From an uncultured Gammaproteobacteria bacterium (GTDB lineage: Bacteria > Patescibacteriota > Microgenomatia > JAMCZE01), in contig CAZSSJ010000001.1 of assembly GCA_964609775.1 (NCBI GenBank), forward strand, positions 22,858 to 86,857: a DNA stretch of 64,000 nt, in the 5' to 3' direction. A model generated the notes under the pieces. It searched no databases. It was not told where the DNA came from and saw only the letters and a program-made list of their open reading frames with translations. Below are positions 1 through 64,000 of this stretch, piece after piece; positions within the stretch are counted from its first letter, which is position 1, and each line of letters starts with the position of its first letter. The position numbers and the translations under genes were made by a program.

Positions 1-17
1 AAAGGCAACTCGGGCGG

Positions 18-581
18 GTGGGGGAGAAAGGCTGGGATGTGTTGCACTCGGCCATTAAGAAGTCGCAGGCGATGGTCGGGCAGGCGGAACTTGAGAGTCT
101 AGAGCAAAGAGCAAAGAGTGATTTGGAGATTAAGAAGTTTGAGGAAAAATACCAGGAGGAGATTCAATTGACGGCGAGTGAAGTCCAGCAGGCGTTTCTT
201 TCGGAAGTGGCGAAGGCGTCGGGGGTGTTTAAAGACTATTTAGGAGAGCTTAAGAAAACGTCAGAAGACGAAAGCAAGGCGCTTCGGGAAGAGATGGCGG
301 CGAGGGTGGCCAAGGTGAGTGCGGCGGTTGAGGAGCAGGTGAAATTGGAGTTAAAGACGGTGGAAGAACGGTCGGTGCTGGCGATGGAAGCGGAAGTGGG
401 GGCTATGAGAACGGCTGTTGAAGAGTATAGGAAGAAGCGTTTGGAACAAATCGACAGGGATATTGTGGAGGTGGTGGAAAAGGTGGCTAAGGAGTATTTG
501 CGCAGGGAAATTCCGGTGAAAAATCAGATGGAACTGGTTTATGAAAGCCTCGAGAGAGCTAAAGAGGAAAAGTTTTTTTAG
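18..581 (+). CDS. atpF: F-type ATP synthase subunit b (coiled-coil stator stalk). GTG start at 18; the frame is open upstream to the window edge, so the gene may be 5' truncated.
   Basis: Charged, helical, low-complexity 187-aa product immediately upstream of delta, alpha, gamma, beta and epsilon genes in canonical operon order. Confidence 0.55.
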   Translation: MGEKGWDVLHSAIKKSQAMVGQAELESLEQRAKSDLEIKKFEEKYQEEIQLTASEVQQAFLSEVAKASGVFKDYLGELKKTSEDESKALREEMAARVAKVSAAVEEQVKLELKTVEERSVLAMEAEVGAMRTAVEEYRKKRLEQIDRDIVEVVEKVAKEYLRREIPVKNQMELVYESLERAKEEKFF

Positions 582-592
582 AAAGGTGAGAT

Positions 593-1003
593 GTGACTGA
601 TATTGTTAGTTCCATTTTGAGGGATTGTTACACTCGGACCGAAGCCTTGGCGAAATTGCGGGAATTGCGGGAAGCGGCTATGGATGAGGGACGGGCGGAG
701 GCGAGGCGAAAAGACGGGGAAGGAAACATTGAGGAAGAGCTGGAAACGGCGAGAGAGGAAATTGAGAAACAGGATGTCCTGACAATTTACCTCCCGGTGG
801 AGCTGTCTTTTGCCCAGATAGAGGAGCTGGGCCAAAAGGTCCGGCAGATTGTTCAGGAGGACATCCTTTTAGATCTCAGGCGGGATGAAAGACTCATTGG
901 AGGGTGCGCGCTGGCATTTAGAGGAAAATACCGGGATTTTTCCTTACGGGTGCAATTTGAGCAAGGGAGAGAATTTCTGAGGGGATTAGTTTTGAAGGAG
1001 TGA
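593..1003 (+). CDS. atpH: F-type ATP synthase subunit delta (OSCP)
   Basis: 136-aa product positioned between the b and alpha subunits, with a C-terminal LIGG...RGKY...SLR pattern typical of delta subunits. Confidence 0.55.
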   Translation: MTDIVSSILRDCYTRTEALAKLRELREAAMDEGRAEARRKDGEGNIEEELETAREEIEKQDVLTIYLPVELSFAQIEELGQKVRQIVQEDILLDLRRDERLIGGCALAFRGKYRDFSLRVQFEQGREFLRGLVLKE

Positions 1004-1015
1004 GGGGAGAAGACT

Positions 1016-2554
1016 ATGGCCGGAAGTAAAAAAAAAGTTAGTGGCGAGAGCGGGGAAATTGGCTTCGTTCGGGCGGCGAAGGGTTTTTTGATTCGACTCG
1101 ACGGGTTGCCCAGTGTCAAGATTAATGACGTGATTGTGGCGGAAAGTGGAGCTTTGGCGTATGTTTCTTCGATCCTGCCGAGCTTTGTGGAAGCCTTTGT
1201 TCTTGGGGGGCAAACGGTTTCTGTGGGCGAGGCGTTTCGGCCAACGGGGCGGAGTTTGGGCCTGGCCGTCGGAGACTTTCTTCTGGGTCGAGTGGTTGGG
1301 CCGATGGGGGAAGTGCTGGACGGCTTGGGGAAGATGGATGCGGCGGGGGCGAAGGAATTTCCCCTGGAGAAGCTGGCCGTCGGAGTGGCTTACCGGGAGT
1401 TTATTACCCGGCCCCTTCTGACAGGCATTACGGTTGTGGACACCCTGTTTCCGCTGGGGATGGGCCAGAGGGAACTGGTTATTGGGGATCCGCGGTCGGG
1501 GAAGAGTTCGTTTCTGATGGAGGTGATTTTAAACCAAGCAAAGAGTGGAGTGATTTGTGTTTATGGAGCGATCGGCCGGCCGGTGACTTTCGTGCGGGGG
1601 TTTATGGATTTGATTTTGGGAAGCGGAGAGACGGCGAAAAACACGGTTATGGTGGCGAGGTTTTCGACGGACAGTGCGCCACTTGTCTCTCTGACGCCAA
1701 AGGCGGCGATGGCCGTGGGGGAATATTTTTCGGGCATGGGAAAGGACGTCCTGGTGGTTTTGGATGACATGGGGACTCACGCCAAGGCCTATCGGGAAAT
1801 GGCCCTCCTTTCGGAACGGTTTCCCGGAAGGGAGGCCTATCCAGGAGACATTTTTCATGAGCAGGCGGCGATTTTGGAGCGGGCAGGAAACTTTAATGAC
1901 CAGGGGGGAGGAGGATCGATTACGGCCTTGCCAGTGATTGAGTTGCCGACCGATGACTTTGTCAATTATATTCCGACTAATCTCATGGGGATGACCGATG
2001 GACATCTGCTGTTTAATACCAGTTTACGGGCCCAGGGGCGGCGGCCGGCGATTGACGTTTCGCTGTCTGTGTCCCGGGTGGGGGCCCAGACGCAGAACCA
2101 GACGCAAAACCGGCTGGGAATCAAAGTCAAGGAAACCCTAGCCCGGGCGGATGAGTTGTCAACTCTTGTGGGTTTTGGCGGAGAACTGCCGCCGTCGACC
2201 CAGCTGGTTATTAACCAAGGGAGTTTACTGCGCGAGTTTTTTAGTCAGCCGGGAGGGGTCAGTTTGAGTGTGGCCGAACAGATCATCCTTTTGTCTTTGC
2301 CATTTATCAGATATCTGGGAGACAAGGACCGAACCTTTGTCGGGCGAAACAAGGCGATTTTGCTCCAGGCTTTTCGGGAAGACCCGGAGCTTGTGAAATT
2401 TAGCCAAGAGGTAACTAAGCTGGCTTTTGGTGACGTCCAGGCCGGTTTAGAGAAAATTTCCGGTCGGATCAAGGAGTGGGTGGAGAAACGGTCGGGGGTT
2501 GACAGGGAGAAAGTGGAAGTGGTCGATCGGGAGACGTGGTTACCTGACATCTAA
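1016..2554 (+). CDS. atpA: F1 ATP synthase alpha subunit with a divergent P-loop
   Basis: 512 aa with an alpha/beta ATPase fold signature, VIGDPRSGKSS (canonical alpha has GDRQTGKT); position in operon; start preceded by GGGGAGAAG. Confidence 0.85.
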   Translation: MAGSKKKVSGESGEIGFVRAAKGFLIRLDGLPSVKINDVIVAESGALAYVSSILPSFVEAFVLGGQTVSVGEAFRPTGRSLGLAVGDFLLGRVVGPMGEVLDGLGKMDAAGAKEFPLEKLAVGVAYREFITRPLLTGITVVDTLFPLGMGQRELVIGDPRSGKSSFLMEVILNQAKSGVICVYGAIGRPVTFVRGFMDLILGSGETAKNTVMVARFSTDSAPLVSLTPKAAMAVGEYFSGMGKDVLVVLDDMGTHAKAYREMALLSERFPGREAYPGDIFHEQAAILERAGNFNDQGGGGSITALPVIELPTDDFVNYIPTNLMGMTDGHLLFNTSLRAQGRRPAIDVSLSVSRVGAQTQNQTQNRLGIKVKETLARADELSTLVGFGGELPPSTQLVINQGSLLREFFSQPGGVSLSVAEQIILLSLPFIRYLGDKDRTFVGRNKAILLQAFREDPELVKFSQEVTKLAFGDVQAGLEKISGRIKEWVEKRSGVDREKVEVVDRETWLPDI

Positions 2555-2638
2555 TCATCAATCATCAATCATCAATGATCAATCATCAATCATCAATCAT
2601 CAATGATCAATCATCAATCATCAATCATCAATGATCAA
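2555..2638. repeat. Tandem heptamer array (TCATCAA)n in which every fourth unit is TGATCAA, giving a 28-nt higher-order unit x3, in the atpA-atpG intergenic spacer.
   Basis: Read directly: tcatcaatcatcaatcatcaatgatcaa repeated three times. Confidence 0.9.
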
Positions 2639-2703
2639 TCTCAAGAGTAATTTTAGCGAGGGACTTAAGCAGTCTGGGGCGGGGATTGCTGAGGAAGTGA
2701 CAG

Positions 2704-4909
<2,206 letters not shown>

Positions 4910-5036
4910 TTTGAAATTTGAAATTTGAAATTTGAATTGAATTTTTAATTTTCTAATGGCTCAAGGTTTAAAGCATTGAAAATTGAATCATTTGATATTG
5001 ATTTCAAATTGAAAATTGTAAATTTCAAATTGAACA
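4910..5036. repeat. AT-rich (TTTGAAA)n heptamer-repeat spacer between atpD and atpC; a related copy lies at 46186..46262.
   Basis: tttgaaatttgaaatttgaaatttgaat... followed by an inverted aatttcaaa arm. Confidence 0.8.
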
Positions 5037-5306
5037 GTGGATACTTTACAAGTTCGGATAGTCTCGCCGAAAGGTGAAGTTTTTAAGGGTGAGGCGACGG
5101 CGGTGTCGTCGAGAAATTCGGTGGGAAATTTTGACATTCTTCCCCAACATGCTAATTTTGTGACTTTGGTGAGGAGCGAGAAGATTGTGGTCAGGCTAAT
5201 TTCCGGAAAGGCAGTGGAATTTAAATATGACCTGGCAATTGTGCACGCGGGTTTGGGAAAGGTGGACATTTATACCGACGTTCCGGAGGAAATGACGGCG
5301 AAGTAG
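5037..5306 (+). CDS. atpC: F1 ATP synthase epsilon subunit
   Basis: 89 aa, VRIVSP.GEVF.GEA..V.....G.FDILP.HA beta-sandwich motif; last gene of the operon. Confidence 0.75.
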   Translation: MDTLQVRIVSPKGEVFKGEATAVSSRNSVGNFDILPQHANFVTLVRSEKIVVRLISGKAVEFKYDLAIVHAGLGKVDIYTDVPEEMTAK

Positions 5307-5945
5307 GTTTTGACTTCAGACGGCAAAGAGACAAGATTTTGGCTACAGGCTTCTAGGGTGGCCGGGTGAGGAGAATTGGAGACGAGGCGAGATTCTTATG
5401 ACGAGATGAAAAGACGGTTCGAAAGGTAAGTTGGCTGATGCAAATTGAGATGGTTTGATAGATGTGATATGAGCGGTTAATTTACCTTTTGTTTGAGAAT
5501 TTGAAGATCAATCTTGGCAGGGGTTGGGGTTTAGGCAAAAGAGATTGGGAAAAAGTGGTAAGAGGTCAAAGGGCCTCATGTTTGGGCAAATTTTGGGCCA
5601 GAAAGAAGGTGTTTCTCCGAAGGATTTCTTCACTATAACTTATTCTCCAGGTTTAGGAGATGACATTAAAAATTGCCGAGGCCCGAGGGGTTTTGAGAAA
5701 AAAGGAAAGCGGATCGCATAAATTTTCATCAGTAAAGTTGGATAGGAAATGAGTTCTAAGTGAATCTAGTATCTTGACAAATCTGGGTAAATCTCTTTAT
5801 TCTGATTATGTGAAAAGTTTTATTAGTATGTGTCACGAATTAAATTATTTAATTTGCAGCCCCACGACGCTCATGTTTGCGCCATGCACTACGTGTATGC
5901 TCGCAAGCAATCGCTTTGCGGGGCAAGGCCTGAGAAACTGCCAGA

Positions 5946-8900
5946 GTGGATAGGAACAAAGCAAAGGGAAAGTACAAGAAGCTTTTAAAGATCGGCGAGG
6001 CTGCGGCTGTTCTTGGCGTTTCCATTGACACGCTGCGCCGGTGGGACCAGGAAGGCAAGTTGAGTTCAATTAAGACCCCCGGGGGGACGAGATATTACTC
6101 CCTGGGCGATTTGCGCAAGATTAACCCTGAAGTCGGGGAGATTATCAAAACAGAAAAGCAGGAAAGGGCGTTTGACCTGACAGCTCTTTCTGAGGAGGCG
6201 AGGCGGGAATATTTGGAAAGCCCGATTGGAAGCCGGGGTGGCCAGCTTGCTCGACCAGGTCAGTCAAAGCGCATCAGTGGGGTCAGTTACCCGAGTCAGG
6301 TGGCGAAAGAAGCAGAGGCTGGGCTTCGAGCGAGAAAGCTGGCCTTGGGGGCGGCTTTGGCTGCAGTTGTTATAGGGTTGGTAGCGACTGGGGTTGTGGC
6401 GCTTCGAGGGACAGGATTGTTTAGGGGGGATTTGGTGAAGACCGGGAGTGAGAGGGAAGGTGCGGGTGAGGTTCTAGCTATTACCGCAGGGAAGAGCTTT
6501 TTGGAGATCGGGGCGGAGACGGTGTTTAAGGATCGGGTCGACTTTGGCGGTTCGGCCGACGGCTTTTCCGTTTTTGGGGGAGACACGGTGTCGCGGCGGC
6601 TGACGGTGACGGGGGCGGATGTGGCCTTAGACCAATCTCTGACGGCATCGTCTTCGCCGACGTTTGCTTCTTTGAAGCTTAGCGGGACGAGTGATCAGAT
6701 TGTGGTTGGGGGAAACGGAACGCTGACTTGGACACCAACGGCGGCGCGGACGGTGACATTTCCCGACGCGACTGGAACGGTTGTTCTGGACACGGCCACT
6801 CAAACCCTGTCAAACAAGTCACTTTCCGGATCAAGTAACACCTTCACGAACATTCCGAATTCGGCGCTGTCGAACTCGAAGATTACCATCAATGCGGGAA
6901 CAAATCTGGGAGGCGGAGGGGATGTGTCCTTGGGATCGAGTGTAACCATTGACCTGGATGACGCTATTTCCCTGACGTCGGCGACTTTTTCCGGGACGCT
7001 GGGGGTCGGGGGAACGGCTTCGGTCGGCGGGCAGATCATTCTTGACGGAGCGACCGCGGAGATTAACGCCACGAATAACCGGCCGCTGGACTTGGGGTTT
7101 GAGAACACCGGGGCGGTGCGGTTTTTGAACTCGACCAACTATGTTGACAGCAATAATAACTTGTATATCAACGGAGTGTTGGTCGCGGGGCCGACGACAC
7201 AAGGTTATTGGCAGAGGAATTCCGGGGCTTTGGCCCCGACGAATATTACGGACTCTTTGGTCGTCGGGGGGACGGCGACGGCGTCGGGAAAGTTTCAAGT
7301 CTACGGACTGTCGGCTCTTAATCCGGTGGCGAGCATTTCGGGGAGTTCATCGAAGGCCGCGTTCATCGTAGATAACACTGTTGGGGATTTGTTTACCGCT
7401 TCCTCCTCCGGCCTCAACCGTTTTGTGATTACCCAGAATGGAAATGTGGGGATTGGGACAAGCGCTCCGGCCTATAAGCTCGATGTCAACGGGTCGACGA
7501 ATATTGCTAATGGGTTGACGATTGCGGCCGGGAACTTGACTTTGACCGGGTCGCAGTCAATTGACGCGACGGGGATTTTGTCCATCGGGACTTCTAACCA
7601 AACATCGCTTCTTATCGGCCGGGTTGGGGCGCCGACGACGATCTACGGCTCGTCGGTGACGATCAGCTCGAGCACGTTTAGCTCCAATGCGGCGACGATT
7701 TCCGGGACGCTCGGCGTCGGGGGCGAAGCTTCGTTTTCGGCCAAAATTATTCTGGATTCGCCAACCTCGGAGATTAATGCCACGAACAGGCGCTATTTGG
7801 ATCTGGGGTTCATGAACACCGGCGGCGTGCGCTTTCTTAATGACACAAACTACATCACTCCGAGCGGGGATCTGTATTTAGCCGGCAGTTTGATCAGTTC
7901 CGGGACACAGGCGGGCTTCTGGCAGCGGCCGGCGAGCACCGGAGCCCTGGCCCCGATAAATATTACTGACTCACTGCTGATCGGCGGCACGGCGACAAGT
8001 TCAGCAAAATTTCAAGTCTATGGTCTCTCAGCGTTAAATCCGGTGGCGTCAATTTCGGCTTCGTCGGCAGTCGCCGGGCTCATGGTGGACAACACCGTCG
8101 GGGATTTGTTTACGGCAAGCTCATCGGGCTTAAACCGGTTTGTGATTACCCAGAATGGAAATGTGGGGATTGGGACGACGGCTCCAGTTGGACTGCTTGA
8201 TGTCGCGGCAACGGCCCCCTTCGTTATCACTTCGGCGGGCCAGGTCGGCATCGGGACGACGAGCCCGGTGGGACTTCTTCATGTTCAGGGAGCGTGTGTC
8301 ACGGGAGACACGCTGATTCGAGTCCGGCGTAGGAAGAAGAAGAAAAATGGTGACTGGGAAGATGAATGGCTTGATTTGCCAATTAAGCAGCTTAAGGCGG
8401 GGGATGAAGTGATGACACTGGATGAAAGGACGGGGGAGTTTACTACCTCAGTGGTTCGGGAACTCATGGACAAAGGGATTAAAACGACCTTTAAACTGAT
8501 GACCGCTGACGGCAAATCCATCCGGACAACAGCGGAACATCCTTATTTGGTGCAGGAAAGTGGCAGCCCGGACAGTAATTTCCTCTCTGGACTGACTTTT
8601 GCTTCAGTGAAAAAGATCTCCCAAGATTACTATTTCACTGTCTTGTCGGGCCGGAAGGTGGCTGTTAAAGCATTGGACGGCGAGATTGTGCATTTCACTA
8701 GCGAAGGGTTCTCTCATATTACTCACGAGAAGAAGAGCGAATTTGAAATAATGACGAGACTTTTTGCTCTGTCTAAAGTTTTGACGGTTCTGGAAACAGG
8801 TGTCAAAGTTTCTCAGAAAGACAGAAAGATCGTTAACGGCAAAGTTAATGATTATTGGACTTTGGAGGAAGTTGTTGAGGGCGTTTTAACTAAAGTTGTT

Positions 8901-11900
8901 GTCAGGTCGATTGAGGACGGGCCGAAGCAATTTTTGTCAGTTGTTTGGAAGGATAAGACTCCGGAAGCCACAAAAAATGTGGGGGACGTTGCCTCTCGCA
9001 TATTGCAGCGACGTGGACGAATGGTTACGTCTCAACGTAGGGCCCACGAGAAGTTTTATACCACAATTCTGGCCGATTTGTCAAGAGGGGTCTGGGGATA
9101 TAGAGGGATTTCCTTAGCGCAAGACTTAGTTTCCAAAAAGAAATGGGTTAAAGTGCGGTTTTTGAAACCCGGCATGGAGATCGCTACTTTCGGGCCTGAT
9201 GGCCGAATTTCCTGGCAGAAGATTGAGTCCATTGAGAAAGTGGGAGAGGAGCAGGTTTATGACATCGAAGTGGAAAACACTCACAATTTTGTGGCCGGGC
9301 ACTATATAGACAACACCAACCAGAGGGCCCTAATTTCACAGGAAGGAGAGATTCTACTTCGTTATCTGTCTTTTGAACAAAAGGAAGCCGAGGAACAGGG
9401 CGATCATGACCAAAGCAAAACCAATTTGGAAACGATTGAAAAATTCTGTCAGGTCAATCATGATTTTTTGCTCCAACTGTCCAAAATAACCGCCGACAGT
9501 AGACAAATTGTAGCCGAACCAATATTGCCTGTCAACACCCAGGCGTCCTTAATGGCGAAAAGTCCCAAGAGCAGTCCGGCTGCCAAGTCGATAAATAAGG
9601 AAGAAAAAATCTTGAGAACGGAAACCCTCATCGAGGAGAGTATAGAAAAGGTGGAGAACCTTGTCAATCGTTACAGGAAAGGCGAAATTCGGTTCGGTGG
9701 CATTGTGGCGCATAACACGACGGGGAAGGCATTGGTGGATCTGAACTACACCGGGACGGATCAGGCAATTTTGACAGCTTCTGTTTCGGGGACCACGAAA
9801 TTTGTCATTAACAATTCCGGTCAAGTGGGAGTGGGAACCGGAGCAAACAACAATACTTTGCTGGCGGATGTGGATTTGCGGACGCTGACGAACACGGTTC
9901 CGGTGGCTTCAATTGCCGGAAGCACGGGAGTGGCAGCCTTGGTGGTGGACAACGTTTCCGGGGATTTATTTACAGCCAGTAGTTCGGGTTTGAGTCGTTT
10001 TGTGATAGATAGGGGAGGGAATGTGGGGATTTCCTCGACGGCGCCGTCACAGAAACTGGACGTGGTTGGGGCGGTGCGGTTGGGAGCTAACGGGGGGGCC
10101 AATGACATTTTGAACACGACGGTTGGGGGAAGTGCCCCGAGCGGGGTTTTGTATTGGGGAAACAGGACGCTGTGTGACACTTCCGGCAACTGTTCGGGAG
10201 TCGGGGGGATTGTGGCCGGGAGCGGAGTCCAATATTACATTAGCAAATGGACTGATGCTTCCGGCACGACAATCGGCGATTCACTGCTGTATGACCCGGG
10301 CACGTCGGTGGGACTCAACACCACCTCGCCGGCGGCGATTTTTGACATTCGGGGCACGCAGGGAACTTCGGCTCTCTCCGGGACTTTGCCGGTGGCCAGC
10401 ATTTCCGGGAAAACAAGTTTTGCGGCGGTGGTGGTGAACAACGATTCGACGGTCGGGGACCTCTTCACGGCTTCGGCGTCGGGGTTAAGCCGGTTTGTCA
10501 TCACCAATACGGGCAACGTGGGCATTGGCACGGCACTTCCGGCCCAGTTGCTCTCGGTCGCCGGGGCGATCCAGTTAGGGAGCGGTTTGGGAGCAAATGA
10601 TGTTCTGAATACTGCTGCTGCCGGGGGGGTGCCGTCGGGACTGCTCTATTGGGGCAGCCGGGAAGTCTGTGATGCTTCGGGCAACTGCGCCGGAGTGGGC
10701 GGGCAGGTCCAGGGGACGGGAACCCAAAACTATATTACCAAGTGGAACAATGCCGGGGGAACGGCGATCGGGGATTCGCTGCTGTATGATTCCGGCTCGG
10801 CGGTGGGTCTGGGAACAACCTCGCCTTTGGGGACACTCCATGTGGTTGGGCAGTGCGTCGTCTCTGGCACAAGGATTCGGCGGCGACGCCGTCGCCGAGG
10901 CTATGGCGCCCGAGGGGCGGAAGAGTGGGTTGAGGAGGAAGTGCCAATTGAGGAGATTGAGCCGGACGATGAAATTGTGTCATTGAACGTTGAGAAGGGG
11001 CGGTTTGAGTGGCACAAGGTGGAAAAGACCCTTAATAAGGGGCTGCTTGCCGGGATGGCCCTTTCGACTTCGACGGGGAAGAGAATCGTGACCACGGGCA
11101 AACATCCATACCTGATGATCGACAAACCGGAAATTACTCAAGGGACTTTTGAGGTTGACCAATCGATTAAAGTGGAAGATTTGGGCAAGGCGACAATTGT
11201 GGGCTTTGCTTTGGGAAAACTGGCCTTTGCGGTGAAACTTCGACAACAGGACAAAAAGTTGATCCGTAGTGGTTTTCAGAAAGCCGGTAAGGAAGATCTC
11301 TTTGCTCCTTTGACCTTTGCCAATGTAGTGGTTAATCTCTTCCGGGCGGCCCAGATCTATCCGGCTAGAATCGCGCTTGATGAAGAATACACCGGCTTTT
11401 TCGGGGAGATTAAAGATATTATTAAAAAGTCCTTCCCGGATGCAGAGGTTTTTGAGACTAATCTGAAAGATTCTTCAGCTGCTCATCAAAGGGTCTGGGC
11501 GGTCAACAAAGGGAGAGCGAAAGAGGATGTCCTCTTGGTTCTTGAGGGCGGAGAATTAAAAGAAAGGCCGGGAGTTAAATCAACTCTGAGCGGAAGACCT
11601 TTGCCCCTGAATGGTTACAGGGGGACCAGTCAACCCATCGGCCTTTACTATGGTGAATTCTATCACCGAGGGGCGAATTTGTCAACCCCTTCGACAAGCT
11701 CAGGGTTGATAGCGAGAAAGACCGAGCTATCAAGGGCTCGATGGGCCAAAGCTGGAGATATTAGGGTCGGTCAGTATGTGGCGACGGAGGATGGGTTTGA
11801 GAAAGTGACGGGGATTTCTGACGCCGGCCGGGTGCTGATGTACGACCTTTCCGTTGCTAACACCCACAACTTCCTCGCCAACGGGATTGTGGCCCATAAC

Positions 11901-14900
11901 ACCGGGACGATGGCGATCGCGACGGTTTCGGGGGCGACGTCTTTTGCGGCCCTCACCGTGGATAACTCCGGCGTCGGGGATTTGTTTACGGCCAGTTCGT
12001 CTGGCTTAAACAGGTTCGTGATTACCCAGAACGGCAACGTCGGCATCGGGACGACGGCTCCAGTTGGACTGCTTGATGTCGCGGCAACGGCCCCCTTCGT
12101 TATCACTTCGGCGGGCCAGGTCGGCATCGGGACGACCTCGCCGGTGGGACTGCTGCATGTCCAGGGGGCGTGTGTGACGGGGGACACATTGTTGAAACGA
12201 CGGCGTAAGAAATGGCGGACACGCAGGTCCGCCCCTACGGAAATGGGACCGGATCCAGAAGGGGATGCTGAATCCACCAAAAAATCCGCTTACGCGGACT
12301 TGGTAAACCAGATCGGCTTGCTAAATGGCTGGCTTGATACCCTTACGGGTAATATATCAGATGGTGATGAAATTGTCAAGGATCAGATGGGCATGGACCT
12401 GCCGGGAGTTGAACCCGGTAGGCTTGGGGTATCAAGCCAGCCTAGCAAACCTGCCAGGCCCATGCCAATGAATAGTATAGCAGACGATGGTGACTATTAC
12501 TGGGAAGATGTGCGGATTGATGAAATTGAGGCGGGGGATGAAGTGATGACCCTGGATGAAAAGAGCGGGGAGTTTGTAGCCAGCACGGTTAAACAATTGA
12601 TGGTGATGGGGAATAAAAAGATCATTAAACTGACAACCGAGAGTGGAAAGACCATTCGGACAACGGAAAAACACCCTTATCTGGTCAAGGTCAAAGGAGA
12701 AAATCAGAAAACAGCCTTCGCTTTCATTGATGAAACAGGAATTACACTTGATCCCGGCCAACACCATCTTGGGGTGGGGGCTCTTAATAAAAAGGAGGAT
12801 GGTGCCTTAAAAGACACGTTTTGTCAAGGGGGAGGGAAGGTGTTTTGGCGTCAAGTTTCAACTCTCAAACCGGGAATGTTGATCGCGACAGTTGATGGCT
12901 TTGAGAAGATTATCAGGATTGAGGAACTGCCCGAGGAGATGGTTTATGACATTGAAGTGGAAAACACCCACAATTTTGTGGCCGGGCACTATGTCGACCA
13001 GGCTTCACAGACGGCGTTAAAAGCGGAGGAGGAAAAGTTTCTCTGTCTTTATCAACAAAACACGTTAACGAGAGAGTTTTCTCTTTTCGACCTTACCGAA
13101 GAAAATCCAAGCCAGAAAAAGGGCAATAAGCCCCAATCCAACTCCTATCCAGGCAGCGATATAAAATTGATCCAAAGTGGTGATCATATGTTTTCAAATA
13201 GCCAGTCTTCTAATTTGATGGCTATCCAGCTACAGAGCGTAGCAAAGATGAGGTTTGCTGTCAAGGCCAAGATGGGGTTGGACGAAGCGAATGATGCAAA
13301 AGCACCAAATATGAACCCAGTGGATAGGTTTGAGAGTATAGATGAAACTACCTTGACTTGGCTAGGGCGAATATTAAAAGAAAACTCCATTAACTTGACT
13401 TTAGACGAAGCGCTTTGTCTTATCAATAAATATGAGTCTGGGGAAATTGTTTATGGGGGCATTGTGGCGCATAACACGACGGGGAAGGCCCTGGCGAATC
13501 TGAACTACACCGGAACCGATCAGGCAATCTTTACAGCTTCTCAGGGAGGAGTGTTGAAGTTTTCTCTTAATGGCATCGGAACAGAGCATACGGCTTCGGT
13601 GGCGGGGACAACGTCTAAGGCGGCTCTGATTGTGGACAACACAATCGGGGATTTGTTCACGGCCTCGTCATCGGGCTTGGCTCGCTTTGTGATAACACAA
13701 AGCGGCAATGTGGGGATTGGGTCCGCCGCTCCCAGCGTCGCTCTGGATGTCACCGGAGCGGGGAAGACGAGTGGGGCCTTTACGGTGGGGAATAATTTGA
13801 CGGTGACGGCCGGGGGCCTCACGGTGACGGCCGGGAACATTGCCCTGACGGGGTCGCAGACGATTGACGGGACCGGGACGCTGACAATTGGCGGCACTTC
13901 GCAGACGTCGCTGGCGTTGGGGAGGAGCGGGGCGCAGACGACGATTTCCGGCGGGCCGGTGGTCGTCAACGGCGCTTCCTTTGCCTCGGCAGGGACAACG
14001 ACATTCACCGGCGGGAATGTGGGGATCGGGACGACGACGGTGACGGATTTTGCTTTGGAGATGGGCGGGAGCATCGGGCCGGTGACGACCGATCAATATG
14101 ATTTGGGGTCGGCCGCTCTCGAATGGAATAATTTGTATGTCAAAAACATTATTTCAACGGGGACGACGGCCGGATTTTGGCAGCGGGCGTCGGGGGTGCT
14201 GGCTCCGCAGAACATTACAGACTCGCTGATTATTGGCGGGACGGCAACATCCTCCGGGAAATTCCAAGTTTACGGCCTATCGGCTCTTAATCCAGTGGCG
14301 AGCATTTCCGGGTCTTCGGCAGTGGCCGCGCTTATGGTCGATAACACAGTGGGAGATTTATTTACGGCCTCATCGTCGGGACTAAATCGGTTTGTGATTA
14401 CTCAAAATGGAAATGTGGGGATTGGGAGCACGGTTCCTGTATCACGGCTTGATACAGGAGGAGGAACAATTTCACTTAATGGTGGGTGGTTGTCGAATGA
14501 TGGTGGAGCTGAAGGTGTGTTTGTTAAAACAGACGGGAATGTGGGTATCGGGACAAGTGCACCAGCCTATAGGCTTGATGTCGTCCACACCACACCGACT
14601 GCGGCAAATGGCAGTGTGTCACCAGATCAAATAGGATTGAGGGTTAACAGGGCCCACTATGTTGGGACCCCTGGACCCTACCCTAATGCTGTTTATGGCG
14701 TTTTGGGTCAAGGCCAAGCAGGTCAGGGGAGTGCCAGTGTGTCTTATTCCAATACGGTGGGTGCTAGAGGTGTGGCTGGACAAGCAATTGTCAATGTTAC
14801 GGGTGGTGCCAGTGTTACGGGTGCAAGTTCATTGTATGCGTTGAATGCTACGATTACTGCTGGAACTTTATCTAATCAATATGGATTATATGTTGAGTCG

Positions 14901-17900
14901 TTATCCGGGGCCTCCAACAATTATGGAGTTTATGTTGCTGGTAATAATTCCTCGTATTTTGGCGGCAACGTCGGCATCGGGACGACGAGCCCGGTGGGAC
15001 TGCTGCATGTCCAGGGGGCGTGCGTGACGGGGGACACCTTGTTAAAAAGACGACGGAAGCGGAAGAGCAAATATGGTGATTGGGAGGAAGACTATTGGGA
15101 AGACATTAGAATTGATGAGATCGAGGCGGGAGACGAAATATTAACTTTTGACGAAACCACTGGCGGATTTACTGCTTCTCAGGTTAGGGAGCTTATGGAT
15201 ATGGGTAAAAAGACCACGTTTAAGTTGGTAACGGAGGGCGGAAAGGAAATTCGGACGACAGCGAACCATCCTTACTTGGTCAAGTCAGCCAATACGAGTA
15301 ATTTCTTCAATGAGACTTTTAAAGTTGTGGCAGAAATTGCCAGGGCCTATTACTTTGCCACTTTAACGTCCTGGGATCCGATTGCTCCGGCCCTGAATAA
15401 TGAGAGAATAAGTATTTCTGAGGAAGGATGGCATCATCTTCATCATAAAGCCAGAAGCAGGGGAGAAATGTTGACGAGGTATTTTGCACTTCCCAAAGCG
15501 GCCGCTCTTCTTGCCAGCAAAGAAGCTCGCGTGACTTATGAACCCGGTGGGGATGGGGTCTCCGAGTTTTGGTCCCTTTATGGAACAGTTGATGATGTTC
15601 AGGTTAAGGTGGTTGTCCGATCAGTCAATAAAGGTCCGAAGTACTTTTACTCTGTCATCTGGAAGAGCGAAGTTAAAGAAGACACTAAAAAAAGAGCTGC
15701 CTCCTGCTTGTATCCGCAGTGTGGGGGAGTGATTACCCCTCAGCTCTTTAATGAGAGGATTATAGACCAGATGAGTGACTTTGTCAAGAAACGAAAGAGA
15801 GACTACCAGCTGGGCTCGTATCTCTCTGGGGAAGATTCTACTACTAAGTGGGTGAAAGTCAAACAATTAAAGCCCGGGATGGAAATTGCCACGGTGGGCG
15901 GGGATGACCAGATTTCTTGGCAGAAGATCAAATCTATTGAAAAAATCGGGGAAGAACAAGTCTTCGACATCGAAGTGGAAAACACCCACAATTTTGTGGC
16001 CAATGGGATTGTGGCGCATAACACGACGGGGAAGGCCTTGGCGAATTTGAACTATACGGGGACGGATCAGGCGATTTTCACCGCTTCGCAGGGGGGAACG
16101 TTGAAGTTTGCTTTGAATGGGACGGGGACGGATTTTACCGCCAGCGTCGCCGGGACGACTTCGAAGGCGGCTCTCATTGTGGACAACACCGTCGGGGATT
16201 TGTTTACGGCCAGCTCCAGTGGCTTAAACAGATTCGTGATTACCCAGAATGGAAATGTGGGCATTGGAATGGCGACGCCTTCTGCTACATTGGAAGTTAG
16301 AAAAGGTCCAATTCCCTCAACATTTGATTCATCTCTTGCTCTCTATTCTGCTGGTCAGTTTGTCAACACGAACACTAACTGGTATGACACGGAATTAAAT
16401 TTACTTGATACTAGGGACCAAGCTGCAGGAGTTGGCGGAAGGCTTGCTTTCGGTGGCGTTTATAGACAAGTTGGGACTACCAATGTAACAACCTTTGCGG
16501 CGATTGGCGGTTATAAAGAGAATTCTACTAGTGGTGATTATGCTGGATATCTCTCGTTTGAAACCAGACCTAACGGTGGAATTTTTACTGAACAGATGAG
16601 AGTTTCTAGTGCTGGCAACGTCGGCATCGGGACGACGAGCCCGGTGGGACTGCTGCATGTTCAGGGGGCGTGCGTGACAGGGGATACTCTGATTCGAGTA
16701 AGACGGCGCAAGAAGAAGAAGAATGGCGAGTGGGAAGATGAATGGCTGGACGTTCCCATTAAAGATATTCAAGCTGGGGACGAAGTGGCCACTCTGGACG
16801 AAAAGACGGGAGAATTCATCGTCTCCAAGGTTAAACAATTAATGAACATGGGGAGAAAAGTGGTCTTTGAACTTTTGACTGAGTCAGGAAAAGTCGTTAA
16901 AACTACAGAAAATCATCCGTATTTGGTTGACCAATCAGGGAAACAAATGGTCTCTGATCTCAGTGCTATCCAGAAGGAAACTTATGAGTTTGCTGAGAAG
17001 TTAGGAAAGAAATACTATGTGAACAACTTGGCTGGCAGGAAGGTTAAGTCTAGGGCTTTGGGCGAATTTGTCGAGTTTAGTCATTCTGGCTGGAACCATT
17101 TTGTGGAGAAAAGCCATTCAATTAATGAACTTATTACTCGATTCTTTGCTTTGCCTCGGGTGGTTACAGTTATCAGATCTAGTCCCCATGTCACTTCATA
17201 TAACATAGTCGAGAAAAAAGACATGACGATTGAATATTGGGAGTTGCAGGAAATTATTGACCATGTTCTTGTTAAAGTTCTAGTCTGCGCTGTTGATGGT
17301 GGACCGAAGTTTTTCTTGACGTGCACTTGGCTCGGGACAAAAGAGAATGAAGGGGTCAAACCAACTAAAAAAGAGCTGTCTCTCTCGCCTAGATCCCGCG
17401 AAATGCAGGACCAGTTGGGTCGACGTCGGGAACTGGTTATCCCTCAGCTCTTTAGTAGGGTGATTATACCAAAGAAAGTCAAGTGGGTCAAGGTCAAGGA
17501 TTTGACTGTAGGTGTGACTATTGCTACCAAAGATGGCTGGGAGAAAGTAGTTTCCATTAAAAAATTGGATGAACAACAAGTTTATGACATTGAAGTGGAA
17601 AACACCCACAATTTCGTGGCCAATGGGATCGTGGCGCATAACACGACGGGCAAGGCCTTGGTGGATCTGAACACCACCGGAGATCAGGCGGTCTTTACGG
17701 CTTCAGTTTCTGGAACGACGAAATTTGTGATTAACAATTCGGGGCAGGTGGGAGTAGGGACGGGGGCAAACAACAATACCCTTTTGGCGGATGTGGATTT
17801 GCGGACGCTGACAAACACTGTACCGGTGGCTTCAATTTCCGGAAGCACCGGAGTGGCAGCATTGGTGGTGGACAATGTTTCCGGCGATGTGTTTACGGCG

Positions 17901-20900
17901 TCAACTTCGGGATTGAGCCGGTTTGTGATTGACAAGAACGGAAATGTGGGGATCGGGAGTTCGGCTCCAGGATACAAACTGGATGTTTCGGGAACGGCTC
18001 ATGTCACCGGAGCAGTCACTTTAGATACGGCCCTGACGGTGGCCAATGGGGGGACGGGAGCCCAGACATTCACAGACAACGGCGTGCTCTTTGGCAACCT
18101 GACGGCCGCCATTGGAGCGACGGCCGAAGGAGCGACCGGGCAGTGCCTCATCGGGAACACCGGGAGCGCGCCATCATGGTCAGCATGTACCACGGCCTCA
18201 GGGCAGTTGTGGCAGGAAGCTTTGGGAGTGGTCGCGCCGCTGAACATCACGGATTCCCTGATTATTGGGAAGATCGCGACACCCAGCGGGGCCATTACCT
18301 CGGGCAGCATGCAGATTTACGGGGTGAACAACCTGACCCCGGTCGCCTCTATTTCGGGGGTCAGTGCGGTGGCGGCGCTCATCGTGGACAACACCGGCGG
18401 GGATGTCTTCACGGCCAGCACTTCGGGACTGACCAGATTTGTGATTGACAAGAACGGCAACGTCGGGATTGGGACAACGAGCCCGGATTATCCACTTGTA
18501 GTAGTAGGGACAGCTTCTGACGGAACACGGACACTTGAGGTAAAAAATTCAGTTGCTGGTAGTATATCTAATTTCCAAGTAACAGGTGATGGTGTCAACG
18601 CTCGCCTTATGGCGTTGTCTAGTTCGTATTCATCATCCGGGGCTTATGCTGCTGATACAGTTGTCTTAGACGACGATCAGGGTTACGCTGCTGGCCTTAC
18701 ACTACTTGCCCGTAATTCAAGTGGGTATATCCGAATGTTTACAGGCGGTTTTGATGACGGAAATGAGCGTCTGAGAATTAACAGCACTGGCAACGTCGGC
18801 ATCGGGACGACGAGTCCGGTGGGACTGCTGCATGTTCAGGGACAATGCGTCATTGCCGGAACAAAAATTAAAAGAAGAAAGAAGAAAGAAAAAAGAAGAA
18901 AGCAAGACACTGCCGGAACGGGGCCGGATCCGGTCGGCGATTGGGACTATGAAGATGTTCCCATCGAACAGATCGAACCGGATGATGAGATTCTTTCCCT
19001 AAACCAGGAAAAGGGCCAGTTTGAGTGGCACAAGGTGGAACAAACCATGAATAAAGGACTCCTGCCGGCCTTGGCTCTGACAACTTCTACTGGAAAGAGA
19101 ATTGTCACGACGGCAAAACATCCATATTTGGCGATCGATCGGCCGGAAACTACTCAAGGGACTTTTGAGGTGGATCAATCAATCAAGATCGAGAATTTGG
19201 GGGCGGCAAGCATTATAGGGTTTGCCCTGGGGAAACTAGCTTTTGCCGTTAAGCTGCCGCAGAAGGATAAGAAGATTATTCTCGCTCGTTATCAGAAGAA
19301 GAACCAAAAAGATGTTTTTGCCCATGAGACTTTTGCCCGATGTGTGGTTGCCGCCTTTAAGATTGCCCGGATTTATCCAGCGAGAATTGCTCTCGATGAA
19401 GAATACACCAGTTACTTCCGAAGAATCGAGAGCGTTATTAAGGAAAGTTTCCCTGACAGCGAGATTTTTCAAACCAACCTTAAGGATGGTTCCGCCGCCC
19501 ACAAAAAGGTCTGGGCTGTTAATAGGGGAATTTTAAGAGAGGATGCTGTTCTAAGTTTGGAATCGGGAGAATTAAAAGAAAGGCCGGGGGTTAAATCAAC
19601 CTTCAGAATGCCTTTGCCCCTGGTTGGTTACAGGGGGACCAGTCATCCACACGGCCTTTACTATGGAGAATTCTACTCCACGGAGCGGGAATTGTCAAGA
19701 GCAAAGTGGGTTAAGGCCGCGGAGGTTAGGAAAGGGATGTGTGTGGCGACGGAGGATGGTTTTGAGAAGGTCACAGGGATTTCCGATGCGGGGCAGGTGG
19801 CGATGTATGATCTGCAAATTGCCAACACTCACAATTTTGTGGCCAATGGGATTGTGGCGCATAACACGACGGGGAAGGCCCTGGTGGATCTGAACACCAC
19901 CGGGGACCAGGCGGTGTTCACCGCCAGTGTTTCCGGAAACACCAAGTTTGTGATTAACAATTCAGGACAGGTGGGAGTGGGAACCGGAGCAAACAACAAC
20001 ACGCTGCTGGCCGATGTGGATTTGCGGACGCTGACAAACACGGTTCCGGTGGCTTCAATTGCCGGGAGCACGGGGGTGGCGGCTCTGGTTGTGGACAATA
20101 CAGCCGGGGATCTTTTCACCGCCTCGTCAAGTGGGCTATCAAGATTTGTGATTGACAAGAACGGGAATGTGGGGATTGGGACGGCGGCGCCGACGGCTCT
20201 GGTGTCTTTAGCTAACTCGAACTATACGACGCAAAACATGTTGAACGTGGCGGGGACGTCGACAGGGTTGACGACCGGGTCACTGGCGAGTTTTGACTGG
20301 AGTCCGACGGACTGGTCGACCTCGAGCGGGAATTTGGTGAATATTAATCTTGGCAGTTTGGCCGACACGACGGGAAACATCTTTAATATTTCCGATGACG
20401 GCAGCTCGATCTTCTCGGTTTCGCCGCAGCAGATTGTCAACTCGTTGCCAACGTCATTTAATGCCGCCGGAGATGTGGCGATTGCCTATGACATTAATTT
20501 CACCAATCCGACGGCATCATACATTAAATCTGCTGCACCCATGTATTTGCAGGCAGGGGAGCTATTTAATTCCTCGGATTTGACGTTGAAGACCTTTAAC
20601 AAAGGCTTGATTGTTCTGGATCCAGATGAAGCGGTCACAATTGATGGGGCGGCTTCTGTGTCGGGGCAGCTCATGGTCGGCAGTACGACAGCGGCGCCGG
20701 CGCAGTTTGGCAAGTTCTATGTGACGGACTCTAACACGGCCACTTCTTCAGCCTTCATTGAAAACACTAACACAGCTGCAGCAATTTCGGGTTTGGTCAT
20801 TAAGCTGGGGAGTACGACCCTGGACACCACCTCGCATTTTGTTAATTTTCTTGATTTGAACGGCAAGATGATTGGCAACATTCGGGCAGCTAACACGACA

Positions 20901-21923
20901 ACGGTTGCTTATCAGACAAGCGGAATTGCGGATTTTGGGGAATGGATGAAAGTTTCTTCGGATTTGACTAATTTGTCTAATTGGACCAATTTGGTTTCTC
21001 CGGGGACGATTGTTTGTCAAAGCGCGGATGGGGTGGAGCCCTGCGAGGCGAGTGAGTCGGCGAGGATGGCGGGGGTGACTTCTGACACGACGGCGTTTTT
21101 GGGAGGAGAGGAGAAAGACGGAAGCGTGGTTGTCGGAATGTTGGGACAAATTCGAGTGAAGATCGCAACGGACTCAGCGCAAATTGAGCCGGGTGACGCG
21201 ATTGGGGTGGCGATCGCCGGTTTGGGAAAGAAAATTACGTCACGGGGATATGTGGTCGGCCGGGCGATGGAATCATGGTCCTCCGGACAAGAGAAAGTCT
21301 TAGTTTATGTCAACCCCGGTTACTTTGAGGGCCCCGAGTCGCAGCTGGCGTCGAAACTCTCGGTGGATGAGATTCAGGAACAGGTGGCGTCGATCAGTGC
21401 AAATTTGACTAATTTGTCTAATTGGTCCAATTTGAACAGCGACGAATTTGCGACGGTTTCGGGAAACCTGAAAGTTTTGGGAATGACGGAGCTTTCCAAC
21501 ACGACGATTGGCGGGTCGCTCACTGTGGGACTGGTCCATGTTGATGATTTGCTGGGCGATGTTTCCGGTTTGAATGGGAGTTTGAGTTTGCAAAACGGGA
21601 TGCTGACAATTAGTCAAATTGGACAAATTGGTCAAATTGGGGTTAACGGCGATTTGACAGTTTCCGGGGAGTTGACGGCGAAGAAGATTAACGTGCCGAC
21701 GGGAGTGGCTGGGGCCTCGGCGGGCAAGGCGACGATTCTTGCTGGACAAAGCGAAATTGAGATTACGACCAGCGCGCTTAGTGCTAATTCCTTGATTTTT
21801 GCGACACCGGAAGACGTGCCGGTGGCCGTCTCGACGACCAAGACAGCGACAGACAAGTTTAAGATCAAACTGGACTCCCCTGCGGGGGCAAACATCAAAA
21901 TTAATTGGTGGATAATCAATTAG
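5946..21923 (+). CDS. Giant (5325-aa precursor) repeat-rich putative surface/adhesin-like protein hosting six inteins. N-terminal MerR/excisionase-type HTH segment followed by a predicted TM helix; the body is made of about 50-aa repeats (GDLFTASSSGLNRFVITQNGNVGIGTT.P).
   Basis: One uninterrupted 15,978-nt frame; highly iterated Gly/Thr/Ser-rich repeat; intein blocks A (C[VI]TGDTLI), B (T.EHPYL), F/G (YD[IL].VENTHNF[VL]ANGIVAHN) six times; ends in TAG. Confidence 0.85.
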   Translation: MDRNKAKGKYKKLLKIGEAAAVLGVSIDTLRRWDQEGKLSSIKTPGGTRYYSLGDLRKINPEVGEIIKTEKQERAFDLTALSEEARREYLESPIGSRGGQLARPGQSKRISGVSYPSQVAKEAEAGLRARKLALGAALAAVVIGLVATGVVALRGTGLFRGDLVKTGSEREGAGEVLAITAGKSFLEIGAETVFKDRVDFGGSADGFSVFGGDTVSRRLTVTGADVALDQSLTASSSPTFASLKLSGTSDQIVVGGNGTLTWTPTAARTVTFPDATGTVVLDTATQTLSNKSLSGSSNTFTNIPNSALSNSKITINAGTNLGGGGDVSLGSSVTIDLDDAISLTSATFSGTLGVGGTASVGGQIILDGATAEINATNNRPLDLGFENTGAVRFLNSTNYVDSNNNLYINGVLVAGPTTQGYWQRNSGALAPTNITDSLVVGGTATASGKFQVYGLSALNPVASISGSSSKAAFIVDNTVGDLFTASSSGLNRFVITQNGNVGIGTSAPAYKLDVNGSTNIANGLTIAAGNLTLTGSQSIDATGILSIGTSNQTSLLIGRVGAPTTIYGSSVTISSSTFSSNAATISGTLGVGGEASFSAKIILDSPTSEINATNRRYLDLGFMNTGGVRFLNDTNYITPSGDLYLAGSLISSGTQAGFWQRPASTGALAPINITDSLLIGGTATSSAKFQVYGLSALNPVASISASSAVAGLMVDNTVGDLFTASSSGLNRFVITQNGNVGIGTTAPVGLLDVAATAPFVITSAGQVGIGTTSPVGLLHVQGACVTGDTLIRVRRRKKKKNGDWEDEWLDLPIKQLKAGDEVMTLDERTGEFTTSVVRELMDKGIKTTFKLMTADGKSIRTTAEHPYLVQESGSPDSNFLSGLTFASVKKISQDYYFTVLSGRKVAVKALDGEIVHFTSEGFSHITHEKKSEFEIMTRLFALSKVLTVLETGVKVSQKDRKIVNGKVNDYWTLEEVVEGVLTKVVVRSIEDGPKQFLSVVWKDKTPEATKNVGDVASRILQRRGRMVTSQRRAHEKFYTTILADLSRGVWGYRGISLAQDLVSKKKWVKVRFLKPGMEIATFGPDGRISWQKIESIEKVGEEQVYDIEVENTHNFVAGHYIDNTNQRALISQEGEILLRYLSFEQKEAEEQGDHDQSKTNLETIEKFCQVNHDFLLQLSKITADSRQIVAEPILPVNTQASLMAKSPKSSPAAKSINKEEKILRTETLIEESIEKVENLVNRYRKGEIRFGGIVAHNTTGKALVDLNYTGTDQAILTASVSGTTKFVINNSGQVGVGTGANNNTLLADVDLRTLTNTVPVASIAGSTGVAALVVDNVSGDLFTASSSGLSRFVIDRGGNVGISSTAPSQKLDVVGAVRLGANGGANDILNTTVGGSAPSGVLYWGNRTLCDTSGNCSGVGGIVAGSGVQYYISKWTDASGTTIGDSLLYDPGTSVGLNTTSPAAIFDIRGTQGTSALSGTLPVASISGKTSFAAVVVNNDSTVGDLFTASASGLSRFVITNTGNVGIGTALPAQLLSVAGAIQLGSGLGANDVLNTAAAGGVPSGLLYWGSREVCDASGNCAGVGGQVQGTGTQNYITKWNNAGGTAIGDSLLYDSGSAVGLGTTSPLGTLHVVGQCVVSGTRIRRRRRRRGYGARGAEEWVEEEVPIEEIEPDDEIVSLNVEKGRFEWHKVEKTLNKGLLAGMALSTSTGKRIVTTGKHPYLMIDKPEITQGTFEVDQSIKVEDLGKATIVGFALGKLAFAVKLRQQDKKLIRSGFQKAGKEDLFAPLTFANVVVNLFRAAQIYPARIALDEEYTGFFGEIKDIIKKSFPDAEVFETNLKDSSAAHQRVWAVNKGRAKEDVLLVLEGGELKERPGVKSTLSGRPLPLNGYRGTSQPIGLYYGEFYHRGANLSTPSTSSGLIARKTELSRARWAKAGDIRVGQYVATEDGFEKVTGISDAGRVLMYDLSVANTHNFLANGIVAHNTGTMAIATVSGATSFAALTVDNSGVGDLFTASSSGLNRFVITQNGNVGIGTTAPVGLLDVAATAPFVITSAGQVGIGTTSPVGLLHVQGACVTGDTLLKRRRKKWRTRRSAPTEMGPDPEGDAESTKKSAYADLVNQIGLLNGWLDTLTGNISDGDEIVKDQMGMDLPGVEPGRLGVSSQPSKPARPMPMNSIADDGDYYWEDVRIDEIEAGDEVMTLDEKSGEFVASTVKQLMVMGNKKIIKLTTESGKTIRTTEKHPYLVKVKGENQKTAFAFIDETGITLDPGQHHLGVGALNKKEDGALKDTFCQGGGKVFWRQVSTLKPGMLIATVDGFEKIIRIEELPEEMVYDIEVENTHNFVAGHYVDQASQTALKAEEEKFLCLYQQNTLTREFSLFDLTEENPSQKKGNKPQSNSYPGSDIKLIQSGDHMFSNSQSSNLMAIQLQSVAKMRFAVKAKMGLDEANDAKAPNMNPVDRFESIDETTLTWLGRILKENSINLTLDEALCLINKYESGEIVYGGIVAHNTTGKALANLNYTGTDQAIFTASQGGVLKFSLNGIGTEHTASVAGTTSKAALIVDNTIGDLFTASSSGLARFVITQSGNVGIGSAAPSVALDVTGAGKTSGAFTVGNNLTVTAGGLTVTAGNIALTGSQTIDGTGTLTIGGTSQTSLALGRSGAQTTISGGPVVVNGASFASAGTTTFTGGNVGIGTTTVTDFALEMGGSIGPVTTDQYDLGSAALEWNNLYVKNIISTGTTAGFWQRASGVLAPQNITDSLIIGGTATSSGKFQVYGLSALNPVASISGSSAVAALMVDNTVGDLFTASSSGLNRFVITQNGNVGIGSTVPVSRLDTGGGTISLNGGWLSNDGGAEGVFVKTDGNVGIGTSAPAYRLDVVHTTPTAANGSVSPDQIGLRVNRAHYVGTPGPYPNAVYGVLGQGQAGQGSASVSYSNTVGARGVAGQAIVNVTGGASVTGASSLYALNATITAGTLSNQYGLYVESLSGASNNYGVYVAGNNSSYFGGNVGIGTTSPVGLLHVQGACVTGDTLLKRRRKRKSKYGDWEEDYWEDIRIDEIEAGDEILTFDETTGGFTASQVRELMDMGKKTTFKLVTEGGKEIRTTANHPYLVKSANTSNFFNETFKVVAEIARAYYFATLTSWDPIAPALNNERISISEEGWHHLHHKARSRGEMLTRYFALPKAAALLASKEARVTYEPGGDGVSEFWSLYGTVDDVQVKVVVRSVNKGPKYFYSVIWKSEVKEDTKKRAASCLYPQCGGVITPQLFNERIIDQMSDFVKKRKRDYQLGSYLSGEDSTTKWVKVKQLKPGMEIATVGGDDQISWQKIKSIEKIGEEQVFDIEVENTHNFVANGIVAHNTTGKALANLNYTGTDQAIFTASQGGTLKFALNGTGTDFTASVAGTTSKAALIVDNTVGDLFTASSSGLNRFVITQNGNVGIGMATPSATLEVRKGPIPSTFDSSLALYSAGQFVNTNTNWYDTELNLLDTRDQAAGVGGRLAFGGVYRQVGTTNVTTFAAIGGYKENSTSGDYAGYLSFETRPNGGIFTEQMRVSSAGNVGIGTTSPVGLLHVQGACVTGDTLIRVRRRKKKKNGEWEDEWLDVPIKDIQAGDEVATLDEKTGEFIVSKVKQLMNMGRKVVFELLTESGKVVKTTENHPYLVDQSGKQMVSDLSAIQKETYEFAEKLGKKYYVNNLAGRKVKSRALGEFVEFSHSGWNHFVEKSHSINELITRFFALPRVVTVIRSSPHVTSYNIVEKKDMTIEYWELQEIIDHVLVKVLVCAVDGGPKFFLTCTWLGTKENEGVKPTKKELSLSPRSREMQDQLGRRRELVIPQLFSRVIIPKKVKWVKVKDLTVGVTIATKDGWEKVVSIKKLDEQQVYDIEVENTHNFVANGIVAHNTTGKALVDLNTTGDQAVFTASVSGTTKFVINNSGQVGVGTGANNNTLLADVDLRTLTNTVPVASISGSTGVAALVVDNVSGDVFTASTSGLSRFVIDKNGNVGIGSSAPGYKLDVSGTAHVTGAVTLDTALTVANGGTGAQTFTDNGVLFGNLTAAIGATAEGATGQCLIGNTGSAPSWSACTTASGQLWQEALGVVAPLNITDSLIIGKIATPSGAITSGSMQIYGVNNLTPVASISGVSAVAALIVDNTGGDVFTASTSGLTRFVIDKNGNVGIGTTSPDYPLVVVGTASDGTRTLEVKNSVAGSISNFQVTGDGVNARLMALSSSYSSSGAYAADTVVLDDDQGYAAGLTLLARNSSGYIRMFTGGFDDGNERLRINSTGNVGIGTTSPVGLLHVQGQCVIAGTKIKRRKKKEKRRKQDTAGTGPDPVGDWDYEDVPIEQIEPDDEILSLNQEKGQFEWHKVEQTMNKGLLPALALTTSTGKRIVTTAKHPYLAIDRPETTQGTFEVDQSIKIENLGAASIIGFALGKLAFAVKLPQKDKKIILARYQKKNQKDVFAHETFARCVVAAFKIARIYPARIALDEEYTSYFRRIESVIKESFPDSEIFQTNLKDGSAAHKKVWAVNRGILREDAVLSLESGELKERPGVKSTFRMPLPLVGYRGTSHPHGLYYGEFYSTERELSRAKWVKAAEVRKGMCVATEDGFEKVTGISDAGQVAMYDLQIANTHNFVANGIVAHNTTGKALVDLNTTGDQAVFTASVSGNTKFVINNSGQVGVGTGANNNTLLADVDLRTLTNTVPVASIAGSTGVAALVVDNTAGDLFTASSSGLSRFVIDKNGNVGIGTAAPTALVSLANSNYTTQNMLNVAGTSTGLTTGSLASFDWSPTDWSTSSGNLVNINLGSLADTTGNIFNISDDGSSIFSVSPQQIVNSLPTSFNAAGDVAIAYDINFTNPTASYIKSAAPMYLQAGELFNSSDLTLKTFNKGLIVLDPDEAVTIDGAASVSGQLMVGSTTAAPAQFGKFYVTDSNTATSSAFIENTNTAAAISGLVIKLGSTTLDTTSHFVNFLDLNGKMIGNIRAANTTTVAYQTSGIADFGEWMKVSSDLTNLSNWTNLVSPGTIVCQSADGVEPCEASESARMAGVTSDTTAFLGGEEKDGSVVVGMLGQIRVKIATDSAQIEPGDAIGVAIAGLGKKITSRGYVVGRAMESWSSGQEKVLVYVNPGYFEGPESQLASKLSVDEIQEQVASISANLTNLSNWSNLNSDEFATVSGNLKVLGMTELSNTTIGGSLTVGLVHVDDLLGDVSGLNGSLSLQNGMLTISQIGQIGQIGVNGDLTVSGELTAKKINVPTGVAGASAGKATILAGQSEIEITTSALSANSLIFATPEDVPVAVSTTKTATDKFKIKLDSPAGANIKINWWIIN
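8295..9716 (+). mobile_element. Intein 1 (474 aa) in the giant protein. It has a long internal uncharacterized domain and about 140 aa inserted between block F (NTHNFVAGHY) and the terminal GGIVAHN.
   Basis: Starts with Cys of ...HVQGA|CVTGDTLIRVRRRKKKK, contains TTAEHPYLV, ends ...GGIVAHN|TTGKAL. Frame verified against the host ORF. Confidence 0.8.
10854..11900 (+). mobile_element. Intein 2 (349 aa); second subfamily (CVVSGTRI...EWHKVE...; internal domain with IYPARIALDEEYT)
   Basis: ...HVVGQ|CVVSGTRIRRRRRRRG...GKHPYLM...YDLSVANTHNFLANGIVAHN|TG. Confidence 0.8.
12171..13475 (+). mobile_element. Intein 3 (435 aa); same subfamily as intein 1, including the insertion before GGIVAHN.
   Basis: ...HVQGA|CVTGDTLLKRRRKKW...TEKHPYLV...YDIEVENTHNFVAGHYVD...YGGIVAHN|TTGKAL. 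Confidence 0.8.
15021..16022 (+). mobile_element. Intein 4 (334 aa)
   Basis: ...HVQGA|CVTGDTLLKRRRKRKSKYGDWEED...TANHPYLV...FDIEVENTHNFVANGIVAHN|TTGKAL. Confidence 0.85.
16671..17642 (+). mobile_element. Intein 5 (324 aa)
   Basis: ...HVQGA|CVTGDTLIRVRRRKKKKNGEWEDEW...TENHPYLV...YDIEVENTHNFVANGIVAHN|TTGKAL. Confidence 0.85.
18846..19865 (+). mobile_element. Intein 6 (340 aa); same subfamily as intein 2.
   Basis: ...HVQGQ|CVIAGTKIKRRKKKEKRRK...AKHPYLA...YDLQIANTHNFVANGIVAHN|TTGKAL. Confidence 0.8.
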
Positions 21924-21971
21924 GCTGGCTTGCCCTGAGCTTGTCGAAGGGTGGATTGTGAATTAACGAAA

Positions 21972-24900
21972 ATGAAACAAATTAGACGGATTAGACTAAT
22001 TGGTCTAATTAGGCCAATTTGGGCAAAAAAATTAGGGATTTTTTTGCTCTCGGCGACGATTATCGTCGCCGGACTGCTCGTTTTCTGGGTGAACAGGAAC
22101 GGGGGGAAGGTCGAGGCGGCGTGGTTTGATGATTCCTGGGGCTACCGGCAGATTATAACTCTCACCAATAACGGGTCGACGCAGACGGATTATCAGGTGC
22201 AGGTGGTGGTGGGGACGGGCGATCTTATTGCCGCGGGGAAGATGCAATCTGACTGCAATGATTTGCGGTTTACGGATCTTTCCGGAAAGGTCCTTTCCTA
22301 TTGGACGGAATATTGCCGGTCAGGGGCGGGGAAAAATTCCTCGGTTTGGGTGACGATTCCCACCCTGACAACGACACCGGCACCTATATATATGTATTAC
22401 GGAAACCCGTCTGCGGCAACGGCGAGCACGTTTCGGTCTTTGCCGACGGGGATTAATTTGGGGGATGGGGCCGATGGGGCGGCGACTGTTTCGGGGACGG
22501 TGAACTTTAATTCGACGACGATTTCCGGACGGACGGAGGCTGATGGAGTCAATCCGGCGTCAACGGTGCTGACGGCGCTGGGGAGCACGACGATTACGGC
22601 GACGGCTGCGGCGGGGCTTTCCGTCGGGGATGAGGTTTTGATTATTAATCTTCAGGGGACGACTTCTGATTACGGAAATGTGGGAAAGTATGAAACGGCA
22701 AGGGTGACGGCGATTAATGGAGCTGTTTTAACTCTTAACCATCCTCTTGTTAATGCCTATGATGGGACGACACAAAAAATCATGGTCCAGCGGGTGCCGA
22801 ACTATTCGAGCGTGACGGTGTGCACGGGCAGCGCCGATCCGGTGGCCGGGTGTGCTTCGGCAGGAACGTTGAATCCTGCATCGTGGTCGAGCGGAAACGG
22901 GACAGGAGGGGTGGTCATGCTACGGGCCACGGGGACGGTGAATGTGGCGGCGTCGGGGAGCATTTCTGGAGCAGGTTTAGGTTATGCGGGAGGGGCGGGA
23001 GGCCCGGCGGGAGCAAAGGGCGGATATGGGGGAGACAGCTATGATGGGGATAATCCGCGAGGCGGATGTGCGGATTCAAGCTGTACGGCCGGGGTGGGTG
23101 GCGGGAAATCTGGGTCGGCGACCGGAGCTTCGCCAAATAGCGGTGGAACCCGCGGTGGAGGCGGCGGAGGGGGATCTGACGGGGCGACTAACGGGACTGG
23201 CGGCGGGGCGGCCGGAGGCGGCGGGGGTTATGGCGGAGGCGGAGGCGGAGGCGGAGCCAATGGTGATGGCTATGTGGCTCTTCCAAGCACTGCGAATGGA
23301 GGAACGGGCGGAAGTGGAGGCTCAACAGGAACTTCTGCGGGTGGTGGAGGAGGGGGTTGCCGGGACAATGATGGTGATAACACAGCCGGGGCCAACGGGG
23401 GAAATGCCGGCAGTGCCGGGTCAAATGGTAGTGCGAGCTGTTCGGGGACGGCAGGCACGGGGGGCGAAGTAGGGTCGGGAGCAACGAGCGGAAGCGGGGG
23501 CGGAGGGGCTGGAGGAGGTCTTGGTTCGGGCGGCGGGGGCGGAGGCGGAGGAACGTATGGCACGGCGGCTTTGACGACAATTTTTTTGGGAAGCGGCGGC
23601 GGGGGCGGTGGAGGGACAACAGCAGGAGTGGACTTTGCCGGAGCAGCCGGGGCGGCAGGCGGAGGAATCGTTTACATCAGTGCCGGGACAGTGACAGTCG
23701 CCGGGGCAGCTTCGGCCAACGGAGCCGATGGGACCACTCCTGACGCGCAAACTGGCAGTGGGGGGGCCGGGGCCGGAGGATCAGTTTTTATTTCAGGAGC
23801 CACAGTGACGCTGGGGAGCAGCTTAGTTTCAGCAACCGGAGGAGCTGCAGGTGCAGCTGATCAGGCAATCGCCGGATCCGGCGGAGGCGGAGTAGGACGG
23901 ATTGCGGTGAATTATTCAACGAGCACCGGTTCGACTAATCCTTCAGCTGGATCCACCTCCACATTGCCGGTCGCCGGGTCGCCATCGACGGAAGAAAAAG
24001 GCAACGGGCCGGTGGCTTTCTGGCACCTTGACGACGGCCAGGGAACAGTAGCCCAAGATTCAACGACGAATGGAAATGCTGGGACACTTTCGGGAACAAC
24101 TCTGCCCAGCTGGCAGACGGAGGACTTGTGCGTTTCGGGCAAGTGTCTCTATTTTAATGGGATTACTTCCAATGTGACGGCGGGGACAGTGAATGCGGTG
24201 CAAACCGTGTCTTTCTGGGTCAGGCCGGCGAGTGTTTCGGCCTCACTGGTGCAGTTGGCAAGCGGGGTCGATGTTAAAGCGGCTTCAGGAGTAGTCGGGA
24301 CTGACGGCTTTACTGCACCGACGATCTATGTCAACGGGGCCAAGGTGACAGGCAGCTCGGCGACGCCGTTTGCAGCCAGTCAATGGAATTTTGTGACGGT
24401 GACGACGGGGACAGGGATTACAGCAAATGCCATTACCTTGGGGAAAATGCAGACGGGAGTGTTAAACGGGTTTTTGGATGAAGTGAAACTCTATCACTAT
24501 GCCCGGAGTGCGGCGCAGGTGAAGGCAGATTATGCCAATTCGGGAATTAATAAAGGGACGGGAAGTGTTCTGGGGGCGGATCCGGATCAAGTGAATCGGA
24601 CGTTATCAAATGGGCTAGTTGGGTATTGGAAGATGGATGAAAGCGGGGCTGGTAGCTGCACAGGCGGAGCCAATGACAGCTGCGATTCATCCGGCAACGG
24701 CAATGACGGCAACTGGGTTAATCAAGCAGCGAACACGGGAGGAAAGTTCGGTAATGGAGTTATCTTTGACGGCGTCAATGACACGGTCGATGTGGCCCAA
24801 TCCAGCAGTCTTAATGGAGTAACCGATGACATTACCGTCTCGGCCTGGATCAAAACCACCGCTACAGGCGGGGGTCTGACCGACAATACATTTATCAGCA

Positions 24901-27900
24901 AAGAGACAGCGGGTTGCGGTTCAGGCTATAGCGACTGGTTTATCCATTTATTAAACGGCACCGTCAAGTTCTGGACATCCGGATCAGAGTGTACGGCCGT
25001 GGCATCCAATGCCACAGTCAATGACGGCAGTTGGCATCTCGTGACCGTGACACGAAAAAGATCAGACGGCAATCATATTATCTATATTGACGGGCAGTAT
25101 GATACTTCAAAAATCGGAAATACCGGTTCAATCGGCAACGCGGAAGATCTTTATTTCGGAACCATAAACGGAACGGCATCAGACTATACCGGTAGTCTCG
25201 ACGAAGTCCGGATCTATAACCGTGTCCTGTCTCCTGCCGAAGTCTCCATTCTTTACCAGTTTGCCGCCGGGCCGGTGGGGTATTGGAAGATGGAGGAAGG
25301 GGCGGGAACAACGGCCGCGGATTCCAGCGGCAATGGCTATACCACGGCGGCATTTACGGGAAACACCGCTTGGACAGCGGGGAAATTTGGCAAAGGGCTG
25401 ACCTTTGACGGAGACGGAGATTACGCCAGCATTACGGATGCTTCCGGAGTAAAGATTGATCTTGGGGCAACGACCGATTCATATACAGTCTCCGGGTGGG
25501 CAAAGACGTCGACCGATGGTTCGGGTAATGCCACGATCGTGGAGAAAAATGATGGATCTGGAGCCTATCCGTTTAGCTTGTATCTGAATTCTTCGGAACA
25601 TGCCTGTTTTCAGATTTCCGACGGGACCAATGCGCCTTCGGCCTGCGGATCGACGGCTTTGAGTGATGGCGCTTGGCATTATCTCACGGGCGTGCGGGAT
25701 GTTGGAGCAGACAAGGTCTATATTTATGTTGACGGGGTGCAGATCAATTCGGCGACGGATTCGACCACGGCCACAGCGGCCAATGGCGATGACACATCAA
25801 TCGGAAACGGCGGAACCTCTTATACAACGAATGATTTTACCGGACAAATTGACGAGGTGAGGATTTACAACTATTCGCGCAGCCCAAAACAAATTATAGA
25901 AGACTTAAATGTCGGGCACCCGACTGGGGGAAGTCCAATCGGCACAGCACATGGCTACTGGAAATTTGATGATGGGCGGGGAACGACAGCTTATGATTCC
26001 GGGGCCAGCCCGAATAATGGAGTTCTAACCAGTATGAACTTAGTGACCTCAGTTGGTATTTCCGGCTGGAACCCGAATGGGAAGTTTAATAAGGCATTAT
26101 CGTTTGACGGGAGCAATGATAACGTGGACTTCGGGGATCTTTCCTACACTGAAGGTGCTTCCAGTTTAAGCTGGAGTTTTTGGGTTAATCCGAATTCGGT
26201 CGCGGCGACGAAGTGTTTGTGGTGTAAATATAATAATGCGGCAACAGAGCGGTCGTGGGCGATTGAAAGCGGAACAACTAATGCTTCGGCGATTAGGGCC
26301 ACGCTGCCAACGAGCACGACGGAAGCGGATGGCACAACATACGGAGAAACACCGACCGGACAACTTAGTGTCGGAGTTTGGACCCACGTGGCAGTGGTCT
26401 ATGACGGAAATGCTTCAGGTAATTTGAACCGGCTGAAGATATATATTAATGGTGTTAAGCAGAATCTGGCTTTTGCCGGGACGATTCCGGCAACGACTCA
26501 GGCCACCACTTCCACGGCTAACGCTGGCGAAAGCTCCGATGGAGCCAGAAATTTTTCAGGCACACTTGATGAGATGAAGATCTACGGCGGGGCGCTGACA
26601 GAGGCTGAAGTGAAGTTGGATTATAACCGAGGGTCGGCAATTTCTTTGGGAGTTTTGGGAACTTCGACGGCCGACGGGAAGACCGCGTCAAGTTCGGCTG
26701 GGTCGGCTTATTGCCTGCCGGGAGATACCACAACGTGTAACCCGCCGGTGGCGGAGTGGCCTTATGAAGAAGGCCAGGGGACGAGCGTGGCTGACACGAG
26801 CGGAAACAACAACACGATGACTCTAAGCGCCGCCAGTCAATGGACGCATGGAGTCATCGGTCGCGGCATCACCTTCAACGGCACGAGCGACACGGCTGAT
26901 TACGGAGATGTGAATAATAAATTTGACAGCGTGACCAAGCTCACGGTGACGGCTTGGTTTAAGAAACCAAGCGTCGGGGGAAAAGTTTATATTGCCACGA
27001 AGGGCAGCGGCGCCAACGCGACACGTTTTGAACTGTCGGCTTTAACTGATGGTTTGATCTATTTTGTTGTCAGAAACGGGGTGTTATCGACAGCGTCCAC
27101 ATATAGCAATGACACGAATTGGCACCATGTGGCGCTGGTTTTTGATGGGACCCAAACGGGCAATGCCAATCGGTTGAAGGGGTTTATTGATGGCACGGCG
27201 CGCGCTCTGACTTTCTCAAACACTGTTCCGAGCTCGACGGGAAACTATGGCACCGCGAAGCTTTATTCCGGCTATCATGAATGGTTTAACCTGTATTCGG
27301 CCGGATATGTTGACCAGATGCGGGTTTTTGATTACCCCTTGACAGCGGCTCAAGTGGCCAACAACTATAACCGCGGCCTGCCTGCATCCTGGTGGAAGTT
27401 TGATGAGTGTCAGGGAACGGTAGCCAATGACTCAATCGCAACCATATCGGGTACGCTAAACGGTGGGACACCGGGAGACTGTAATACCGCAAGTACTGCC
27501 TGGGCCAATGGAAAAACAGGAAAGTTTAATTACTCATTAAAATTTGGCACTACACCCGATCTTACTACAGTGACTTCGACCAGTACGTATCCTTTTAGCC
27601 AAGTCAGCAGCCCTCCGGTATCATGGGGCGGATGGTTTTATCCGACTAGTTCGGTAAACAGTCAGGCATTTATCGATAAAAAGGATCAATTCCGGCTTTA
27701 CACCGACGGATCCGGAAATGCAATCTGCGGGGTGGCAACGGCTGCCGGATCCTACACCGATGCCTCATCGGTGACAGCTCCGATAACCTTAAATACCTGG
27801 AATCATGTACTTTGCACTTATGATGGTACCACTAGCTTGAAAACCTATGTAAATGGAATATTAAAAAATACTTCAACCATCTCTGTCGATATGTTTCTCA

Positions 27901-28067
27901 CGACAACCACATTGTATGTAGGCCAACTCAATGACGCTTCTAACCAGTTTACAGGCCAGGCAGATGATATAAAAATATGGGCATATTCTTTGACTGCTTA
28001 CCAGGTGCGGATGGAGTTTAACCAAAGCAGTGCTGTTAGGTTTGGGCCTAGTTCCGGGGCTCCCTGA
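21972..28067 (+). CDS. DUF2341-domain protein with an N-terminal signal anchor, a long Gly-rich low-complexity region and multiple concanavalin-A-like/LamG (Laminin_G_3-type) domains. The ORF is open from GTG at 21951; ATG at 21972 is the likely start.
   Basis: N-terminal W.YR..I......DYQV.V......D.RFTD..G..LSYW.E......WV.IP.L.....IYMYYGN (DUF2341 signature). Repeated ...DGSWHHV...GSLDEVRIYNR.LS..E... modules, each preceded by WK.DEG.G lectin-type motifs. Confidence 0.75.
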   Translation: MKQIRRIRLIGLIRPIWAKKLGIFLLSATIIVAGLLVFWVNRNGGKVEAAWFDDSWGYRQIITLTNNGSTQTDYQVQVVVGTGDLIAAGKMQSDCNDLRFTDLSGKVLSYWTEYCRSGAGKNSSVWVTIPTLTTTPAPIYMYYGNPSAATASTFRSLPTGINLGDGADGAATVSGTVNFNSTTISGRTEADGVNPASTVLTALGSTTITATAAAGLSVGDEVLIINLQGTTSDYGNVGKYETARVTAINGAVLTLNHPLVNAYDGTTQKIMVQRVPNYSSVTVCTGSADPVAGCASAGTLNPASWSSGNGTGGVVMLRATGTVNVAASGSISGAGLGYAGGAGGPAGAKGGYGGDSYDGDNPRGGCADSSCTAGVGGGKSGSATGASPNSGGTRGGGGGGGSDGATNGTGGGAAGGGGGYGGGGGGGGANGDGYVALPSTANGGTGGSGGSTGTSAGGGGGGCRDNDGDNTAGANGGNAGSAGSNGSASCSGTAGTGGEVGSGATSGSGGGGAGGGLGSGGGGGGGGTYGTAALTTIFLGSGGGGGGGTTAGVDFAGAAGAAGGGIVYISAGTVTVAGAASANGADGTTPDAQTGSGGAGAGGSVFISGATVTLGSSLVSATGGAAGAADQAIAGSGGGGVGRIAVNYSTSTGSTNPSAGSTSTLPVAGSPSTEEKGNGPVAFWHLDDGQGTVAQDSTTNGNAGTLSGTTLPSWQTEDLCVSGKCLYFNGITSNVTAGTVNAVQTVSFWVRPASVSASLVQLASGVDVKAASGVVGTDGFTAPTIYVNGAKVTGSSATPFAASQWNFVTVTTGTGITANAITLGKMQTGVLNGFLDEVKLYHYARSAAQVKADYANSGINKGTGSVLGADPDQVNRTLSNGLVGYWKMDESGAGSCTGGANDSCDSSGNGNDGNWVNQAANTGGKFGNGVIFDGVNDTVDVAQSSSLNGVTDDITVSAWIKTTATGGGLTDNTFISKETAGCGSGYSDWFIHLLNGTVKFWTSGSECTAVASNATVNDGSWHLVTVTRKRSDGNHIIYIDGQYDTSKIGNTGSIGNAEDLYFGTINGTASDYTGSLDEVRIYNRVLSPAEVSILYQFAAGPVGYWKMEEGAGTTAADSSGNGYTTAAFTGNTAWTAGKFGKGLTFDGDGDYASITDASGVKIDLGATTDSYTVSGWAKTSTDGSGNATIVEKNDGSGAYPFSLYLNSSEHACFQISDGTNAPSACGSTALSDGAWHYLTGVRDVGADKVYIYVDGVQINSATDSTTATAANGDDTSIGNGGTSYTTNDFTGQIDEVRIYNYSRSPKQIIEDLNVGHPTGGSPIGTAHGYWKFDDGRGTTAYDSGASPNNGVLTSMNLVTSVGISGWNPNGKFNKALSFDGSNDNVDFGDLSYTEGASSLSWSFWVNPNSVAATKCLWCKYNNAATERSWAIESGTTNASAIRATLPTSTTEADGTTYGETPTGQLSVGVWTHVAVVYDGNASGNLNRLKIYINGVKQNLAFAGTIPATTQATTSTANAGESSDGARNFSGTLDEMKIYGGALTEAEVKLDYNRGSAISLGVLGTSTADGKTASSSAGSAYCLPGDTTTCNPPVAEWPYEEGQGTSVADTSGNNNTMTLSAASQWTHGVIGRGITFNGTSDTADYGDVNNKFDSVTKLTVTAWFKKPSVGGKVYIATKGSGANATRFELSALTDGLIYFVVRNGVLSTASTYSNDTNWHHVALVFDGTQTGNANRLKGFIDGTARALTFSNTVPSSTGNYGTAKLYSGYHEWFNLYSAGYVDQMRVFDYPLTAAQVANNYNRGLPASWWKFDECQGTVANDSIATISGTLNGGTPGDCNTASTAWANGKTGKFNYSLKFGTTPDLTTVTSTSTYPFSQVSSPPVSWGGWFYPTSSVNSQAFIDKKDQFRLYTDGSGNAICGVATAAGSYTDASSVTAPITLNTWNHVLCTYDGTTSLKTYVNGILKNTSTISVDMFLTTTTLYVGQLNDASNQFTGQADDIKIWAYSLTAYQVRMEFNQSSAVRFGPSSGAP

Positions 28068-28104
28068 CCATAGTGAAAGCGAGCTTTGGTTGCGGTCCTC
28101 GCAC

Positions 28105-28201
28105 GCTCGACAGCTGAGGGTGAATGTTGTTTTCAGCTCGCGGCTGCGGGCCTAAACCAAGGAAGCGCAGTTAGATTTGGACCCAATACGGGGGCGCCTT
28201 A
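28105..28201 (+). pseudogene. Orphan 3'-terminal remnant duplicating the last ~30 codons of the upstream LamG gene (…ECCFQLAAAGLNQGSAVRFGPNTGAP*)
   Basis: Translation in frame gives NQGSAVRFGPNTGAP-stop, against NQSSAVRFGPSSGAP-stop at 28020..28067. Confidence 0.6.
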
Positions 28202-29320
28202 AGTTAGAAATTCAGAAAAGTTTTCTTTGGTGACCGGGGTCCAGGTGGAGTTAGGATAGGTTTGACGCCAGGTCACTGGAGGAGAGTTTCTGCTCTTTTG
28301 CCATTTGATTTCAAAGGCGTTAAGAGTTCCTTGGGATTCTTCAATATAGTCGATTTCTTGTTTAGACCAGGTTCTCCAGAAATAAGTGTTTGGGGTTAAA
28401 CCGAGATTGCCGTTTCTTTTGAATCTTTCGGTGATAAGGAAATTTTCCCAGAGGGCGCCAGTATCGGAGCGCAGTGCAAGAGGGTTAAAGTTGTTGATGA
28501 TTGCATTTCTGATGCCGGTGTCCCAGAAGTATATCTTCCGAGATTTGTTAATTTCTTTTCTTAGGTTCCTTGAGAGTGGAGGAAGACGGAATATCACAAA
28601 AGCCAACTCAAGAAGTCTCGTGTAGGAAGAGATAGTTTCCTTGTCTACCTCGAGAAGGTTGGCCAGCTCGGTGAAATGGACCTCGCTGCCAATTTGGAGA
28701 GCGAGGGCTTGCAGAAGCTTTTCTAAAAGCTCTGGTGCTTTTAGTTGACGGTATTCTAAGGAATCTTTATAAAGGTAGTTTTTGTAGATCGATTTGATGG
28801 TTTCCTCGGCGGACTGCCCTCCCAGGCTGACAATTTCCGGGTAGGAACCATAGATCATTCTTGTTTCTAGAAGTCTAGCTGTTTCGATTTGGTCAGGATA
28901 GATTTCGGCCAGTGAGAGCGGGCTGAGGATAAACTCATAAGTGCGGCCGGTTAAGGGCTCCTTAATTTTATTGGAAAGATCGAAAGAGCTGCTACCCGTG
29001 GCAATTACTTGCAGCTTGGGGGCGTTATCGACAAGGAGTTTGAGGGTTAGTCCGATGTTTAGCACTCTTTGGGCTTCGTCGATGATGACGAGTTTGTTTT
29101 TGCCGATTAAGCTTTTGAGTTCAGAGGAGGTTTTGTCCGTGAGAGCTCTTCTTACATCTGGTTCGTCACAGTTTAAATAAGAACTTTCTTCGGGGAATTT
29201 CTTCTTAATCTCTTGGACTAGAGTGGTTTTGCCCACCCGTCGCGGGCCGTAAATTATGATTACCTTTCCTCTAAAGAGGTGGTCTTCAATTCGTGGCTGG
29301 ATTGATCTCTTAAATAGCAT
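28199..29320 (-). CDS. AAA+ ATPase of the AAA_14 + DUF4143 family
   Basis: Walker A GPRRVGKTTL and Walker B VIIDEAQ; 373 aa; own TTGACA-17-TAGTAAT promoter and AGGAGA RBS upstream (about 29330..29370). Confidence 0.8.
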   Translation of the reverse strand: MLFKRSIQPRIEDHLFRGKVIIIYGPRRVGKTTLVQEIKKKFPEESSYLNCDEPDVRRALTDKTSSELKSLIGKNKLVIIDEAQRVLNIGLTLKLLVDNAPKLQVIATGSSSFDLSNKIKEPLTGRTYEFILSPLSLAEIYPDQIETARLLETRMIYGSYPEIVSLGGQSAEETIKSIYKNYLYKDSLEYRQLKAPELLEKLLQALALQIGSEVHFTELANLLEVDKETISSYTRLLELAFVIFRLPPLSRNLRKEINKSRKIYFWDTGIRNAIINNFNPLALRSDTGALWENFLITERFKRNGNLGLTPNTYFWRTWSKQEIDYIEESQGTLNAFEIKWQKSRNSPPVTWRQTYPNSTWTPVTKENFSEFLT

Positions 29321-29424
29321 GATTTCGGTGGTTTTACTCTCCTAAATTACTATAATTTAGGCGGTTTGTCAAGGACCAAGAAAGTCTCGCCTTGGTCCTG
29401 CTCCAGAGGTGAAGGTGTGGAACT

Positions 29425-29508
29425 ATGCCTTGACCCCATATCAAGTGAGGACTGAATATAACCAATCGGGTGCAGTGAGATTTGGCCCAACAACTGGTGC
29501 TCCCTAGA
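29425..29508 (+). pseudogene. Second orphan 3' remnant of a LamG-type gene (VWNYALTPYQVRTEYNQSGAVRFGPTTGAP*)
   Basis: In-frame translation matches the C-terminus …IKIWAYSLTAYQVRMEFNQSSAVRFGPSSGAP* of the 21972..28067 product. Confidence 0.6.
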
Positions 29509-29618
29509 TTGTTGGGATGCCTTTCCTGAGGGGTGGTCTCGGGAAGAAATTTTTCTCTCTTGACAGGGCTAGTTGGGCCTGTCATTCTTAATTAAATAAG
29601 CAGCCTGGAGTTGTTCTC

Positions 29619-32600
29619 TTGAAAAAACATCTAAGCTTAATCATCTTCTTTGTCTTCATCTTTTCAGGCTTTTTCGTGTTTGCGCCGGCGCCGCTTTGGG
29701 CTTCCGGGGCGACCTATTATGTGGCGACTTCCGGCAGTGACACTAATTCCGGCACGCAAAGTGCGCCCTGGGCCACGCTCCAAAAAGCCCTCGGGAGCAT
29801 TTCCTCCGGCGACATGGTCATCATCCGCGGAGGCATCTATCGTCAGCCCGGCAGCATGATTGGCTACCCCTACAAATCCTTCGGCCCAGCCGGAACGGCG
29901 GGCAATTTGACCACCTTCAAATCTTATCCCGGAGAACGAGTTATCATCACCGGTCCAAACAACGACCTTATCCAAATTGCCGTTGCCGACTATGTTCGGA
30001 TTGACAGCCTCTGGTTTGGCGGGGATTATGTCACCGGTATCAAAGGTCCGGTGTTTCAAATTTCCGGCGTCGGCAAAGAAATTGTCAACAACACCTTTTT
30101 CAATTGGCCCTCGGGCCCGCTGATGGGTTGGGGAGAAAACGTCCTTTTTCAAGGAAATCGGCTCGTCAACACCGGCCGGGATGTGCACACCGCGGGAACC
30201 TATTTCTCTTCGGGATATGCGACTGACGGAAAGTTGTCTAATCACATCATTGCTGACCACAACATCTACATTGGCAACAACATTTCCGCCGGTTATGGCT
30301 TCCAGTTTTGGCATGGCGGCAAGTCCATGATCGCGACCCGAAACTTTGTGGCCGGTCATTCCTGGGGGAGCGCCATAGACGGAGACAGCCAGCTGTGGGC
30401 TAATAATTTTTATTGGAAGCAAACCGGAAAAGATTCAGACATTGACACCGTCATTAATCCCTATGGTCCTCTGTCCGGTGGTTCTAATCAAAAGTATATC
30501 AATAATATCTTTGGGCCCTCCGCCTGGTTTTATTATGCTAACGCCTGGAAAGCCACTCAGGCAGAAATCGATACCAAACTATCTAATAATGCTTTCACTG
30601 ACGATCCCTCCTATCTGCCGGGATCCGGTGGTCCCACCTGTAAAAAGCCCTGCGGAGTAAGTCCATACGTCTTTCATCAAGGGCAAGAAAGTGCGGAAAT
30701 TGGTATCAGTGCGGCAGCTCTGGATAAGGCAGTTGGGACAATCAGTCAGGCTTTTCTAAACCCGCTGGACACTATCTATAGCGACACCACGGTTGAATCA
30801 AGTTTTCAACAGATTCGCTCGGCGCAAGTTCCAACCACGAGCCCCCTATACCGTAAAGGACTGCCTTGGTTCGGACAAGCCATCGACATTGGCTGGAACG
30901 TTCCGGCGCCAGCCTCCGTTTGCGACTATTGGGCCGCTTTCACCAAGCTTGGTCTCAAGCACTATGATAAATACGGTAGTGTTCTTCCTGACTATTCCTG
31001 CACTAGTCCTACACCACCTCCGCCGCCACCGCCACCACCGCCGCCGTCGACAGTGACGGGCGACGTTAATGGTGACGGCAAGGTTGATTTTGCCGACCTC
31101 CAAGCCCTGCTCTTAAACATCCTGGGGACAGTCACGGCGCAACTTGATCTCATTGTCGATGGCAAAATTAATTCGTTGGACTTTGCCGTTTCCTCGGGAG
31201 AAATCATTAATGCTAATCCGCCGCCGCCCGGCGACACTCAAGCTCCAGTCACTGTCATCACCGCGCCAGCTGGTGGTCAAACGGTCAGTGGGACTTTTTC
31301 CGTCGTGGCGAGCGCGACGGATAACGTCGGGGTGACAAAAGTGGAGTTCTATATTGACGGGGCGATTAAAAACACTGACACGGGTGTTCCCTACGGATTT
31401 AATCTGGACACGACCCAACTGACTAATGCCGCGCACACGGTTTATTCCAAGGCCTATGACGCTGCCGGCAACGTAGGGAGCTCATCAAGCATCACTTTCA
31501 CGGTCAGCAACACCGCCCCGCCGCCCCAAACCATGACTTTGAATTTGTCCTCGTATTTTGGCGGCTCGGGTGAAGACAGTGCTCGCGACGTGGTCACCGA
31601 TTCCCAAGGCAATGCCTACGTGGTGGGCGGCCTGGGATCAGCAACGATCCAGACAACCCAAACTTTTAAAAAAACCGGTACCTGCGCTGTTTCCTGGACG
31701 GGTAACGGCGGCAAGGACATGGACGCCTATGTCATGAAAATCAGCCCGACTAACCAGCTTGTCTGGTCAACCAGGATCGGCGGGCCGTGCTATGACCGGT
31801 CGTATGGCGTGGAGCTCGATTCCTCGGGAAACATCTACTTGACCGGCCGGGCCGGGCCGAATTTCCCCACGACCAGCGGGACTTTCCAGCCGGGTTTCTA
31901 CGGCTTTAATTCCGGCAGCGCCTATGGTGAGCAGAACGCTTTTGTGGCCAAAGTTTCCCCAACGGGAGCTCTTGTTTGGGCGAGCTACGTCGGCTCGACA
32001 GACGGCAACCGGGACATCGCCGTTGACGGCAGTGGGGATGTCTATATTGGCACCGGCTTTAATTCGGCGACGCAAAAGCCACTAAGCGGGCTTGCCTGGT
32101 TTAGCTCGGCCATTAGCAAGGCTTTTCAAGTGGTGAACAATCGCGGTTTTGAGGGCTTGATTGTCAAAATTAAGTCTGACGGGTCGCAGGTGGTGTGGGC
32201 CAGTTTCTACGGCGGCACGGGTAATGAGGGAGCCACGCCGTCAATCAGAGTGGATAGGAACGGCTACGTTTATTACCTCACCAACACAACTTCGACTAAT
32301 CTGCCCGTAAAAAACGCTTTCAAATCGACTCTCGGGGGGACGATCGACATGGCCCTCGTTAAATTCCATTTTGACTCGGGGGTGGGGAAACTGGTCACCG
32401 ACTATTCGACCTATTTTGGCGGCAGTGATGTCGAGTTTACCGAAACCCACGGTCTGGCCGTGGACGTATCGGGAAACGCCTATATAGCCGCGACCACCAA
32501 ATCTACGAACCTGACGACGACCACGGGGGCTTACCAACGAACCTATGGCGGCTCAGGGGGAAGCGGAAACTATCCGGGGGACGGCTTTGTGGCGAAATTT

Positions 32601-32993
32601 TCCCCCACGGGGACACTTCTTTCGGCCACCTATCTGGGGGGGTCCTCAGGGGAGGGCCTGGAGGGCACGGCCCTTGATTCTTCGGGTAATGTCTTTGTCT
32701 CGGGGGCGACCTATTCAACAAACTTCCCGACGAGTTCCGGAGCCTTTCAAACAAGTAATAAGGGCAGAGCTGACGTTTTTGCGGCGAAACTTTCGCCGGA
32801 TCTCAAAAGTCTTCTTTTCAGCACCTACCTGGGCGGCACGGGCGATGACCTGGGTCGGTCAGCAACGGTCGATTCTGCGGGCAACTTCCTGGTGGTGGGA
32901 CTCGAATATTCTTCCAATTTGCCGACGAAAAGTGCTTTCCAGATAACCTATGGGGGAGCCGGGGATGAGTTAATTTCTAAATTTGGTCCTTAA
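29619..32993 (+). CDS. Secreted multidomain protein (TTG start): signal peptide; right-handed parallel beta-helix (pectate-lyase-like) domain; poly-Pro linker; dockerin-like repeat (GDVNGDGKVDFADL...DGKINSLDFA); bacterial Ig-like domain; C-terminal SBBP beta-propeller repeats.
   Basis: MKKHLSLIIFFVFIFSGFFVFAPAPLWASG; beta-helix NxxGxxxxG repeats; PPPPPPPPPPPPS; dockerin Ca-binding loop motif; repeated D.SGN.Y..G.T.S.N.PT..GA.Q units. Confidence 0.75.
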   Translation: MKKHLSLIIFFVFIFSGFFVFAPAPLWASGATYYVATSGSDTNSGTQSAPWATLQKALGSISSGDMVIIRGGIYRQPGSMIGYPYKSFGPAGTAGNLTTFKSYPGERVIITGPNNDLIQIAVADYVRIDSLWFGGDYVTGIKGPVFQISGVGKEIVNNTFFNWPSGPLMGWGENVLFQGNRLVNTGRDVHTAGTYFSSGYATDGKLSNHIIADHNIYIGNNISAGYGFQFWHGGKSMIATRNFVAGHSWGSAIDGDSQLWANNFYWKQTGKDSDIDTVINPYGPLSGGSNQKYINNIFGPSAWFYYANAWKATQAEIDTKLSNNAFTDDPSYLPGSGGPTCKKPCGVSPYVFHQGQESAEIGISAAALDKAVGTISQAFLNPLDTIYSDTTVESSFQQIRSAQVPTTSPLYRKGLPWFGQAIDIGWNVPAPASVCDYWAAFTKLGLKHYDKYGSVLPDYSCTSPTPPPPPPPPPPPSTVTGDVNGDGKVDFADLQALLLNILGTVTAQLDLIVDGKINSLDFAVSSGEIINANPPPPGDTQAPVTVITAPAGGQTVSGTFSVVASATDNVGVTKVEFYIDGAIKNTDTGVPYGFNLDTTQLTNAAHTVYSKAYDAAGNVGSSSSITFTVSNTAPPPQTMTLNLSSYFGGSGEDSARDVVTDSQGNAYVVGGLGSATIQTTQTFKKTGTCAVSWTGNGGKDMDAYVMKISPTNQLVWSTRIGGPCYDRSYGVELDSSGNIYLTGRAGPNFPTTSGTFQPGFYGFNSGSAYGEQNAFVAKVSPTGALVWASYVGSTDGNRDIAVDGSGDVYIGTGFNSATQKPLSGLAWFSSAISKAFQVVNNRGFEGLIVKIKSDGSQVVWASFYGGTGNEGATPSIRVDRNGYVYYLTNTTSTNLPVKNAFKSTLGGTIDMALVKFHFDSGVGKLVTDYSTYFGGSDVEFTETHGLAVDVSGNAYIAATTKSTNLTTTTGAYQRTYGGSGGSGNYPGDGFVAKFSPTGTLLSATYLGGSSGEGLEGTALDSSGNVFVSGATYSTNFPTSSGAFQTSNKGRADVFAAKLSPDLKSLLFSTYLGGTGDDLGRSATVDSAGNFLVVGLEYSSNLPTKSAFQITYGGAGDELISKFGP

Positions 32994-32997
32994 ATCT

Positions 32998-34257
32998 ATG
33001 ATAAATTTAACTATGCCACAAATGCCAGAGCGCTTTTCCAGGTCCGGAGTTATTCCGATTAAACTTGTTATTCTCCTTTTATTGCTGGCGCTGCCGCTGC
33101 TGCTTCTGGCGTTGAACTCGAAGACGAATCTTTTAGGCCTGGCTGGAGCTTCGGCCAACCTGGCAGTCTATCCGGCCACCCAAGCTAATGTGGTCGTCGG
33201 GGACCCCGTCTCTTTCACTGTTTCGCTGACGACCGGTGGGGCCAGCGTCCGGGGAGCGGACGTGATCATTAACTACGACAAGACAAAGTTGGCTCTGGTG
33301 GACATTACGCCCAATGACGCTTCCTTTAAAACCTTTGGCCCGCAAACCGCCGGGGGAGTCTTCGATGCTTCTCGGGTTATCAGTGTGGCCAGTCAAAGCG
33401 GCCGGATTGAGTTTAGCTCTTTGGCCTTTGATCCGTCGCAATCAGGTAACGGTCAGCAAGGCTTGACGGCGCTTTTTAACGGCACGACGACGCTAGTCAA
33501 TCTCAAGTTCCTGGCGCTCTCCGCCGGCAGCAATATTCCCCTGACTTTTGGCTACACCGCCAGCAGCACGACCGATTCGAATGTGGCTCTGGACGGCGGC
33601 CAGGACGTCTTGGGCTCGGTCACAAACGCCGCGATTACGATTGTCAATCCCACGGTCCAAGATAGCCAGGCTCCAACAACAGCGGTGACGACGCCAACGG
33701 CCGACCAAACAGTGGCCGGGACGGTGATCCTTGCCGCCACAGCCACAGACAACGTGGGGGTGACAAAAGTGGAGTTTGTCCTGGACGGAGCGGTCAGGGG
33801 TTCGGACACCACTTCTCCCTACACTCTTTCCTGGGACTCAAAGACGGTTTCGGACGGCAGCCACTCCGTCCTGACCAAAGCCTATGACGCGGCCGGCAAT
33901 GTGGGCACTTCGCCAGCTATTAGCTTTAAAGTGGTTAACACGGTTGTGAGCAAGACGATGAGAGTGAGCCAGATTGTTTATGAAGTCCGCGGCCAAAAGC
34001 TTGATGATGGGGTTCTGGTTGTCGATGCGGCCGGCAAGGGGCTGGGCGGAGCCCTGGTTTCCCGAACGGTGACTAACGAGGCCCAGACTCTGACCTATAA
34101 ACTCTCTTCCAAAACGGCGACTAACGGTTGGACCGGCTCAACCATCACCAAAAAAGCCGCCCCGGGGTGCTATTCGGAGAAAATCACCGCCGTCACTCTC
34201 TCCGGCTACACCTTTGATGGTGTTACTCCGCAAAACCAATATTGCACCAAGAGGTAG
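32998..34257 (+). CDS. Cohesin-domain protein with an Ig-like domain. N-terminal TM/signal anchor. The ORF is open from 32983.
   Basis: LAVYPATQANVVVGDPVSFTVSLTTGGASVRGADVIINYDKTKLALVDI (cohesin-type pattern); the Ig-like segment TATDNVGVTKVEF.LDGA...DT..PY is shared with the upstream dockerin protein. Confidence 0.6.
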   Translation: MINLTMPQMPERFSRSGVIPIKLVILLLLLALPLLLLALNSKTNLLGLAGASANLAVYPATQANVVVGDPVSFTVSLTTGGASVRGADVIINYDKTKLALVDITPNDASFKTFGPQTAGGVFDASRVISVASQSGRIEFSSLAFDPSQSGNGQQGLTALFNGTTTLVNLKFLALSAGSNIPLTFGYTASSTTDSNVALDGGQDVLGSVTNAAITIVNPTVQDSQAPTTAVTTPTADQTVAGTVILAATATDNVGVTKVEFVLDGAVRGSDTTSPYTLSWDSKTVSDGSHSVLTKAYDAAGNVGTSPAISFKVVNTVVSKTMRVSQIVYEVRGQKLDDGVLVVDAAGKGLGGALVSRTVTNEAQTLTYKLSSKTATNGWTGSTITKKAAPGCYSEKITAVTLSGYTFDGVTPQNQYCTKR

Positions 34258-34273
34258 AAAGTTAGCCTATGAT

Positions 34274-36073
34274 ATGAGGCAAGAGAGAGCCTTTAGAAAG
34301 AGATTGTTTTGGAGGCGGGGTTTGACTTCAGTTCTGGCGCCGGTGGCTCTTTTTTTGGTTTTGATTCTGGGAGTGGTGGCGATTAATTTCGGGCTGAATT
34401 CATCAACGAGTCCGGAGCCACGAGCCGACGGAGGGACAAATGTCGTTGTGACCGGAACAGTGCAGCGGTCGCCATGGCTGCGGCTGCGGAAACCGGACTA
34501 TCGGCTGGTCAAGACGGATAATGGCAAGGACTACTATTTGACCACGACCAGCACGGGAATTAATCTCCGGACCTATGAGGGGAAAAAAGTCGTTGTGACA
34601 GGGACGGAGACAACGACGGCTAAGTGGGGGCTGACGCTGTTTGTCAAGGACATTAAGGTGTTTGTGGCCCCGCCGCCACCATATCCGGCGCAGAAGAAGG
34701 TGGACACCTCAAAGACGGTGATGTATCAAGTGTGGTTGAATTATTACGCCCAGAATGTCTCCGAGGATCAGCCGTCGATGGTGGTGTTTGAGAATGCGGC
34801 CCGGAGGTTGCCGGACCTGGCGAAGATGGGCGTGACCACAATTCAGCTTTCGCCGGTGCACCCGTTTTTGTCAGGGACGACCATTGGGTCGCCATATGGT
34901 TCACGGGACTACTATGACGTCAATCCGGGTTATGCCGGGTTCACAAATCCACAAACCGATCCGGGAACGAAAAGTGAGCGGATCGCCGCCTTTAAAAAAT
35001 ATGTTGAGGCGGCCCACGGTCAGGGGATGAAGGTGATCATGGACTGTGTCTATCACAGCACCGATGCCCGCAATGTTCTGGTGGCGGCGTATCCGGAATA
35101 TTACAAACATAATGCCGACGGCCGTTTTGTCCAGAATCAATACGGGTTTTATGTTTTGGACTACGCTCAATCCGAGCTTGTCGACTATATGATTTCGATG
35201 GTGAAATACTGGAAACAGACGGTGGGAGTGGACGGGTGTCGGGCGGACGTGGCGACGATGGTGCCGCTTGCTTTCTGGGCAGCCTTAAATAACGAGATGA
35301 AAAAGATTGATCCCGGGTGGCTCATGATTGCGGAAACGACAGCAAATCTGGTTTCGTATAGCGGGCCGTACAGCGGTCCGGGATATAAGGGGGAAACGTA
35401 TGACAAGATCTATGGTTTTGACGGGATATATGGGGTGACTTATATGCTGGCTTCACGGGCGATTCTTAACGGAAGTCGCATGGCTGATGTCCTGGAGACG
35501 GCCTGGGAGTTTCCGCAAAACGGCACGGCAGCGGTTCCGGGAGGAATTTTTTACCGGTCGGTGGACAATCATGATCAGCGGCCAAGAGCAACGCTTCTGG
35601 CTGGAGGGAATGCCGGGATGGTGGCTTCGGTGGCGGTCAACTTGACGCTTGACGGGATTCCGTTTATTTTTAATGGCCAGGAGATCGGGGATGTGGCGCC
35701 GACGAGCATTGCGGTTCAAAGATTTATTTCCTGGAGTCATCCGCTTGCACCCCAGAATGGAGAGGCTTTTGAGAAACTGATTTCACTTCGACGAAATCGT
35801 CCGGCTTTAAACAGCGGGACGACAGTTTGGCTTGATAATTCAAATCCGGCAGGAGTTGTGTCGTATGTCAGGCAGAGCGGGAGTGACCGGGTGTTGGTGG
35901 TGGCGAATCTTTCGGGGACAGACTGGAGCGGAACGGTGAGCGGAACAACGGGAGCAAGCCTTAGTGGCCAGGGAAAAGATCTCATCTCCGGTCTGAGCGT
36001 GTCTTCGGCGGTTAACAACGTGATGACGCTTTCACTCCCGGCCTATTCTTATGTTGTTATCCAAATTCAGTAG
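34274..36073 (+). CDS. GH13 alpha-amylase-family glycoside hydrolase, membrane-anchored or secreted. The ORF is open from TTG at 34214; ATG at 34274 lies after the upstream stop.
   Basis: GH13 conserved regions: QLSPVHPF...GYAGF, KVIMDCVYHST, GVDGCRADVA (catalytic Asp), FNGQEIG, VDNHDQ. Confidence 0.8.
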   Translation: MRQERAFRKRLFWRRGLTSVLAPVALFLVLILGVVAINFGLNSSTSPEPRADGGTNVVVTGTVQRSPWLRLRKPDYRLVKTDNGKDYYLTTTSTGINLRTYEGKKVVVTGTETTTAKWGLTLFVKDIKVFVAPPPPYPAQKKVDTSKTVMYQVWLNYYAQNVSEDQPSMVVFENAARRLPDLAKMGVTTIQLSPVHPFLSGTTIGSPYGSRDYYDVNPGYAGFTNPQTDPGTKSERIAAFKKYVEAAHGQGMKVIMDCVYHSTDARNVLVAAYPEYYKHNADGRFVQNQYGFYVLDYAQSELVDYMISMVKYWKQTVGVDGCRADVATMVPLAFWAALNNEMKKIDPGWLMIAETTANLVSYSGPYSGPGYKGETYDKIYGFDGIYGVTYMLASRAILNGSRMADVLETAWEFPQNGTAAVPGGIFYRSVDNHDQRPRATLLAGGNAGMVASVAVNLTLDGIPFIFNGQEIGDVAPTSIAVQRFISWSHPLAPQNGEAFEKLISLRRNRPALNSGTTVWLDNSNPAGVVSYVRQSGSDRVLVVANLSGTDWSGTVSGTTGASLSGQGKDLISGLSVSSAVNNVMTLSLPAYSYVVIQIQ

Positions 36074-36357
36074 AATTTTTCGGGTTCAGACGGGATGGCA
36101 AAAGTTGAATTTGAGTTTAAACAATTAAATTTCCTTTATTCTTCTGCCTCTGCTCCTTTAAGATATGTTTGGTTTTTTGATTCCTCTGCTGACGCTGCTG
36201 TTTGTTTTGACCGCACGTTCTGGGCGAGACGGACAGATTGTGAAGACGGTGACGCCGGCGGTGGTGATGATTTTTCTTTTGGCTTCGGGAGGTGAGAGCG
36301 GGAAACTTGACTCCATCCAAATTTTTTGCTAATATTCCTTGACTGTGGTCAAAACAG

Positions 36358-37566
36358 ATGCAAGCCTTAATTGAAACCTACCATCGTTTACTTTCGGAAA
36401 TAGTACCGTCCTACTGGCGCCGGTTCTATGACGAGTTTGTCATGGATAGCCGGATGGTCGGCATTGTTGGGGCAAGAGGGGTGGGAAAGACCACGTTTCT
36501 TGTTAGCTATCTGCGGGAACACTACGGCGGTTCGGACAGGTCACTCTACGTCTCGGCGGACAACCTCTATTTTGTGGAGCATACTTTGATTGAAGTGGCG
36601 GATCAATTTGTCAAGGACTTCGCCGGGGAGATTTTGTGCATTGACGAGATTCACCGCTATAGGAATTGGAATCAGGAACTGAAAAATATTTACGACTCCT
36701 ACCCTAAACTGTCAGTAATATTTTCAGGGAGTTCGAGTGTTGATCTGGTGAAAGGGAAGTATGATCTATCCCGCCGGGCTAACTTGAAAACGATGTATGG
36801 CTTTTCCTTCCGGGAATATCTGGAGGTTTGGGAGAAAGCTAAATACCCGATTCTGACGCTGGCGGAAATTCGCACTAATCACACGATGTATGCTCAGGAA
36901 TTAATGAAGACGCCAAAAATCCTTGGTTATCTGAAACAGTATCTTAAGGGAGGTTACTACCCGACGTTTTTGGAAATGGGGAGCTACGGCGCCTATCAAA
37001 GCAGCCTGCGGGGGATTATTGACAAGATTATCTTTGAAGATATCAGTAGTTTTTATTCTTTAAATACCTCTAATTTGGACACTCTTAAGAAGATAATTTA
37101 TTTCTTTGGGACTGCCCAGCCCGGGACTGTTAACATCAACCGCCTGGCCGGAAGTTTAAAGAAGGACTATACCACAATTGCGGAGTATGTGCAGATTTTA
37201 AGAGATACCGGACTTCTTCGTTTTCTCCGGCGGAACAAACAAGGCCATGCTTTAGTGCGGGATGCAGAAAAGATTTATCTGGACAATCCGAATCTCCTTT
37301 ACGCTGTTAATCAGGAGGTAGGGAAGGAGCCACTGGTTGGAGTTTCGCGGGAGCTCTTTGTGATTGGCAGTTTGGAAAACGCAGACTACCACGTGTTTTT
37401 TTCTGAGGCGGCGGACGTTGAATGCGACGGGCACCTTTTTGAGATTGGGGGGAAGAACAAAACCGCCTCGCAGTTGAAAGGGAAAGAAGGATATTTAATT
37501 AGTGATGATGTCCTTGTTGGCGACTCCAGAACCATTCCCCTTTATTTGTTTGGGTTTTTGTCTTAA
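36358..37566 (+). CDS. AAA+ ATPase, AAA_14 + DUF4143 family (second, divergent copy)
   Basis: GARGVGKTTFL Walker A, ILCIDEIH Walker B; sigma70-like promoter TTGACT-17-TAATAT at about 36310..36340. Confidence 0.8.
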   Translation: MQALIETYHRLLSEIVPSYWRRFYDEFVMDSRMVGIVGARGVGKTTFLVSYLREHYGGSDRSLYVSADNLYFVEHTLIEVADQFVKDFAGEILCIDEIHRYRNWNQELKNIYDSYPKLSVIFSGSSSVDLVKGKYDLSRRANLKTMYGFSFREYLEVWEKAKYPILTLAEIRTNHTMYAQELMKTPKILGYLKQYLKGGYYPTFLEMGSYGAYQSSLRGIIDKIIFEDISSFYSLNTSNLDTLKKIIYFFGTAQPGTVNINRLAGSLKKDYTTIAEYVQILRDTGLLRFLRRNKQGHALVRDAEKIYLDNPNLLYAVNQEVGKEPLVGVSRELFVIGSLENADYHVFFSEAADVECDGHLFEIGGKNKTASQLKGKEGYLISDDVLVGDSRTIPLYLFGFLS

Positions 37567-37635
37567 TCGGTGGTTGATTTTTCAACTGGGGGTTTTTGTT
37601 TGGCCTCGAAAGATGAGGATTGGGAAATGAAAATG

Positions 37636-37666
37636 TTCCATGAGTTGCGATCGCGTTTTATGGAAC
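37636..37666. repeat. GTTCCAT-N-GCGATCGC-N-ATGGAAC palindromic element, copy 1 of 5
   Basis: gttccatgagttgcgatcgcgttttatggaac; the other copies are at 44464..44495, 47173..47204, 48945..48975 and a partial one near 41545. Confidence 0.8.
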
Positions 37667-37736
37667 AAAAATGCAAGATACAGAGTGGGGAAGTTGAGGA
37701 AAAAATTACCTTGTTGGCACTAGTGTGCAAGTTGGG

Positions 37737-38414
37737 TTATTTTAGGATTTGGGGTCTTAAGCTTCGGGCGAGGGATTCATAGAATTTCTCCATGGCTTTT
37801 TGGTCAAAGGGGACGAGCATTTTGGGAAGATTCGTTATTTCCGCGGCCTTGAGGAAGCTTTGGGCCGTTTTAATAGTGTCTGTGGTGACGACGAATTTTT
37901 GGTCAGCACTGGTGAGGAGATCGGCTGCTGTCCAGTTTGTTTCTTTGATAATTAAGTAGAGGTCGACGTAATCTCGTTCACGGGCTTTGGTGCGGATCGT
38001 GTGGATCTTGTTGACGGCAATGTCGTAGAGGCTATCAATTTCGAGGCCGCGCCACCTGATTCCCGGTTTTAGACGGTTGAAGGAGTAGTGGTTAAAGTCG
38101 ACCTTGAAACGGCTGTTGTCAGGGTAGCGGAAGAAATATGTGTAGAAACCAAGGTCGTCATCGACGCTAACGTGACGGTATTCGAGGATACTTTGATTCC
38201 TTTTGATCCATTCAGTAACACGGTCGCCATTAAAGGAGCGATCGGTGAAGAAATCCAAATCGTAGGATTCCCGGTGGTGGAGGTACCAGCTGGCCAGACC
38301 GGTGCCGCCGCTTAAGTAGAAGTTATCGAGGAGATATTTTTCCTGAAGTACCAGGTCCAGAAATTGCTTCTGTCGAAGGCTAAGTCCTTCTCCTTGCGCC
38401 AGGGTTTGTTCCAT
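37737..38414 (-). CDS. AbiEii/AbiGii-like nucleotidyltransferase (type IV TA toxin family)
   Basis: FYLSGGTGLASWYLHHRESYDLDFF motif (GGTAL...HR.S.DLD). Confidence 0.7.
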   Translation of the reverse strand: MEQTLAQGEGLSLRQKQFLDLVLQEKYLLDNFYLSGGTGLASWYLHHRESYDLDFFTDRSFNGDRVTEWIKRNQSILEYRHVSVDDDLGFYTYFFRYPDNSRFKVDFNHYSFNRLKPGIRWRGLEIDSLYDIAVNKIHTIRTKARERDYVDLYLIIKETNWTAADLLTSADQKFVVTTDTIKTAQSFLKAAEITNLPKMLVPFDQKAMEKFYESLARSLRPQILK

Positions 38415-38608
38415 AGGTAGAATTCTAGCACCTTTTTCTTGTCAGGATTGAGACGATCTTTGATTTTGAACCAGGCTTTCCGGAGCTCCTTTTCCTCGAT
38501 TTTTTCGCCCTCAAGGCCATAGTTTATACGCTGGACCAAGCGCCAGAGTTTATATTCTTTAGGATGGTTTTTTTTTAAGGCTTCCTCGTCAGTGTTCCAA
38601 TTGATCAT
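38312..38608 (-). CDS. Small conserved partner protein of the AbiEii-like NTase (putative antitoxin); it overlaps the NTase start by about 100 nt, and the NTase lies in the -1 frame.
   Basis: Paralogous to 39117..39389 (NW.TDE.A.KK..PK.YKLWRL.Q.IN.GL.GEK..EKE.RKAW.KIKDRL.P); same overlap architecture in both copies. Confidence 0.55.
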   Translation of the reverse strand: MINWNTDEEALKKNHPKEYKLWRLVQRINYGLEGEKIEEKELRKAWFKIKDRLNPDKKKVLEFYLWNKPWRKEKDLAFDRSNFWTWYFRKNISSITST

Positions 38609-38719
38609 TAAATAGATTATACCTCTTAAGGAAAAGCGGGGAGGGAGGGGCGGATTTGGCAGGAAGGTTGTCGCAGCAATCTGCCGTGTGGCAGTCTGTC
38701 GGCCCAGGGAAAGAGAGCT

Positions 38720-39004
38720 TCAGGTTGCTATGATGGTTGATTTGCGACCAAAGTCGTCTTGCCAGATTTTGAGTTTTTGCCCTTTCGGATAGTGTGTCGT
38801 CACATCATTTCTTGAGTCTGGATATAGTTGGCTGACATTAAATCCTTCGCCTGGTGCCAGGGAAATGATTTCAAGTGGACTTTGTGCATCGGAAGATAAT
38901 TCCCACTTTTTTTCTCCTTGAGACAGTTCCCGGGGAAAACGGAATTTGGGTAACAGGCCTCCTTCTGGATGCCAAAAATTGTCATACTCTATCTTACAGG
39001 TCAT
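38720..39004 (-). CDS. Small ORFan protein (94 aa) whose ATG directly abuts the conserved GA-leader
   Basis: Start codon immediately follows ...TTGACAAATTAAGC(AG)6AATAAGGCT. Confidence 0.5.
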   Translation of the reverse strand: MTCKIEYDNFWHPEGGLLPKFRFPRELSQGEKKWELSSDAQSPLEIISLAPGEGFNVSQLYPDSRNDVTTHYPKGQKLKIWQDDFGRKSTIIAT

Positions 39005-39080
39005 AGCCTTATTCTCTCTCTCTCTGCTTAATTTGTCAAGCTACGCTTGACAAAACCAGCCCCGGCGTTTTTTGTCGAGT
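39005..39080. promoter_or_regulatory. Conserved bidirectional leader/promoter element (copy a): rc TTGACA-AATTAAGC-(AG)6-AATAAGG-ATG for the minus gene, plus the palindrome TTGTCAAGCtacGCTTGACAA.
   Basis: Read directly; paralogous elements at 40292, 41474, 43345, 44375, 47105, 48878 and 59345. Confidence 0.7.
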
Positions 39081-39116
39081 TTGGGAGGGGCGGGTGAGCC
39101 TGATTTATGGTAAAAT

Positions 39117-39389
39117 ATGCTTATGCTTAACTGGTCCACTGACGAAAAAGCCTTCAAGAAAAAAGACCCTAAGGGCTACAAATTGTGGAGGTTAACTCAG
39201 CTCATAAACTTCGGTCTTGACGGGGAAAAACTGTCGGAAAAAGAAGTCAGAAAAGCCTGGCCGAAGATCAAGGACAGGCTCGATCCCTACAAGGGCCGTT
39301 TGCTGGAGTTTCTTATATGGGGAAAACAATACTCACTCCCAAACAATATCAGTTTCTGGAACTGGCCGCTGCCGACCCAAAAATCGTAG
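39117..39389 (+). CDS. Small conserved partner protein (paralog of 38312..38608)
   Basis: About 45% identity to the other copy; overlaps the downstream NTase gene by 72 nt. Confidence 0.55.
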   Translation: MLMLNWSTDEKAFKKKDPKGYKLWRLTQLINFGLDGEKLSEKEVRKAWPKIKDRLDPYKGRLLEFLIWGKQYSLPNNISFWNWPLPTQKS

Positions 39390-39991
39390 CGAATTTCTAT
39401 CTCACTGGCGGCACGGCTCTGTCAGAATTTTATCTCCACCACCGCCTCTCTGAAGACATCGATCTTTTTTGCCCGAAAGAAGAAGTCGATCAAAAATTCG
39501 TAGAAATTTTCCTCAAAAAAATCTCACCAAAGATGGCAATCCAATATCTCCGCCCGACCGTATTCTTGGGTCTTGTCAGTTACAAATTGGTCTTCACGGA
39601 CAAAACAGAATTGAAAGTAGATTTTAACTATTACCCTTTCCTCCAAATCGATAGTGGTACCAAATTTAATAATCTGAGTGTCGACAGCCTTTATGATATT
39701 GCGGCAAACAAACTGCACACTCTTTTTATGAGACCACGATCGCGCGATTACGTGGATCTTTATTTTATTCTCCAGCAAGAAAATTATCCGTTAGAAAAGC
39801 TGATAATCGACGCCAAAATCAAGTTCGACTGGCACATTGATAACACGACTCTCGCCAGTCAATTCTCAAGAGTGCAAGATTTAGTTTCAACCGATTTACC
39901 AAAAATGCTCGTTCCTTTTGATCAAGAAAAGATGGAAAAATTTTTTCTTGATCTGGCGAAATCGCTCAAAGGAAAGATATTTAAAGAGTGA
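39317..39991 (+). CDS. AbiEii/AbiGii-like nucleotidyltransferase (second copy)
   Basis: FYLTGGTALSEFYLHHRLSEDIDLF motif. Confidence 0.7.
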   Translation: MGKTILTPKQYQFLELAAADPKIVANFYLTGGTALSEFYLHHRLSEDIDLFCPKEEVDQKFVEIFLKKISPKMAIQYLRPTVFLGLVSYKLVFTDKTELKVDFNYYPFLQIDSGTKFNNLSVDSLYDIAANKLHTLFMRPRSRDYVDLYFILQQENYPLEKLIIDAKIKFDWHIDNTTLASQFSRVQDLVSTDLPKMLVPFDQEKMEKFFLDLAKSLKGKIFKE

Positions 39992-40045
39992 GCAGGGTTG
40001 GGGCAAATTGCTTCGGAAAGCAGGGGCAGGTGGCTGACAGACACC

Positions 40046-40291
40046 TTAATAATTATCAAGAATTTTTTTGGCCTTTATTTTTCGTTTTTCTGCTTCTGGA
40101 CTGATTTTTAATTTTTGGTCGAATGGCGCTTTTTGGTAGTAGGGATGGCTGTATTTTGGAGTTTTGCTAAATTTCTCTGGCACGTTCTTCCAGCCACATG
40201 TAAGAAGTACTCTCGTCGCTGGACGCGGTTTGATTGGTTTTATTAAGTGAAGAGATTGTTCAGACACCCCTTCAGACACCCCTTCAGACAC
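40046..40291 (-). CDS. Small ORFan (81 aa, GTG start) behind GA-leader copy b. The start is ambiguous: an ATG 2 nt upstream, in another frame, would give only a 16-aa peptide.
   Basis: The leader ...(AG)12AATAAAC is followed by an ATG overlapping the GTG; the N-terminus contains the tandem SEGV repeat. Confidence 0.35.
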   Translation of the reverse strand: MSEGVSEGVSEQSLHLIKPIKPRPATRVLLTCGWKNVPEKFSKTPKYSHPYYQKAPFDQKLKISPEAEKRKIKAKKILDNY

Positions 40292-40345
40292 ATGTTTATT
40301 CTCTCTCTCTCTCTCTCTCTCTGCTTAATTTGTCAAGTTGGGACT
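40292..40345. promoter_or_regulatory. GA-leader copy b, with (CT)12 on the plus strand
   Basis: gtttatt(ct)12gcttaatttgtcaag. Confidence 0.7.
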
Positions 40346-40410
40346 GGCTGGGAATCGGAGGAAGGAAATCGCATCTTGACATCATTGCATCTTGATGAGA
40401 AAATGTGGGT

Positions 40411-40665
40411 ATGAACACAGTCAGAACGACGATTTCGCTGGAGGCGGATTTACACCGGCAAGTTTTGGCACAGGCCAACAACCTGGGCTTGTCCATGAGC
40501 GAAGTTGTTAACAAGCGACTGATGAATCCTAACTTCGGGAAGAGCCGGGCCCAGATTGAGGAAAAAATTGCTGAGGACCGGCGCTTTTTCAGGCAGTTGT
40601 CTCACAAGGGAAGAAAAGTTGATTTAGTTAAGGCTTTGAGAGAGGACCGGGACCGTGACAGTTGA
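40411..40665 (+). CDS. vapB: VapB-type ribbon-helix-helix antitoxin. The ORF is open from GTG at 40405.
   Basis: N-terminal TISLEADLHRQV... RHH motif; own TTGACA-17-GAAAAT promoter directly upstream; overlaps vapC by 11 nt. Confidence 0.7.
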   Translation: MNTVRTTISLEADLHRQVLAQANNLGLSMSEVVNKRLMNPNFGKSRAQIEEKIAEDRRFFRQLSHKGRKVDLVKALREDRDRDS

Positions 40666-41074
40666 CAGGTTTGTCATTGACGCCAGCGTGGTTTTGGAAT
40701 GGGTGGAAACGAAAGAGTCGCCTCAAAAACAGAGGGCGCTTGGTCTCTATGAGCGGCTGGTGAAAGGTGAGGTGGCTTTTTCGGCGCCTTCATTTCTTCT
40801 GGTTGAGGTCATTAATGTGCTTTATTGGAAGAAAAGAAACACGGTTGAGGAGATCAGAGACTTTGTTGACCGGGTCAAGACTTCGGGGATTAATTTTGTT
40901 GACGGCGCGTTTTCAGCTGACGCCAGTGATGAGCTTCTGGATGCAGTTGGAAAGCATGAGATTACAGCCTATGACGCACAGTATGTGATTCTGGCAAAGA
41001 AGCTGGGAGTGAAGCTCCTGACGTTTGATGAGAAGTTGTTGGGGATTAAAGAAGTGGGTGCGGGGGAATGGTAG
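40655..41074 (+). CDS. vapC: PIN-domain toxin VapC
   Basis: FVIDASVVLEW..., YDAQYVILA acidic-residue pattern; 139 aa. Confidence 0.75.
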   Translation: MTVDRFVIDASVVLEWVETKESPQKQRALGLYERLVKGEVAFSAPSFLLVEVINVLYWKKRNTVEEIRDFVDRVKTSGINFVDGAFSADASDELLDAVGKHEITAYDAQYVILAKKLGVKLLTFDEKLLGIKEVGAGEW

Positions 41075-41080
41075 AGAGAC

Positions 41081-41473
41081 CTACCATATTTCCTGTGGTC
41101 CATATTCCTGGTCGAAATCTTTTTGAGCTAAGCGAACATATTTCTCTTCGGTAATCTGCCAAGAGGTGCCGTCTCCCTTTGGATCCCATTCGGTGCGTAA
41201 TAGAACAGTGTTTGGTGTGCGGGTTTTCCAGCGAGATTCGCGAATGTCCGGCCTTTTTGTTCGAACCGCTTCATCATATTCATCGTATTTTCGACCCGTT
41301 AGTCCTATTCTTTCTTGAGCTAATCGACGGCCTTCTTCAGTCCAAGGACGAAATTCAATTCTCCTTCCTTGTTGGCCAGGTCCAAAACCAAGATTTGGAT
41401 GGAGAAAATAATCAAGTTCTATTTTATCCTGCTCAAATAGAGCTTGTGTCTCCGGCGATTGATTTACGGACAT
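41081..41473 (-). CDS. Small ORFan (130 aa) behind GA-leader copy c; intact paralog of the pseudogene at 48494..48877.
   Basis: ATG abuts ...TTGACTTTTTAGGAAG(AG)6AATAAGGCC; shares GRRLAQERIGLTGRKY...RTEWDPKGD with 48494..48877. Confidence 0.55.
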   Translation of the reverse strand: MSVNQSPETQALFEQDKIELDYFLHPNLGFGPGQQGRRIEFRPWTEEGRRLAQERIGLTGRKYDEYDEAVRTKRPDIRESRWKTRTPNTVLLRTEWDPKGDGTSWQITEEKYVRLAQKDFDQEYGPQEIW

Positions 41474-41560
41474 GGCCTTATTCTCTCTCTCTCTTCCTAA
41501 AAAGTCAAATTTGGTTGGGCCGGAAAAGTGGTCGTGTCTTATTTATGCGATCGCATTTTT
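41474..41560. promoter_or_regulatory. GA-leader copy c (variant TTGACTTTTTAGGAAG) plus a partial GCGATCGC palindrome
   Basis: ggccttatt(ct)6tcctaaaaagtcaaa ... ttatgcgatcgcatttt. Confidence 0.65.
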
Positions 41561-41646
41561 AAGAAGTCAGTTGGTTGATAAGAGAAGATAGGATAAATTG
41601 ACATTATTAATTGATTCGACTATAATCGAAAAGAGGCATAAAACAT

Positions 41647-42234
41647 ATGAAGAAAATCGAACTCATTTGGCGGGAGATTCTAGAGAACGGACAGAAAGAT
41701 CCCGTTTTTGAACAGAAGGAGCTGGCGTCAAGACTGGGATTGTCCACGAGCACGGTTTTTGCGGCGCTTGAGCCATTGAGAGCAATTGGAGCGGTAACGG
41801 TTGGCGGCCGGGGGTTTCGGTTGACTAATTTTTCCAAAGTGCTCTTCTTTTGGGCGACGCATCGAAATTTGGCCAAAGATATCGTTTACAAAACGAGGGT
41901 TGATCTGCCAATGGTCGAAATTGAGGGCCTGGTTGACAACGAAACGATTTACGGGGCATATAGTGCCGGCCGCAGGCTTCTGGGGCAGGCTCCGGCTGAC
42001 TATGACAAAGTCTATCTTTATGCCTCAAAAACAGACAATTTGATCAGGAGATTTCCGAGGGCGGGGGGGGCAGCCAACGTTTTTGTCCTGCAGGCTGATC
42101 CGGGCTTGCCGGCTTTTGGCAAAATGACCCCGGTGTCGCAGACGTTTGTTGATTTGTGGAATTTGCCGGACTGGTTTGCGCAGGATTTTTTGGAGGCTTT
42201 AAAGGAGAAATTTTATGGCGGATTATTATCATGA
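41647..42234 (+). CDS. wHTH DNA-binding protein, putative antitoxin/regulator of the downstream NTase
   Basis: N-terminal KELASRLGLSTSTVFAALEPLRAIGAV wHTH; overlaps the next gene by 20 nt. Confidence 0.5.
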   Translation: MKKIELIWREILENGQKDPVFEQKELASRLGLSTSTVFAALEPLRAIGAVTVGGRGFRLTNFSKVLFFWATHRNLAKDIVYKTRVDLPMVEIEGLVDNETIYGAYSAGRRLLGQAPADYDKVYLYASKTDNLIRRFPRAGGAANVFVLQADPGLPAFGKMTPVSQTFVDLWNLPDWFAQDFLEALKEKFYGGLLS

Positions 42235-42826
42235 TTTAGTGACTGACAAGAGTTGGAAGACTTTGCAGGAACTTAAGAGCCAGGTGGATTTTGTGCTCAT
42301 CGGCGGGTGGGCGGTTTATTTATATACAAAAGCTTTGAAGTCGAAAGACATTGACATTATTGTCAATTTTGACCAACTGGACAGATTAAGGAGTCAATTT
42401 GAGGTCGTCAAAAATGAGCGGTTGAAGAAATATGAAGCGAGGCGCGAGGAAGTCCAGATTGATGTCTATTTGCCGCACTTCAGCGAAATTGGAGTGCCCA
42501 TTGAGGAGGTTGTCAAAAGGGTCGTTTCCCGGGAGACGTTTGTGGTTCCGGTGCCGGAGGCGCTTCTCATTTTGAAGCAGTTTATTTTGGGGCAGAGGGG
42601 GCTGTCGGCCAAGGGCCAAAAAGACCGACTGGACATCTTGTCGATCCTCCTTTCGGTTGAGGTGAACTTTAGGGAATATCGCAAATTAACGCAGGCGTGG
42701 GGCTTGACTTCTTTTCCTTCGGAGCTGGCGGAACTTGTTTCGACAACGGTCAGAATTCCGGAGCTATCGGTTGATGAGTATCAATGGTCGAAGGTGAAAA
42801 AGAAGGTTTTGAACTTGGTGGCTTAG
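42215..42826 (+). CDS. Minimal nucleotidyltransferase-fold protein (AbiEii/MNT-like putative toxin)
   Basis: VDFVLIGGWAVYLY...SKDIDIIV (GG...DID NTase motif). Confidence 0.55.
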   Translation: MADYYHDLVTDKSWKTLQELKSQVDFVLIGGWAVYLYTKALKSKDIDIIVNFDQLDRLRSQFEVVKNERLKKYEARREEVQIDVYLPHFSEIGVPIEEVVKRVVSRETFVVPVPEALLILKQFILGQRGLSAKGQKDRLDILSILLSVEVNFREYRKLTQAWGLTSFPSELAELVSTTVRIPELSVDEYQWSKVKKKVLNLVA

Positions 42827-42888
42827 CGTCGGGTTTTTAGTTGTCTCCCGTGTTTAGATTTGTGGTCCGAGAGCTTGAGAATATGACA

Positions 42889-43344
42889 TTAGTTTTGAGG
42901 TTGGAGCATTTTGATGAGACTGCCTAGTCTTGCTGCTTGATCTTCGCCGATCGTTGATGCAGTCTGGGCTGCACCGAGGAATTCTTCACGTAGAAATTGT
43001 CTTTCAGGGTTCCTTCCTAGGGCTACTGCGTCCTTTCCCTCTGCTGAGGCCGCGCTTTCGAGCCATTTTGCCTGGTCTATTTTCAGATAATTTATTGCTT
43101 TTTGCCTGGCAGCCGGGTCGTTGTTTTTTAATCCCGTGGCAATCTGTTCGATTACTGCGCGGCCAGCTTCGTACATGGCCCGGATTTCCCCTTGATCATC
43201 GCCCCAACCCTCGCCTGCTTTTTCAGCCGCCTCAAGCTCATGCTCAAAGTAGGTTATCGGATTAGCGTAGATTTCGTTCGATTCGGCTTCGTACCAATGA
43301 GGGAATCTGCCAGTTTGAGTTGTTTTTTCTGTTCTGTCAGCCAT
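42889..43344 (-). CDS. Small ORFan (about 151 aa from ATG at 43344; the frame is open from TTG at 43359) behind GA-leader copy d
   Basis: This is the only copy with an SD-like GGAGGT between the (AG)n tract and the ATG. Confidence 0.5.
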   Translation of the reverse strand: MADRTEKTTQTGRFPHWYEAESNEIYANPITYFEHELEAAEKAGEGWGDDQGEIRAMYEAGRAVIEQIATGLKNNDPAARQKAINYLKIDQAKWLESAASAEGKDAVALGRNPERQFLREEFLGAAQTASTIGEDQAARLGSLIKMLQPQN

Positions 43345-43400
43345 TTGAATTACCTCCAAGGTCTATTGTCTCTCTCTCTCTTCCTAAAAAGTCAAATTTT
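43345..43400. promoter_or_regulatory. GA-leader copy d (TTGACTTTTTAGGAAG(AG)6 variant with an added SD)
   Basis: ttgaattacctccaaggtctattg(tc)6ttcctaaaaagtcaaa. Confidence 0.65.
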
Positions 43401-43440
43401 GGCTTTGCGTTTTGGCTACGAAGTTGATATACTCTGAGAA

Positions 43441-43716
43441 ATGCAAACTACGCTTCTTAACTACCGAATCATTGTTGAGCCCGACAGCCAAACTGGAACA
43501 GGCAAGCTTGGATACACAGCCTATGCACCCACCTTGGGAGTGGCTGATGATGGAAAGACAATTGAAGAGGCAATTAAAAATGTTCGGGGCGCAATTGAAG
43601 CATTTGTGGAAAGTTTGATCGTTGATGGGCAACCAGTGCCAACAGACCGAGTGGAGCAAGATCTTGTGGCGACGGCACAAATTTCGGTTAACGGCCCGGT
43701 TCAATTCGCTTTTTAA
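43441..43716 (+). CDS. hicB: HicB-family antitoxin (UPF0150)
   Basis: YRIIVEPDSQTGTGKLGYTAYAPTLGVADDGKTIEEAIKNVRGAIEAF pattern. Confidence 0.7.
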   Translation: MQTTLLNYRIIVEPDSQTGTGKLGYTAYAPTLGVADDGKTIEEAIKNVRGAIEAFVESLIVDGQPVPTDRVEQDLVATAQISVNGPVQFAF

Positions 43717-43937
43717 TGCCTGAGATTCCTCAAATTAAACCTCGGAATGTGGAAAAAGTGCTACTGAAAAGAGGTTTTGTCGGCCGGACAACAAAAAGCA
43801 GTCATGTTGTTTTTGTTCATAAGGATGGCAGGCGCACAGTTGTTCCGGTTCACAATAAACCGGTGAGCACAGGAACTCTTCGGGCAATCCTTCGCCAGGC
43901 AAAGATTTCCGTGGAGGAGTTTTTGGAGGAAGTTTAA
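43716..43937 (+). CDS. hicA: HicA-family mRNA interferase toxin
   Basis: KPRNVEKVLLKRGF...SSHVVFVHKDGRRTVVPVHNK...GTLRAILRQAKIS; 73 aa. Confidence 0.75.
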   Translation: MPEIPQIKPRNVEKVLLKRGFVGRTTKSSHVVFVHKDGRRTVVPVHNKPVSTGTLRAILRQAKISVEEFLEEV

Positions 43938-44374
43938 TTGGGAGATGGGGTTTCTGGTGGACTTGAGAACTTTTCTAGTTGTTTTGCTAGAGCCCTGAAA
44001 CCTGACAAAAACCATGTCTCGCCTTCATCCTCACTTTTTTTTGGTTCGAGACCGTACTCTTCAGACATTGCGTTGACAACTCCTGAGAAGTCGTTCAGGG
44101 TCTGAGCAGTTCTGAGGGCGTCTTGCCACAACTGTATACCTTGTTCCGCTGCCGCATACATTGCTGGGTCGTCTTGTGGATCTACACGGTTCCTGATTAT
44201 TAGCTCATTATTGAGTCTTGTTTGGGCGAGCAGAATTGCATCCTGCCGAGCTTTTCGGTCGGATACCGATTTTCCAACATATCTGTTTCTAAACTCAGCT
44301 GGTAGTCTGTTTTCCAGAACTGCCCAAGCTTTCCTGGGATTAAAGTTCTCTTCAACATTATTTTTTTCTGACAT
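43934..44374 (-). CDS. Small ORFan (146 aa) behind GA-leader copy e
   Basis: ATG abuts ...(AG)10AATAAAACAA. Confidence 0.5.
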   Translation of the reverse strand: MSEKNNVEENFNPRKAWAVLENRLPAEFRNRYVGKSVSDRKARQDAILLAQTRLNNELIIRNRVDPQDDPAMYAAAEQGIQLWQDALRTAQTLNDFSGVVNAMSEEYGLEPKKSEDEGETWFLSGFRALAKQLEKFSSPPETPSPN

Positions 44375-44500
44375 TTGTTTTATTCTCTCTCTCTCTCTCT
44401 CTCTCTGCTTAATTTGTCAAGCTTGGACAATCCAGAATGGCCCAGGAGAATTTTAGGGAAAATGTTCGATGTTTTGTGATCGCGTTTTATGGAACAAAAT
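44375..44500. promoter_or_regulatory. GA-leader copy e ((CT)10) plus the GTTCGAT-GTGATCGC-ATGGAAC palindrome
   Basis: Read directly. Confidence 0.7.
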
Positions 44501-44577
44501 GTTGGGTGGGAGAACGGCGTGGATTTTGTGTCAATCTGGACGAGAGGTTTCTTGGGGCAGTAGCAGTGGTGGGGATG

Positions 44578-45612
44578 TCAGAGAAGTTTTTCCTGGCCGG
44601 CACTGACTGGCGGGGTTTTGCCGAGGTGGAAATAGGCAGCCGGAGTGGTCATCCGGCCGCGGGGGGTACGTTTGACAAAACCGATCTGCATCAGATAGGG
44701 TTCGACAACTTCTTGAAGGGTGCCGATGTCTTCAGAAAGAGTGGCGGCAAGGGTTTCCAGGCCAACCGGGCCGCCACCGAATTTGTCGATGATGGCCAGG
44801 AGAAAGCGGCGGTCGGAGTCGTCGAGGCCCAGAGGATCAACTTCCAGAATGTCCAAAGCCCTGGTGAGCATTTCGGAGGTGACGGTGCCGGTGCCATGGA
44901 CTTGAGAATAGTCGCGGACCCGTTTCAGGAGCTTGAGGGCAATTCGGGGAGTGCCCCGGGCGCGCTTGGCCAGCTCCAGAGCAGCCCCTTGGGCAATGGG
45001 CAGATCAAGCTTCACCGCGGCTTTCTTAGCAATTTCCGTCAAGTCTTCCGGACTATAAAAAGAGAGCCGGTGGGTGATGCCGAAACGGTCGCGAAGAGGG
45101 GCGGAGATTAAGCCAATGCGGGTCGTGGCGCCGACGATGGTGATGTGGGGAAGTTCCAGGCGAAGGGTTCGGGCGGAGGGACCCTTACCCACGACAATGT
45201 CGAGGGCGAAGTCCTCCATGGCCGGATAGAGCGTCTCTTCAACAACTTTGCTCAGGCGGTGAATTTCGTCAATGAAAAGAATGTCGCCCGGTTCGAGATT
45301 GGTGAGGATTGAGGCCAGATCACCGGCCCGTTCGATGGCCGGTCCGGAGGTGACGCGAATGTTGGTGCCCATTTCCCGGGCAATTAAATGGGAAAGGGTG
45401 GTTTTTCCCAAGCCCGGAGGTCCGTAGAGCAGAGTGTGCTCCATGGGTTCGGAGCGTTTTTTGGCGGCGGAAAGGCCGATTTGAAGAGATTGCTTGACTT
45501 TCTCCTGGCCGATGAATTCATCCCAGGCGGCAGCCCGAAGGGAGTTGAAAAGTTTTTCCTCGTCGGGACTTTTTTCGCTGAGGTCTTTAGATCCTGGATC
45601 GGCTTTTTTCAT
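44578..45612 (-). CDS. ruvB: Holliday junction helicase RuvB
   Basis: [22 protein letters not shown]...[10 protein letters not shown]...; 344 aa. Confidence 0.9.
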
Positions 45613-46181
45613 TTGAGTTTAGAGAGAGATTTTAAAGCAAAACGGATCTGGTCTTCAATGGCGATTGTTTCCGGGGGAAGGTTTTTGGTTGCTTGCCGGG
45701 CTTCGGAAGGTGAATAGCCCATGGATTCTAAAGCGTCGAGAAGTTCGGAAGTGGCGGAACCGCCCGTGAGATCGAGGTCGGAAAGGCTGCCCAGTTTGGA
45801 TTTTAATTCAATGATGATTTTCTGAGCGTTTTTTTTGCCCAGGCGGGGGACAAGGGTGAAGAAAGTCTCATCGGCTTTAATGATGGCCTGTTTAACCGGA
45901 TCAACACCTTTGTCCAGGACAAGGAGAGCGGTCCGTGGGCCAATCCCGGAGACACTAAGAAGCATTTTAAAGAGGTTTAAACCTTCGGTGTTTGGGAAGC
46001 CAAAGAGGTCAAGGGCGTCTTCGCGGACGTGGGTGTGAATGTGCAGGTCAAGCGGCTCGCCAAGGGAAAGCCTTGAGAGAATTGAGGAGGGAAGAAAGAC
46101 ATGATAGCCCACGCCGCCAACCAGAAGAGTGACAGAATCAAAGTTTTTTTGTTTAACCGAGCCTTGAAGAAAACTGATCAT
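45609..46181 (-). CDS. ruvA: Holliday junction DNA helicase subunit RuvA
   Basis: MISFLQG......GVGY.V......L.......L..H..VRED...LFGF; HhH motifs [13 protein letters not shown]. Confidence 0.85.
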
Positions 46182-46185
46182 TGAT

Positions 46186-46262
46186 TAATTTGAAATTTGA
46201 AATTTTAAATTTGAAATCAATTTTCAATTTAAAATGTTTCAATTTCAAAACCAGACATTTTT
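46186..46262. repeat. AT-rich ATTTGAAATTTGAAA-type repeat spacer between ruvA and ruvC
   Basis: ttaatttgaaatttgaaattttaaatttgaaatcaattttcaatttaaaatgtttcaatttcaaaa; same family as 4910..5036. Confidence 0.75.
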
Positions 46263-46274
46263 AAAACCCGTACA

Positions 46275-46763
46275 TTATTTTTGAGCGAGGCGCATTTTGT
46301 AACTAAATGAATGAGTGATGGCGACGGCCAGAGCGTCGGCGGCGTCGTCGGGCCTCGGAACGGTCTTTAAATTCAGAACTGATTTTACCATCATTTGGAT
46401 CTGATATTTATCGGCCCGGCCGTAGCCTGTCAGAGCCTGTTTAATTTGAAGAGGGGTGTAGGAATGGAGAGACAGACTTTTGAGTTGGGCGCAGAGGAGA
46501 ACAATGCCGCGAGACTGGCCGACAGCCAGAGCGGTTTTGGCGTTGGCGGCAAAAAATAGCTCCTCGACAGCCAGGGTGTGGGGGTGATGGGTGGTGATGA
46601 GTTTTTCCAGAAAGCGAAAAATGATTTCCAGACGCTCCTCTTCGGGGAGGTGGGCGGCGGTTTCCTGACAGCCGAAATCGATGAGATCAAGCCTGCCTTG
46701 ATCATCTTTAATGAGCCCCCAACCGAGGCGGGCAAAACCGGGATCAATGCCCAAAATTTTCAT
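46275..46763 (-). CDS. ruvC: Crossover junction endodeoxyribonuclease RuvC
   Basis: MKILGIDPGFARLGWGLI...AVEELFF..N..TAL.VGQSRG; 162 aa. Confidence 0.85.
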   Translation of the reverse strand: MKILGIDPGFARLGWGLIKDDQGRLDLIDFGCQETAAHLPEEERLEIIFRFLEKLITTHHPHTLAVEELFFAANAKTALAVGQSRGIVLLCAQLKSLSLHSYTPLQIKQALTGYGRADKYQIQMMVKSVLNLKTVPRPDDAADALAVAITHSFSYKMRLAQK

Positions 46764-46825
46764 AGGGCTATTATATGTCAGTTTGCAGGAAAGACCGGGC
46801 GACGGGATGAAGCAGAAGAAGTGGC

Positions 46826-47104
46826 TTAAGTTTTTAAGCAGTTGGCGTTTTGCTGGAGGGTCCTCTCACTTATTCTTGAGATTGAAGATAGGCTAGCTCC
46901 CCCTTCCGTGCTGCCGAATCCCCCACAAGAGATTGCTTCAGGACTGGTTTCCTTAAATAGGGGGCAGCTTAGGCAGTATCTTCGGAACAGCTCTGACGGA
47001 CCGAAGAATTCAGGGTCTTCATAGGACACTATTAGCAGAAAGCCGGCATAGTCACTGGTCGGGGAGTATCGTATTGTTGCTTCAGGCTGCTCGACTTCTA
47101 ACAT
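46826..47104 (-). CDS. Small ORFan (92 aa) behind GA-leader copy f
   Basis: ATG abuts ...(AG)6AATAAAGGCC. Confidence 0.45.
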   Translation of the reverse strand: MLEVEQPEATIRYSPTSDYAGFLLIVSYEDPEFFGPSELFRRYCLSCPLFKETSPEAISCGGFGSTEGGASLSSISRISERTLQQNANCLKT

Positions 47105-47210
47105 GGCCTTTATTCTCTCTCTCTCTGCTTAATTTGTCAAGTTGGGACAGTTCAATGAGTCTTTGGGGAAATGTTCCATGGAATGCGATCGCGTTTTATG
47201 GAACAGGGGG
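47105..47210. promoter_or_regulatory. GA-leader copy f ((CT)6) plus the perfect-arm palindrome GTTCCATggaatGCGATCGCgttttATGGAAC
   Basis: Read directly. Confidence 0.7.
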
Positions 47211-47291
47211 TTGATTTTTGACGGCAGTCAAAATTTGTATTGGGAACAAAATCTTATATAATCTAATATAGTCGCTATATGAGATTTAACT

Positions 47292-48365
47292 ATGGCTGAT
47301 ATTAATCGATTTGACCAGCGGCTGGAGAATTTGCCGTCAGGAATTTGGGCTAGGGTTGCCCGGATTGATGAGCTGAAGGGGAGGTTTGTGGCGGGAGCAG
47401 AGCTTGGGCCGCAAGCTTTAAAGGGGCTCCGAAGATCGGTTCTGGTGACTTCTTCCGGAGCCTCGACCCGGATTGAGGGAGCCAAACTTTCTGATGAGGA
47501 CGTGGAGAAAATGATGCGGGGCATTGATATTGTGAAGTTTGCTAACCGGGACAAACAAGAGGTCCAAGGCTACTTTGAGCTGTTACAAAATGTGTTTGCT
47601 TCCTGGGAGGATTTGAGTCTTTCAGAAGGAACGATCAAACATTTTCACCAAGAGCTTCTGAAGTACGTGGAGAAGGACAAGTTACATCGGGGAGAGTATA
47701 AGCACGACGAGAACAAAGTGGAAATGATCAACGAGGCAGGGGAGTCGGTTGGATTGTTGTTTGATACGACTCCAGCTTACCTTACACCAAAAGAAATGCT
47801 CGAGCTCGTGGAGTGGACACAAGGGGCACTTGAAGAGAAAAGATTCCACACCCTGCTCATTATTGGAAATTTCCTGGTGGAGTTTCTCAATATTCACCCG
47901 TTTACTGACGGAAACGGCCGTTTGTCACGGATCTTAACCAATGTGCTTCTTGTTAAGGCAGGCTACGCATTTATGCCTTATGTTTCACACGAGAAGCTTG
48001 TTGAGGGCAATAAGCCAGATTACTATCTGGCCTTAAGAAGTAGCCAGCGAACTTTTAAGGCACCCGGGGAGACGGTTGTTCCTTGGCTGGATTTCTTTCT
48101 CGCAGTTCTTCTTAAACAGGCGCAGACGGCAGTCGATTTACTCTCGGCGGCCACTATTGAACGGACGCTGTCAACAAAACAAATAGTTGTTTGGCAATAC
48201 CTTCAATCGAAGGAGGAGGCTACTCCGGGAGAGGTTGCCAGTCAAACGGGAGTGCCCCGGCCAACAGTTAATCAGGCCTTGGGTAAACTGGTGCGGCTCA
48301 AAATGGTTGAAAAGATTGGTTTGGGCCGGGCGACGAGATACCGGAAGCAAAGGCGAGAAATATAA
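47292..48365 (+). CDS. fic: Fic/Doc-family protein with a C-terminal winged HTH
   Basis: HPFTDGNGRLSR Fic motif; TATAAT at about 47249. Confidence 0.85.
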   Translation: MADINRFDQRLENLPSGIWARVARIDELKGRFVAGAELGPQALKGLRRSVLVTSSGASTRIEGAKLSDEDVEKMMRGIDIVKFANRDKQEVQGYFELLQNVFASWEDLSLSEGTIKHFHQELLKYVEKDKLHRGEYKHDENKVEMINEAGESVGLLFDTTPAYLTPKEMLELVEWTQGALEEKRFHTLLIIGNFLVEFLNIHPFTDGNGRLSRILTNVLLVKAGYAFMPYVSHEKLVEGNKPDYYLALRSSQRTFKAPGETVVPWLDFFLAVLLKQAQTAVDLLSAATIERTLSTKQIVVWQYLQSKEEATPGEVASQTGVPRPTVNQALGKLVRLKMVEKIGLGRATRYRKQRREI

Positions 48366-48414
48366 TCCCCTCGTGTTAGACTGATTGGGGTTCGAGTTTT
48401 GAATGAAAGCTTGG

Positions 48415-48488
48415 GGTGAGGCTTCTGATTTTTGATGAGAAGTTGTTGGGGATTAGGGATGTGACTGTGGAGAAGCTCCCGGATTGAT
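48415..48488 (+). pseudogene. 3' remnant of a second vapC (…LLIFDEKLLGIRDVTVEKLPD*)
   Basis: Matches the VapC C-terminus …LLTFDEKLLGIKEVGAGEW at 41020..41074. Confidence 0.55.
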
Positions 48489-48493
48489 CAGAG

Positions 48494-48877
48494 CTATTTA
48501 GGTTCGTGGCGGGAATATTCTTCCTCGAAGTCTTCAGGTGGGAGCCGGACATATCTTTCTTCTTTCGTCGGCCAAGTGTCGTCTCCTTTTGGATCCCATT
48601 CTGTCCGTCGCAGGACCACGTTTGGGGTGCAGGTTTCCAGAACAGACTTGCGGGCGAGGCCAAATTCTTGGTCAAAAGTTACTTCCTGGTATTTTCGGCC
48701 GGTTAGACCTATTCTTTCTTGGGCAAGTTGACGCCCTTCCGAAGTGTGAGGAGTAAAGTCCACCCACTTGCCTGCTTGGGTAGGTCCAAGTCCTAGCTCG
48801 GCGGTTAGGAACTATTCCAGGCGACCTTTGTCGTCTTTAATTTGTTGTTCATTTCTTTCTTGAGAGATTGCAGACAT
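48494..48877 (-). pseudogene. Paralog of 41081..41473 interrupted by an in-frame TAG (Tyr codon to stop) 21 codons after the leader-adjacent ATG
   Basis: MSAISQERNEQQIKDDKGRLE-TAG-FLTAELGLGPTQAGKWVDFTPH… is collinear with MSVNQSPETQALFEQDKIELDYFLHPNLGFGP…; TAG is a bona fide stop elsewhere in the window. Confidence 0.55.
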
Positions 48878-48980
48878 GGCTTTATTCTCTCCCTCTCTTC
48901 CTAAAAAGTCAAATTTGGACAGTCCGGGAGGGTTCTGGGGAAATGTTCAATGAAACGCGATCGCGAGTGTGGAACGACTG
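48878..48980. promoter_or_regulatory. GA-leader copy g (interrupted CT tract) plus the GTTCAAT-GCGATCGC-GTGGAAC palindrome
   Basis: Read directly. Confidence 0.65.
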
Positions 48981-49194
48981 TCGAACTTGGGTGGAGAGAT
49001 GAGAAAAGTGACACAAATTGCGCTAGTGTGAATTTTGTGTCAATTTGGAGTGAGTTAATTTAACCGTATTGGGGTACGGATCTGGAGGGCCATCAGGTAG
49101 GTTGCTGCGACGACCTTCCTGAGGAGTGGTCTCAGGAGGGCTGCTGGTACTGGCAGTTGGGTTTGCAAGGCGAGGGTGTAGAGTCTCTGTTTTA

Positions 49195-50262
49195 TTATTT
49201 GAGAAGACTCTCTTGATAGAGAGGGCTTTCTACAACCTGCTTCCAGGCGGCAACAGCGTTTGGTGATGATTGGAGACGATAATCGCGGCCGGAACCATCC
49301 CTTGAGTTAAACCAGACAGCTACTTTAACCTTCGGGAGCTTTTCAGGGATCGTTGTGAGAAATCCCTGTTTTATCCAATTCGCCTGAGCCATCGGATCAT
49401 CGGGATTTGCCATTGCACCAACTTCCCAAAGAATCATCGGACGAGAAGAAAAGCCAGTAACAAAGTCATAGGTGGATTTGAACTCATCTTCGAGCGACCG
49501 CCAATTATTTTGAGCATTGCTGTAGCCGTCTAAGGCGACCCAGTCAACATAGTTGTCGCCGGGATAGAGCTCTTTAAAGATGCCTCCATACGTATTCAAG
49601 TTGTCATCGCTAAGGACACTGGCGCACCAAACAAACTGGACATTAGTGGCTTTTTCCCGGCGAAAAATGTCGACAATGTGCTTCCAGGCGGCGACAAAAT
49701 CTGCCGGATTGGTGTTGCCATTGACACTATAGCCCCACGGATACCAAGTGCCATCCATTTCGTGGAGAAAACGAAGAATGAAGGGATAATGGTAGGCGGC
49801 CGCGTCTTTGGCAAATTGAGTAATATATTGGTCATGTCGGCCGGAGGCAATTGCCTTCCAAGAATAATCTGTTTGGTTAATGGCTTGTTGCCGATCTGGA
49901 TAGGCCTCTATTGACCCTTTTGACGGACTCCAGGTTATTCCGGGCATAATACCCCGGGTTCGGAATTCATCGAGCATCGGAGGGTAAAATGGAATGTAGC
50001 TTCCGTCTAAGCGTTTCCACGTGGTTGGCTGCCAGGCAAAAGCGGGTTTTCTGCCAGCCTCTTTAATGTACCTGTCGATATTATCTCCCGAAGTATCTTT
50101 TTGGGGTTGATAGATTCCTAGGGCTATCCCCGAGGAAGGAATGATCGGAGACTGATCATTACGAAGTTCCGACAAATTGGGGGAGCGAAAAAGCCTCGGC
50201 AGCTGTGAAAGGACCAGAATACCGGCGACCGTGATTATGGCAACCAATAAGTATTTGTGCAT
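49195..50262 (-). CDS. Secreted glycoside hydrolase, GH26-like (beta-mannanase-type clan GH-A). The family assignment is tentative.
   Basis: Signal anchor; HEMDGTWYPWG and ILWEVGA glutamate-containing motifs; paralogous to residues about 530-880 of the adjacent 985-aa protein. Confidence 0.5.
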   Translation of the reverse strand: MHKYLLVAIITVAGILVLSQLPRLFRSPNLSELRNDQSPIIPSSGIALGIYQPQKDTSGDNIDRYIKEAGRKPAFAWQPTTWKRLDGSYIPFYPPMLDEFRTRGIMPGITWSPSKGSIEAYPDRQQAINQTDYSWKAIASGRHDQYITQFAKDAAAYHYPFILRFLHEMDGTWYPWGYSVNGNTNPADFVAAWKHIVDIFRREKATNVQFVWCASVLSDDNLNTYGGIFKELYPGDNYVDWVALDGYSNAQNNWRSLEDEFKSTYDFVTGFSSRPMILWEVGAMANPDDPMAQANWIKQGFLTTIPEKLPKVKVAVWFNSRDGSGRDYRLQSSPNAVAAWKQVVESPLYQESLLK

Positions 50263-50299
50263 GTTTTAGTTATTGAGTGTTTATATTAAAATAATTGGT

Positions 50300-53257
50300 T
50301 TAATTGACAAAGACGGTGATGGAGTTGGTGGCAGATTTACCTGAGGAGTCAGTGACCTTGGCGGTGACGAGGTATTGGCCGCTCGGGACGGATGAGCCGA
50401 GAGTGACAGAACAGGAGTAGGGAAAAGTGGTGTCGGTGCATTTCAGACTATCTTTAACATAGAACTCAACTTTGGTCACAGGAAGGCTGCTTTCAACCTG
50501 GGTAGTGGCAGTGGTGTTTTTCTTGACGAGACTGCCGTTTGTGGGCGAGTTGATCTTGATGGTCAGGATCGAAGCGGTCGGGTCGAGTGAGGTGGCGGGA
50601 CTTCTGGTTGGGCTTTCGGATGGAGGAGTTGGTGCGGGGTTTGATGAGAGCGCCACAACGGGAGTGGGAGCCGAGGCGGTGGGGGCGAGGGAGTTAAAAA
50701 GATTTCCTTGATAGAGAGGGCTGGCGACCACCTGTTTCCAGGCGTTAAGAGAATTTTGGGAAGAATCAACTGCATAGTTCACTGTTTTTCTGTCATTAAT
50801 GGAGTTGAACCAGTTGACCATCTTAACATCGGGAAATAGTTGCGGAATAGTAGTTAAAAATCCCTGGGTAATCCAGTTGGCTTTAGCCATCGAGTCTTTG
50901 GGATCTTCCGACGCTCCAACTTCATAAAAAGCCATCCGCCGGTGGGTAAAAGTTTTTAAGAATTGGTAAGCAGGTTGAAAGTCATCCTGAAGAGAACGCT
51001 TGGTCGATGCCGGATTGCTATAACCATCCAGAGCGATCCAATCAACATAGTCGTCTCCGGGATAAAGTTGCTTAAGAACGTCTTTGTATTGATCAATCCG
51101 GCTGGGAGTCAGGACACTGGCAGCCCAGCACCAGGCAAACTGGACATTAGTGGCTCCTTCTTTCCTGAAGATATCTACGACGTGTTTCCAGGCGGCAACA
51201 AAATCAGCGGGATTTGTGTTTCCATTGACTGAATATCCCCACGGGTACCAATTGCCATCCATTTCCGCAAACACTCGTACAATAAAAGGATAGTGATAGG
51301 CGGCAGCATCTTTGGCAACCTGGGTGATATACGCATCATGCATCCCTGAGTTGATTGCTTGCCAAGAAAAATCCGGCTGATTTTCATTCAGTGCCGATCC
51401 CTTTGATGCATCCCAGTTTAAGCCGGGCATAATTCCCCTTGTCCGGAACTGGTCCAGGAGACGAGGATCAAATTGCTGATAGGCGCCGGTATTGGGGTTC
51501 TGCCATTTAACCGAAAACCAGGCAAAAGCAGGCTTCCTGCCAACCTCTTTAGTGTATTGGTCTACGGCAGTGCCGTGACCGAAGGGGTCTGCGGCCGGTT
51601 GATAGACACCGAGGGATATGCCATTGGAGCCGGTTGGAGAGGGGCGGCACCAGCCTTCGGCTGGTTCGGGCAGAAGACAGGCGGGCTTGGAATCAAGGCA
51701 AGCGGGGCGGGGTTTACAAGTTGTTGGAGGTGGTGGGAGGGGATTTGTCTGTTGAGGTTCGACAAAGACGGGTGATTTGGTCAGTTGGATAGTATTGGTG
51801 CTGATAGTGCTTTCTTTGCCGGTCACATCGGTGACTTGGGCACCGGTGAAGGGCAGGGTGACGGTGGCATTATCGCTTTCAGACCAGAGAATGTAGATGT
51901 CCTTGCCATGATTAGAGAATTCATAGGCCCGGACATTGCTTCCCAAAGAAAGTTTTTGCTGGAAAGAACCGTCCGTGAGCTTATCTGAGATGACTTTAAA
52001 GGCGGCGGCGGCGGGGCGGGGGGTGCCGGAATTGTCAATTAAGCCGACGTGGGCTTCACTGATGGCGAAATCGGTCATGGTCCAGTAGACAAACCGGTCA
52101 ACTTTTCCAGCAAAGCCAATGACCATTTTCCGGACCAGTTCCCGGGCGTGCTCGTCTGGGTCGTAGCCCTTTCCCGGGGCGCCGCGCCAGCCGTACCAGG
52201 CTTCCCACCAGGAAATCGGCTTGTCGTCGCCGACGCCTTTAAGGCTGGTGTGCAGATATTCCAGGACTTTTTCCAGGTTCTGCCAGGGAGCGCCGTTGTG
52301 GATTTGGAGCTTGTCAATATATTTATGATTGGCAAAAATGTTGTTTTCCCAGGCAATGGTGTCCTGAACACCCGGGGCAGCGAGGGTTTGTTTAAGCTCG
52401 TCGATGGTATTAAAGTGAACTGTTTGGCCGGCTTTCTCCTGATGAGCGGTATAGGAGTTGGCGAAGTCGAGGGCTTCCTGGTTGCGGCCTTCGTTCACAA
52501 GCCAGTTGGCCGTTAAATAGCCCAGACCTTCATAGGACATGCCGGCGTCGGTGACGACGGCGTTGGGGTCGGCGGCGTGGACAGCTTTGGAGGCATTTTG
52601 CAACAGTTTGGTATAGTCTTCCCGGCTGGCGCCCCAATTGCCTGGCCAGTGAGCCTCGTTTTCGACGGAATAGTGGGTGATTTTGCCTTTATAGTGTTTG
52701 GTCACTTCGTAGACAAATTTATAGTAGTCGTCCCAGTTTTTTGGGGGCATGGAGTGATTGCCGGAGAGCTTGATGTCCGGCGGGAAGGGCTGAGTGGCCC
52801 AGGAGGCATTGGAAACAAGGTGGACCATGATTTCCTGGCCGCAACTTTCGTAGCTGTCGACCCAATTGTCAAACTGTTTCCAGACCCACTGATTACGGTT
52901 AACGGGTTGAATGCGGGCCCAGGAGAGGACGAGCCAGTTGACAGTCGAACCGTTGGTTGTGAGAGTTTCACAAAATTTGTCTTTTTGACTGCCGAGGGCT
53001 TGATCGATGGGGGCTCCAGTGCCTATCAGGAGGCCGGTCCTTGGCGGCTGGCTTTTGCCCACTCCGGGTTTAGTCGGAAAGATAGAGTTAGATCTAATAG
53101 CTTCCTCAACGTTTGAGGCGAGGTTTTTAGCTGCTTGGGTTATTTTAGTGACTTCCTGGCGGATCTGGGGACTTTGTTTGTAGGCAGTGAGACCCAGCAG
53201 GGTGGTGGCGGCAAGGATTATTGGTATGAAGATGAAGGCGAAGCCAGATTGTTTCAT
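50300..53257 (-). CDS. Large secreted multidomain glycoside hydrolase: N-terminal clan GH-A-like domain (VENEAH), Pro/Cys-rich linker, GH26-like domain, C-terminal Ig-like domain
   Basis: Signal anchor; NE(P/A) catalytic motif; AEMDGNWYPWG; C-terminal Big-like TKVEFYVKD... Confidence 0.55.
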   Translation of the reverse strand: MKQSGFAFIFIPIILAATTLLGLTAYKQSPQIRQEVTKITQAAKNLASNVEEAIRSNSIFPTKPGVGKSQPPRTGLLIGTGAPIDQALGSQKDKFCETLTTNGSTVNWLVLSWARIQPVNRNQWVWKQFDNWVDSYESCGQEIMVHLVSNASWATQPFPPDIKLSGNHSMPPKNWDDYYKFVYEVTKHYKGKITHYSVENEAHWPGNWGASREDYTKLLQNASKAVHAADPNAVVTDAGMSYEGLGYLTANWLVNEGRNQEALDFANSYTAHQEKAGQTVHFNTIDELKQTLAAPGVQDTIAWENNIFANHKYIDKLQIHNGAPWQNLEKVLEYLHTSLKGVGDDKPISWWEAWYGWRGAPGKGYDPDEHARELVRKMVIGFAGKVDRFVYWTMTDFAISEAHVGLIDNSGTPRPAAAAFKVISDKLTDGSFQQKLSLGSNVRAYEFSNHGKDIYILWSESDNATVTLPFTGAQVTDVTGKESTISTNTIQLTKSPVFVEPQQTNPLPPPPTTCKPRPACLDSKPACLLPEPAEGWCRPSPTGSNGISLGVYQPAADPFGHGTAVDQYTKEVGRKPAFAWFSVKWQNPNTGAYQQFDPRLLDQFRTRGIMPGLNWDASKGSALNENQPDFSWQAINSGMHDAYITQVAKDAAAYHYPFIVRVFAEMDGNWYPWGYSVNGNTNPADFVAAWKHVVDIFRKEGATNVQFAWCWAASVLTPSRIDQYKDVLKQLYPGDDYVDWIALDGYSNPASTKRSLQDDFQPAYQFLKTFTHRRMAFYEVGASEDPKDSMAKANWITQGFLTTIPQLFPDVKMVNWFNSINDRKTVNYAVDSSQNSLNAWKQVVASPLYQGNLFNSLAPTASAPTPVVALSSNPAPTPPSESPTRSPATSLDPTASILTIKINSPTNGSLVKKNTTATTQVESSLPVTKVEFYVKDSLKCTDTTFPYSCSVTLGSSVPSGQYLVTAKVTDSSGKSATNSITVFVN

Positions 53258-53301
53258 TGGGGATTAATGTCAGTCGAGTTTAAGGCAGAAAGCCTTGGTT
53301 G

Positions 53302-54333
53302 TCAATCTAAGATTTCTTCATCCGGTTCGTTAGCCTGTTTTTGGAGTAGAGGGAAATCGACAGTGGTGACGGCGTTTTTCGTGATGGGAAAGAGACCGGG
53401 ACTCACAGCAATGAAACCCTTGGGGGCCGAGGGGGACCACTTCTTCAAAAGTAGCTGCTTCCCACTTTTGCAGTAGAAATAGTTATTGCCAGTGGGGATT
53501 TTGACCGGGCGGTTGATGCCGGCACAGGTCTCAAATTTAAAGCCTGCCGGGATGAGCGGTTTTTTAATTTTATAGTCGCCGGTAGGAATTTCCCCAAAAG
53601 AGTAGTTTTCTTTGCCGGTGTTTTTTCCGGAATCAAGGATGGCGACTAGTGTGTTTGCGCCAGAGTCGACTTTAGTCAGAGTTAAACTGGCTTTTTTGAC
53701 CGAGGGTTCGACGGACTCGGCGTTTTTTCTGGCGTTGTGGTCGGTTTCGTCGTCATGCCAGATGTAGCCTGTCAGGGGGCCTTTGTCCGAGGCGGTTTGG
53801 ATTTTTTCGACCTGGATTTCGCAGGTGGAGTTGTTTTGAGCGGAGGGGTACCAGAGACTCGCGTTAGTGCCGCAGGTAGTTTTAGAGACCTTCCAATTCG
53901 AGGGAAGGTTAGTGCTGCCGGTTTCAGGGCAACTCGTACAAAGAGTGATTTGGTAGCCGGCGCCAGTTGTTGAGTCAGACCAGGTGGCACAGCCGGCGCC
54001 GTTGCAGGCGGAAGGACTGTAGGTTTGGACACGGCCTTTTTGGCAGACCGGGTCGGAGCAGGAGGCGTTGCAGCCGGTTGGACAAGCGGACATGAAGGTG
54101 GCGCGGACACTCACTTGGCTGGGGTATTTCTGGCCAGTGGCCCGGTCTTTTATTTTAATCGTCAGCGGGTTTCCGAAGGGTGGTGGCGGGGGGGGCGGGG
54201 GGGGGGGGGGGGGGCGGGCTTTGCTCGTAGCCGGAACAAAGCAAGGGAGCCGTGTTGCTGCAGTAGGAGTTGTAGTCCGAATAGGCAGGCTTGATGAGTC
54301 CGGAAGTGAGGCAAGTTTTGACGTCCGGAACAC
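53302..54333 (-). CDS. C-terminal Cys-rich/Ig-like portion of the metallopeptidase gene. It overlaps 54155..55594 out of frame across a poly-C tract and probably belongs to the same gene.
   Basis: N-terminus PPPPPPPPPPPP is encoded by the same G/C homopolymer that encodes the PPPPPPPAPP C-terminus of the upstream ORF. Confidence 0.5.
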   Translation of the reverse strand: MFRTSKLASLPDSSSLPIRTTTPTAATRLPCFVPATSKARPPPPPPPPPPPPFGNPLTIKIKDRATGQKYPSQVSVRATFMSACPTGCNASCSDPVCQKGRVQTYSPSACNGAGCATWSDSTTGAGYQITLCTSCPETGSTNLPSNWKVSKTTCGTNASLWYPSAQNNSTCEIQVEKIQTASDKGPLTGYIWHDDETDHNARKNAESVEPSVKKASLTLTKVDSGANTLVAILDSGKNTGKENYSFGEIPTGDYKIKKPLIPAGFKFETCAGINRPVKIPTGNNYFYCKSGKQLLLKKWSPSAPKGFIAVSPGLFPITKNAVTTVDFPLLQKQANEPDEEILD

Positions 54334-55594
54334 ACCAGTTGGTGGTCCAGACGTAAGAGGAATCTCCGATCATGGGAGTCCCCGAGGGAATTGGGGCGAA
54401 GAGATTGATGGCGCCACGCATGGCGGGCTCGTCAACGGGGTCAAGGTGATAACCGGATTCTGACCAGAGTGTCTCCATAATGCAGCTGCCAGAGGTGGAT
54501 TTGTAACGGTTGGTGTAGGTGCAGATGGTGTAGCAGTTTGTTCCGGGGATTCCTGACCATTTGCCACAAGCAGAAGAGGTATCACAGTTTGCGTGAATGT
54601 TTCGGTTGGGGTTGGTTTCAATTTTGTTGTAATCATATTCATCATTTAAGTTTCCGATGCCATGACCTAATTCATGATAGAGGGTAAGTCCGGGAAAAGG
54701 CAGATTTGATTGTGATCGTGACATGAGGGCATACTTGATTGGCGGATAATAGGACCAGCCAATCTTGTCGTCGATGCCTTCAAGAATAACAATGAAGTCG
54801 TAGTTGGTTTGGGAAGCGATGTTGTAGATTAAAGCACTGTCGCAATCAAGATTTTCAGCGTTATTAAAACTGTTACACAAGATTTGATCGTTGTGGATTT
54901 TCGCGAATCTGATTTTTGATCGATATTCGTTCCAAGGTGACTGAGCCAGGAGGAAGTTAGTCATACTGCTAACGTCCGCATCAAATAGGTCAAAGTCGGA
55001 ATAGCGGTCGCTTATAAAGGTAAGGTCAAGGTAACCGTCAGAGGAAAGACCCGACTGGGGAGCCGGAGTGTTAGATGACTTGACAACATAACTTTTTTTA
55101 AGGATTGCCGATTGAATCTTTAGGCTGTCTAAGACTTGGGTCTTTTTTGGCTGGCTATGGCGAATTTGGATTGTAGCGCCCGTTTGGTAAGGGAAAGAGA
55201 TTACCACTCGGGGCTCGGAAAAAATCTTATCCTGTCTATTGATTTGTTTTTTTTCAGAAGCGAAAGTTTCGATGGCGAGACTGTCAGTAAATTTAATGCT
55301 TGCTTTCCAGGTGGTTTTTCCGTTTAAAACTTGTTCGATTTCATCAGTTTCACTGTCAGTTTTTTGGTTTGGCAAGTAGGGGGTATAGCCATTGTTGGCG
55401 AGGGCTTTTTGAATGGAGATTTTGCCGGTGGTGGGGTTTTTGGTTAAGACGAGGATGAGGTTGGTGTCTGCTTTGAGGCCAGTAGCTTTGTCTTGGAGAC
55501 GGGTTTGTTGGGTGACAATAAATAGAGTTGCACCTAGGAGGGGGAGGAGGAGAAGGACGAGAGTGAGGCTGAGGGTGGCGGCACCTTTTTTCAT
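54155..55594 (-). CDS. Secreted zinc metallopeptidase (HEXXH; M64/IgA-peptidase-like)
   Basis: Signal peptide; LYHELGHGIGNLNDEYDY (HExxH...DEY); C-terminal poly-Pro. Confidence 0.6.
   Translation of the reverse strand: MKKGAATLSLTLVLLLLPLLGATLFIVTQQTRLQDKATGLKADTNLILVLTKNPTTGKISIQKALANNGYTPYLPNQKTDSETDEIEQVLNGKTTWKASIKFTDSLAIETFASEKKQINRQDKIFSEPRVVISFPYQTGATIQIRHSQPKKTQVLDSLKIQSAILKKSYVVKSSNTPAPQSGLSSDGYLDLTFISDRYSDFDLFDADVSSMTNFLLAQSPWNEYRSKIRFAKIHNDQILCNSFNNAENLDCDSALIYNIASQTNYDFIVILEGIDDKIGWSYYPPIKYALMSRSQSNLPFPGLTLYHELGHGIGNLNDEYDYNKIETNPNRNIHANCDTSSACGKWSGIPGTNCYTICTYTNRYKSTSGSCIMETLWSESGYHLDPVDEPAMRGAINLFAPIPSGTPMIGDSSYVWTTNWCVPDVKTCLTSGLIKPAYSDYNSYCSNTAPLLCSGYEQSPPPPPPPAPPATTLRKPADD
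54186..54222. repeat. About 37-nt G-rich homopolymeric tract (poly-C on the coding strand) at the junction between the two peptidase ORFs
   Basis: ggtggcggggggggcggggggggggggggggggcgggc. Confidence 0.9.
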
Positions 55595-55805
55595 GGGTAT
55601 AGTTATAGTATTTAGATTATTACTCCCACAAGGCCTGTCAAGGGTTCAGGATTGACAGTAAGATGGCCGACTAGTAAGATTAGACCGTATGAATGGTCGT
55701 GTTTTGCTTTTGGCTCTCCTTCAAAGCTCGCAATAGCGGGGAAGGTTTGTTGGCAAAACACATCTTAATCCCGCAAAAGGCGGGATTTTTTGTTAGGATT
55801 AGCCT

Positions 55806-56408
55806 ATGGATCAGGAAAATTGGGGGAATCAGGGAGATCAGTTTAAGAAAGCGGGCTACCAGTATCTGTTGGCTTGGAAAATAACTGTTCCCATTTATGA
55901 TTACACTGTCATTTTTTGCAGGAAGTATCGCAGATTGCTCTCTTCTGAGCGGACTTATGACCAGATGGTGCAGGCGGCCAGAAGCGGGACACAAAATGTT
56001 CCGGAGGGAAATCAACAGGCAAGTCTTGAAGGCTACATCAAATTGACTGGTGTTAACAAAGCCTCATTGGAGGAACTATTGAGGGATTTCCTGGCGTTTG
56101 CCAGACAGAATCAGATTCCAATTTGGTCAAAGGAAAGGTGTGTCAGGGAAATTAGGGAAATTGGGGAGATCTGGGGGATTCTTAAAAATAATAAAACGCT
56201 CCCTGACGATCCCAATTTCCCGAATTTCCCTGACAAATTGGAGATCGGCGTCAATTTAATGATAACATTGGTCCATCAAGCAATTTTTCTTCAAGGGAAA
56301 TTAAAGGAGTCTTTGGAGAAAAAGTTCATCGAGGAAGGTGGTTTTAGAGAGAACTTGTTTAGAAAGAGAATGGACTGGCGAAGGAGGCAGAATGGACAGG
56401 AAGTATGA
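55806..56408 (+). CDS. Four-helix-bundle protein (TIGR02436-like, '23S rRNA intervening sequence protein' family). Tentative.
   Basis: YDQMVQAARSGTQNVPEG resembles the ..Q..RAa.Si..NIAEG signature; 200 aa. Confidence 0.4.
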   Translation: MDQENWGNQGDQFKKAGYQYLLAWKITVPIYDYTVIFCRKYRRLLSSERTYDQMVQAARSGTQNVPEGNQQASLEGYIKLTGVNKASLEELLRDFLAFARQNQIPIWSKERCVREIREIGEIWGILKNNKTLPDDPNFPNFPDKLEIGVNLMITLVHQAIFLQGKLKESLEKKFIEEGGFRENLFRKRMDWRRRQNGQEV

Positions 56409-58977
56409 ACCGGCAGAGATAGAGAAGAAGTGGCCCTCCTTCGCCAAGGCTTCGGACGGGCAAGCAGGACGTTATAACCATCGGGAGATTGAGCATAAGT
56501 GGCAGGAGGTGTGGGAAAAAGAGAAACTATATCTAACTCCAAAACCTGATGCCGAGCATCCGAAGAGATACATTTTGGATATGTTTCCCTACCCGTCGGG
56601 GGCGGGACTTCATGTTGGGCATATGGAAGGCTACGTGGCCACGGATGTTATTGTCAGATACCTGCGGATGAAGGGGCTTTCGGTTCTTCACCCGATGGGC
56701 TGGGACGCGTTTGGCCTGCCGGCCGAGAATTATGCGATTAAAGAAGGAATTGCCCCTGATAAGTCGACGCACGAGAATATCAAGAATTTTAAGTATCAGC
56801 TTCAACTTTTGGGACTGTCTTATGATTGGTCCAAAGAAATAGATACATCTAGCCCGAAGTATTACAAATGGACACAGTGGTTGTTTACGCTGCTGTTTAA
56901 AAAGGGCTTAGCCTATAAAAAGAAAGCGCCGGCGAATTGGTGCCCCAAGGACGAAACGGTGCTGGCCAACGAGCAGGTGGTTGATGGGAAATGCGAACGG
57001 TGCGGGACGGCGGTAGTGCAAAAGGAATTGGAGCAGTGGTTTTTTAAGATTACGGATTATGCGGATAAGCTGATTTCCGGTCTGGACAAAGTCGATTGGC
57101 CGGAATCGACCAAGACGCAGCAGGTTAACTGGATTGGGAAGAAAGAGGGCATCGAAATTACTTATGAGGTGGTAGGTGTTCCTGACGAAATTACTGTTTT
57201 TACGACTGCTCCGGTTAACTTTGGGATGACCTTTTTGGTTTTAGGACCAGAACACCATTTCGTCCAGAAAATTATTTCTGGTGAAATTAAGATTTCTTCT
57301 GAGACTCAAAAAGAAGTTAAGGATTATGTTGAGGCGGCGGGTAAAAAGACAGAACTGGAGAGGATCGCTGCGGGTAGGGAGAAGACAGGGGTGTTTACCA
57401 CTTTATATGCAATTAACTCCATTAATGGTAAAAAAGTGCCGATTTATGTGACTGATTTTGTTTTAGGGCATGTGGGTACTGGTGCGGTTCAAGGTTGCCC
57501 GGCGCATGATCTTAAAGACTTTCAGTTTGCAAAGAAGTTTAACTTGCCGATCGTTAGAGTTGTTGAGGGTCCCGATGGTGATGCTGGACCGGTAGAGAGA
57601 GAAGATCAGATTATTGAAAAGGGAATGCGGGGTACATTTATTAATTCAGAGTTTTTGAACGGCTTGAGTTTTGAGGGAGGACTGCAAAAGACGATGGACT
57701 ATTTTGTTGAAAAAGGCGTTGGTAGGAGGGTGGTGACCTATCACATTCGGGATTGGCTGATTTCGAGGCAGAGATATTGGGGGTGCCCGATCCCGATGGT
57801 GTTTTGCGAAAAAGACAGCTGGCAGCCTGTTCCTGATTCAGAACTACCTATTTTGTTACCAACTGATATAGATTTTCGACCGACCGGGGAATCACCGATT
57901 GCCAGATCAGGGTCTTTCCAAAAAGGGGTAAGGTGCCCGGTTTGCGGGGAGGCAGCCAAGCGGGAGGTAGACACCATGGACACTTACGTCGACTCCTCAT
58001 GGTATTTTTACCGCTTTGTAGATCCGGATAATAACAAAAAATTCGCTTCGAAGAAGGCTCTCGAAACATGGATGCCGGTGGACATTTATGTTGGCGGCGG
58101 GCATGTGGTCCAGCACCTGCTGTTTGCCCGATTCTTCCACAAAGTTCTCGTCGATGCAGGATATATTAAGGGTGATGGCGCTGGTGAGCCTTTCCTAAAG
58201 CTTAGAGCGCCGGGATGGATTTTGGGCCCGGACTCTCGCAAGATGAGCAAGCGCTGGGCGAACGTTATCACTCCGGAGGAAGTGGTTGCCAAACATGGAG
58301 CGGACACGATGCGGATGTATGAGATGTTTATGGCGCCGTTTGAAGTCGATAAACCGTGGAATGTCAACTCGGTGGCTGGGGTGCAGCGCTTTTTGAGCCG
58401 AATTTACGGTTTGTTTGAAAGATCTTATCAGTTGAAGGACGCAGTTGCTGGCGAAGCAATGGCTCGTGAGATTAATAAATTGGTTTTTAAGGTCGGCAAA
58501 GATATTGAGGGTTTCAAGTTCAATACGGCAGTGGCTGCCATGATGGAGTTTGTGAATCAGGTACAGGCAGGATTGAAGACGAAGGAGCAGGGTGAAGGAA
58601 GCTACACCTGGAGAGTGGTTTGGGAGAAGTTTCTGACCGTTTTGGCGCCGTTTGCGCCGCATTTGGCGGAGGAGCTGTGGTCCCACTTCGCCAAGGCTTC
58701 GCGGGACAAGCATGGATATGTTTCTGTCCATCAGCAGTCGTGGCCGGAGGTTGATGAGAAATATCTGGGCCAGGAAAGCAGGACGATCGTGGTGTCGATT
58801 AATGGCAAGGCGAGAGCGACATTGAAAATGAGCAATGGGCAATCCTCAATGAGCAATAGCCAGGAGGAGGTTGAGAAGTTGGCGAGAGGAGATCAGAATG
58901 TGGCGAAGTGGCTGGAAGGGAAAGAGGTTAAGAAAGTGGTCTACGTACCAGGCAAGATTGTCAACTTCGTCGTTTAA
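56392..58977 (+). CDS. leuS: Leucyl-tRNA synthetase. The ORF is open from 56338; ATG at 56392 is preceded by GGAGG.
   Basis: HVGHMEGY (HIGH) and KMSKRWAN (KMSKS) motifs; LeuRS-type editing and anticodon-binding regions; 862 aa. Confidence 0.9.
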   Translation: MDRKYEPAEIEKKWPSFAKASDGQAGRYNHREIEHKWQEVWEKEKLYLTPKPDAEHPKRYILDMFPYPSGAGLHVGHMEGYVATDVIVRYLRMKGLSVLHPMGWDAFGLPAENYAIKEGIAPDKSTHENIKNFKYQLQLLGLSYDWSKEIDTSSPKYYKWTQWLFTLLFKKGLAYKKKAPANWCPKDETVLANEQVVDGKCERCGTAVVQKELEQWFFKITDYADKLISGLDKVDWPESTKTQQVNWIGKKEGIEITYEVVGVPDEITVFTTAPVNFGMTFLVLGPEHHFVQKIISGEIKISSETQKEVKDYVEAAGKKTELERIAAGREKTGVFTTLYAINSINGKKVPIYVTDFVLGHVGTGAVQGCPAHDLKDFQFAKKFNLPIVRVVEGPDGDAGPVEREDQIIEKGMRGTFINSEFLNGLSFEGGLQKTMDYFVEKGVGRRVVTYHIRDWLISRQRYWGCPIPMVFCEKDSWQPVPDSELPILLPTDIDFRPTGESPIARSGSFQKGVRCPVCGEAAKREVDTMDTYVDSSWYFYRFVDPDNNKKFASKKALETWMPVDIYVGGGHVVQHLLFARFFHKVLVDAGYIKGDGAGEPFLKLRAPGWILGPDSRKMSKRWANVITPEEVVAKHGADTMRMYEMFMAPFEVDKPWNVNSVAGVQRFLSRIYGLFERSYQLKDAVAGEAMAREINKLVFKVGKDIEGFKFNTAVAAMMEFVNQVQAGLKTKEQGEGSYTWRVVWEKFLTVLAPFAPHLAEELWSHFAKASRDKHGYVSVHQQSWPEVDEKYLGQESRTIVVSINGKARATLKMSNGQSSMSNSQEEVEKLARGDQNVAKWLEGKEVKKVVYVPGKIVNFVV

Positions 58978-59026
58978 CCGTTTTTATCTGTGTAAAATGA
59001 ATTCAGAAGATAATGAGTTAAGATCT

Positions 59027-59344
59027 TTATCCCTTAGGTTTTATTTTGGGCTTCAGATTTGTATCTAAGTTGAGCTTTGAGAGAATTTCGTTTATGCCTT
59101 CGTCTCCTGGATGAAAATGTTTCCAACCATCATCTCGAGTGTATCCTCTCTCAGACCCGGTTCCGCGGCTTGCGAGTCTGATATAGAATACCGTTTCACT
59201 GTTGTCGTATAAAGTTAAACTGCCAGACCAGATTCCATCGCCACCGGCAAAAGCACGACTAGGATCAAGAGCAATCATATCTGCGTGGTTTAAAGAAACA
59301 GTTCTCACGATAGTTGGACGATCTTTTTGGTCTGGATCTTTCAT
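59027..59344 (-). CDS. Small ORFan (105 aa) behind GA-leader copy h
   Basis: ATG abuts ...TTGACAAAAGAAGC(AG)5AATAGGCGAA. Confidence 0.45.
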   Translation of the reverse strand: MKDPDQKDRPTIVRTVSLNHADMIALDPSRAFAGGDGIWSGSLTLYDNSETVFYIRLASRGTGSERGYTRDDGWKHFHPGDEGINEILSKLNLDTNLKPKIKPKG

Positions 59345-59400
59345 TTCGCCTATTCTCTCTCTCTGCTTCTTTTGTCAAGCCCAGCTTGACAAAACTAGCC
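59345..59400. promoter_or_regulatory. GA-leader copy h ((CT)5) plus the palindrome TTGTCAAGCccaGCTTGACAA, between divergent genes
   Basis: Read directly; near-identical to copy a over about 60 nt. Confidence 0.7.
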
Positions 59401-59410
59401 CTGGCGTTAT

Positions 59411-59788
59411 TTGTCAAGTCCGGGCGGGCTGGAGATGGAGTGGCTGGAGATGGAGAGTAAATGCAATATTGACAAAGCGTACGGTTTGACGTACGATTGT
59501 GGTATGAATACGACGACTTTACCCCAAAATTTGACCGTGAGTCAGGCTCGTGCGAATCTTTATGATTTGATTGAAGAAGTGGGTTCGAAGTTGCGTCGAT
59601 TTGTCATTTCTCACAAGGGAAGGCCGACGGCGGTGGTGATGCCTGTGGAGGATTTGGAAAGTTGGGACGAAACGTTGGAGATTATGGCGAACAAGAAGTT
59701 GATGAGGTCTATTAAAAAGGCTCAAAGGGAATATGGGCGCGGTGAGGCAATTAGTTTTGAGGAAGTCAAGAAAAAATTGGGTATATGA
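59411..59788 (+). CDS. Phd/YefM-family antitoxin (the real start may be the internal ATG near 59503)
   Basis: LTVSQARANLYDLIEEV...RFVISHKGRPTAVVMPVEDLESWDETLEI. Confidence 0.7.
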   Translation: MSSPGGLEMEWLEMESKCNIDKAYGLTYDCGMNTTTLPQNLTVSQARANLYDLIEEVGSKLRRFVISHKGRPTAVVMPVEDLESWDETLEIMANKKLMRSIKKAQREYGRGEAISFEEVKKKLGI

Positions 59789-60036
59789 GACTTCAGTTTT
59801 CAAAAGATGCCCTAAAACAACTGGAAAAGATATCCCGAAACGAGGCTAAAAAGATTACCAGGAAACTGGAACAACTCGAAACTGAGCCCCTCGTTGGCAA
59901 GAAACTGGCTGGGGAGCTAGCCGATCAGTTTTCACTGCGAGCCTGGCCTTACAGAATCATTTATCAGGTTTATCCGAAAGCACAGACTGTGTTGATAATA
60001 CACATTGAGCATCGGCAGGGAGTTTACAAAAATTGA
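59785..60036 (+). CDS. RelE/ParE-family toxin
   Basis: ...LRAWPYRIIYQV....VLIIHIEHRQGVY; 4-nt overlap with the upstream antitoxin. Confidence 0.7.
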   Translation: MRLQFSKDALKQLEKISRNEAKKITRKLEQLETEPLVGKKLAGELADQFSLRAWPYRIIYQVYPKAQTVLIIHIEHRQGVYKN

Positions 60037-60181
60037 GCTGTTTTGCGATCTTGTGAGGGGGTTGATTTTCTTACATCGGGGTGTTACTTCTAATTTGGTG
60101 ACTAATCCACAAGATGTTCACAAGTCCGGGGATGCGGGAAATGTTTCGCCCTTGCAATTTACGACGCAGTTGCCGCGGTTA

Positions 60182-60796
60182 ATGCCGCTTGGAGTGGCGG
60201 CTCTGGGAATTTTGCTGATCGGCGTAGGGATTTTTTGGGAATACTTCAAAACGCATCAGAATCCATCAAGTAAAAATAGCAGTCAAAAGTTAGTTGTTGG
60301 GGAGGAAGGAATGGTGGCAAGTGTGGCGGGAGTGAAAAACCAAGTGAAAGGAAGAACAATCTTTGTTGATGTCTCTGGGGCTGTGGAAAAACCTCAAGTT
60401 GTGGAAGTGCCATATGATTCCCGCGTAAAGGATGTGCTTATTGCCGCAGGTGGTTTGACCCCGAAAGCTGACCGAAATTATGTATCTAAGTCAATCAATT
60501 TAGCTCAGAAGGTTCAAGATGGCACGAAGATCTATGTTCCGGCTCAGGGCGAGATGGTCTCTGTTTCAGCGCCTCAAGTCTCAGGGAATTCAGGGCAATT
60601 AGGGATACAGGGAAATTTAATAAACATTAATGAAGCAAGTGAGTCAGAACTCGATTCATTGCCGGGAGTGGGGCCGGTGACGGCGCAGAAGATAATTTCA
60701 GGCAGGCCCTATCAGGAGGTGTCGGAACTGGTGAGTAAGAAGATTGTTAATCAGTCGGTTTTTGACAAAATCAGGGATAAGGTCGCAGCCTATTAG
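60182..60796 (+). CDS. comEA: Competence protein ComEA (SLBB domain plus tandem helix-hairpin-helix). The ORF is open from TTG at 60005.
   Basis: TM segment LGVAALGILLIGVGIFW; INEASESELDSLPGVGPVTAQKII HhH motif. Confidence 0.75.
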   Translation: MPLGVAALGILLIGVGIFWEYFKTHQNPSSKNSSQKLVVGEEGMVASVAGVKNQVKGRTIFVDVSGAVEKPQVVEVPYDSRVKDVLIAAGGLTPKADRNYVSKSINLAQKVQDGTKIYVPAQGEMVSVSAPQVSGNSGQLGIQGNLININEASESELDSLPGVGPVTAQKIISGRPYQEVSELVSKKIVNQSVFDKIRDKVAAY

Positions 60797-60801
60797 CTTT
60801 C

Positions 60802-62037
60802 ATGAATATTAAGAAGACTTGGATAGGACTTCTTCTCGTTCTCGGGCTGCGGTTTGGCCAGTATTATTATCAGCTGCCGGAAAGGGTCGGCGGGGAAGTA
60901 GTGACGATCCGAGGAGTGTTAGGAAGTGAGCCGGCCCAGGCGAATGGGCGGCAAACCTTGAGCCTGGATGGGCTGTATGTTTCCGTGCGGACGCCGCCGG
61001 AATTTCATTATGGTGACGAGGTGATGGTCGAAGGCAAACTGTTGTGTTACGATACCTTCAGATGTATTAGAGGACGGATTGAGCGAGCAAGAGTGAGTTT
61101 AGTGGCACAAGATCAAGGCGGGCTTTTGGGGAGGTGGGGCTACCTGGCGAGGATGAAGTTTCAGGACGTCTACTTTGGCTCTTTGAAAAGAGAAGAAGCC
61201 AATCTTTTATCCGGGGTCCTTGTGGGGAGCATCGGTTTAGACAGGACCTTTAAAGAGAAGCTGGCGAATGTGGGTTTGACTCACGTCGTGGCGGCCTCAG
61301 GAATGAATTTGACATTGTTTGTAGGGTTTTTGATCGGTTTTTTCAAGTATTTTCACTGGAGTAGACCTTTGTCGGCGGTATTTTCGATCGGAGCTGTTGT
61401 CTTGTATGCGATAATTGCCGGATTTGCTCCGGCGATTGTCCGAGCCGGACTGATGGTGGGAGGGGTTTTGATCGGGTTGAGTCTGGGGAGAAAAGGAGGG
61501 GGTTGGTGGGGGTTGGTAATGGCTGGGTATTTAATGCTATGGGTTGATCCGAGACTAATAGTCGACTTCAGTTTTTTGTTGTCCTTTGCCTCAATGATGG
61601 GCCAGATTGTTCTTAGCACTTGGAAGATTCATTTGCCAAATGTTTTTAAGTGGCTGGCTGAGAATATTTTGCAAAGTGTTATGGCGATTGTGTTCACTCT
61701 GCCGATAATCATCATCGGGTTTGCCCGATTTTCACTCATTTCCATGATTTCGAACCTCCTGGTTTTGTGGACAATTGAACCACTGATGATTCTGGGGGGT
61801 CTGGCTGGAATCGTTGGTCTGGTTTTGCCGGAACTTGCTAAACTCATTTTAATTCCCGCAGGAGTTCTTCTTGATTACTTCCTTTCTGTCGTAAAAATTC
61901 TCGGAACGGGTGAAAATTTCCTTTTAAGGGTCTCCGGGTTCAACGGGCTTATGGCCGTCGGTTACTATTTAATCCTTGCTGGTGTGTATTACTACTTAAT
62001 GTACTATAAAACCCCAAAGCATACCAATAAGGTGTAA
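60802..62037 (+). CDS. comEC: ComEC/Rec2 competence channel domain protein (no metallo-beta-lactamase domain)
   Basis: Polytopic membrane protein; LTHVVAASGMNLTLFVGFL competence-domain motif. Confidence 0.75.
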   Translation: MNIKKTWIGLLLVLGLRFGQYYYQLPERVGGEVVTIRGVLGSEPAQANGRQTLSLDGLYVSVRTPPEFHYGDEVMVEGKLLCYDTFRCIRGRIERARVSLVAQDQGGLLGRWGYLARMKFQDVYFGSLKREEANLLSGVLVGSIGLDRTFKEKLANVGLTHVVAASGMNLTLFVGFLIGFFKYFHWSRPLSAVFSIGAVVLYAIIAGFAPAIVRAGLMVGGVLIGLSLGRKGGGWWGLVMAGYLMLWVDPRLIVDFSFLLSFASMMGQIVLSTWKIHLPNVFKWLAENILQSVMAIVFTLPIIIIGFARFSLISMISNLLVLWTIEPLMILGGLAGIVGLVLPELAKLILIPAGVLLDYFLSVVKILGTGENFLLRVSGFNGLMAVGYYLILAGVYYYLMYYKTPKHTNKV

Positions 62038-62288
62038 TGTTCTATCCTTGGCGTCGGAACAGGAGTCTGGCGCTGCCGAGAGAAATCCCCGGCACTTGGG
62101 CAGGAAGTCATGTAAAAAGGCACTGCTGGTCAGGTTGGATTAGAGAGAAAGGAGTTATATAATCGAAACGATGAACAAAGTTCAAGTTTAAGGCCAGCTC
62201 GTCGAGCCGCATGATTAAAGTTGCGAAGTAGTGTGTTACACTTATAGATGATGAATCGATTGATCGTCGGTTTCTGTATCACTAGCAT

Positions 62289-62753
62289 TTGAAAAGTATG
62301 CCCCAGGTTAGCAGAAGGTTGATTTCGAATTTATTACAGCAAAAGATGAATCAGGTTTTGTGGAACGGCCTGACGAAACTTGACAGCAAGGATTTTGTAG
62401 CTGAGTTTTTGAATGACATTTTGACTTCGACTGAAAGGGTCATGATGACTAAGAGGCTGGCAATGGCGGTGCTTTTGCTTCGAGGTTGGGACCAGGAGGC
62501 GATTAGCTCATATCTTAAAGTTTCAACCTCGACGGTGAGGGGAGTCAAGAAGGTTTTGAAACACGGTGGTGATGGTTACCGGAAGATTGTAGCCAGAATT
62601 GAGAGAGATAAGGAGTGGGAGAAGATAAAATTGGACCTTGGTCAGGCACTGGAGGAAATCGTTGCCGGAAGGGTTGGGGCTAATTGGAAAACGAGTAAAT
62701 CAGCAGTGGCTCGCAAGTATCGGGAACTGAGGGAAAAGAAGAAAGTTTTGTAG
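62289..62753 (+). CDS. TrpR/YerC/YecD-like HTH DNA-binding protein
   Basis: ...SERVMMTKRLAMAVLLLRGWDQEAISSYLKVSTSTVRGVKKVL pattern of the TrpR-like family. Confidence 0.55.
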   Translation: MKSMPQVSRRLISNLLQQKMNQVLWNGLTKLDSKDFVAEFLNDILTSTERVMMTKRLAMAVLLLRGWDQEAISSYLKVSTSTVRGVKKVLKHGGDGYRKIVARIERDKEWEKIKLDLGQALEEIVAGRVGANWKTSKSAVARKYRELREKKKVL

Positions 62754-63117
62754 GTGATTCTTTTTGATCTACATAACGCTGATGAATCGATTCATCATTC
62801 ATTAATGTATCAGATTACATCTGTGAAGCAAGTAAAAAGATCGGAAGCTAAGGTGAGTAAAGTTACTGATGCTTGTTTTGCCGTTGAGTATCCGTTGATG
62901 GATAAGCCAATCCATGGGGCGGTAATTGAGATTTCGGGACGATATCCTGACATTGGATTCAGCCGGAATGAGGTGTGTATTGAGCTGGCTTACGTCATTT
63001 CCGGTAGGGGAAAACTGGGTTGACGTGGCGGGGCAATTGAGTTTAACGCGGGAGACCAACTGGTGATTGAGCCGGGGGAGGACTTTAAAGAACCCGTCGA
63101 TCGAAATATTTTTGTGA
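62754..63117 (+). pseudogene. Small cupin-fold protein that appears frameshifted: the 89-aa ORF ends at 63023 and the cupin beta-strands continue in another frame to about 63117.
   Basis: HGAVIEISGRYPD...ELAYVISGRGKLG* then, shifted, ...EFNAGDQLVIEPGEDFKEPVDRNIFVMI. Confidence 0.4.
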
Positions 63118-63124
63118 TGATTAT

Positions 63125-64000
63125 ATGGCAGAAATGGTAAAAAAGATAGAAGTTTCTTATCACTTGAAAGAGGAGATTGCTAAGGCGGCGAATGGTTTAT
63201 TTGAGGGCCTGAACCTCACTCCTGAGCAGGTTTTTTTGGAGCATCCCGGGAGCGAAGACCACGGTGACTATTCAACAAATGTGGCGTTGCAGCTGGCTAA
63301 AACGATAGGGGCTAGGGGCGAGGGGCTAGCAGCTAGTCGTTTTTCATCGAGGGAGATGGCGGAGAAAATTGTCGGGGTTTTCAAACAAAGTGTATCAGAG
63401 AGTGCATCAAAGGATGTCAAAAAAGAAGGAGAGCCCCACTCTGCTAAAGCTTCGTTAGGGGCGCTCTTTGAGCGATTTGAGGTTGCAGGACCTGGGTTTA
63501 TTAATTTTTGGTTGACGAAAGAGTTTTTGGTTGGGGAAGTTGGGGAGATCCATGAGAAAAATGAGGGATATGGGGGAAATGAGGAATATGGGGGGAAGCG
63601 GATTATGGTCGAGTTTGCCCACCCGAACACGCATAAGGAAATGCACATTGGCCACATGCGGACACTCATTACTGGTGAAGCATTGTCGAGAATTCTTCAG
63701 GCGTCGGGTGCCAAAATCTTTCGGGCGAACTATCAAGGAGACATTGGTCCGCACGTAGCTAAGGCAATCTGGGGAACAAAGCTCGTTTTGGCTGAAAGGA
63801 AGATGAACTTCGATCAGGCTGAAAAACTGTCTCTTAAAGAAAAGGCTCATCTTCTGGGTCAGGGGTATGTTCGGGGCAATCAGGAGTACGAAACCCATAA
63901 GGAAGAAATTGATCAGTTAAACAGCAAAATCTATCATAAGGATCCTGAAATCGTGCCAGTTTATGAAAGAACAAGAAAATGGAGTTTAGACTATTATAAG
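63125..64000 (+). CDS. argS: Arginyl-tRNA synthetase, 5' portion (continues beyond the window)
   Basis: N-terminal Arg_tRNA_synt_N pattern; EFAHPNTHKEMHIGHMRT HIGH motif; frame open to the window end. Confidence 0.8.
   Translation, partial: MAEMVKKIEVSYHLKEEIAKAANGLFEGLNLTPEQVFLEHPGSEDHGDYSTNVALQLAKTIGARGEGLAASRFSSREMAEKIVGVFKQSVSESASKDVKKEGEPHSAKASLGALFERFEVAGPGFINFWLTKEFLVGEVGEIHEKNEGYGGNEEYGGKRIMVEFAHPNTHKEMHIGHMRTLITGEALSRILQASGAKIFRANYQGDIGPHVAKAIWGTKLVLAERKMNFDQAEKLSLKEKAHLLGQGYVRGNQEYETHKEEIDQLNSKIYHKDPEIVPVYERTRKWSLDYYK

Follow-up and report, generated by a model that had tools for sequence, protein, structure and literature searches.

The window analyzed here, a 64,000-nucleotide stretch of DNA from a groundwater Microgenomates/Gottesmanbacteria bacterium (CPR), contains a giant precursor gene with six inteins on the forward strand at 5946..21923 (ORF list and translation). 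It starts with GTG and encodes 5325 aa. Judging from the translation, this product is probably an extracellular protein of the envelope or a fibre-like one, rich in repeats; its extein repeats are of the GNVGIGTT type, and diverged direct repeats are abundant throughout the gene. An N-terminal MerR/HTH_17-type helix-turn-helix (aa 13-58; 5982..6119, + strand), predicted to be cytoplasmic, exceeds the Pfam cut-offs of PF00376 (46.4 bits) and PF13411 (31.6 bits), and the same domain can be read directly in the homologous giant proteins P0172, P0199, P0175, and P0202. A single hydrophobic segment, LALGAALAAVVIGLVATGVVAL (aa 132-153; 6339..6404, + strand), read from the sequence, is the predicted membrane anchor. 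Because basic residues (RARK) precede this one TM helix, everything downstream of it is predicted to lie outside the cell. The C-terminal extein contains a weak Peptidase_G2/intramolecular-chaperone-like stretch (20868..21110, + strand; PF11962, E=0.0011, 18.9 bits vs. a 25-bit cut-off), which hints that the host is tail-fibre-like and possibly trimeric, and Peptidase_S74 (PF13884) is present in several related intein hosts; comparison of the C-terminal extein with PDB sequences gave only noise. A LamG protein is encoded as a neighbour of the giant gene. Scans of the window for tRNAs and Rfam families were empty, and intein blocks are absent from every other ORF in it.

The six intein segments, all on the + strand, total 2256 aa or 42.4% of the ORF. 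They have been assigned to subfamily A (I1, I3, I4, and I5) and subfamily B (I2 and I6), a division already drawn in the original prediction and on which alignment, divergence, and the relatedness comparison agree. Intein 1 (I1, subfamily A; 474 aa, aa 784-1257, nt 8295-9716) carries a polybasic hairpin, RRRKKKK (8325-8345), a weak LPD3-like nested domain at about 8550-9155 (E=0.0029) and, by alignment, an insertion of 134 aa (9297-9698) that separates block F from block G. In intein 2 (I2, subfamily B; 349 aa, aa 1637-1985, nt 10854-11900), the polybasic tract is RRRRRRR, and the centre is a predicted RNase H-fold domain, termed 'FEVDQS', with a core at about 11145-11564 (domain alignment). 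Intein 3 (I3, subfamily A; 435 aa, aa 2076-2510, nt 12171-13475) has an insertion of about 85 aa within its polybasic hairpin, a 52-aa DUF3800-like remnant at its centre (12684-12842, BLASTP against P0004), and a 158-aa F-G insertion (12984-13457, alignment). The centre of intein 4 (I4, subfamily A; 334 aa, aa 3026-3359, nt 15021-16022), at 15279-15860, can be aligned with the LPD3-like domains of I1 and intein 5 (I5, subfamily A; 324 aa, aa 3576-3899, nt 16671-17642), in the latter of which the nested domain, again a weak LPD3-like match (E=0.028), lies at 16926-17480. Finally, intein 6 (I6, subfamily B; 340 aa, aa 4301-4640, nt 18846-19865) has KRRKKKEKRRK as its polybasic tract and a second predicted RNase H-fold 'FEVDQS' domain, with a core at about 19161-19580. 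The wider intein family is recognized by a polybasic/acidic hairpin that adjoins block A, by nested domains that vary, and by an F-G insertion that is optional; the hairpin and the insertion were absent from the original description.

Searches with intein models had been proposed as a check, and all six inteins pass the Pfam profile Intein_splicing (PF14890), at 52.4-77.1 bits against a gathering cut-off of 35.8 (54.6 for I1, 57.5 for I2, 52.4 for I3, 77.1 for I4, and 75.3 for I5). All six also pass TIGR01443 (intein C-terminal region); TIGR01445 (intein N-terminal region) is passed by I1, I3, I4, and I5 and gives no match for I2 or I6. In a six-way alignment, C1, T78/T79, H82, the block F Asp (D323), THNF, and the final AHN are invariant, the block B TxxH is intact in every copy, and Thr follows the terminal Asn at +1 in all six. 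Blocks A, B, and F/G, which had been read six times over, are indeed present throughout, but F and G are not contiguous everywhere: in I4 they are, whereas in I1 and I3 they are split between THNFVA and GIVAHN by 134 and 158 aa, respectively, with both blocks still intact. The uniform wording ascribed to block F/G does not hold either, as I4 has FD instead of YD and I2/I6 have ANTHNF instead of ENTHNF. PDB sequence matches of the window inteins are to DnaB, DnaX, DnaE, and RadA inteins, and the closest solved relatives of I5 are the active DnaB mini-inteins 4o1r and 1mi8. With such mini-inteins (Npu/Ssp DnaB) the window inteins share the Hint signature, Cys1, TxxH, the block F Asp/His, His-Asn, and a +1 hydroxyl nucleophile, as well as an in-frame position in conserved host sequence and a sporadic occurrence with empty alleles. 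They differ from DnaB-type class-1 inteins in their host, which is non-housekeeping, repetitive, and predicted to be extracellular, and in being six in number, with a polybasic/acidic hairpin and an optional F-G insertion and without LAGLIDADG or HNH.

In-silico excision of the six segments leaves a product of 3069 aa, and the recomputed segments give exactly the sums stated before (2256 of 5325 codons as intein, 3069 aa after splicing). The ligated junctions, of which VSSAGNVGIGTTSPVGLLHVQGATTGK is a predicted example, align gap-free and residue for residue with the intein-free homologues P0063, P0070, P0074, and L055; excision thus restores a continuous repeat register, as anticipated, and the intein-free versions of the repeat that were sought in relatives exist. 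For the I2 site, an uninterrupted empty paralogue was found within the same giant protein. Since all splicing residues and Thr+1 are present and a continuous extein module is re-formed, splicing is favored over mere cleavage, and the six segments are canonical class-1-type inteins that are predicted to splice. Each would leave by the standard four-step pathway, in which an N-S acyl shift at Cys1 would be followed by trans-esterification to Thr+1, cyclisation of the terminal Asn, and an O-N shift. The end products would be the 3069-aa mature protein and six free inteins.

A different role for these modules has to be considered, namely autoprocessing by BIL/PT-HINT-like cleavage, or release of the excised intein as a surface effector against host or competitor cells. 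BIL domains reportedly occur in secreted, variable surface-type proteins, as described by Amitai and colleagues in 2003. The giant host is likewise of a secreted, variable, surface type, and both BIL and PT-HINT modules are found, sometimes in multiple copies, in large bacterial proteins of this kind. I5 scores above the PT-HINT cut-off (34.2 bits vs. 27.7), the only copy to do so, with I1, I3, and I4 giving weak scores. In addition, the nested domains are varied and of conflict type (NYN, RNase H-fold, and the LPD3 of phage/plasmid polyvalent proteins), and the polybasic tract may resemble cell-penetrating peptides. However, the Intein_splicing score exceeds the PT-HINT score in every copy, a toxin domain after the Hint modules and an obvious nearby immunity gene are both absent, and the flanking exteins form one conserved module that is uninterrupted in homologues, which cleavage alone would not preserve. 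Furthermore, BIL and PT-HINT modules usually cleave and lack a +1 nucleophile, whereas the window inteins have this nucleophile together with the full set of splicing residues. BIL-type cleavage was rejected on the basis of Thr+1 in all six copies and the continuous module in homologues; the earlier choice of true splicing over a BIL-like type is borne out by intact catalytic positions and by a repeat phase that excision leaves unbroken. Autoprocessing or effector release as a whole is considered improbable.

Inteins are commonly viewed as rare single insertions in replication or repair enzymes, mobilised by LAGLIDADG or HNH. At E<=1, no Pfam or NCBIfam match to either was obtained in any of the six inteins. 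As in homing inteins of the PI-SceI type, a nested domain lies between blocks B and F and also exists as a free-standing gene family; unlike in those, the nested domains here are predicted to be RNase H-fold, LPD3-like, or DUF3800-like/NYN and belong to no recognized homing endonuclease family. The RNase H fold of the I2/I6 domain is predicted from a model whose structure contains the RNase H-like core beta-beta-beta-alpha-beta-alpha-beta-alpha. In an alignment of six FEVDQS-domain sequences, E13, D15, E21, D89, and H124 are invariant, and the first Asp is followed by Gln, not Glu, at the position of the second acidic residue of RNase HII. A word-indexed protein search with the nested domain of I6 alone found nothing; an exhaustive profile search revealed a large free-standing family of ~150 aa, in which DQS, ID.EY, and S..AH are retained in 90-99 of 102 relatives. 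These relatives have no family name in Pfam, NCBIfam, or PHROGs, and the genomic context of one of them gave no clue.

The identity of the second type of centre is a lead only. It comes from three independent weak matches to LPD3 (PF18798) below the gathering score of 27, at 18.2 bits for I1, 15.0 for I5, and 21.5 for the relative P0002. I4 itself has no LPD3 match and was assigned through its alignment with I1 and I5, in which YY, G..H, E..TR.FAL, W.L, and GPK.F...W are invariant. An AlphaFold2 prediction of the I5 centre from a four-sequence alignment yielded no usable fold (pLDDT 47.6). NYN and DUF3800-like domains are nested in relatives, one of which, P0004, gives a weak full-length match to DUF3800 (PF12686; 15.9 bits vs. 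a cut-off of 21). I3 keeps about 25 residues (FAFIDETG...) corresponding to the start of the P0004 domain, with about 185 aa missing (BLASTP), and has no full-length DUF3800 match. In profile-profile comparisons, neither the LPD3-like nor the DUF3800-like domains were related to the RNase H-fold domains. If a mobility nuclease is encoded, it is most likely to be found among the nested domains, which would have nuclease activity in that role; because no recognized homing endonuclease is present, we can only infer an endonuclease-driven mechanism.

Directly upstream of each intein lies the repeat motif GNVGIGTTSPxGxLHVxG(A/Q), and directly downstream a Thr. The original proposal that the six insertions share one position within a host repeat stands. 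By nucleotide comparison, the N-extein flank is conserved over 57 nt (for I1, 8238..8294, + strand), encoding G(N/Q)VGIGTTSPVGLLHVQGA. The corresponding flanks of the other inteins have their last nucleotide at 12170, 15020, 16670, and 18845, and at 10853 in the copy that has diverged. Nucleotide identity among the copies is 83-97%. The flanking motifs said to be common to all are found at five of the six inteins, which are followed by TTGKAL...; I2 is exceptional, with TGTMAIATVSG... on its C-side and the more diverged motif SAVGLGTTSPLGTLHVVGQ on its N-side. Within the window gene, all six LHV-type copies of the motif are filled and all 12 other copies are empty; no empty copy of the exact target remains in this gene.

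A family sample of 59 protein matches and 76 genome loci, mostly from CPR, extends this pattern. Its shared site can be written GNVGIGTTxPxxxLHVxGQ^C...HN^TY or GNVGIGTTxPxxxLHVxG(Q/A)^T (^ marking a junction), and members have been located at this motif in dozens of genomes from CPR, DPANN, and Omnitrophota, frequently with more than one intein in a host protein. In this sample, His occupies position -5 in 42 of 47 occupied motif copies vs. 32 of 185 empty ones, and Gln occupies position -1 in 37 of the 47 vs. 6 copies scored as empty, 3 of which are really occupied. Thr is at +1 in all 33 homologous intein ends. The F-G insertion is optional, ranges over 40-230 aa, and has conserved ends; the module seen in I1 recurs in nine other loci. 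The distribution of the family across phyla is sporadic, and empty sites and intein-free homologues exist. A literature search on inteins in CPR, Patescibacteria, or Parcubacteria, or with NYN, found no account of this family. Thus, within the literature searched, the inteins belong to a large, previously undescribed family, specialised for the GNVGIGTT repeat motif that giant proteins on the surface of CPR bacteria and DPANN archaea contain.

Most family relatives lie on short, broken contigs, and this raises the question of whether inteins of several genes or strains have been joined in the assembly via collapsed repeats. Two further observations point the same way: ANAN16 scaffold_216 differs by an extra 173 nt within a repeat, near 7381-7459, which splits off the N-terminal 551 aa, and the fragment P0001 joins the end of I5 to the extein that follows I1 in the window. 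Nevertheless, the 5325-aa product was called in four independent assemblies or records, obtained from different samples with different assemblers. Over its first 9361 nt, the gene matches L143 and L144 without a difference and L146 and L147 with a single one, which amounts to 0-1 mismatches to the window in four other assemblies. The longest exact repeat within the ORF is about 89 nt, repeat copies are <=87% identical over 240 nt, and ANAN16 scaffold_216 keeps all six inteins within one 4832-aa ORF. An assembly chimera was consequently rejected, given four concordant assemblies and short exact repeats, and an artefact of this kind is hardly credible.

The inteins themselves are strongly diverged. 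Values of pS between them are 0.5-0.9, exceed 0.67 for most pairs, and are lowest for I1/I3; because synonymous sites are saturated, the copies represent ancient lineages and not a recent intragenic burst. The splicing domains are under strong purifying selection, and the centres of I2 and I6 are 68% identical (pN 0.21 vs. pS 0.73). A-type window inteins are as distant from each other as from inteins in other phyla, and the nearest relative of I5 is a Falkowbacteria intein and not a window intein. The flanks behave otherwise. I5 (A) and I6 (B) share >330 nt of C-extein at ~80-90% identity, I4 and I6 have an identical 45-nt run spanning the C-junction, and upstream of I4, I5, and I6 similarity falls to random past ~60 nt from the junction. 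Since flanks are near-identical, inteins are saturated, and two subfamilies occupy paralogous sites, copying at the DNA level is favored over simple co-duplication. The intragenic homing proposed originally is therefore upheld as far as DNA-level mobility goes, on the strength of the flank analysis, but the family spans many genomes, its copies are ancient, and there is no recognized endonuclease.

It may be asked whether one or two ancestral inteins were instead duplicated passively with the host repeat and have been immobile since, precise deletion being hard. The pair I1/I3 probably did arise by segmental duplication: its upstream exteins correspond over ~210 nt, both inteins have the rare F-G insertion, and no other pair has a pS as low. 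In addition, I2/I6 and I1/I4 are each mutual nearest relatives, and the host gene is rich in diverged direct repeats. Yet passive co-amplification does not account for upstream homology that stops ~60 nt from the junctions of I4, I5, and I6, with unrelated sequence beyond, for inteins of different subfamilies (I5, I6) in closely related C-exteins, for flanks that are much less diverged than the inteins, or for sporadic filling of the same site across phyla with empty alleles present. Such an origin is unlikely, and simple co-duplication as the sole origin was rejected on the basis of the flank analysis and the divergence pattern. Ciliate BUBL genes, reportedly described by Dassa, Yanai, and Pietrokovski in 2004, are said to consist of polyubiquitin-like repeats, each with a BIL-like autoprocessing domain, so that a Hint-type module would lie at the same position of repeat units there as well. 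In BUBL, however, the Hint module is said to be duplicated with every unit for cleavage/ligation, whereas here inteins fill no more than 6 of the 18 motif copies, and the pattern of the flanks speaks against simple co-duplication.

Taken together, these results are best explained by a membrane-anchored CPR fibre protein with six self-splicing class-1-type inteins that were spread by DNA-level copying, an explanation to which a probability of about 0.68 can be given. In this model, the many copies of the target motif in the host gene would have allowed the element to reach several paralogous sites. Copying would proceed by homing or ectopic gene conversion via the ~57-nt upstream and ~45-nt junction-spanning conserved sequences, and could be driven by the candidate nucleases, predicted RNase H-fold in I2 and I6, weakly LPD3-like in I1, I4, and I5, and NYN/DUF3800-like in relatives. 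The conserved junction flanks are compatible with co-conversion, as in a PI-SceI-type homing cycle, and the remnant in I3 would be the decay expected late in such a cycle. Alternatively, concerted evolution among the host repeats could by itself account for the homogeneous flanks.

Retention of the inteins might also reflect domestication, with conditional splicing (redox, compartment) delaying fibre folding or trimerisation until export, or producing isoforms. The splicing domains have been strongly purified by selection despite their great age, the family has been held at one structural repeat position across phyla, and conserved extras (a polybasic/acidic hairpin, an F-G insertion whose ends are conserved) would fit a regulatory role. 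Nonetheless, any intein in a protein that the cell needs should be under purifying selection to splice, and the sporadic distribution, many empty sites, intein-free homologues, decayed nested domain of I3, and variable nuclease-like nested domains are typical of a selfish element; domestication is thus rather unlikely. Topology counts against the main explanation: with co-translational export of the C-terminal part, splicing could take place only outside the cell. To our knowledge, there is no precedent for canonical inteins splicing extracellularly. The polybasic tracts would hinder Sec transport.

A host-level function in the surface biology of CPR and DPANN could arise in another way, by cross-splicing among the window inteins and/or by action of the excised inteins as surface effectors. 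Cross-splicing, a natural form of alternative protein splicing, is conceivable because the splice junctions are near-identical and large nested domains lie between the N-lobe and the C-lobe of each intein. If it occurred, the N-lobe of one intein and the C-lobe of a later one would remove all that lies between, giving several fibre isoforms, and excision could free a nuclease-like domain with a poly-Arg/Lys hairpin at the surface of an episymbiont-type cell. Such a function is very doubtful.

Proteins that mature only once each of multiple inteins has been spliced out are known, namely Trichodesmium RIR1 (four) and archaeal MCM (four) [PMC2874743, PMC10710043] and Anaeramoeba Prp8, whose five inteins are the highest published count found [PMC10710043]. 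In those cases the inteins occupy distinct unique sites of a conserved enzyme; the six described here are at paralogous copies of one repeat position. The count, called exceptional at the outset, does exceed the printed maxima of four and five. The system reveals an intein lineage that has become a specialist for a short motif repeated in giant, rapidly evolving surface proteins and that now extends over much of CPR and DPANN, with nested domain families (predicted RNase H-fold, NYN, DUF3800-like, LPD3-like) never tied to inteins in the literature searched and with new structural add-ons, the polybasic hairpin and the block F-G insertion. It offers a natural setting in which to study intein spread among paralogous sites, splicing in exported proteins, and tandem cross-splicing, and diverged inteins that accept one junction (G-A/Q ^ T-T/Y) could serve multi-fragment protein ligation. 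Elsewhere in the sample, the maximum is four inteins in one ORF (L007), followed by three each in L006, L048, and L008. Among viral contigs, only two short ones have full-length relatives, and both of these relatives lie within GNVGIGTT-type proteins.

The host gene (5946-21923, + strand) is an uninterrupted open reading frame (ORF) of 5325 codons with a GTG start, and a pattern scan placed six inteins on the same strand within it: I1 at amino acids (aa) 784-1257 (nt 8295-9716), I2 at aa 1637-1985 (nt 10854-11900), I3 at aa 2076-2510 (nt 12171-13475), I4 at aa 3026-3359 (nt 15021-16022), I5 at aa 3576-3899 (nt 16671-17642), and I6 at aa 4301-4640 (nt 18846-19865). Together they account for 2256 aa, or 42.4% of the ORF, and leave 3069 aa upon removal, figures that reproduce those of the original prediction. 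All six exceed the gathering score of Pfam Intein_splicing (52-77 bits versus 35.8) and pass the NCBIfam model for the intein C-terminus; among solved structures, the DnaB mini-inteins 4o1r and 1mi8 are closest to them in sequence. In a six-way alignment, Cys1, the Thr and His of block B, the Asp and THNF of block F, and the terminal Ala-His-Asn are invariant, and the terminal Asn is followed in every case by a +1 Thr. Furthermore, HMMs for the N- and C-terminal splicing lobes give exactly six matches each, all within the host ORF, and none in the rest of the window.

The expectation that excision in silico would restore the host was borne out, in that the ligated junctions are gap-free and collinear with the intein-free proteins P0063, P0070, and P0074 and with an ORF at the homologous locus L055. 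One such junction, GNVGIGTTSPVGLLHVQGA joined to TTGKALVDLNTTGDQAVFTASVSGTTKFVINN, has as its counterpart GNVGIGTSSPIGLFNLSGG VTGKALAILNQTGNQDILTASTSGTTKFVINN in P0063, and an empty paralogue of the I2 site within the same protein reads SVGLNTTSPAAIFDIRGT QGTSALSGTLPVASISGKTSF. The tandem inteins share one common junction, for which the reconstructed empty target site is ...GGACTGCTGCATGTTCAGGGGGCG followed by ACGACGGGGAAGGCCTTGGTGGAT...; a ligated-junction peptide is predicted to be, for example, VSSAGNVGIGTTSPVGLLHVQGATTGK, and the unspliced boundary reads ...HVQGA-CVTGDTLIR. The C-extein motif TTGKAL..., originally assigned to every insertion, follows five of the inteins and fails at I2, whose repeat copy is more diverged. 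It might be argued that these Hint-like segments cleave the precursor in the manner of BIL domains, or release an effector. Given the restored, collinear junctions and the universal +1 Thr, BIL-type cleavage was rejected in favor of splicing, and cleavage or effector release is considered quite improbable. As judged from sequence, standard class-1 splicing would occur six times in the precursor and leave an envelope fibre of 3069 aa.

Blocks F and G had been described as contiguous throughout. This holds for I2, I4, I5, and I6, but 134 residues separate the two blocks in I1 (window 9297-9698, + strand) and 158 in I3 (12984-13457, + strand), with the borders THNFVA-GHY[IV]D...GEI[RV][FY]G-GIVAHN. 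The same module is present in at least nine further loci (L004, L008, L019, L020, L024, L025, L036, L038, and L048), where its ends, GHY[IV][ND]RKTGKAL..EE..Y and D[IL][EV][YF]GG, are conserved around a variable middle of 40-230 aa; consequently, it represents a subtype of the family rather than damage. The middle is highly variable and frequently of low complexity, and the start of the I1 insertion, GHYIDN-T, resembles a degenerate second block G. In a Ca. Daviesbacteria locus, ARAGORN places an antisense tRNA-Glu(CTC) (L008:18744-18813, minus strand) within an F-G insertion that is in frame with its intein ORF, and the peptides GNRTP and GIEP[ST], which are translated reverse complements of the tRNA T-arm, are found in the variable loops of the homologues P0183, P0010, P0051, and P0007 as well. 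This suggests in-frame insertion of tRNA-derived repeat elements in inteins of this family; no such elements were seen in the window.

A second signature, carried by all six inteins and common to most relatives, is an Arg/Lys run that begins immediately behind block A and gives way to an acidic stretch (e.g., RRRKKKKNGDWEDEW). The basic runs lie on the + strand at 8325-8345, 10878-10898, 12195-12212, 15045-15065, 16701-16721, and 18870-18902 in I1 through I6, respectively. The acidic half is a Trp/Glu/Asp stretch, and I3, I6, and some relatives carry a long variable insert between the two halves. The pair may form a charge-paired beta-hairpin, and possible roles for the polybasic tract include DNA binding and a block to export, among others.

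An assembly artefact was also considered as the source of the six copies. One scaffold does differ from the window: ANAN16 scaffold_216 (L078/L145, ENA ERZ28564264), a public scaffold of the same genome, has 173 additional bases within a repeat around window 7381-7459, which encode another repeat variant ('...TGNVGIGTTTPGGLLAIKESVVGASAYPIIVTNENGGQI') and shift the frame, splitting the gene into ORFs of 551 and 4832 aa. The six inteins are together in the latter, and the difference stems either from strains that vary in their repeat array or from an error of scaffolding; the four other assemblies match the window. Gene calls give a 5325-aa product in each of four independent records, namely two MEGAHIT assemblies plus GCA_001003415.1 and GCA_001780905.1, the latter two from Rifle-aquifer groundwater samples, and over the gene's first 9361 nt four assemblies have 0-1 mismatches to the window. 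In addition, no internal repeats exceed 87% identity over 240 nt, and exact repeats reach only ~89 nt at the longest. An artefact was rejected on these grounds as extremely improbable; the six-intein finding is real and reproducible. Separately, P0001, a fragment of 283 aa found in a different data set, matches the I5 end plus its C-extein (window 17400-17642) at 99% identity and then runs into the extein that follows I1 (window 9717-10200), which suggests either that repeat units recombined in a related strain or that the short contig is chimeric.

I5, used as a protein query, returned 59 matches, mostly partial proteins of Parcubacteria, Microgenomates, WWE3, and other CPR, with some from DPANN archaea, and 76 loci of the family were located when each species was scanned through a single genome. 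Across these loci the insertion site is nearly constant, with GNVGIGTTxPxxKLHVEGQ preceding the intein (CVTGDT.LRRRRR ... HN) and TY(I/L)xGNVGIGTT following it. Falkowbacteria and other Patescibacteria (L002, L003, and L021) likewise have inteins at the type of site seen in the window (...HVxGA before and TTGKAL..N.TGDQ after the intein). Within the window, all six copies of the motif ...TTSP.G.LHV.G(A/Q) are occupied, and the other 12 of the 18 GNVGIG copies (LDV, LSV, LEV, and VVV) are all empty. Over all loci, His is present at -5 in 42/47 occupied sites versus 32/185 empty ones, and Gln at -1 in 37/47 occupied sites and in only six that had been scored as empty, although three of these six do hold an intein. 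Members of the family were also observed at other sites in CPR giant proteins, for example after ...PE in Pro/Gln-rich linkers, between ...GSSTQ and TAF.V.S.GNVGIGTT, and between ...ANSF[RQ]VGQ and TAF (jointly L005, L009, L019, L034, L016, L048, L040, and L050), which indicates several target classes. ORFs with multiple inteins are common in the family, with four in a WWE3 protein, three in several others, and six as the maximum seen. This number exceeds the maxima per protein stated in the literature searched, which are four inteins, and five in Anaeramoeba Prp8 (PMC10710043). Neither a description of the six-intein host protein or its family nor a link between inteins and CPR surface proteins was found in that literature. 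Inteins are a known kind of element, yet several of these features would surprise intein specialists.

How the six copies arose is suggested by their divergence and flanks. Synonymous differences (pS) between window inteins are at or near saturation (>0.67 for most pairs), and amino-acid identity in the splicing lobes is 56-83% within subfamily A (I1, I3, I4, and I5) and 67-72% between I2 and I6 of subfamily B; such values mark the copies as old and as subject to purifying selection. Their domestication for a regulatory role is judged improbable. By distance, I5 is nearest to an intein from Falkowbacteria, and I3 is equally distant from I4 and from inteins of other phyla. I1 and I3-I6 are 83-97% identical to one another in the 57 nt that precede the junction, and for I4, I5, and I6 this similarity falls to random past ~60 nt. 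I5 and I6, although of different subfamilies, have in common >330 nt of 80-90% identical C-extein, and I4 and I6 share an identical 45-nt run in which the intein's final 30 nt are followed by the extein's initial 15 nt. GC3 is 0.47-0.55 in the inteins, lower than in most extein segments (0.50-0.77).

One pair, I1 and I3, is probably a true segmental duplicate, since the two have the lowest pS (about 0.47-0.50), are alike over 210 nt of upstream extein, and both carry the F-G insertion. Co-duplication alone does not fit the remaining flank and divergence patterns and is unlikely, although less so than domestication. The patterns are those expected if copies had entered a conserved target repeatedly at the DNA level, through homing or through ectopic gene conversion with short tracts at the junctions. 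In the model we favor, selfish inteins of a CPR/DPANN-wide family, removed by six class-1 splicing reactions, target a repeat-encoded site and, through homing or gene conversion, would have spread among the paralogous copies of that site. We assign this statement as a whole a probability of about 0.68, a figure that overlaps in part with those of its rivals.

A Pfam/NCBIfam search detected no LAGLIDADG or HNH domain in the six inteins; instead, non-canonical nested domains, putatively nucleases, would be the probable drivers of copying. An exhaustive profile search with the predicted RNase H-fold domain of I2 and I6 gave 737 cluster representatives; among the best 146, 44 lie within intein-bearing giant proteins and 102 are free-standing proteins of ~150 aa that keep the DQS, ID.EY, and S..AH motifs and are matched by no model of Pfam, NCBIfam, or PHROGs. 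Homology to the modelled centre of I6 predicts an RNase H-like fold for this free-standing family. Its capture at the canonical endonuclease position is what a homing-endonuclease model, with putative cleavage, predicts. The free-standing proteins are widespread (P0219, P0240, P0255, P0204, P0300, and ~100 others; motif M..EIDQSGKIE...ID.EY.G...IGK.SPAH), and one member (L141:5001-5453) adjoins LeuRS and ComEA/ComEC genes, followed by a 110-aa ORF. I1, I4, and I5 have a further domain in common, with sub-threshold LPD3 matches for I1, I5, and the relative P0002. In I3, a DUF3800-like domain that relatives have in full is reduced to its first ~25 residues, which looks like a decayed stage; NYN domains are also nested in relatives elsewhere.

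The spliced host begins with a MerR-type HTH (above the Pfam cut-off) and one hydrophobic segment (aa 132-153), followed by ~2900 residues of repeats around GNVGIGT..P and, close to the C-terminus, a weak Peptidase_G2/IMC-like match. The HTH start and the end '...NWWIIN' are common to homologous giant proteins. In the topology that we infer, the C-terminal 5100 residues would be the exported part. Exact sequence matches are to Microgenomates group bacterium GW2011_GWA1_48_10/Candidatus Gottesmanbacteria, and the genes nearby (F-type ATP synthase, a LamG/DUF2341 giant protein, dockerin/cohesin proteins, amylase, and LeuRS) indicate that the locus is chromosomal. The next gene (21951-28067) encodes a 2038-aa protein with DUF2341, six LamG domains, and a long low-complexity stretch rich in Gly; assemblies disagree on the length called for this gene (2003, 2007, or 2031 aa, and a split into three genes in GCA_001003415.1), making it a second variable giant surface gene. 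Cohesin/dockerin and Big_7 proteins follow at 29619-34257. Two AAA_14/DUF4143 ATPase genes (listed spans 28199-29320, -; 36358-37566, +; and 37737-38414, -) lie downstream of the surface-protein cluster, as do AbiEii-family genes by gene calls on matching contigs, and this region is possibly a defence or mobile neighbourhood. GC skew is positive in nearly all 2-kb bins of the window, with the cumulative skew climbing near-monotonically from 0.38 to 5.9, and the long genes are mostly on the + strand, consistent with a single replichore and with no origin or terminus inside the window.

What the first reader, a model, noticed from the sequence alone, without database searches (positions are those of the whole stretch)
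28020..29508. The C-terminal tail of the LamG gene is present three times, bracketing an inserted AAA ATPase gene
The 2038-aa protein ends …YQVRMEFNQSSAVRFGPSSGAP*. The same tail appears again at 28105-28201 (…GLNQGSAVRFGPNTGAP*) and at 29425-29508 (…YALTPYQVRTEYNQSGAVRFGPTTGAP*). The latter two lie on either side of the minus-strand DUF4143 ATPase gene (28199-29320), which carries its own promoter. This looks like a target-site-like duplication or repeated 3'-end replacement. The ATPase gene may have inserted into the 3' end of a LamG paralog, or the locus may keep alternative orphan 3' cassettes. The conserved terminal motif (Y)QVR.E[FY]NQS.AVRFGP..GAP-stop could itself be an unrecognised C-terminal sorting or processing signal.
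Basis: seen in the sequence. Interest (0 to 1): 0.55.

Follow-up and report, generated by a model that had tools for sequence, protein, structure and literature searches.

The report
Orphan gene-tail repeats bracket inserted cassettes
The end of a giant surface-protein gene in a groundwater ultra-small bacterium is a recurrent landing site for small selfish or defence-type genes, and each insertion leaves a spare copy of the gene's last few codons; the same pattern recurs in about twenty related genomes and I found no description of it.

Summary
The tail ...AVRFGP..GAP-stop occurs exactly three times in the window, on one strand and in one frame: 27954-28067 (the real gene end), 28155-28202 and 29394-29507. 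Shuffles give 0.

The copies are not a fresh duplication. They are 61-73% identical, and the longest identical run is 6-8 nt. Synonymous sites are saturated (pS 0.80) while amino acids are kept (pN 0.12-0.22). So at least two of the three evolved as ends of working genes.

The pattern is general. Scans found about 20 non-redundant arrays of 2-6 co-oriented tails behind LamG genes of Microgenomates (candidate phyla radiation, CPR). The DNA between tails holds GIY-YIG nucleases, IS200-like transposases, HigBA/HicAB/ParE toxin-antitoxin pairs, NYN, four-helix-bundle proteins and AAA_14+DUF4143 ATPases. The same cassettes turn up in different arrays at different positions.

Close homologues of the window's ATPase elsewhere have no duplicated flanks. 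The duplication therefore belongs to the LamG tail site, not to the ATPase.

Best reading: this is an insertion and 3'-end-replacement hotspot, a miniature multi-cassette version of the E. coli e14/icd arrangement. No integrase is present, and the mechanism is inferred. The sorting-signal idea is untested.

The parts
21951..28067 (+). LamG surface-protein gene (2038 aa) with an N-terminal membrane anchor, DUF2341 and five or more Laminin_G_3 domains. It ends in the tail ...AVRFGPSSGAP-stop.
   Evidence: ORF list; Pfam Laminin_G_3 E=8e-111 and DUF2341; N-terminus read.
27954..28067 (+). Tail copy 1, the functional gene end: GQADDIKIWAYSLTAYQVRMEFNQSSAVRFGPSSGAP-stop.
   Evidence: It is 61% nt identical to copy 3 over 114 nt, and 26 of the 44 differences fall at codon position 3.
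28068..28154 (+). 87-nt spacer. Together with copy 2 it forms a small 'empty' cassette. The junction GCTGCGGGCCTAAACCAAGG (28143-28162) is identical in an unrelated metagenome contig (L034).
   Evidence: Alignment; motif search. No stable fold (z = -0.5) and no Rfam hit.
28155..28202 (+). Tail copy 2, a short-class orphan: NQGSAVRFGPNTGAP-stop. It is in frame with the gene but lies behind three stop codons. Its TAA overlaps the ATPase stop codon.
   Evidence: Against copy 1: pS 0.80, pN 0.12.
28199..29320 (-). Cargo gene: AAA_14 + DUF4143 ATPase (DUF4143 belongs to the PD-(D/E)XK nuclease superfamily). It matches the PADLOC defence-candidate family PDC-S01.
   Evidence: Pfam DUF4143 E=2e-40 and AAA_14 E=1e-31; PADLOC PDC-S01 E=2e-149; DUF4143 listed among PD-(D/E)XK families in PMC3424549. 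ATPases of the same kind lie between tails in L043 and L083.
29321..29393 (.). Region upstream of the ATPase gene, forming the junction with copy 3. It contains the first arm and loop of a 9-bp hairpin spanning 29372-29399, whose second arm runs into copy 3.
   Evidence: Sequence; hairpin scan. No consensus promoter was called.
29394..29507 (+). Tail copy 3, a long-class orphan: GPAPEVKVWNYALTPYQVRTEYNQSGAVRFGPTTGAP-stop.
   Evidence: Against copy 1: pS 0.80, pN 0.22.
29522..29556 (+). Terminator-like hairpin followed by a T run, 15 nt after copy 3. It is the only such site behind any of the three tails.
   Evidence: This is weak evidence: 0 of 41 single tails elsewhere have one.
29619..32993 (+). 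The next resident gene, encoding a cell-surface protein (beta-helix, dockerin, Big_7, SBBP). It marks the distal edge of the insertion site.
   Evidence: Pfam; precomputed Pfam hits and gene order.

Best explanation
The three tails mark an insertion and 3'-end-replacement hotspot. A large family of giant LamG surface-protein genes in Microgenomates (CPR; the window is a Candidatus Gottesmanbacteria genome) ends in a strongly conserved peptide, ...N[QE]G.AVRFGP.[ST]G[AS]P-stop.

Small, usually co-oriented cassettes accumulate directly behind this gene end. They carry selfish or defence-type genes: GIY-YIG nucleases, IS200-like Y1 transposases, toxin-antitoxin pairs, NYN, 23S-IVS four-helix-bundle proteins and AAA_14+DUF4143 ATPases. 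Many cassettes carry a 5'-truncated, promoterless copy of the tail on their distal side.

In the window there are two cassettes:
- 28068-28202: an 87-nt spacer plus a short tail.
- About 28199-29507: the ATPase gene on the minus strand plus a long tail.
The LamG reading frame stays whole because a complete tail always sits at the gene's end.

Shown:
- The anatomy of the locus.
- Recurrence of the pattern in about 20 arrays.
- The cargo families.
- Sharing of cassettes between arrays.
- The three window copies differ as much at synonymous sites as tails of different genera, yet keep the peptide. So at least two of them came from other LamG genes or lineages rather than from copying in place.

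Inferred: cassettes enter by recombination between a tail carried on incoming DNA and the resident tail. This could be homology-driven, since orphan boundaries cluster at the two conserved codon blocks and the genome encodes ComEA/ComEC and RuvABC. It could also be catalysed in trans by a nuclease or recombinase. The outcome resembles e14 inserted into E. coli icd, which leaves the icdC fragment, but here it is repeated, in miniature, and without an integrase in cis.
For: 1. Three exact pattern matches against 0 in shuffles.
2. pS 0.80 against pN 0.12-0.22 between copies. Third-codon identity in the window pairs is 0.25-0.33, equal to the between-genome background of 0.31.
3. Scans of public genome and metagenome contigs: every pattern match read in context is the end of a LamG-type reading frame or an orphan copy of it, apart from L032 (a chance match) and one locus (L049) that the protein-level scan did not pick up. 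They form about 20 non-redundant arrays of 2-6 same-strand tails, for example six in L039.
4. 11 of 38 gene ends with at least 1.5 kb of downstream sequence carry at least one orphan tail.
5. The cargo families are confirmed by Pfam. DUF4143 ATPases lie between tails in L043 and L083 as well.
6. 37 of 41 cargo ORFs are co-oriented with the LamG gene.
7. Cassettes are shared between arrays at different positions. L039 and L080 are 95% identical over 294 nt, starting right after the tail's stop codon, while the tails themselves differ. L039 cassette 5 and L062 cassette 1 are 77% identical over 721 nt. HigBA, GIY-YIG::tail, 23S_IVP and DUF433/DUF5615 cassettes are also shared.
8. The same cargo families sit directly after the stop codon at about 25 of 53 last or single tails.
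9. Close ATPase homologues elsewhere, and the window's second ATPase, lack duplicated flanks.
10. Orphan 5' boundaries fall into a short class (from N[EQ]G.AVRFGP) and a long class (from GQIDDV[RK]IYNYALT), which are the two conserved blocks.
11. L039 tails 1 and 2 form a 113-nt direct repeat around an NYN gene. It is mosaic, with a nearly identical 3' part and a 5' part that differs mostly at third codon positions.
12. ComEA/ComEC and RuvABC are encoded in the window. Competence and homologous recombination in Patescibacteria are reported in PMC12455944.
13. The e14/icd/icdC precedent is described in PMC13626634.
Against: - No empty-site allele was found. All 18 contigs that carry the identical downstream gene also carry the ATPase. 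Mobility at this particular locus is therefore inferred from other loci.
- No recombinase, integrase or reverse transcriptase was found in the window.
- At 61-73% identity with runs of 8 nt or less, RecA-type recombination between tails would be very inefficient.
- Loci were found through the motif itself, so the apparent intactness and frequency of orphans are biased upward.
- Some cassettes sit behind a tail with no second tail. Tail duplication is therefore not obligatory, and more than one mechanism may act.
- Which of the three window copies is ancestral cannot be decided. The terminator after copy 3 is only suggestive.
Confidence: 0.7

Rival explanations
1. A dedicated, integron-like site-specific system. 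A recombinase or nuclease acting in trans recognises the tail-coding DNA (codon positions 1 and 2) as an attachment site. It inserts and excises circular [cargo + tail] cassettes in one orientation.
For: - Cassettes are short, tightly packed and co-oriented (37/41).
- No terminators lie between them (0/41 and 1/28).
- The toxin-antitoxin and defence cargo resembles that of chromosomal integrons (own knowledge).
- GIY-YIG cassettes keep only 27 nt of tail (FGP..GSP-stop), with a fixed junction CTACTGTTAACGGGC|TTTGGCCC in several arrays. That is too short for homologous recombination.
- In L039/L080, identity between the cassettes starts exactly at the stop codon.
Against: - No integrase lies next to any array examined, and none is in the window.
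- The tail has no attC-like hairpin. Only 7 of 36 junctions have a stem of 8 bp or more, and the fold z-score is -0.5.
- Wobble positions are free, and nothing is conserved after the stop codon.
- Orphan left boundaries vary between about 8 and about 40 codons instead of being fixed.
Confidence: 0.2
2. Ordinary gene decay. The orphans are the last remnants of tandem LamG paralogues that were deleted, and the genes between them are unrelated neighbours.
For: Tandem full-length LamG genes that each end in the tail do exist (L013, L045, L051, L071, L086). A few degenerate tails also exist (L056 1140-1248; L039 near 7480 and 11450).
Against: - Orphans are always short, with no LamG sequence upstream of them.
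- Their boundaries cluster at two conserved blocks.
- Most detected orphans keep an intact frame and stop codon. A nucleotide-profile search found only a few degenerate copies.
- Spacers of 0.1-1.5 kb are filled with the same few mobile-type families.
- Identical cassettes occur in different arrays at different positions.
- pN is far below pS, so the orphans have not drifted long as pseudogenes.
Confidence: 0.07
3. The DUF4143 ATPase (a PD-(D/E)XK nuclease fused to an ATPase) is itself a homing-type mobile gene. It cut the tail-coding DNA and created the duplication when it inserted.
For: - DUF4143 belongs to the PD-(D/E)XK nuclease superfamily (PMC3424549).
- ATPases of this family are tail-flanked in three arrays: the window, L043 and L083.
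- The family is very large and patchily distributed in CPR genomes.
Against: - The three closest homologues with long contigs (67-70% identical) sit in unrelated contexts without duplicated flanks, as does the window's second copy.
- The three tail-flanked ATPases are only 27-42% identical to each other.
- Most arrays contain no ATPase at all.
Confidence: 0.08
4. The orphans are functional silent cassettes used to switch the C-terminus of the LamG protein, in the manner of pilS or of orphan toxin modules.
For: The orphans are promoterless, 5'-truncated and in the same orientation as the expressed gene, like silent cassettes.
Against: They encode only the most conserved part of the protein and carry no variable domain. 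A switch would change almost nothing.
Confidence: 0.03

Closest known systems
e14 / phage 21 integration into the 3' end of E. coli icd, leaving the icdC fragment
   Same: An inserted element sits inside the 3' end of a conserved gene. The gene stays intact because a substitute end is supplied. The displaced end remains as a promoterless fragment on the far side. The two ends differ by several synonymous changes and only two amino-acid substitutions (PMC13626634, citing Hill et al. 1989).
   Different: e14 is a 15-kb prophage that excises as a unit (PMC13626634); that it carries its own integrase and a defined att core is my own knowledge. Here the inserts are 0.1-1.5 kb with one or two genes. 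No integrase is present, identical runs are 8 nt or shorter, up to six tails occur in a row, and the cargo is heterogeneous.
Genomic islands in tandem at tRNA/tmRNA gene 3' ends (own knowledge: Williams 2002)
   Same: A conserved gene end is used repeatedly as a landing site. Each event leaves a partial 3' copy, so arrays of fragments delimit successive inserts.
   Different: Those sites are RNA genes with exact repeats made by island-borne integrases. Here the site is a protein-coding tail conserved only at codon positions 1 and 2.
Integron cassette arrays, including integrase-less arrays (CALINs) (own knowledge)
   Same: Both are arrays of short, co-oriented, tightly packed cassettes, each followed by a repeat. 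Both are rich in toxin-antitoxin and defence genes, and cassettes are shared between arrays.
   Different: No IntI and no attC hairpin are present. The repeat is a coding gene end, and the extent of the repeat varies between cassettes.
Tn7 attTn7 at the glmS 3' end (own knowledge)
   Same: A mobile element exploits the conserved coding end of a gene as a safe landing site and tolerates wobble variation. Insertion is just downstream of the stop codon and in one orientation.
   Different: Tn7 does not duplicate the gene end and brings its own TnsABCD machinery.
Orphan C-terminal modules of CdiA/Rhs polymorphic toxins, and pilS silent cassettes (own knowledge)
   Same: Promoterless, 5'-truncated gene-end copies lie downstream of the full gene, with short homology that allows recombination.
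   Different: Those orphans carry variable functional domains (toxin plus immunity, or antigenic variants). Here the orphans carry only the invariant end.
pdif (XerC/D) modules on Acinetobacter plasmids (own knowledge)
   Same: Small modules, often toxin-antitoxin pairs, are bounded by a short recombination site and moved by a recombinase encoded elsewhere.
   Different: pdif sites are 28-bp imperfect palindromes, often in alternating orientation. No such palindrome exists in the tail.

Membership tests
Integron | An IntI tyrosine recombinase gene with attI next to the array | tested here: not met
   Pfam scans of the window's ORFs show no recombinase. None was seen among the ORFs around the arrays that were inspected.
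Integron | attC: an imperfect inverted repeat that folds as a hairpin at the 3' end of each cassette | tested here: not met
   The fold of 28050-28215 is no better than shuffles (z = -0.5). Only 7 of 36 orphan junctions have a stem of 8 bp or more. Third codon positions of the tail are free.
Integron | Short, co-oriented, closely packed cassettes | tested here: met
   37 of 41 cargo ORFs are co-oriented, and spacings are 0.1-1.5 kb. The window's ATPase is the exception in orientation.
Integrase-borne element inserted in a gene's 3' end (e14/icd type) | A substitute 3' end keeps the ORF intact, and the displaced end is left beyond the insert | tested here: met
   The 2038-aa ORF is intact, and the orphans lie at 28155-28202 and 29394-29507.
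Integrase-borne element inserted in a gene's 3' end (e14/icd type) | An element-encoded integrase next to one att site | tested here: not met
   The only gene between the tails is the ATPase.
Integrase-borne element inserted in a gene's 3' end (e14/icd type) | An identical core sequence at both junctions | tested here: inconclusive
   The longest identical runs between copies are 6-8 nt. That is short but not impossible for a tyrosine-recombinase overlap region.
Transposon target-site duplication | Short direct repeats that are identical when made, generated from the target on insertion | tested here: not met
   The repeats are 48-114 nt and 61-73% identical, with saturated synonymous sites.
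Diversity-generating retroelement (TR/VR pair) | A reverse transcriptase nearby, and differences confined to adenines of the template repeat | tested here: not met
   No reverse-transcriptase domain was found in the window ORFs scanned. Substitutions arise from all four bases, mostly at codon position 3.
Polymorphic-toxin orphan modules (CDI/Rhs) | Orphans encode a variable C-terminal domain followed by an immunity gene | tested here: not met
   The orphans are 12-38 codons of the conserved end only.
Known C-terminal sorting signals (LPXTG, PEP-CTERM, GlyGly-CTERM and similar) | A motif followed by a hydrophobic helix and a basic tail, matching an NCBIfam sorting-domain model | tested here: not met
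   The motif is the literal C-terminus. The only NCBIfam hit for the last 355 aa is a weak TafC match. The AlphaFold model is of low confidence at the tail (pLDDT below 50).
AAA_14 + DUF4143 ATPases (COG1373; PADLOC candidate PDC-S01) | Both Pfam domains score above their curated cut-offs, in this order | tested here: met
   AAA_14 scores 110 bits (cut-off 27) and DUF4143 scores 139 bits (cut-off 28.1). PDC-S01 matches at E=2e-149 over the full length. A defence function itself has not been tested.
Laminin_G_3 (concanavalin-like) multi-domain surface proteins | Repeated PF13385 domains above the cut-off | tested here: met
   Five stretches, 367 bits.

The most novel reading that the evidence does not exclude
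Microgenomates possess a previously undescribed cassette-capture system that works like an integron but uses the protein-coding tail of LamG surface-protein genes as its attachment site. A factor acting in trans, possibly one of the recurring GIY-YIG or Y1-transposase cargo proteins, would insert and excise [cargo + tail] units directionally. This would build small banks of toxin-antitoxin and defence genes that are transcribed by read-through from the LamG gene.
Probability: 0.2. Interest if true: 0.85.

Novelty: new variant of a known kind. Interest (0 to 1): 0.62.

Why it matters
CPR bacteria have tiny genomes and few recognisable mobile elements, and how they acquire accessory and defence genes is poorly understood. 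If this reading is right, a conserved gene end collects small cassettes again and again across genera, and keeps the host gene intact by always retaining a full tail. That would be a simple route of gene flow in these organisms. It would also provide a ready marker, the tail pattern, for finding variable gene banks in metagenomes.

There is a practical point for annotation. The short 'tail' ORFs, and the GIY-YIG proteins that end in ...FGP..GSP, are junction products rather than independent genes.

The extreme conservation of the terminal peptide AVRFGP.[ST]G[AS]P in many giant surface proteins is also an open question in its own right.

Tried and rejected
- **Diversity-generating retroelement:** no reverse transcriptase, and substitutions are not adenine-specific.
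- **Classical target-site duplication:** the copies are too divergent.
- **attC-like or other conserved structure at the tails or junctions:** not general. No Rfam family matches.
- **Terminator after the last tail as a marker of the ancestral end:** present after copy 3 only, and absent from 41 single tails. It is kept only as a weak hint.
- **ATPase-specific duplication:** rejected by flank tests on four other ATPase loci, with the window locus as positive control.
- **Empty-site allele:** sought through the identical downstream gene. None was found in 18 contigs.
- **Phage delivery:** 0 tail matches in viral contigs.
- **Cassette presence/absence polymorphism between near-identical contigs** (L039/L037/L081 and L062/L063/L074/L012): only 44-124-nt indels.
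- **REP-like element GTCATYCTGGA-hairpin-GATAGRATC** next to some GIY-YIG genes: not specific to tails.
- **Structure prediction of the last 222 aa:** mean pLDDT 54, and the tail is unresolved. No fold search was run on it.
- **Literature searches** for LamG in CPR, integrons in Patescibacteria, GIY-YIG/toxin-antitoxin hotspots and DUF4143 found no description of this arrangement.
- **Excluded loci:** L032 is a chance pattern match in a high-GC genome. L014's identical tail pair spans a run of N and is probably a scaffolding artefact.

Full report
**1. Observation**

The 2038-aa ORF 21951-28067 carries DUF2341 and at least five Laminin_G_3 domains. It ends ...YQVRMEFNQSSAVRFGPSSGAP-stop.

- The same ending is present at 28155-28202 (...NQGSAVRFGPNTGAP-stop).
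- It is present again at 29394-29507 (GPAPEVKVWNYALTPYQVRTEYNQSGAVRFGPTTGAP-stop).
- A six-frame scan finds no other copy in the 64 kb.
- A degenerate codon pattern for AVRFGPxxG[AS]P-stop matches exactly three times. It matches 0 times in 100 shuffles, even with two mismatches allowed.
- All three copies are on the + strand and in the same frame.
- The minus-strand gene 28199-29320 between copies 2 and 3 is an AAA_14 + DUF4143 ATPase. Its stop codon overlaps the stop of copy 2 by 2 nt.
- The locus is real. The 8 loci shown, from ENA, NCBI, JGI and Logan assemblies, all have the ATPase gene between the LamG gene and the downstream gene, out of 23 contigs read that carry the ATPase.
- The organism is Candidatus Gottesmanbacteria (Microgenomates, CPR).

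**2. The copies are not a recent duplication**

- Nucleotide identity is 61% between copies 1 and 3 over 114 nt, 73% between copies 1 and 2, and 69% between copies 2 and 3, each over 48 nt. The longest identical runs are 6-8 nt, and most differences fall at codon position 3.
- Nei-Gojobori-type counts give a proportion of synonymous differences of 0.80 (saturated). Non-synonymous proportions are 0.12-0.22.
- Third-position identity between the window copies (0.25-0.33) equals the average between tails of unrelated genomes (0.31).

A dead remnant that drifted that far would have lost the peptide. At least two of the three copies therefore spent nearly all of their divergence time as ends of working genes. 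They became orphans, or arrived here, comparatively recently. This rules out a transposon-type target-site duplication. It also rules out a diversity-generating retroelement, because changes arise from all four bases and no reverse transcriptase is present.

**3. The pattern is general**

- Scanning one genome per species, 24 stretches of DNA matched the pattern. Scanning metagenome contigs gave 56 more.
- Read in context, the matches are ends of LamG-type reading frames or orphan copies of them. The exceptions are one chance match in a high-GC genome (L032) and one metagenome locus (L049) that the protein-level scan did not pick up. Viral contigs gave none.
- A fuzzy protein-level scan then found about 20 non-redundant arrays of 2-6 tails on one strand behind a LamG gene. 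The largest, L039, has six tails.
- Of 38 non-redundant gene ends with at least 1.5 kb of downstream sequence, 11 have at least one orphan tail. Ascertainment through the motif inflates this figure somewhat.
- An exhaustive HMMER search with the last 37 residues found 1691 cluster representatives. Of the best 150, 95 end with the motif. Sister families stop earlier, at ...AVRF...AVRFGP or ...THFK.

**4. What lies between the tails**

Pfam scans identify the cargo:
- GIY-YIG nucleases: L009, L018, L019, L035, L036, L039, L072.
- IS200-like Y1 transposases: L015, L055.
- HigB(Gp49)/HTH pairs: L015, L019, L043. Pairs of the same kind lie just beyond the last detected tail in L009 and L025.
- HicA/HicB pairs: L025, L039.
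- DUF433/DUF5615: L040, L085.
- ParE-like: L046.
- NYN: L039 (three copies), L077.
- 23S-rRNA-IVS four-helix-bundle proteins: L039, L080. Others lie directly after the last tail in L012/L062 and L018.
- AAA_14 + DUF4143 ATPases: L043, L083 and the window.

The window's ATPase also matches the PADLOC defence-candidate family PDC-S01 at E=2e-149. DUF4143 is classed in the PD-(D/E)XK nuclease superfamily (PMC3424549).

37 of 41 cargo ORFs of at least 70 aa are co-oriented with the LamG gene. The window's ATPase is the only solid exception.

The same families also sit directly after the stop codon of about 25 of 53 last or single tails, where no further tail follows. One example is L020, whose gene end most resembles the window's.

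**5. Cassettes are shared between arrays**

All-against-all comparison of arrays gave these matches:
- L039 cassette 2 against L080: 95% identity over 294 nt of a GIY-YIG gene and its leader. Identity begins exactly at the stop codon of the preceding tail, while the two tails themselves share only about 70%.
- L039 cassette 5 against L062 cassette 1: 77% over 721 nt, including both flanking tails.
- HigBA cassettes of L015, L025 and L043: 70-73%.
- GIY-YIG genes that read into the remaining tail (...RFLLLTGFGP..GSP-stop) have the same junction CTACTGTTAACGGGC|TTTGGCCC in L018, L035 and L019, with a variant in L072 and a related fusion junction (...RFLQCSGFGP...) in L036.
- The window's own small unit (spacer plus copy 2) has a counterpart in L034, with an identical 20-nt junction.

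This is the behaviour of a pool of mobile cassettes, not of locally decaying genes.

**6. The duplication belongs to the site, not to the ATPase**

- The ATPase family is very large in CPR bacteria (at least 8000 hits).
- Its closest relatives with long contigs (67-70% identical) lie in unrelated contexts.
- A flank-against-flank protein comparison recovers the window's tails as a positive control. It finds no duplicated gene ends around those three relatives or around the window's second ATPase at 36358-37566.
- The three tail-flanked ATPases are only 27-42% identical to each other.

**7. Clues to the mechanism (inference)**

- Orphan tails start either at N[EQ]G.AVRFGP (short class, like copy 2) or at GQIDDV[RK]IYNYALT (long class, like copy 3). 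These are the two most conserved codon blocks.
- Third codon positions are free, and nothing is conserved beyond the stop codon.
- Junction hairpins are not general (7 of 36).
- L039 tails 1 and 2 are a 113-nt direct repeat around an NYN gene. The 3' 70 nt are nearly identical, while the 5' 40 nt differ mostly at third codon positions. This mosaic is what a crossover or conversion tract would produce.
- The window encodes ComEA/ComEC and RuvABC but no integrase, transposase or reverse transcriptase. Patescibacteria are reported to be competent and to retain homologous recombination (PMC12455944).

These points fit capture by recombination between a tail on incoming DNA and the resident tail. 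However, 61-73% identity is poor substrate for RecA. The 27-nt tail remnant of the GIY-YIG cassettes and the strong orientation bias point instead to a site-directed activity supplied in trans. I cannot decide between the two.

Which window copy is ancestral is also open. A terminator-like hairpin follows copy 3 only, but such hairpins are absent from 41 single tails.

No empty-site allele exists among the 18 contigs that share the identical downstream gene.

**8. Comparison with known systems**

The outcome matches the e14/icd/icdC arrangement of E. coli: an intact gene with a substitute end, and the displaced end left beyond the insert (PMC13626634). It also recalls tandem islands at tRNA gene ends.

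It differs in several ways:
- The inserts are tiny.
- No integrase is present in cis.
- The repeats are conserved only at the codon level.
- Up to six tails occur in a row.
- The cargo is heterogeneous.

It works like an integron array in having co-oriented small cassettes rich in toxin-antitoxin and defence genes. It fails the two defining tests for an integron, IntI and attC. Literature searches found no description of this arrangement.

**9. The terminal peptide**

The peptide is strictly C-terminal and far more conserved than the rest of the protein; the two homologues found are only 42-60% identical overall. No sorting-signal model matches it, and no membrane anchor follows it. The AlphaFold model is uninformative there (pLDDT below 50 for residues 211-222). 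Related families that end at ...AVRF or ...THFK suggest that AVRF is the last structural strand and GP.[ST]G[AS]P an added cap. Its role is unknown.

**10. Verdict**

- The target-site-duplication and ATPase-centred readings are wrong.
- The locus is one instance of a recurrent, apparently undescribed cassette hotspot at a conserved gene end in Microgenomates.

Noticed in passing
window 5946-21923 (+): A 5325-aa ORF directly upstream of the LamG gene. Precomputed Pfam hits list an N-terminal MerR-type HTH and Hint/intein-splicing domains. This is an odd combination for a giant protein.
   Followed up: no
window 36358-43400: A second, distant AAA_14/DUF4143-like ATPase (36358-37566, 28% identical to the first). 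Next to it lie two AbiEii genes (37737-38414, 39317-39991), a PIN gene (40655-41074) and a DUF6036 nucleotidyltransferase. Together they look like a small defence/toxin-antitoxin islet. The ATPase has no duplicated flanks.
   Followed up: partly
window 29619-36073: The surface proteins downstream carry dockerin, cohesin, Big_7, SBBP and pectate-lyase-like beta-helix modules, followed by an alpha-amylase. These are cellulosome-like parts in a CPR bacterium.
   Followed up: no
window 60005-62037 and 44578-46763: ComEA (SLBB+HHH_3) and ComEC competence genes, and a RuvC-RuvA-RuvB cluster. This is relevant because DNA uptake plus recombination is one possible route for cassette capture.
   Followed up: partly
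L018, minus strand, about 4182-4209: A perfect 28-bp palindrome, CTGTTAACGGGC-TTTG-GCCCGTTAACAG, at the junction between a GIY-YIG gene and the tail. The left arm is the reverse complement of the tail codons for G-P-L-T. The same left arm is kept in L035, L019 and L072 even where the tail no longer matches it.
   Followed up: partly
L039 7363-7527; L062 7398-7637 (also L037, L063, L074): A conserved stretch that translates as FYYM[ST]TKKDRVLC.YLRADWLRLVDILPDLS lies just before long-class orphan tails in two different arrays. It is either a small ORF or a conserved cassette end.
   Followed up: no
L019 889-930; L039 4137-4190 and 4495-4540; L080 minus strand 613; L079 2904: A REP-like element, GTCATYCTGGA - short hairpin - GATAGRATC, whose stem sequence differs between copies while base-pairing is kept. 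It occurs next to some GIY-YIG genes but also elsewhere. It has no Rfam match.
   Followed up: partly
L010, L012, L021-L025, L027, L031 (genome contigs record titles): Many metagenome-assembled genomes titled 'uncultured Gammaproteobacteria' or 'Pseudomonadales' (TPA_asm) carry this LamG tail, which otherwise appears in Microgenomates. The labels may be wrong.
   Followed up: no
L014 7183-7373: Two 100% identical tails separated by a run of N. This is probably a scaffolding artefact, not a true array.
   Followed up: partly
L009 1293-1709; L039 8537-8992: An uncharacterised cargo family of about 140-150 aa (weak LPD3 hit only) recurs in two arrays. A 167-aa family with no Pfam hit recurs in L062, L037 and L070.
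   Followed up: partly
L004 / L090 (GCA_001003415.1): In this assembly the LamG gene is called as three ORFs (575, 788 and 647 aa). In the other assemblies it is one ORF of about 2000 aa. These are frameshifts or assembly errors in one genome version.
   Followed up: no

Follow-up and report, generated by a model that had tools for sequence, protein, structure and literature searches.

A dockerin-bearing secreted protein (protein 1) and a small cohesin-bearing protein (protein 2) are encoded side by side in the genome of Candidatus Gottesmanbacteria (Microgenomates; CPR/Patescibacteria), a groundwater bacterium of ultra-small size. We infer that the two probably bind one another, forming a one-to-one, non-cellulosomal cohesin-dockerin tether that displays a pectate-lyase-like β-helix/β-propeller protein. 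Members of the CPR live attached to other cells and have very small genomes; the way in which they build and retain their large surface proteins is for the most part poorly understood. The conserved pair offers a concrete, testable attachment mechanism for such proteins, and because the modules are small and soluble, in vitro binding assays are possible without cultivation. A further gain is a divergent clade of cohesin-dockerin pairs, a possible source of orthogonal protein connectors. What is new is the synteny of dockerin and cohesin genes, recurrent in most of the CPR loci examined; the type of module pair is itself already known. A literature search found no paper on cohesin-dockerin gene pairs in CPR. 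The region inspected comprised the window (the whole 64-kb stretch of DNA analyzed) together with ~14 kb of flanks, ~78 kb of genome in total, and the annotation of the window is corrected from a cellulosome-like system to a probable one-to-one tether.

Architecture of the two proteins

The features on which the argument depends are as follows.

29619..32993, + strand: gene for the dockerin-bearing secreted protein, protein 1 (ORF, 1124 aa; Pfam SBBP, Big_7, Dockerin_1)
29619..29702, + strand: predicted signal peptide, MKKHLSLIIFFVFIFSGFFVFAPAPLWA, read from the sequence, with putative cleavage before the following S
29706..30998, + strand: N-terminal right-handed β-helix, pectate/rhamnogalacturonan-lyase (PL9)-like (Pfam, NCBIfam, and PDB matches)
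31014..31046, + strand: Pro11 linker, a run of 11 prolines ahead of the dockerin
31050..31208, + strand: dockerin module, aa 478-530 (Pfam, PDB sequence matches, alignment, local HMM, AF2)
31062-31097, + strand: dockerin loop 1, canonical; ligand positions 1, 3, 5, 9, 12 are D, N, D, D, D (complete)
31146-31181, + strand: dockerin loop 2; the same positions are D, I, D, N, D, with Ile at ligand position 3
31245..31442, + strand: Big_7 Ig-like domain of protein 1, aa 543-608 (Pfam E 1e-16)
31536..32990, + strand: C-terminal SBBP β-propeller region of protein 1 (Pfam SBBP, five stretches, E 9e-22)
32998..34257, + strand: gene for the cohesin-bearing protein, protein 2 (419 aa from the probable ATG at 32998; the ORF opens with TTG at 32983)
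33052..33114, + strand: N-terminal hydrophobic segment of protein 2, IPIKLVILLLLLALPLLLLAL, from a hydropathy scan; signal-anchor or signal peptide
33145..33672, + strand: cohesin module, aa 55-230 (homologues, family profile, AF2, Foldseek)
33673..33870, + strand: Big_7 Ig-like domain of protein 2 (Pfam E 5e-18)
33943..34254, + strand: C-terminal domain of protein 2, probably a further Ig-like β-sandwich (weak Big_1 match, 21.4 bits, below the cut-off of 34.9)
34274..36073, + strand: GH13 α-amylase-family gene (Pfam Alpha-amylase, Malt_amylase_C; NCBIfam)
49195-53257: two GH26 genes, with their own N-terminal hydrophobic segments

The gene for protein 1 has a TTG start with GGAG 8 nt upstream. 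Its β-helix scores just above the cut-off for Pfam Pel9A-like_beta_helix (25.9 against 25.2 bits, N-terminal part only), matches NCBIfam PelN over aa 26-75, and finds the PL9 lyase 5olq and the GH120 enzyme 3vst in the PDB (E 4e-5); the match to chondroitinase B is weak. At the other end of the protein, the SBBP region finds the CylK propeller in the PDB (E 9e-11). The homologue search returned no close relative with the same architecture.

Dockerins are defined by a tandem duplication of ~22 residues, each copy comprising a calcium loop of 12 residues and then a helix. Protein 1 has two such loops, DVNGDGKVDFAD (aa 482-493) and DLIVDGKINSLD (aa 510-521), with a helix predicted after each. The first-pass annotation had placed a dockerin in this 1124-aa β-helix/SBBP protein, and Pfam Dockerin_1 (PF00404) bears this out at aa 481-523 (27.7 bits against a cut-off of 22.9; E 3e-6), although the linker, given there as (Pro)12, has 11 prolines. 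A local dockerin HMM gave E 3e-9, and in a PDB sequence search the dockerin of Clostridium perfringens NagH was the best match (E 1.4e-5), with C. thermocellum dockerins also matched. When it is aligned with 30 other dockerins, Asp does not vary at position 1 or position 12 of either loop in any of the 31 sequences. Position 3 of loop 2 is normally Asn or Asp; two other family members have Thr there. The AF2 model of a 70-aa segment is loop-helix-loop-helix, with helices at residues 21-32 and 49-62 and a pLDDT of 71. Foldseek ranked 2vn5_B, a dockerin of C. cellulolyticum, first for this model (probability 0.97), but with E 0.03 and TM 0.4-0.5; EF-hand proteins are interleaved in the list, and the dockerin fold matches are weak (TM ~0.4).

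The N-terminal module of protein 2 is a cohesin despite a sub-threshold Pfam score, as three other tests agree. Pfam Cohesin (PF00963) reaches 19.8 bits against a cut-off of 24.1 and covers only profile positions 9-59 of 139. The homologues, however, form a clearly conserved family of 358 representatives, and 42 of 100 homologues match the same Pfam entry at E <= 0.001 (best 4.6e-36). A 34-sequence profile of the family has 24 matches in the PDB at E <= 1, almost all to cohesins, the best being the type II cohesin of ScaB (E 1.2e-5). The AF2 model has a pLDDT of 94.6 and a pTM of 0.88, and a Foldseek search of the PDB with it returns nothing but cohesins in the first 48 places (lowest E 2e-9; highest target TM 0.79). 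The cohesin-like module that had been claimed for this gene is thus confirmed by profile and by model, and UniRef already names the protein "Cohesin domain-containing protein" (Ca. Gottesmanbacteria). Solved cohesins are β-sandwiches with a nine-stranded jelly-roll, a fold similar to those of CBMs and adhesins; the CLIPPER adhesin domain stands at rank 49 of the search.

The hydrophobic segment of protein 2 is followed by an A-S-A motif and may be cleaved. For the C-terminal domain no homologues were found by search, and no wall or membrane anchor was recognized within it; Pfam detected no SLH repeats, and a C-terminal sorting signal is absent (the protein ends ...QNQYCTKR). A sortase gene lies ~8 kb outside the window. 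The Ig-like domains of the two proteins had been described as almost identical. They share 53% identity over 98 aa and represent an ordinary, common Big_7 domain; proteins otherwise unrelated are up to 65% identical to it.

Gene neighborhood and related loci

The cohesin gene starts 4 nt after the stop codon of the dockerin gene on the same strand, and the GH13 gene follows after a further 16 nt. Given this operon-like packing, the dockerin and cohesin genes are probably co-transcribed, as probably are the cohesin and GH13 genes. The GH13 gene and the GH26-like genes at 49-53 kb had been noted correctly, whereas the M64-like protease reported with them is a weak match (19.5 bits, cut-off 26). 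The GH26 pair and the M64-like gene lie 13-20 kb from the dockerin/cohesin/GH13 trio, and the genes that separate the GH26 pair from the trio include unrelated ones of housekeeping and defence type. Neither regex nor HMM searches found a dockerin in the GH13 protein or in either GH26 protein, and the GH13 protein, with an N-terminal hydrophobic stretch of its own (34322-34390), is neither a dockerin cargo nor part of the complex. The sole candidate cargo is the β-helix/SBBP protein itself.

In a six-frame scan of the 64-kb window, the dockerin and cohesin HMMs each gave exactly one match, and the ~78 kb as a whole contain one cohesin and one complete dockerin. No multi-cohesin scaffoldin, and no CBM on the cohesin protein, was found in the window and its flanks. 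As a control, 536 kb of unrelated loci gave one half-dockerin match and zero cohesin matches below E 0.01, with a single marginal cohesin match at 0.016.

Ten independent loci encoding related cohesins, a non-random sample, were compared. In nine, either the cohesin gene has a same-strand dockerin gene beside it or one chain contains both modules: adjacent genes occur in L003, L004, L006, L007, L010, L011, and L012, and single chains with both modules in L001, L008, and L010. An HMM scan of L009 found a cohesin without a dockerin neighbor. Across these loci, 8 of 21 immediate neighbors carry a dockerin, whereas among the 83 other genes only 4 do (p = 2e-4; odds ratio 12). Such conserved synteny gives indirect support to the idea of a matched pair. 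All six homologues that bear an organism name belong to CPR/Patescibacteria. An N-terminal hydrophobic segment is present in 189 of 196 homologues and a hydrophobic, TM-like segment at the C-terminal end in 25; PG_binding_1 occurs in two (P0283 and P0284), and the gene for P0284 directly follows a dockerin gene. A dockerin is found in the cohesin's own chain in 72 of the 196, and several related loci contain two or three cohesins and two dockerins. The dockerins of the related loci are C-terminal, whereas that of protein 1 is internal.

The proposed tether and other readings

According to the mechanism that we favor as likely, both proteins would be exported via the Sec pathway, and protein 2 would be held on the cell by its own N-terminal segment. 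With calcium bound, the dockerin of protein 1 would then plug into the cohesin of protein 2, so that the β-helix/propeller, carbohydrate-active or adhesive, would be shown at the cell surface. Several features count against such a tether: the Ile in loop 2, the internal position of the dockerin and its moderate model, the failure to find close relatives of protein 1 with its architecture, the non-random choice of comparison loci, and the lack of a recognized anchor in protein 2 beyond an N-terminal segment that may be cleaved. Only ~78 kb of the genome has been seen, and other partners may exist.

More tentatively, and with the balance of probability against it, CPR/Patescibacteria in general may use cohesin-dockerin docking as a modular system for surface display, forming the envelope-attached adhesin/enzyme coat with which these epibionts hold and feed on their hosts. 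Small cohesin proteins would serve as anchors, fixed by a membrane helix at either terminus or by a peptidoglycan-binding domain; proteins with both cohesin and dockerin would be adaptors; and the cargo would be large dockerin-tagged LamG, fn3, TIG, CBM, metallophosphatase, and β-helix proteins, all three classes being encoded side by side. If this were true, the pair in the window would exemplify a phylum-wide system so far undescribed and would not be an isolated curiosity.

Both modules could be genuine without being mutual partners, each binding a cohesin or dockerin encoded elsewhere or a structure of the host cell, with their adjacency reflecting a shared "surface protein island" and not a cognate pair. 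Architectures within the family are modular and promiscuous, as the many chains with both modules illustrate, the loci with several cohesins and dockerins make networks possible, and the limited stretch of genome inspected and the unpaired cohesin of L009 point the same way. Same-strand adjacency in nine of ten loci, at a 12-fold enrichment over other genes there, speaks for cognate pairing, and the window and its flanks hold no further candidate partner; we consider this explanation unlikely.

It is decidedly improbable that one or both modules have decayed or been re-purposed, the dockerin to a calcium-binding interdomain linker and the cohesin fold to a spacer, adhesin, or carbohydrate-binding β-sandwich, with no contact between them. 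The missing position-3 ligand in loop 2, the internal dockerin, the sub-threshold Pfam Cohesin score, and the resemblance of the jelly-roll to CBM and adhesin folds, CLIPPER among them, would fit such a history, but each loop keeps its Asp at positions 1 and 12, the helix pattern is retained, the cohesin family is clearly conserved, and its synteny with dockerins speaks for an interaction that has been maintained.

The original proposal of a minimal cellulosome-like system, in which the cohesin protein is a scaffold gathering nearby GH13, GH26, and protease-like enzymes, is hardly credible and is largely refuted because the hydrolases lack dockerins: a GH13 gene in the same apparent operon, with two GH26 genes and an M64-like gene 13-20 kb off, is outweighed by the single cohesin and single dockerin, the separate N-terminal segments of the hydrolases, the absence of a CBM or scaffoldin, and the unrelated genes in between. 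Accordingly, a one-to-one tether gives no grounds for inferring cellulosomes, or the degradation of polysaccharides by enzyme complexes, in CPR.

Comparison with known systems

The modules are homologous to those of the cellulosome scaffoldins CipA, ScaA, and ScaB (type I, II, and III cohesins). The cohesin-family profile scores highest against type II cohesins, namely A. cellulolyticus ScaB and C. thermocellum SdbA, and the helices inserted in the sandwich of the model (residues 75-85 and 97-102) are reminiscent of that type. Unlike the scaffoldin systems, the present one has no multiple cohesins, CBM3, X-module-dockerin dyad, dockerin-bearing CAZyme set, or cellulases.

In function, the pair would resemble the single-cohesin anchoring proteins of clostridia. 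OlpA and OlpC of C. (Acetivibrio) thermocellum are attached to the Gram-positive wall by SLH repeats and bind cellulosomal enzymes; the likeness is that one cohesin per protein would tether one dockerin protein at the cell surface. The OlpC cohesin (complex PDB 4dh2) is among the best structural matches, at ranks 6 and 15, with a sequence identity of 13%. Here, in contrast, SLH repeats are absent and there is just a hydrophobic segment at the N-terminus; the cargo is no cellulase, and the organism is a CPR bacterium.

Within the Patescibacteria, SEML1_0315 of Southlakia epibionticum is an essential dockerin-domain envelope protein (Wang et al. 2023, PMC10633639). It shares phylum and dockerin family with protein 1, and indicates that dockerin envelope proteins are important to a CPR bacterium living as an epibiont; the genes next to it include none annotated as a cohesin partner. 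The "cohesin domain-containing protein" entries for Patescibacteria in NCBI and UniRef contain the same modules under automatic names, the dockerin case being a single remark.

Cohesin and dockerin modules are reportedly widespread outside cellulosomes, a breadth overlooked when such scaffolding was called classically clostridial or ruminococcal. The cohesin of Archaeoglobus fulgidus (PDB 2xdh) exemplifies a non-cellulosomal use of the module, and in the NagH/NagJ toxin complex of C. perfringens (PDB 2ozn, 2jnk) the modules join secreted proteins with no cellulose degradation. Cohesins of these two organisms are structural matches at ranks 19, 30, 33, and 35, and the NagH dockerin, the best PDB sequence match, has the same short inter-loop spacing as the dockerin described here. 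In C. perfringens, the modules are carried on large, mutually binding glycoside-hydrolase toxins with no dedicated small cohesin gene adjoining, whereas here a small, separate cohesin protein is encoded by the very next gene downstream of the one for the dockerin protein, and this layout recurs across CPR loci.

Dockerin and cohesin modules of the two adjacent proteins

The 1124-aa dockerin-bearing protein (protein 1), the 419-aa cohesin-bearing protein (protein 2) and a GH13 protein are encoded by three tightly packed, co-directional genes, bracketed by two ATPase genes.

28199–29320, minus strand: AAA_14/DUF4143 ATPase gene
29619–32993, plus strand: protein 1 gene, first of the trio
32983 (ORF opening; probable ATG at 32998, 4 nt past the protein 1 stop codon), plus strand: protein 2 gene
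34274 (in-frame ATG), plus strand: GH13 gene
36358–37566, plus strand: AAA_14/DUF4143 ATPase gene
37737–38414, minus strand, and 39317–39991, plus strand: two paralogous genes (~225 aa) with no assigned function, after the second ATPase gene

The GH13 gene does lie directly downstream of the cohesin gene, as the first-pass annotation had it, separated from the protein 2 stop codon by a 16-nt spacer. Promoter and terminator scans of the 28–37-kb region gave no excess over shuffled sequence. With its flanking ATPase and paralogous genes, the region may be an island of variable content.

Protein 1 opens with a signal-peptide-like segment followed by a right-handed β-helix, the N-terminal part of which matches Pel9A-like_beta_helix (25.9 bits against a cut-off of 25.2) and also NCBIfam PelN, PL9 rhamnogalacturonan lyase and GH120 xylosidase. 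The dockerin (aa 481–523) is internal, preceded by a Pro11 linker and followed by a Big_7 domain, and C-terminal to these is an SBBP β-propeller that resembles the propeller of CylK. Judged by its sequence the dockerin is real, which bears out the original assignment: it scores 27.7 bits with Pfam Dockerin_1 (cut-off 22.9; E 3e-6), and the majority of its matches in a PDB sequence search are dockerins, with a few lower-scoring EF-hand proteins interspersed. The best match, which spans both halves, is to NagH of Clostridium perfringens, whose dockerin is non-cellulosomal (2jnk/2ozn; E 1.4e-5), and the next are dockerins of C. thermocellum and C. cellulolyticum. The AF2 model has the expected loop-helix-loop-helix arrangement and finds dockerin 2vn5_B as its best fold match (probability 0.97), but lends weak support only, because its pLDDT is just 71 and the TM-score is low. 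A genome scan with aa 1–627 of protein 1 returned 37 loci, nearly all through the Big_7 motif; the sole long match, in a Saccharibacteria locus (L035), has only the β-helix N-cap and Big_7 in common with protein 1 and carries neither dockerin nor cohesin.

Protein 2 begins with a hydrophobic segment and then A-S-A; this N-terminus could serve as a signal-anchor or be cleaved off as a signal peptide. The cohesin comes next, then Big_7, and the protein closes with a domain that gave no homologues in a search and only a weak Big_1 match. The cohesin is real, though Pfam alone would not establish it, the Cohesin model giving a partial match of 19.8 bits against a cut-off of 24.1. As full-length searches were dominated by Big_7, homologues were sought with the isolated domain (aa 55–230), which yielded 358 representatives at E ≤ 0.001 among 1.8 billion cluster representatives; a search of GTDB species genomes found no relative. 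When the 100 best full-length homologues were compared with Pfam Cohesin, 42 matched at E ≤ 0.001, the strongest at E 5e-36. A profile of 34 family sequences retrieves essentially cohesins only from the PDB, led by type II cohesins (ScaB of A. cellulolyticus, E 1.2e-5). The AF2 model built from the same alignment (pLDDT 94.6, pTM 0.88) has cohesins for all of its best 48 Foldseek PDB matches, comprising types I, II and III and including the non-cellulosomal examples of C. perfringens and Archaeoglobus. The presence of this module is already known from automatic annotation: UniRef names this exact protein "Cohesin domain-containing protein", and NCBI gives the same name to homologues in Ca. Paceibacterota and the Patescibacteria group. 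The source of the window is a CPR bacterium. Protein 2 has 100% identical counterparts in "Microgenomates group bacterium GW2011_GWA1_48_10" and in [quoted passage not shown].

The "almost identical" Ig-like domain once described in both proteins does not stand. It is Big_7, and the two copies share 53% identity, which is nothing out of the ordinary, as unrelated proteins can be up to 65% identical to the copy in protein 2. The domain also occurs in one GH26 protein of the window.

Recurrence of the arrangement in related loci

Ten independent loci encoding homologous cohesins were picked by available sequence length, without regard to neighbours, and all of their ORFs were scanned with dockerin and cohesin HMMs. 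In nine, either a dockerin gene is the same-strand neighbour of the cohesin gene, in most cases immediately upstream of it, or the cohesin protein has a dockerin at its own C-terminal end.

Gene order in the nine loci (Doc, dockerin; Coh, cohesin)
L001: one chain with Coh+Doc, then a second Coh gene
L003: CBM6/35+half-Doc, then Coh+CBM60
L004: Metallophos+Doc, then Coh, then Coh
L006: Doc, Coh, Doc, Coh, Coh
L007: TIG+Doc, half-Doc, Coh
L008: LamG+Doc, later Coh+fn3+Doc, then Coh+PG_binding_1
L010: Coh+fn3+Doc, Coh, LamG+Doc
L011: Doc, half-Doc, Coh+TIG
L012: Doc, Coh, Coh

Only L009 had no dockerin in the HMM scan; an M23 peptidase gene lies upstream of its cohesin. Across the ten loci, dockerins are carried by 8 of 21 immediate non-cohesin neighbours compared with 4 of 83 other genes (gene-count Fisher test, odds ratio 12, p = 2e-4), and each of those remaining four is no more than 2.4 kb from a cohesin gene. 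As a negative control, 536 kb of unrelated loci returned by the scan with protein 1 aa 1–627 gave one half-dockerin match and zero cohesin matches below E 0.01, which shows both HMMs to be specific.

In several CPR proteins encoded next to cohesin genes, the C-terminal end has only one half of a dockerin, the second (HMM positions ~30–58, one calcium loop). Half dockerins of this kind, with a single loop and a neighbouring cohesin, may represent a separate variant. Examples that the dockerin HMM placed just upstream of cohesin genes are as follows.

L003, 3753–6134: half-dockerin ORF
L007, 6838–7947: half-dockerin ORF
L011, 4769–5884: half-dockerin ORF

Among 196 members of the cohesin family, an N-terminal hydrophobic segment is present in 189, a dockerin in the same chain in 72 and a C-terminal hydrophobic (TM-like) end in 25, and two homologues (P0283 and P0284) have a peptidoglycan-binding domain; taken together, this has the look of a modular kit, with anchors, adaptors and cargo. 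Those homologues that bear an organism name are all from CPR bacteria (Gottesmanbacteria, Microgenomates, Paceibacterota, Patescibacteria group and ACD aquifer bins). Upstream of the dockerin gene, with the one minus-strand ATPase gene between, the window encodes a large LamG protein; similar LamG/DUF2341 proteins in L008 and L010 have a dockerin at the end and cohesin genes alongside.

21951–28067, plus strand: LamG protein of 2038 aa with DUF2341, a long Gly-rich region, six Laminin_G_3 domains and Toxin_R_bind_N, without a dockerin

Other features of the window

5946–21923, plus strand: ORF of 5325 aa with an N-terminal MerR/HTH_17 DNA-binding domain (aa 13–58)
53302–55594, minus strand: weak "M64-like" region, consisting of ORFs of 343 and 479 aa that overlap in different frames

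The 5325-aa ORF has at least six Intein_splicing/Hint/PT-HINT matches along its length (E 3e-44 and 1e-54 for its two halves); a protein this large with so many Hint matches is unusual. Another assembly of this organism (L051) has two called genes in its place, a MerR gene of 551 aa and a Hint/intein gene of 4832 aa or more. The M64-like stretch is one called gene of 756 aa in another assembly of this organism (L050, 2523–4793); read in one frame, the window version has 16 stop codons, a discrepancy that may stem from a frameshift or from how the assemblies differ. Of the 32 2-kb bins across the whole window, 31 have positive GC skew (cumulative +5.9), which agrees with the location of nearly all large genes on the plus strand and recalls the strand composition disparity that the title of a Microgenomates genome paper reports (PMC7143001).

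A possible surface-display pair

The module identities, export-type N-termini, tight gene packing and conserved synteny are observed. The reading that we somewhat favour is one in which both proteins would be exported and protein 2 would stay cell-associated, with the dockerin of protein 1 binding the protein 2 cohesin in a calcium-dependent manner. The PL9-like β-helix and β-propeller would thereby be displayed on the surface of the epibiotic cell, for glycan binding or cleavage.

That the dockerin and cohesin have other partners is rather unlikely. The 64-kb window has exactly one dockerin, by both a six-frame regex scan and the dockerin HMM, and exactly one cohesin by HMM. Both HMMs applied to ~14 kb of extra flank on the source contig found no cohesin and one single-loop half dockerin, probably spurious or a remnant.

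L050, 14531–14815, minus strand: uncalled 95-aa ORF between two called genes, ~1.3 kb past the 3' end of the window (dockerin HMM positions 1–26, E 4e-7)

Less probable still is that one module has decayed or been re-purposed. In an alignment of the window dockerin with 30 dockerins drawn from the matches of this analysis, every sequence, the window's included, keeps all four Asp residues (positions 1 and 12 of each calcium loop). Loop 1, DVNGDGKVDFAD, is canonical; in loop 2, DLIVDGKINSLD, ligand position 3 is Ile, so the second calcium site may be weakened. A true multi-enzyme scaffold, suggested by the hydrolases nearby, is very improbable: the window has just the one dockerin and the one cohesin, the GH13 and both GH26 proteins have no dockerin loops on examination and each opens with its own hydrophobic segment, and no multi-cohesin scaffoldin, CBM or SLH domain was found there. 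The pair is thus not cellulosome-like, and the first-pass proposal to that effect falls.

Returning to surface display by a single pair, a literature search found no paper on cohesin-dockerin pairs in CPR. A dockerin in Patescibacteria came up just once, in SEML1_0315, an essential protein of the Southlakia epibionticum envelope, beside which no cohesin is annotated in the paper's tables (PMC10633639). The recurrent dockerin-then-cohesin gene arrangement across CPR appears to be undescribed. It is easily testable in vitro; that it forms a general CPR surface-display system is a tentative and, for now, doubtful extension.

Cohesin and dockerin modules reportedly occur in all three domains of life, as surveyed by Peer et al. 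in 2009. Of known systems, OlpA and OlpC, anchoring proteins of C. thermocellum with a single cohesin each, would be closest to the window pair in function; also close are the cohesin-dockerin pairs known from C. perfringens toxins and from Archaeoglobus, which are non-cellulosomal.
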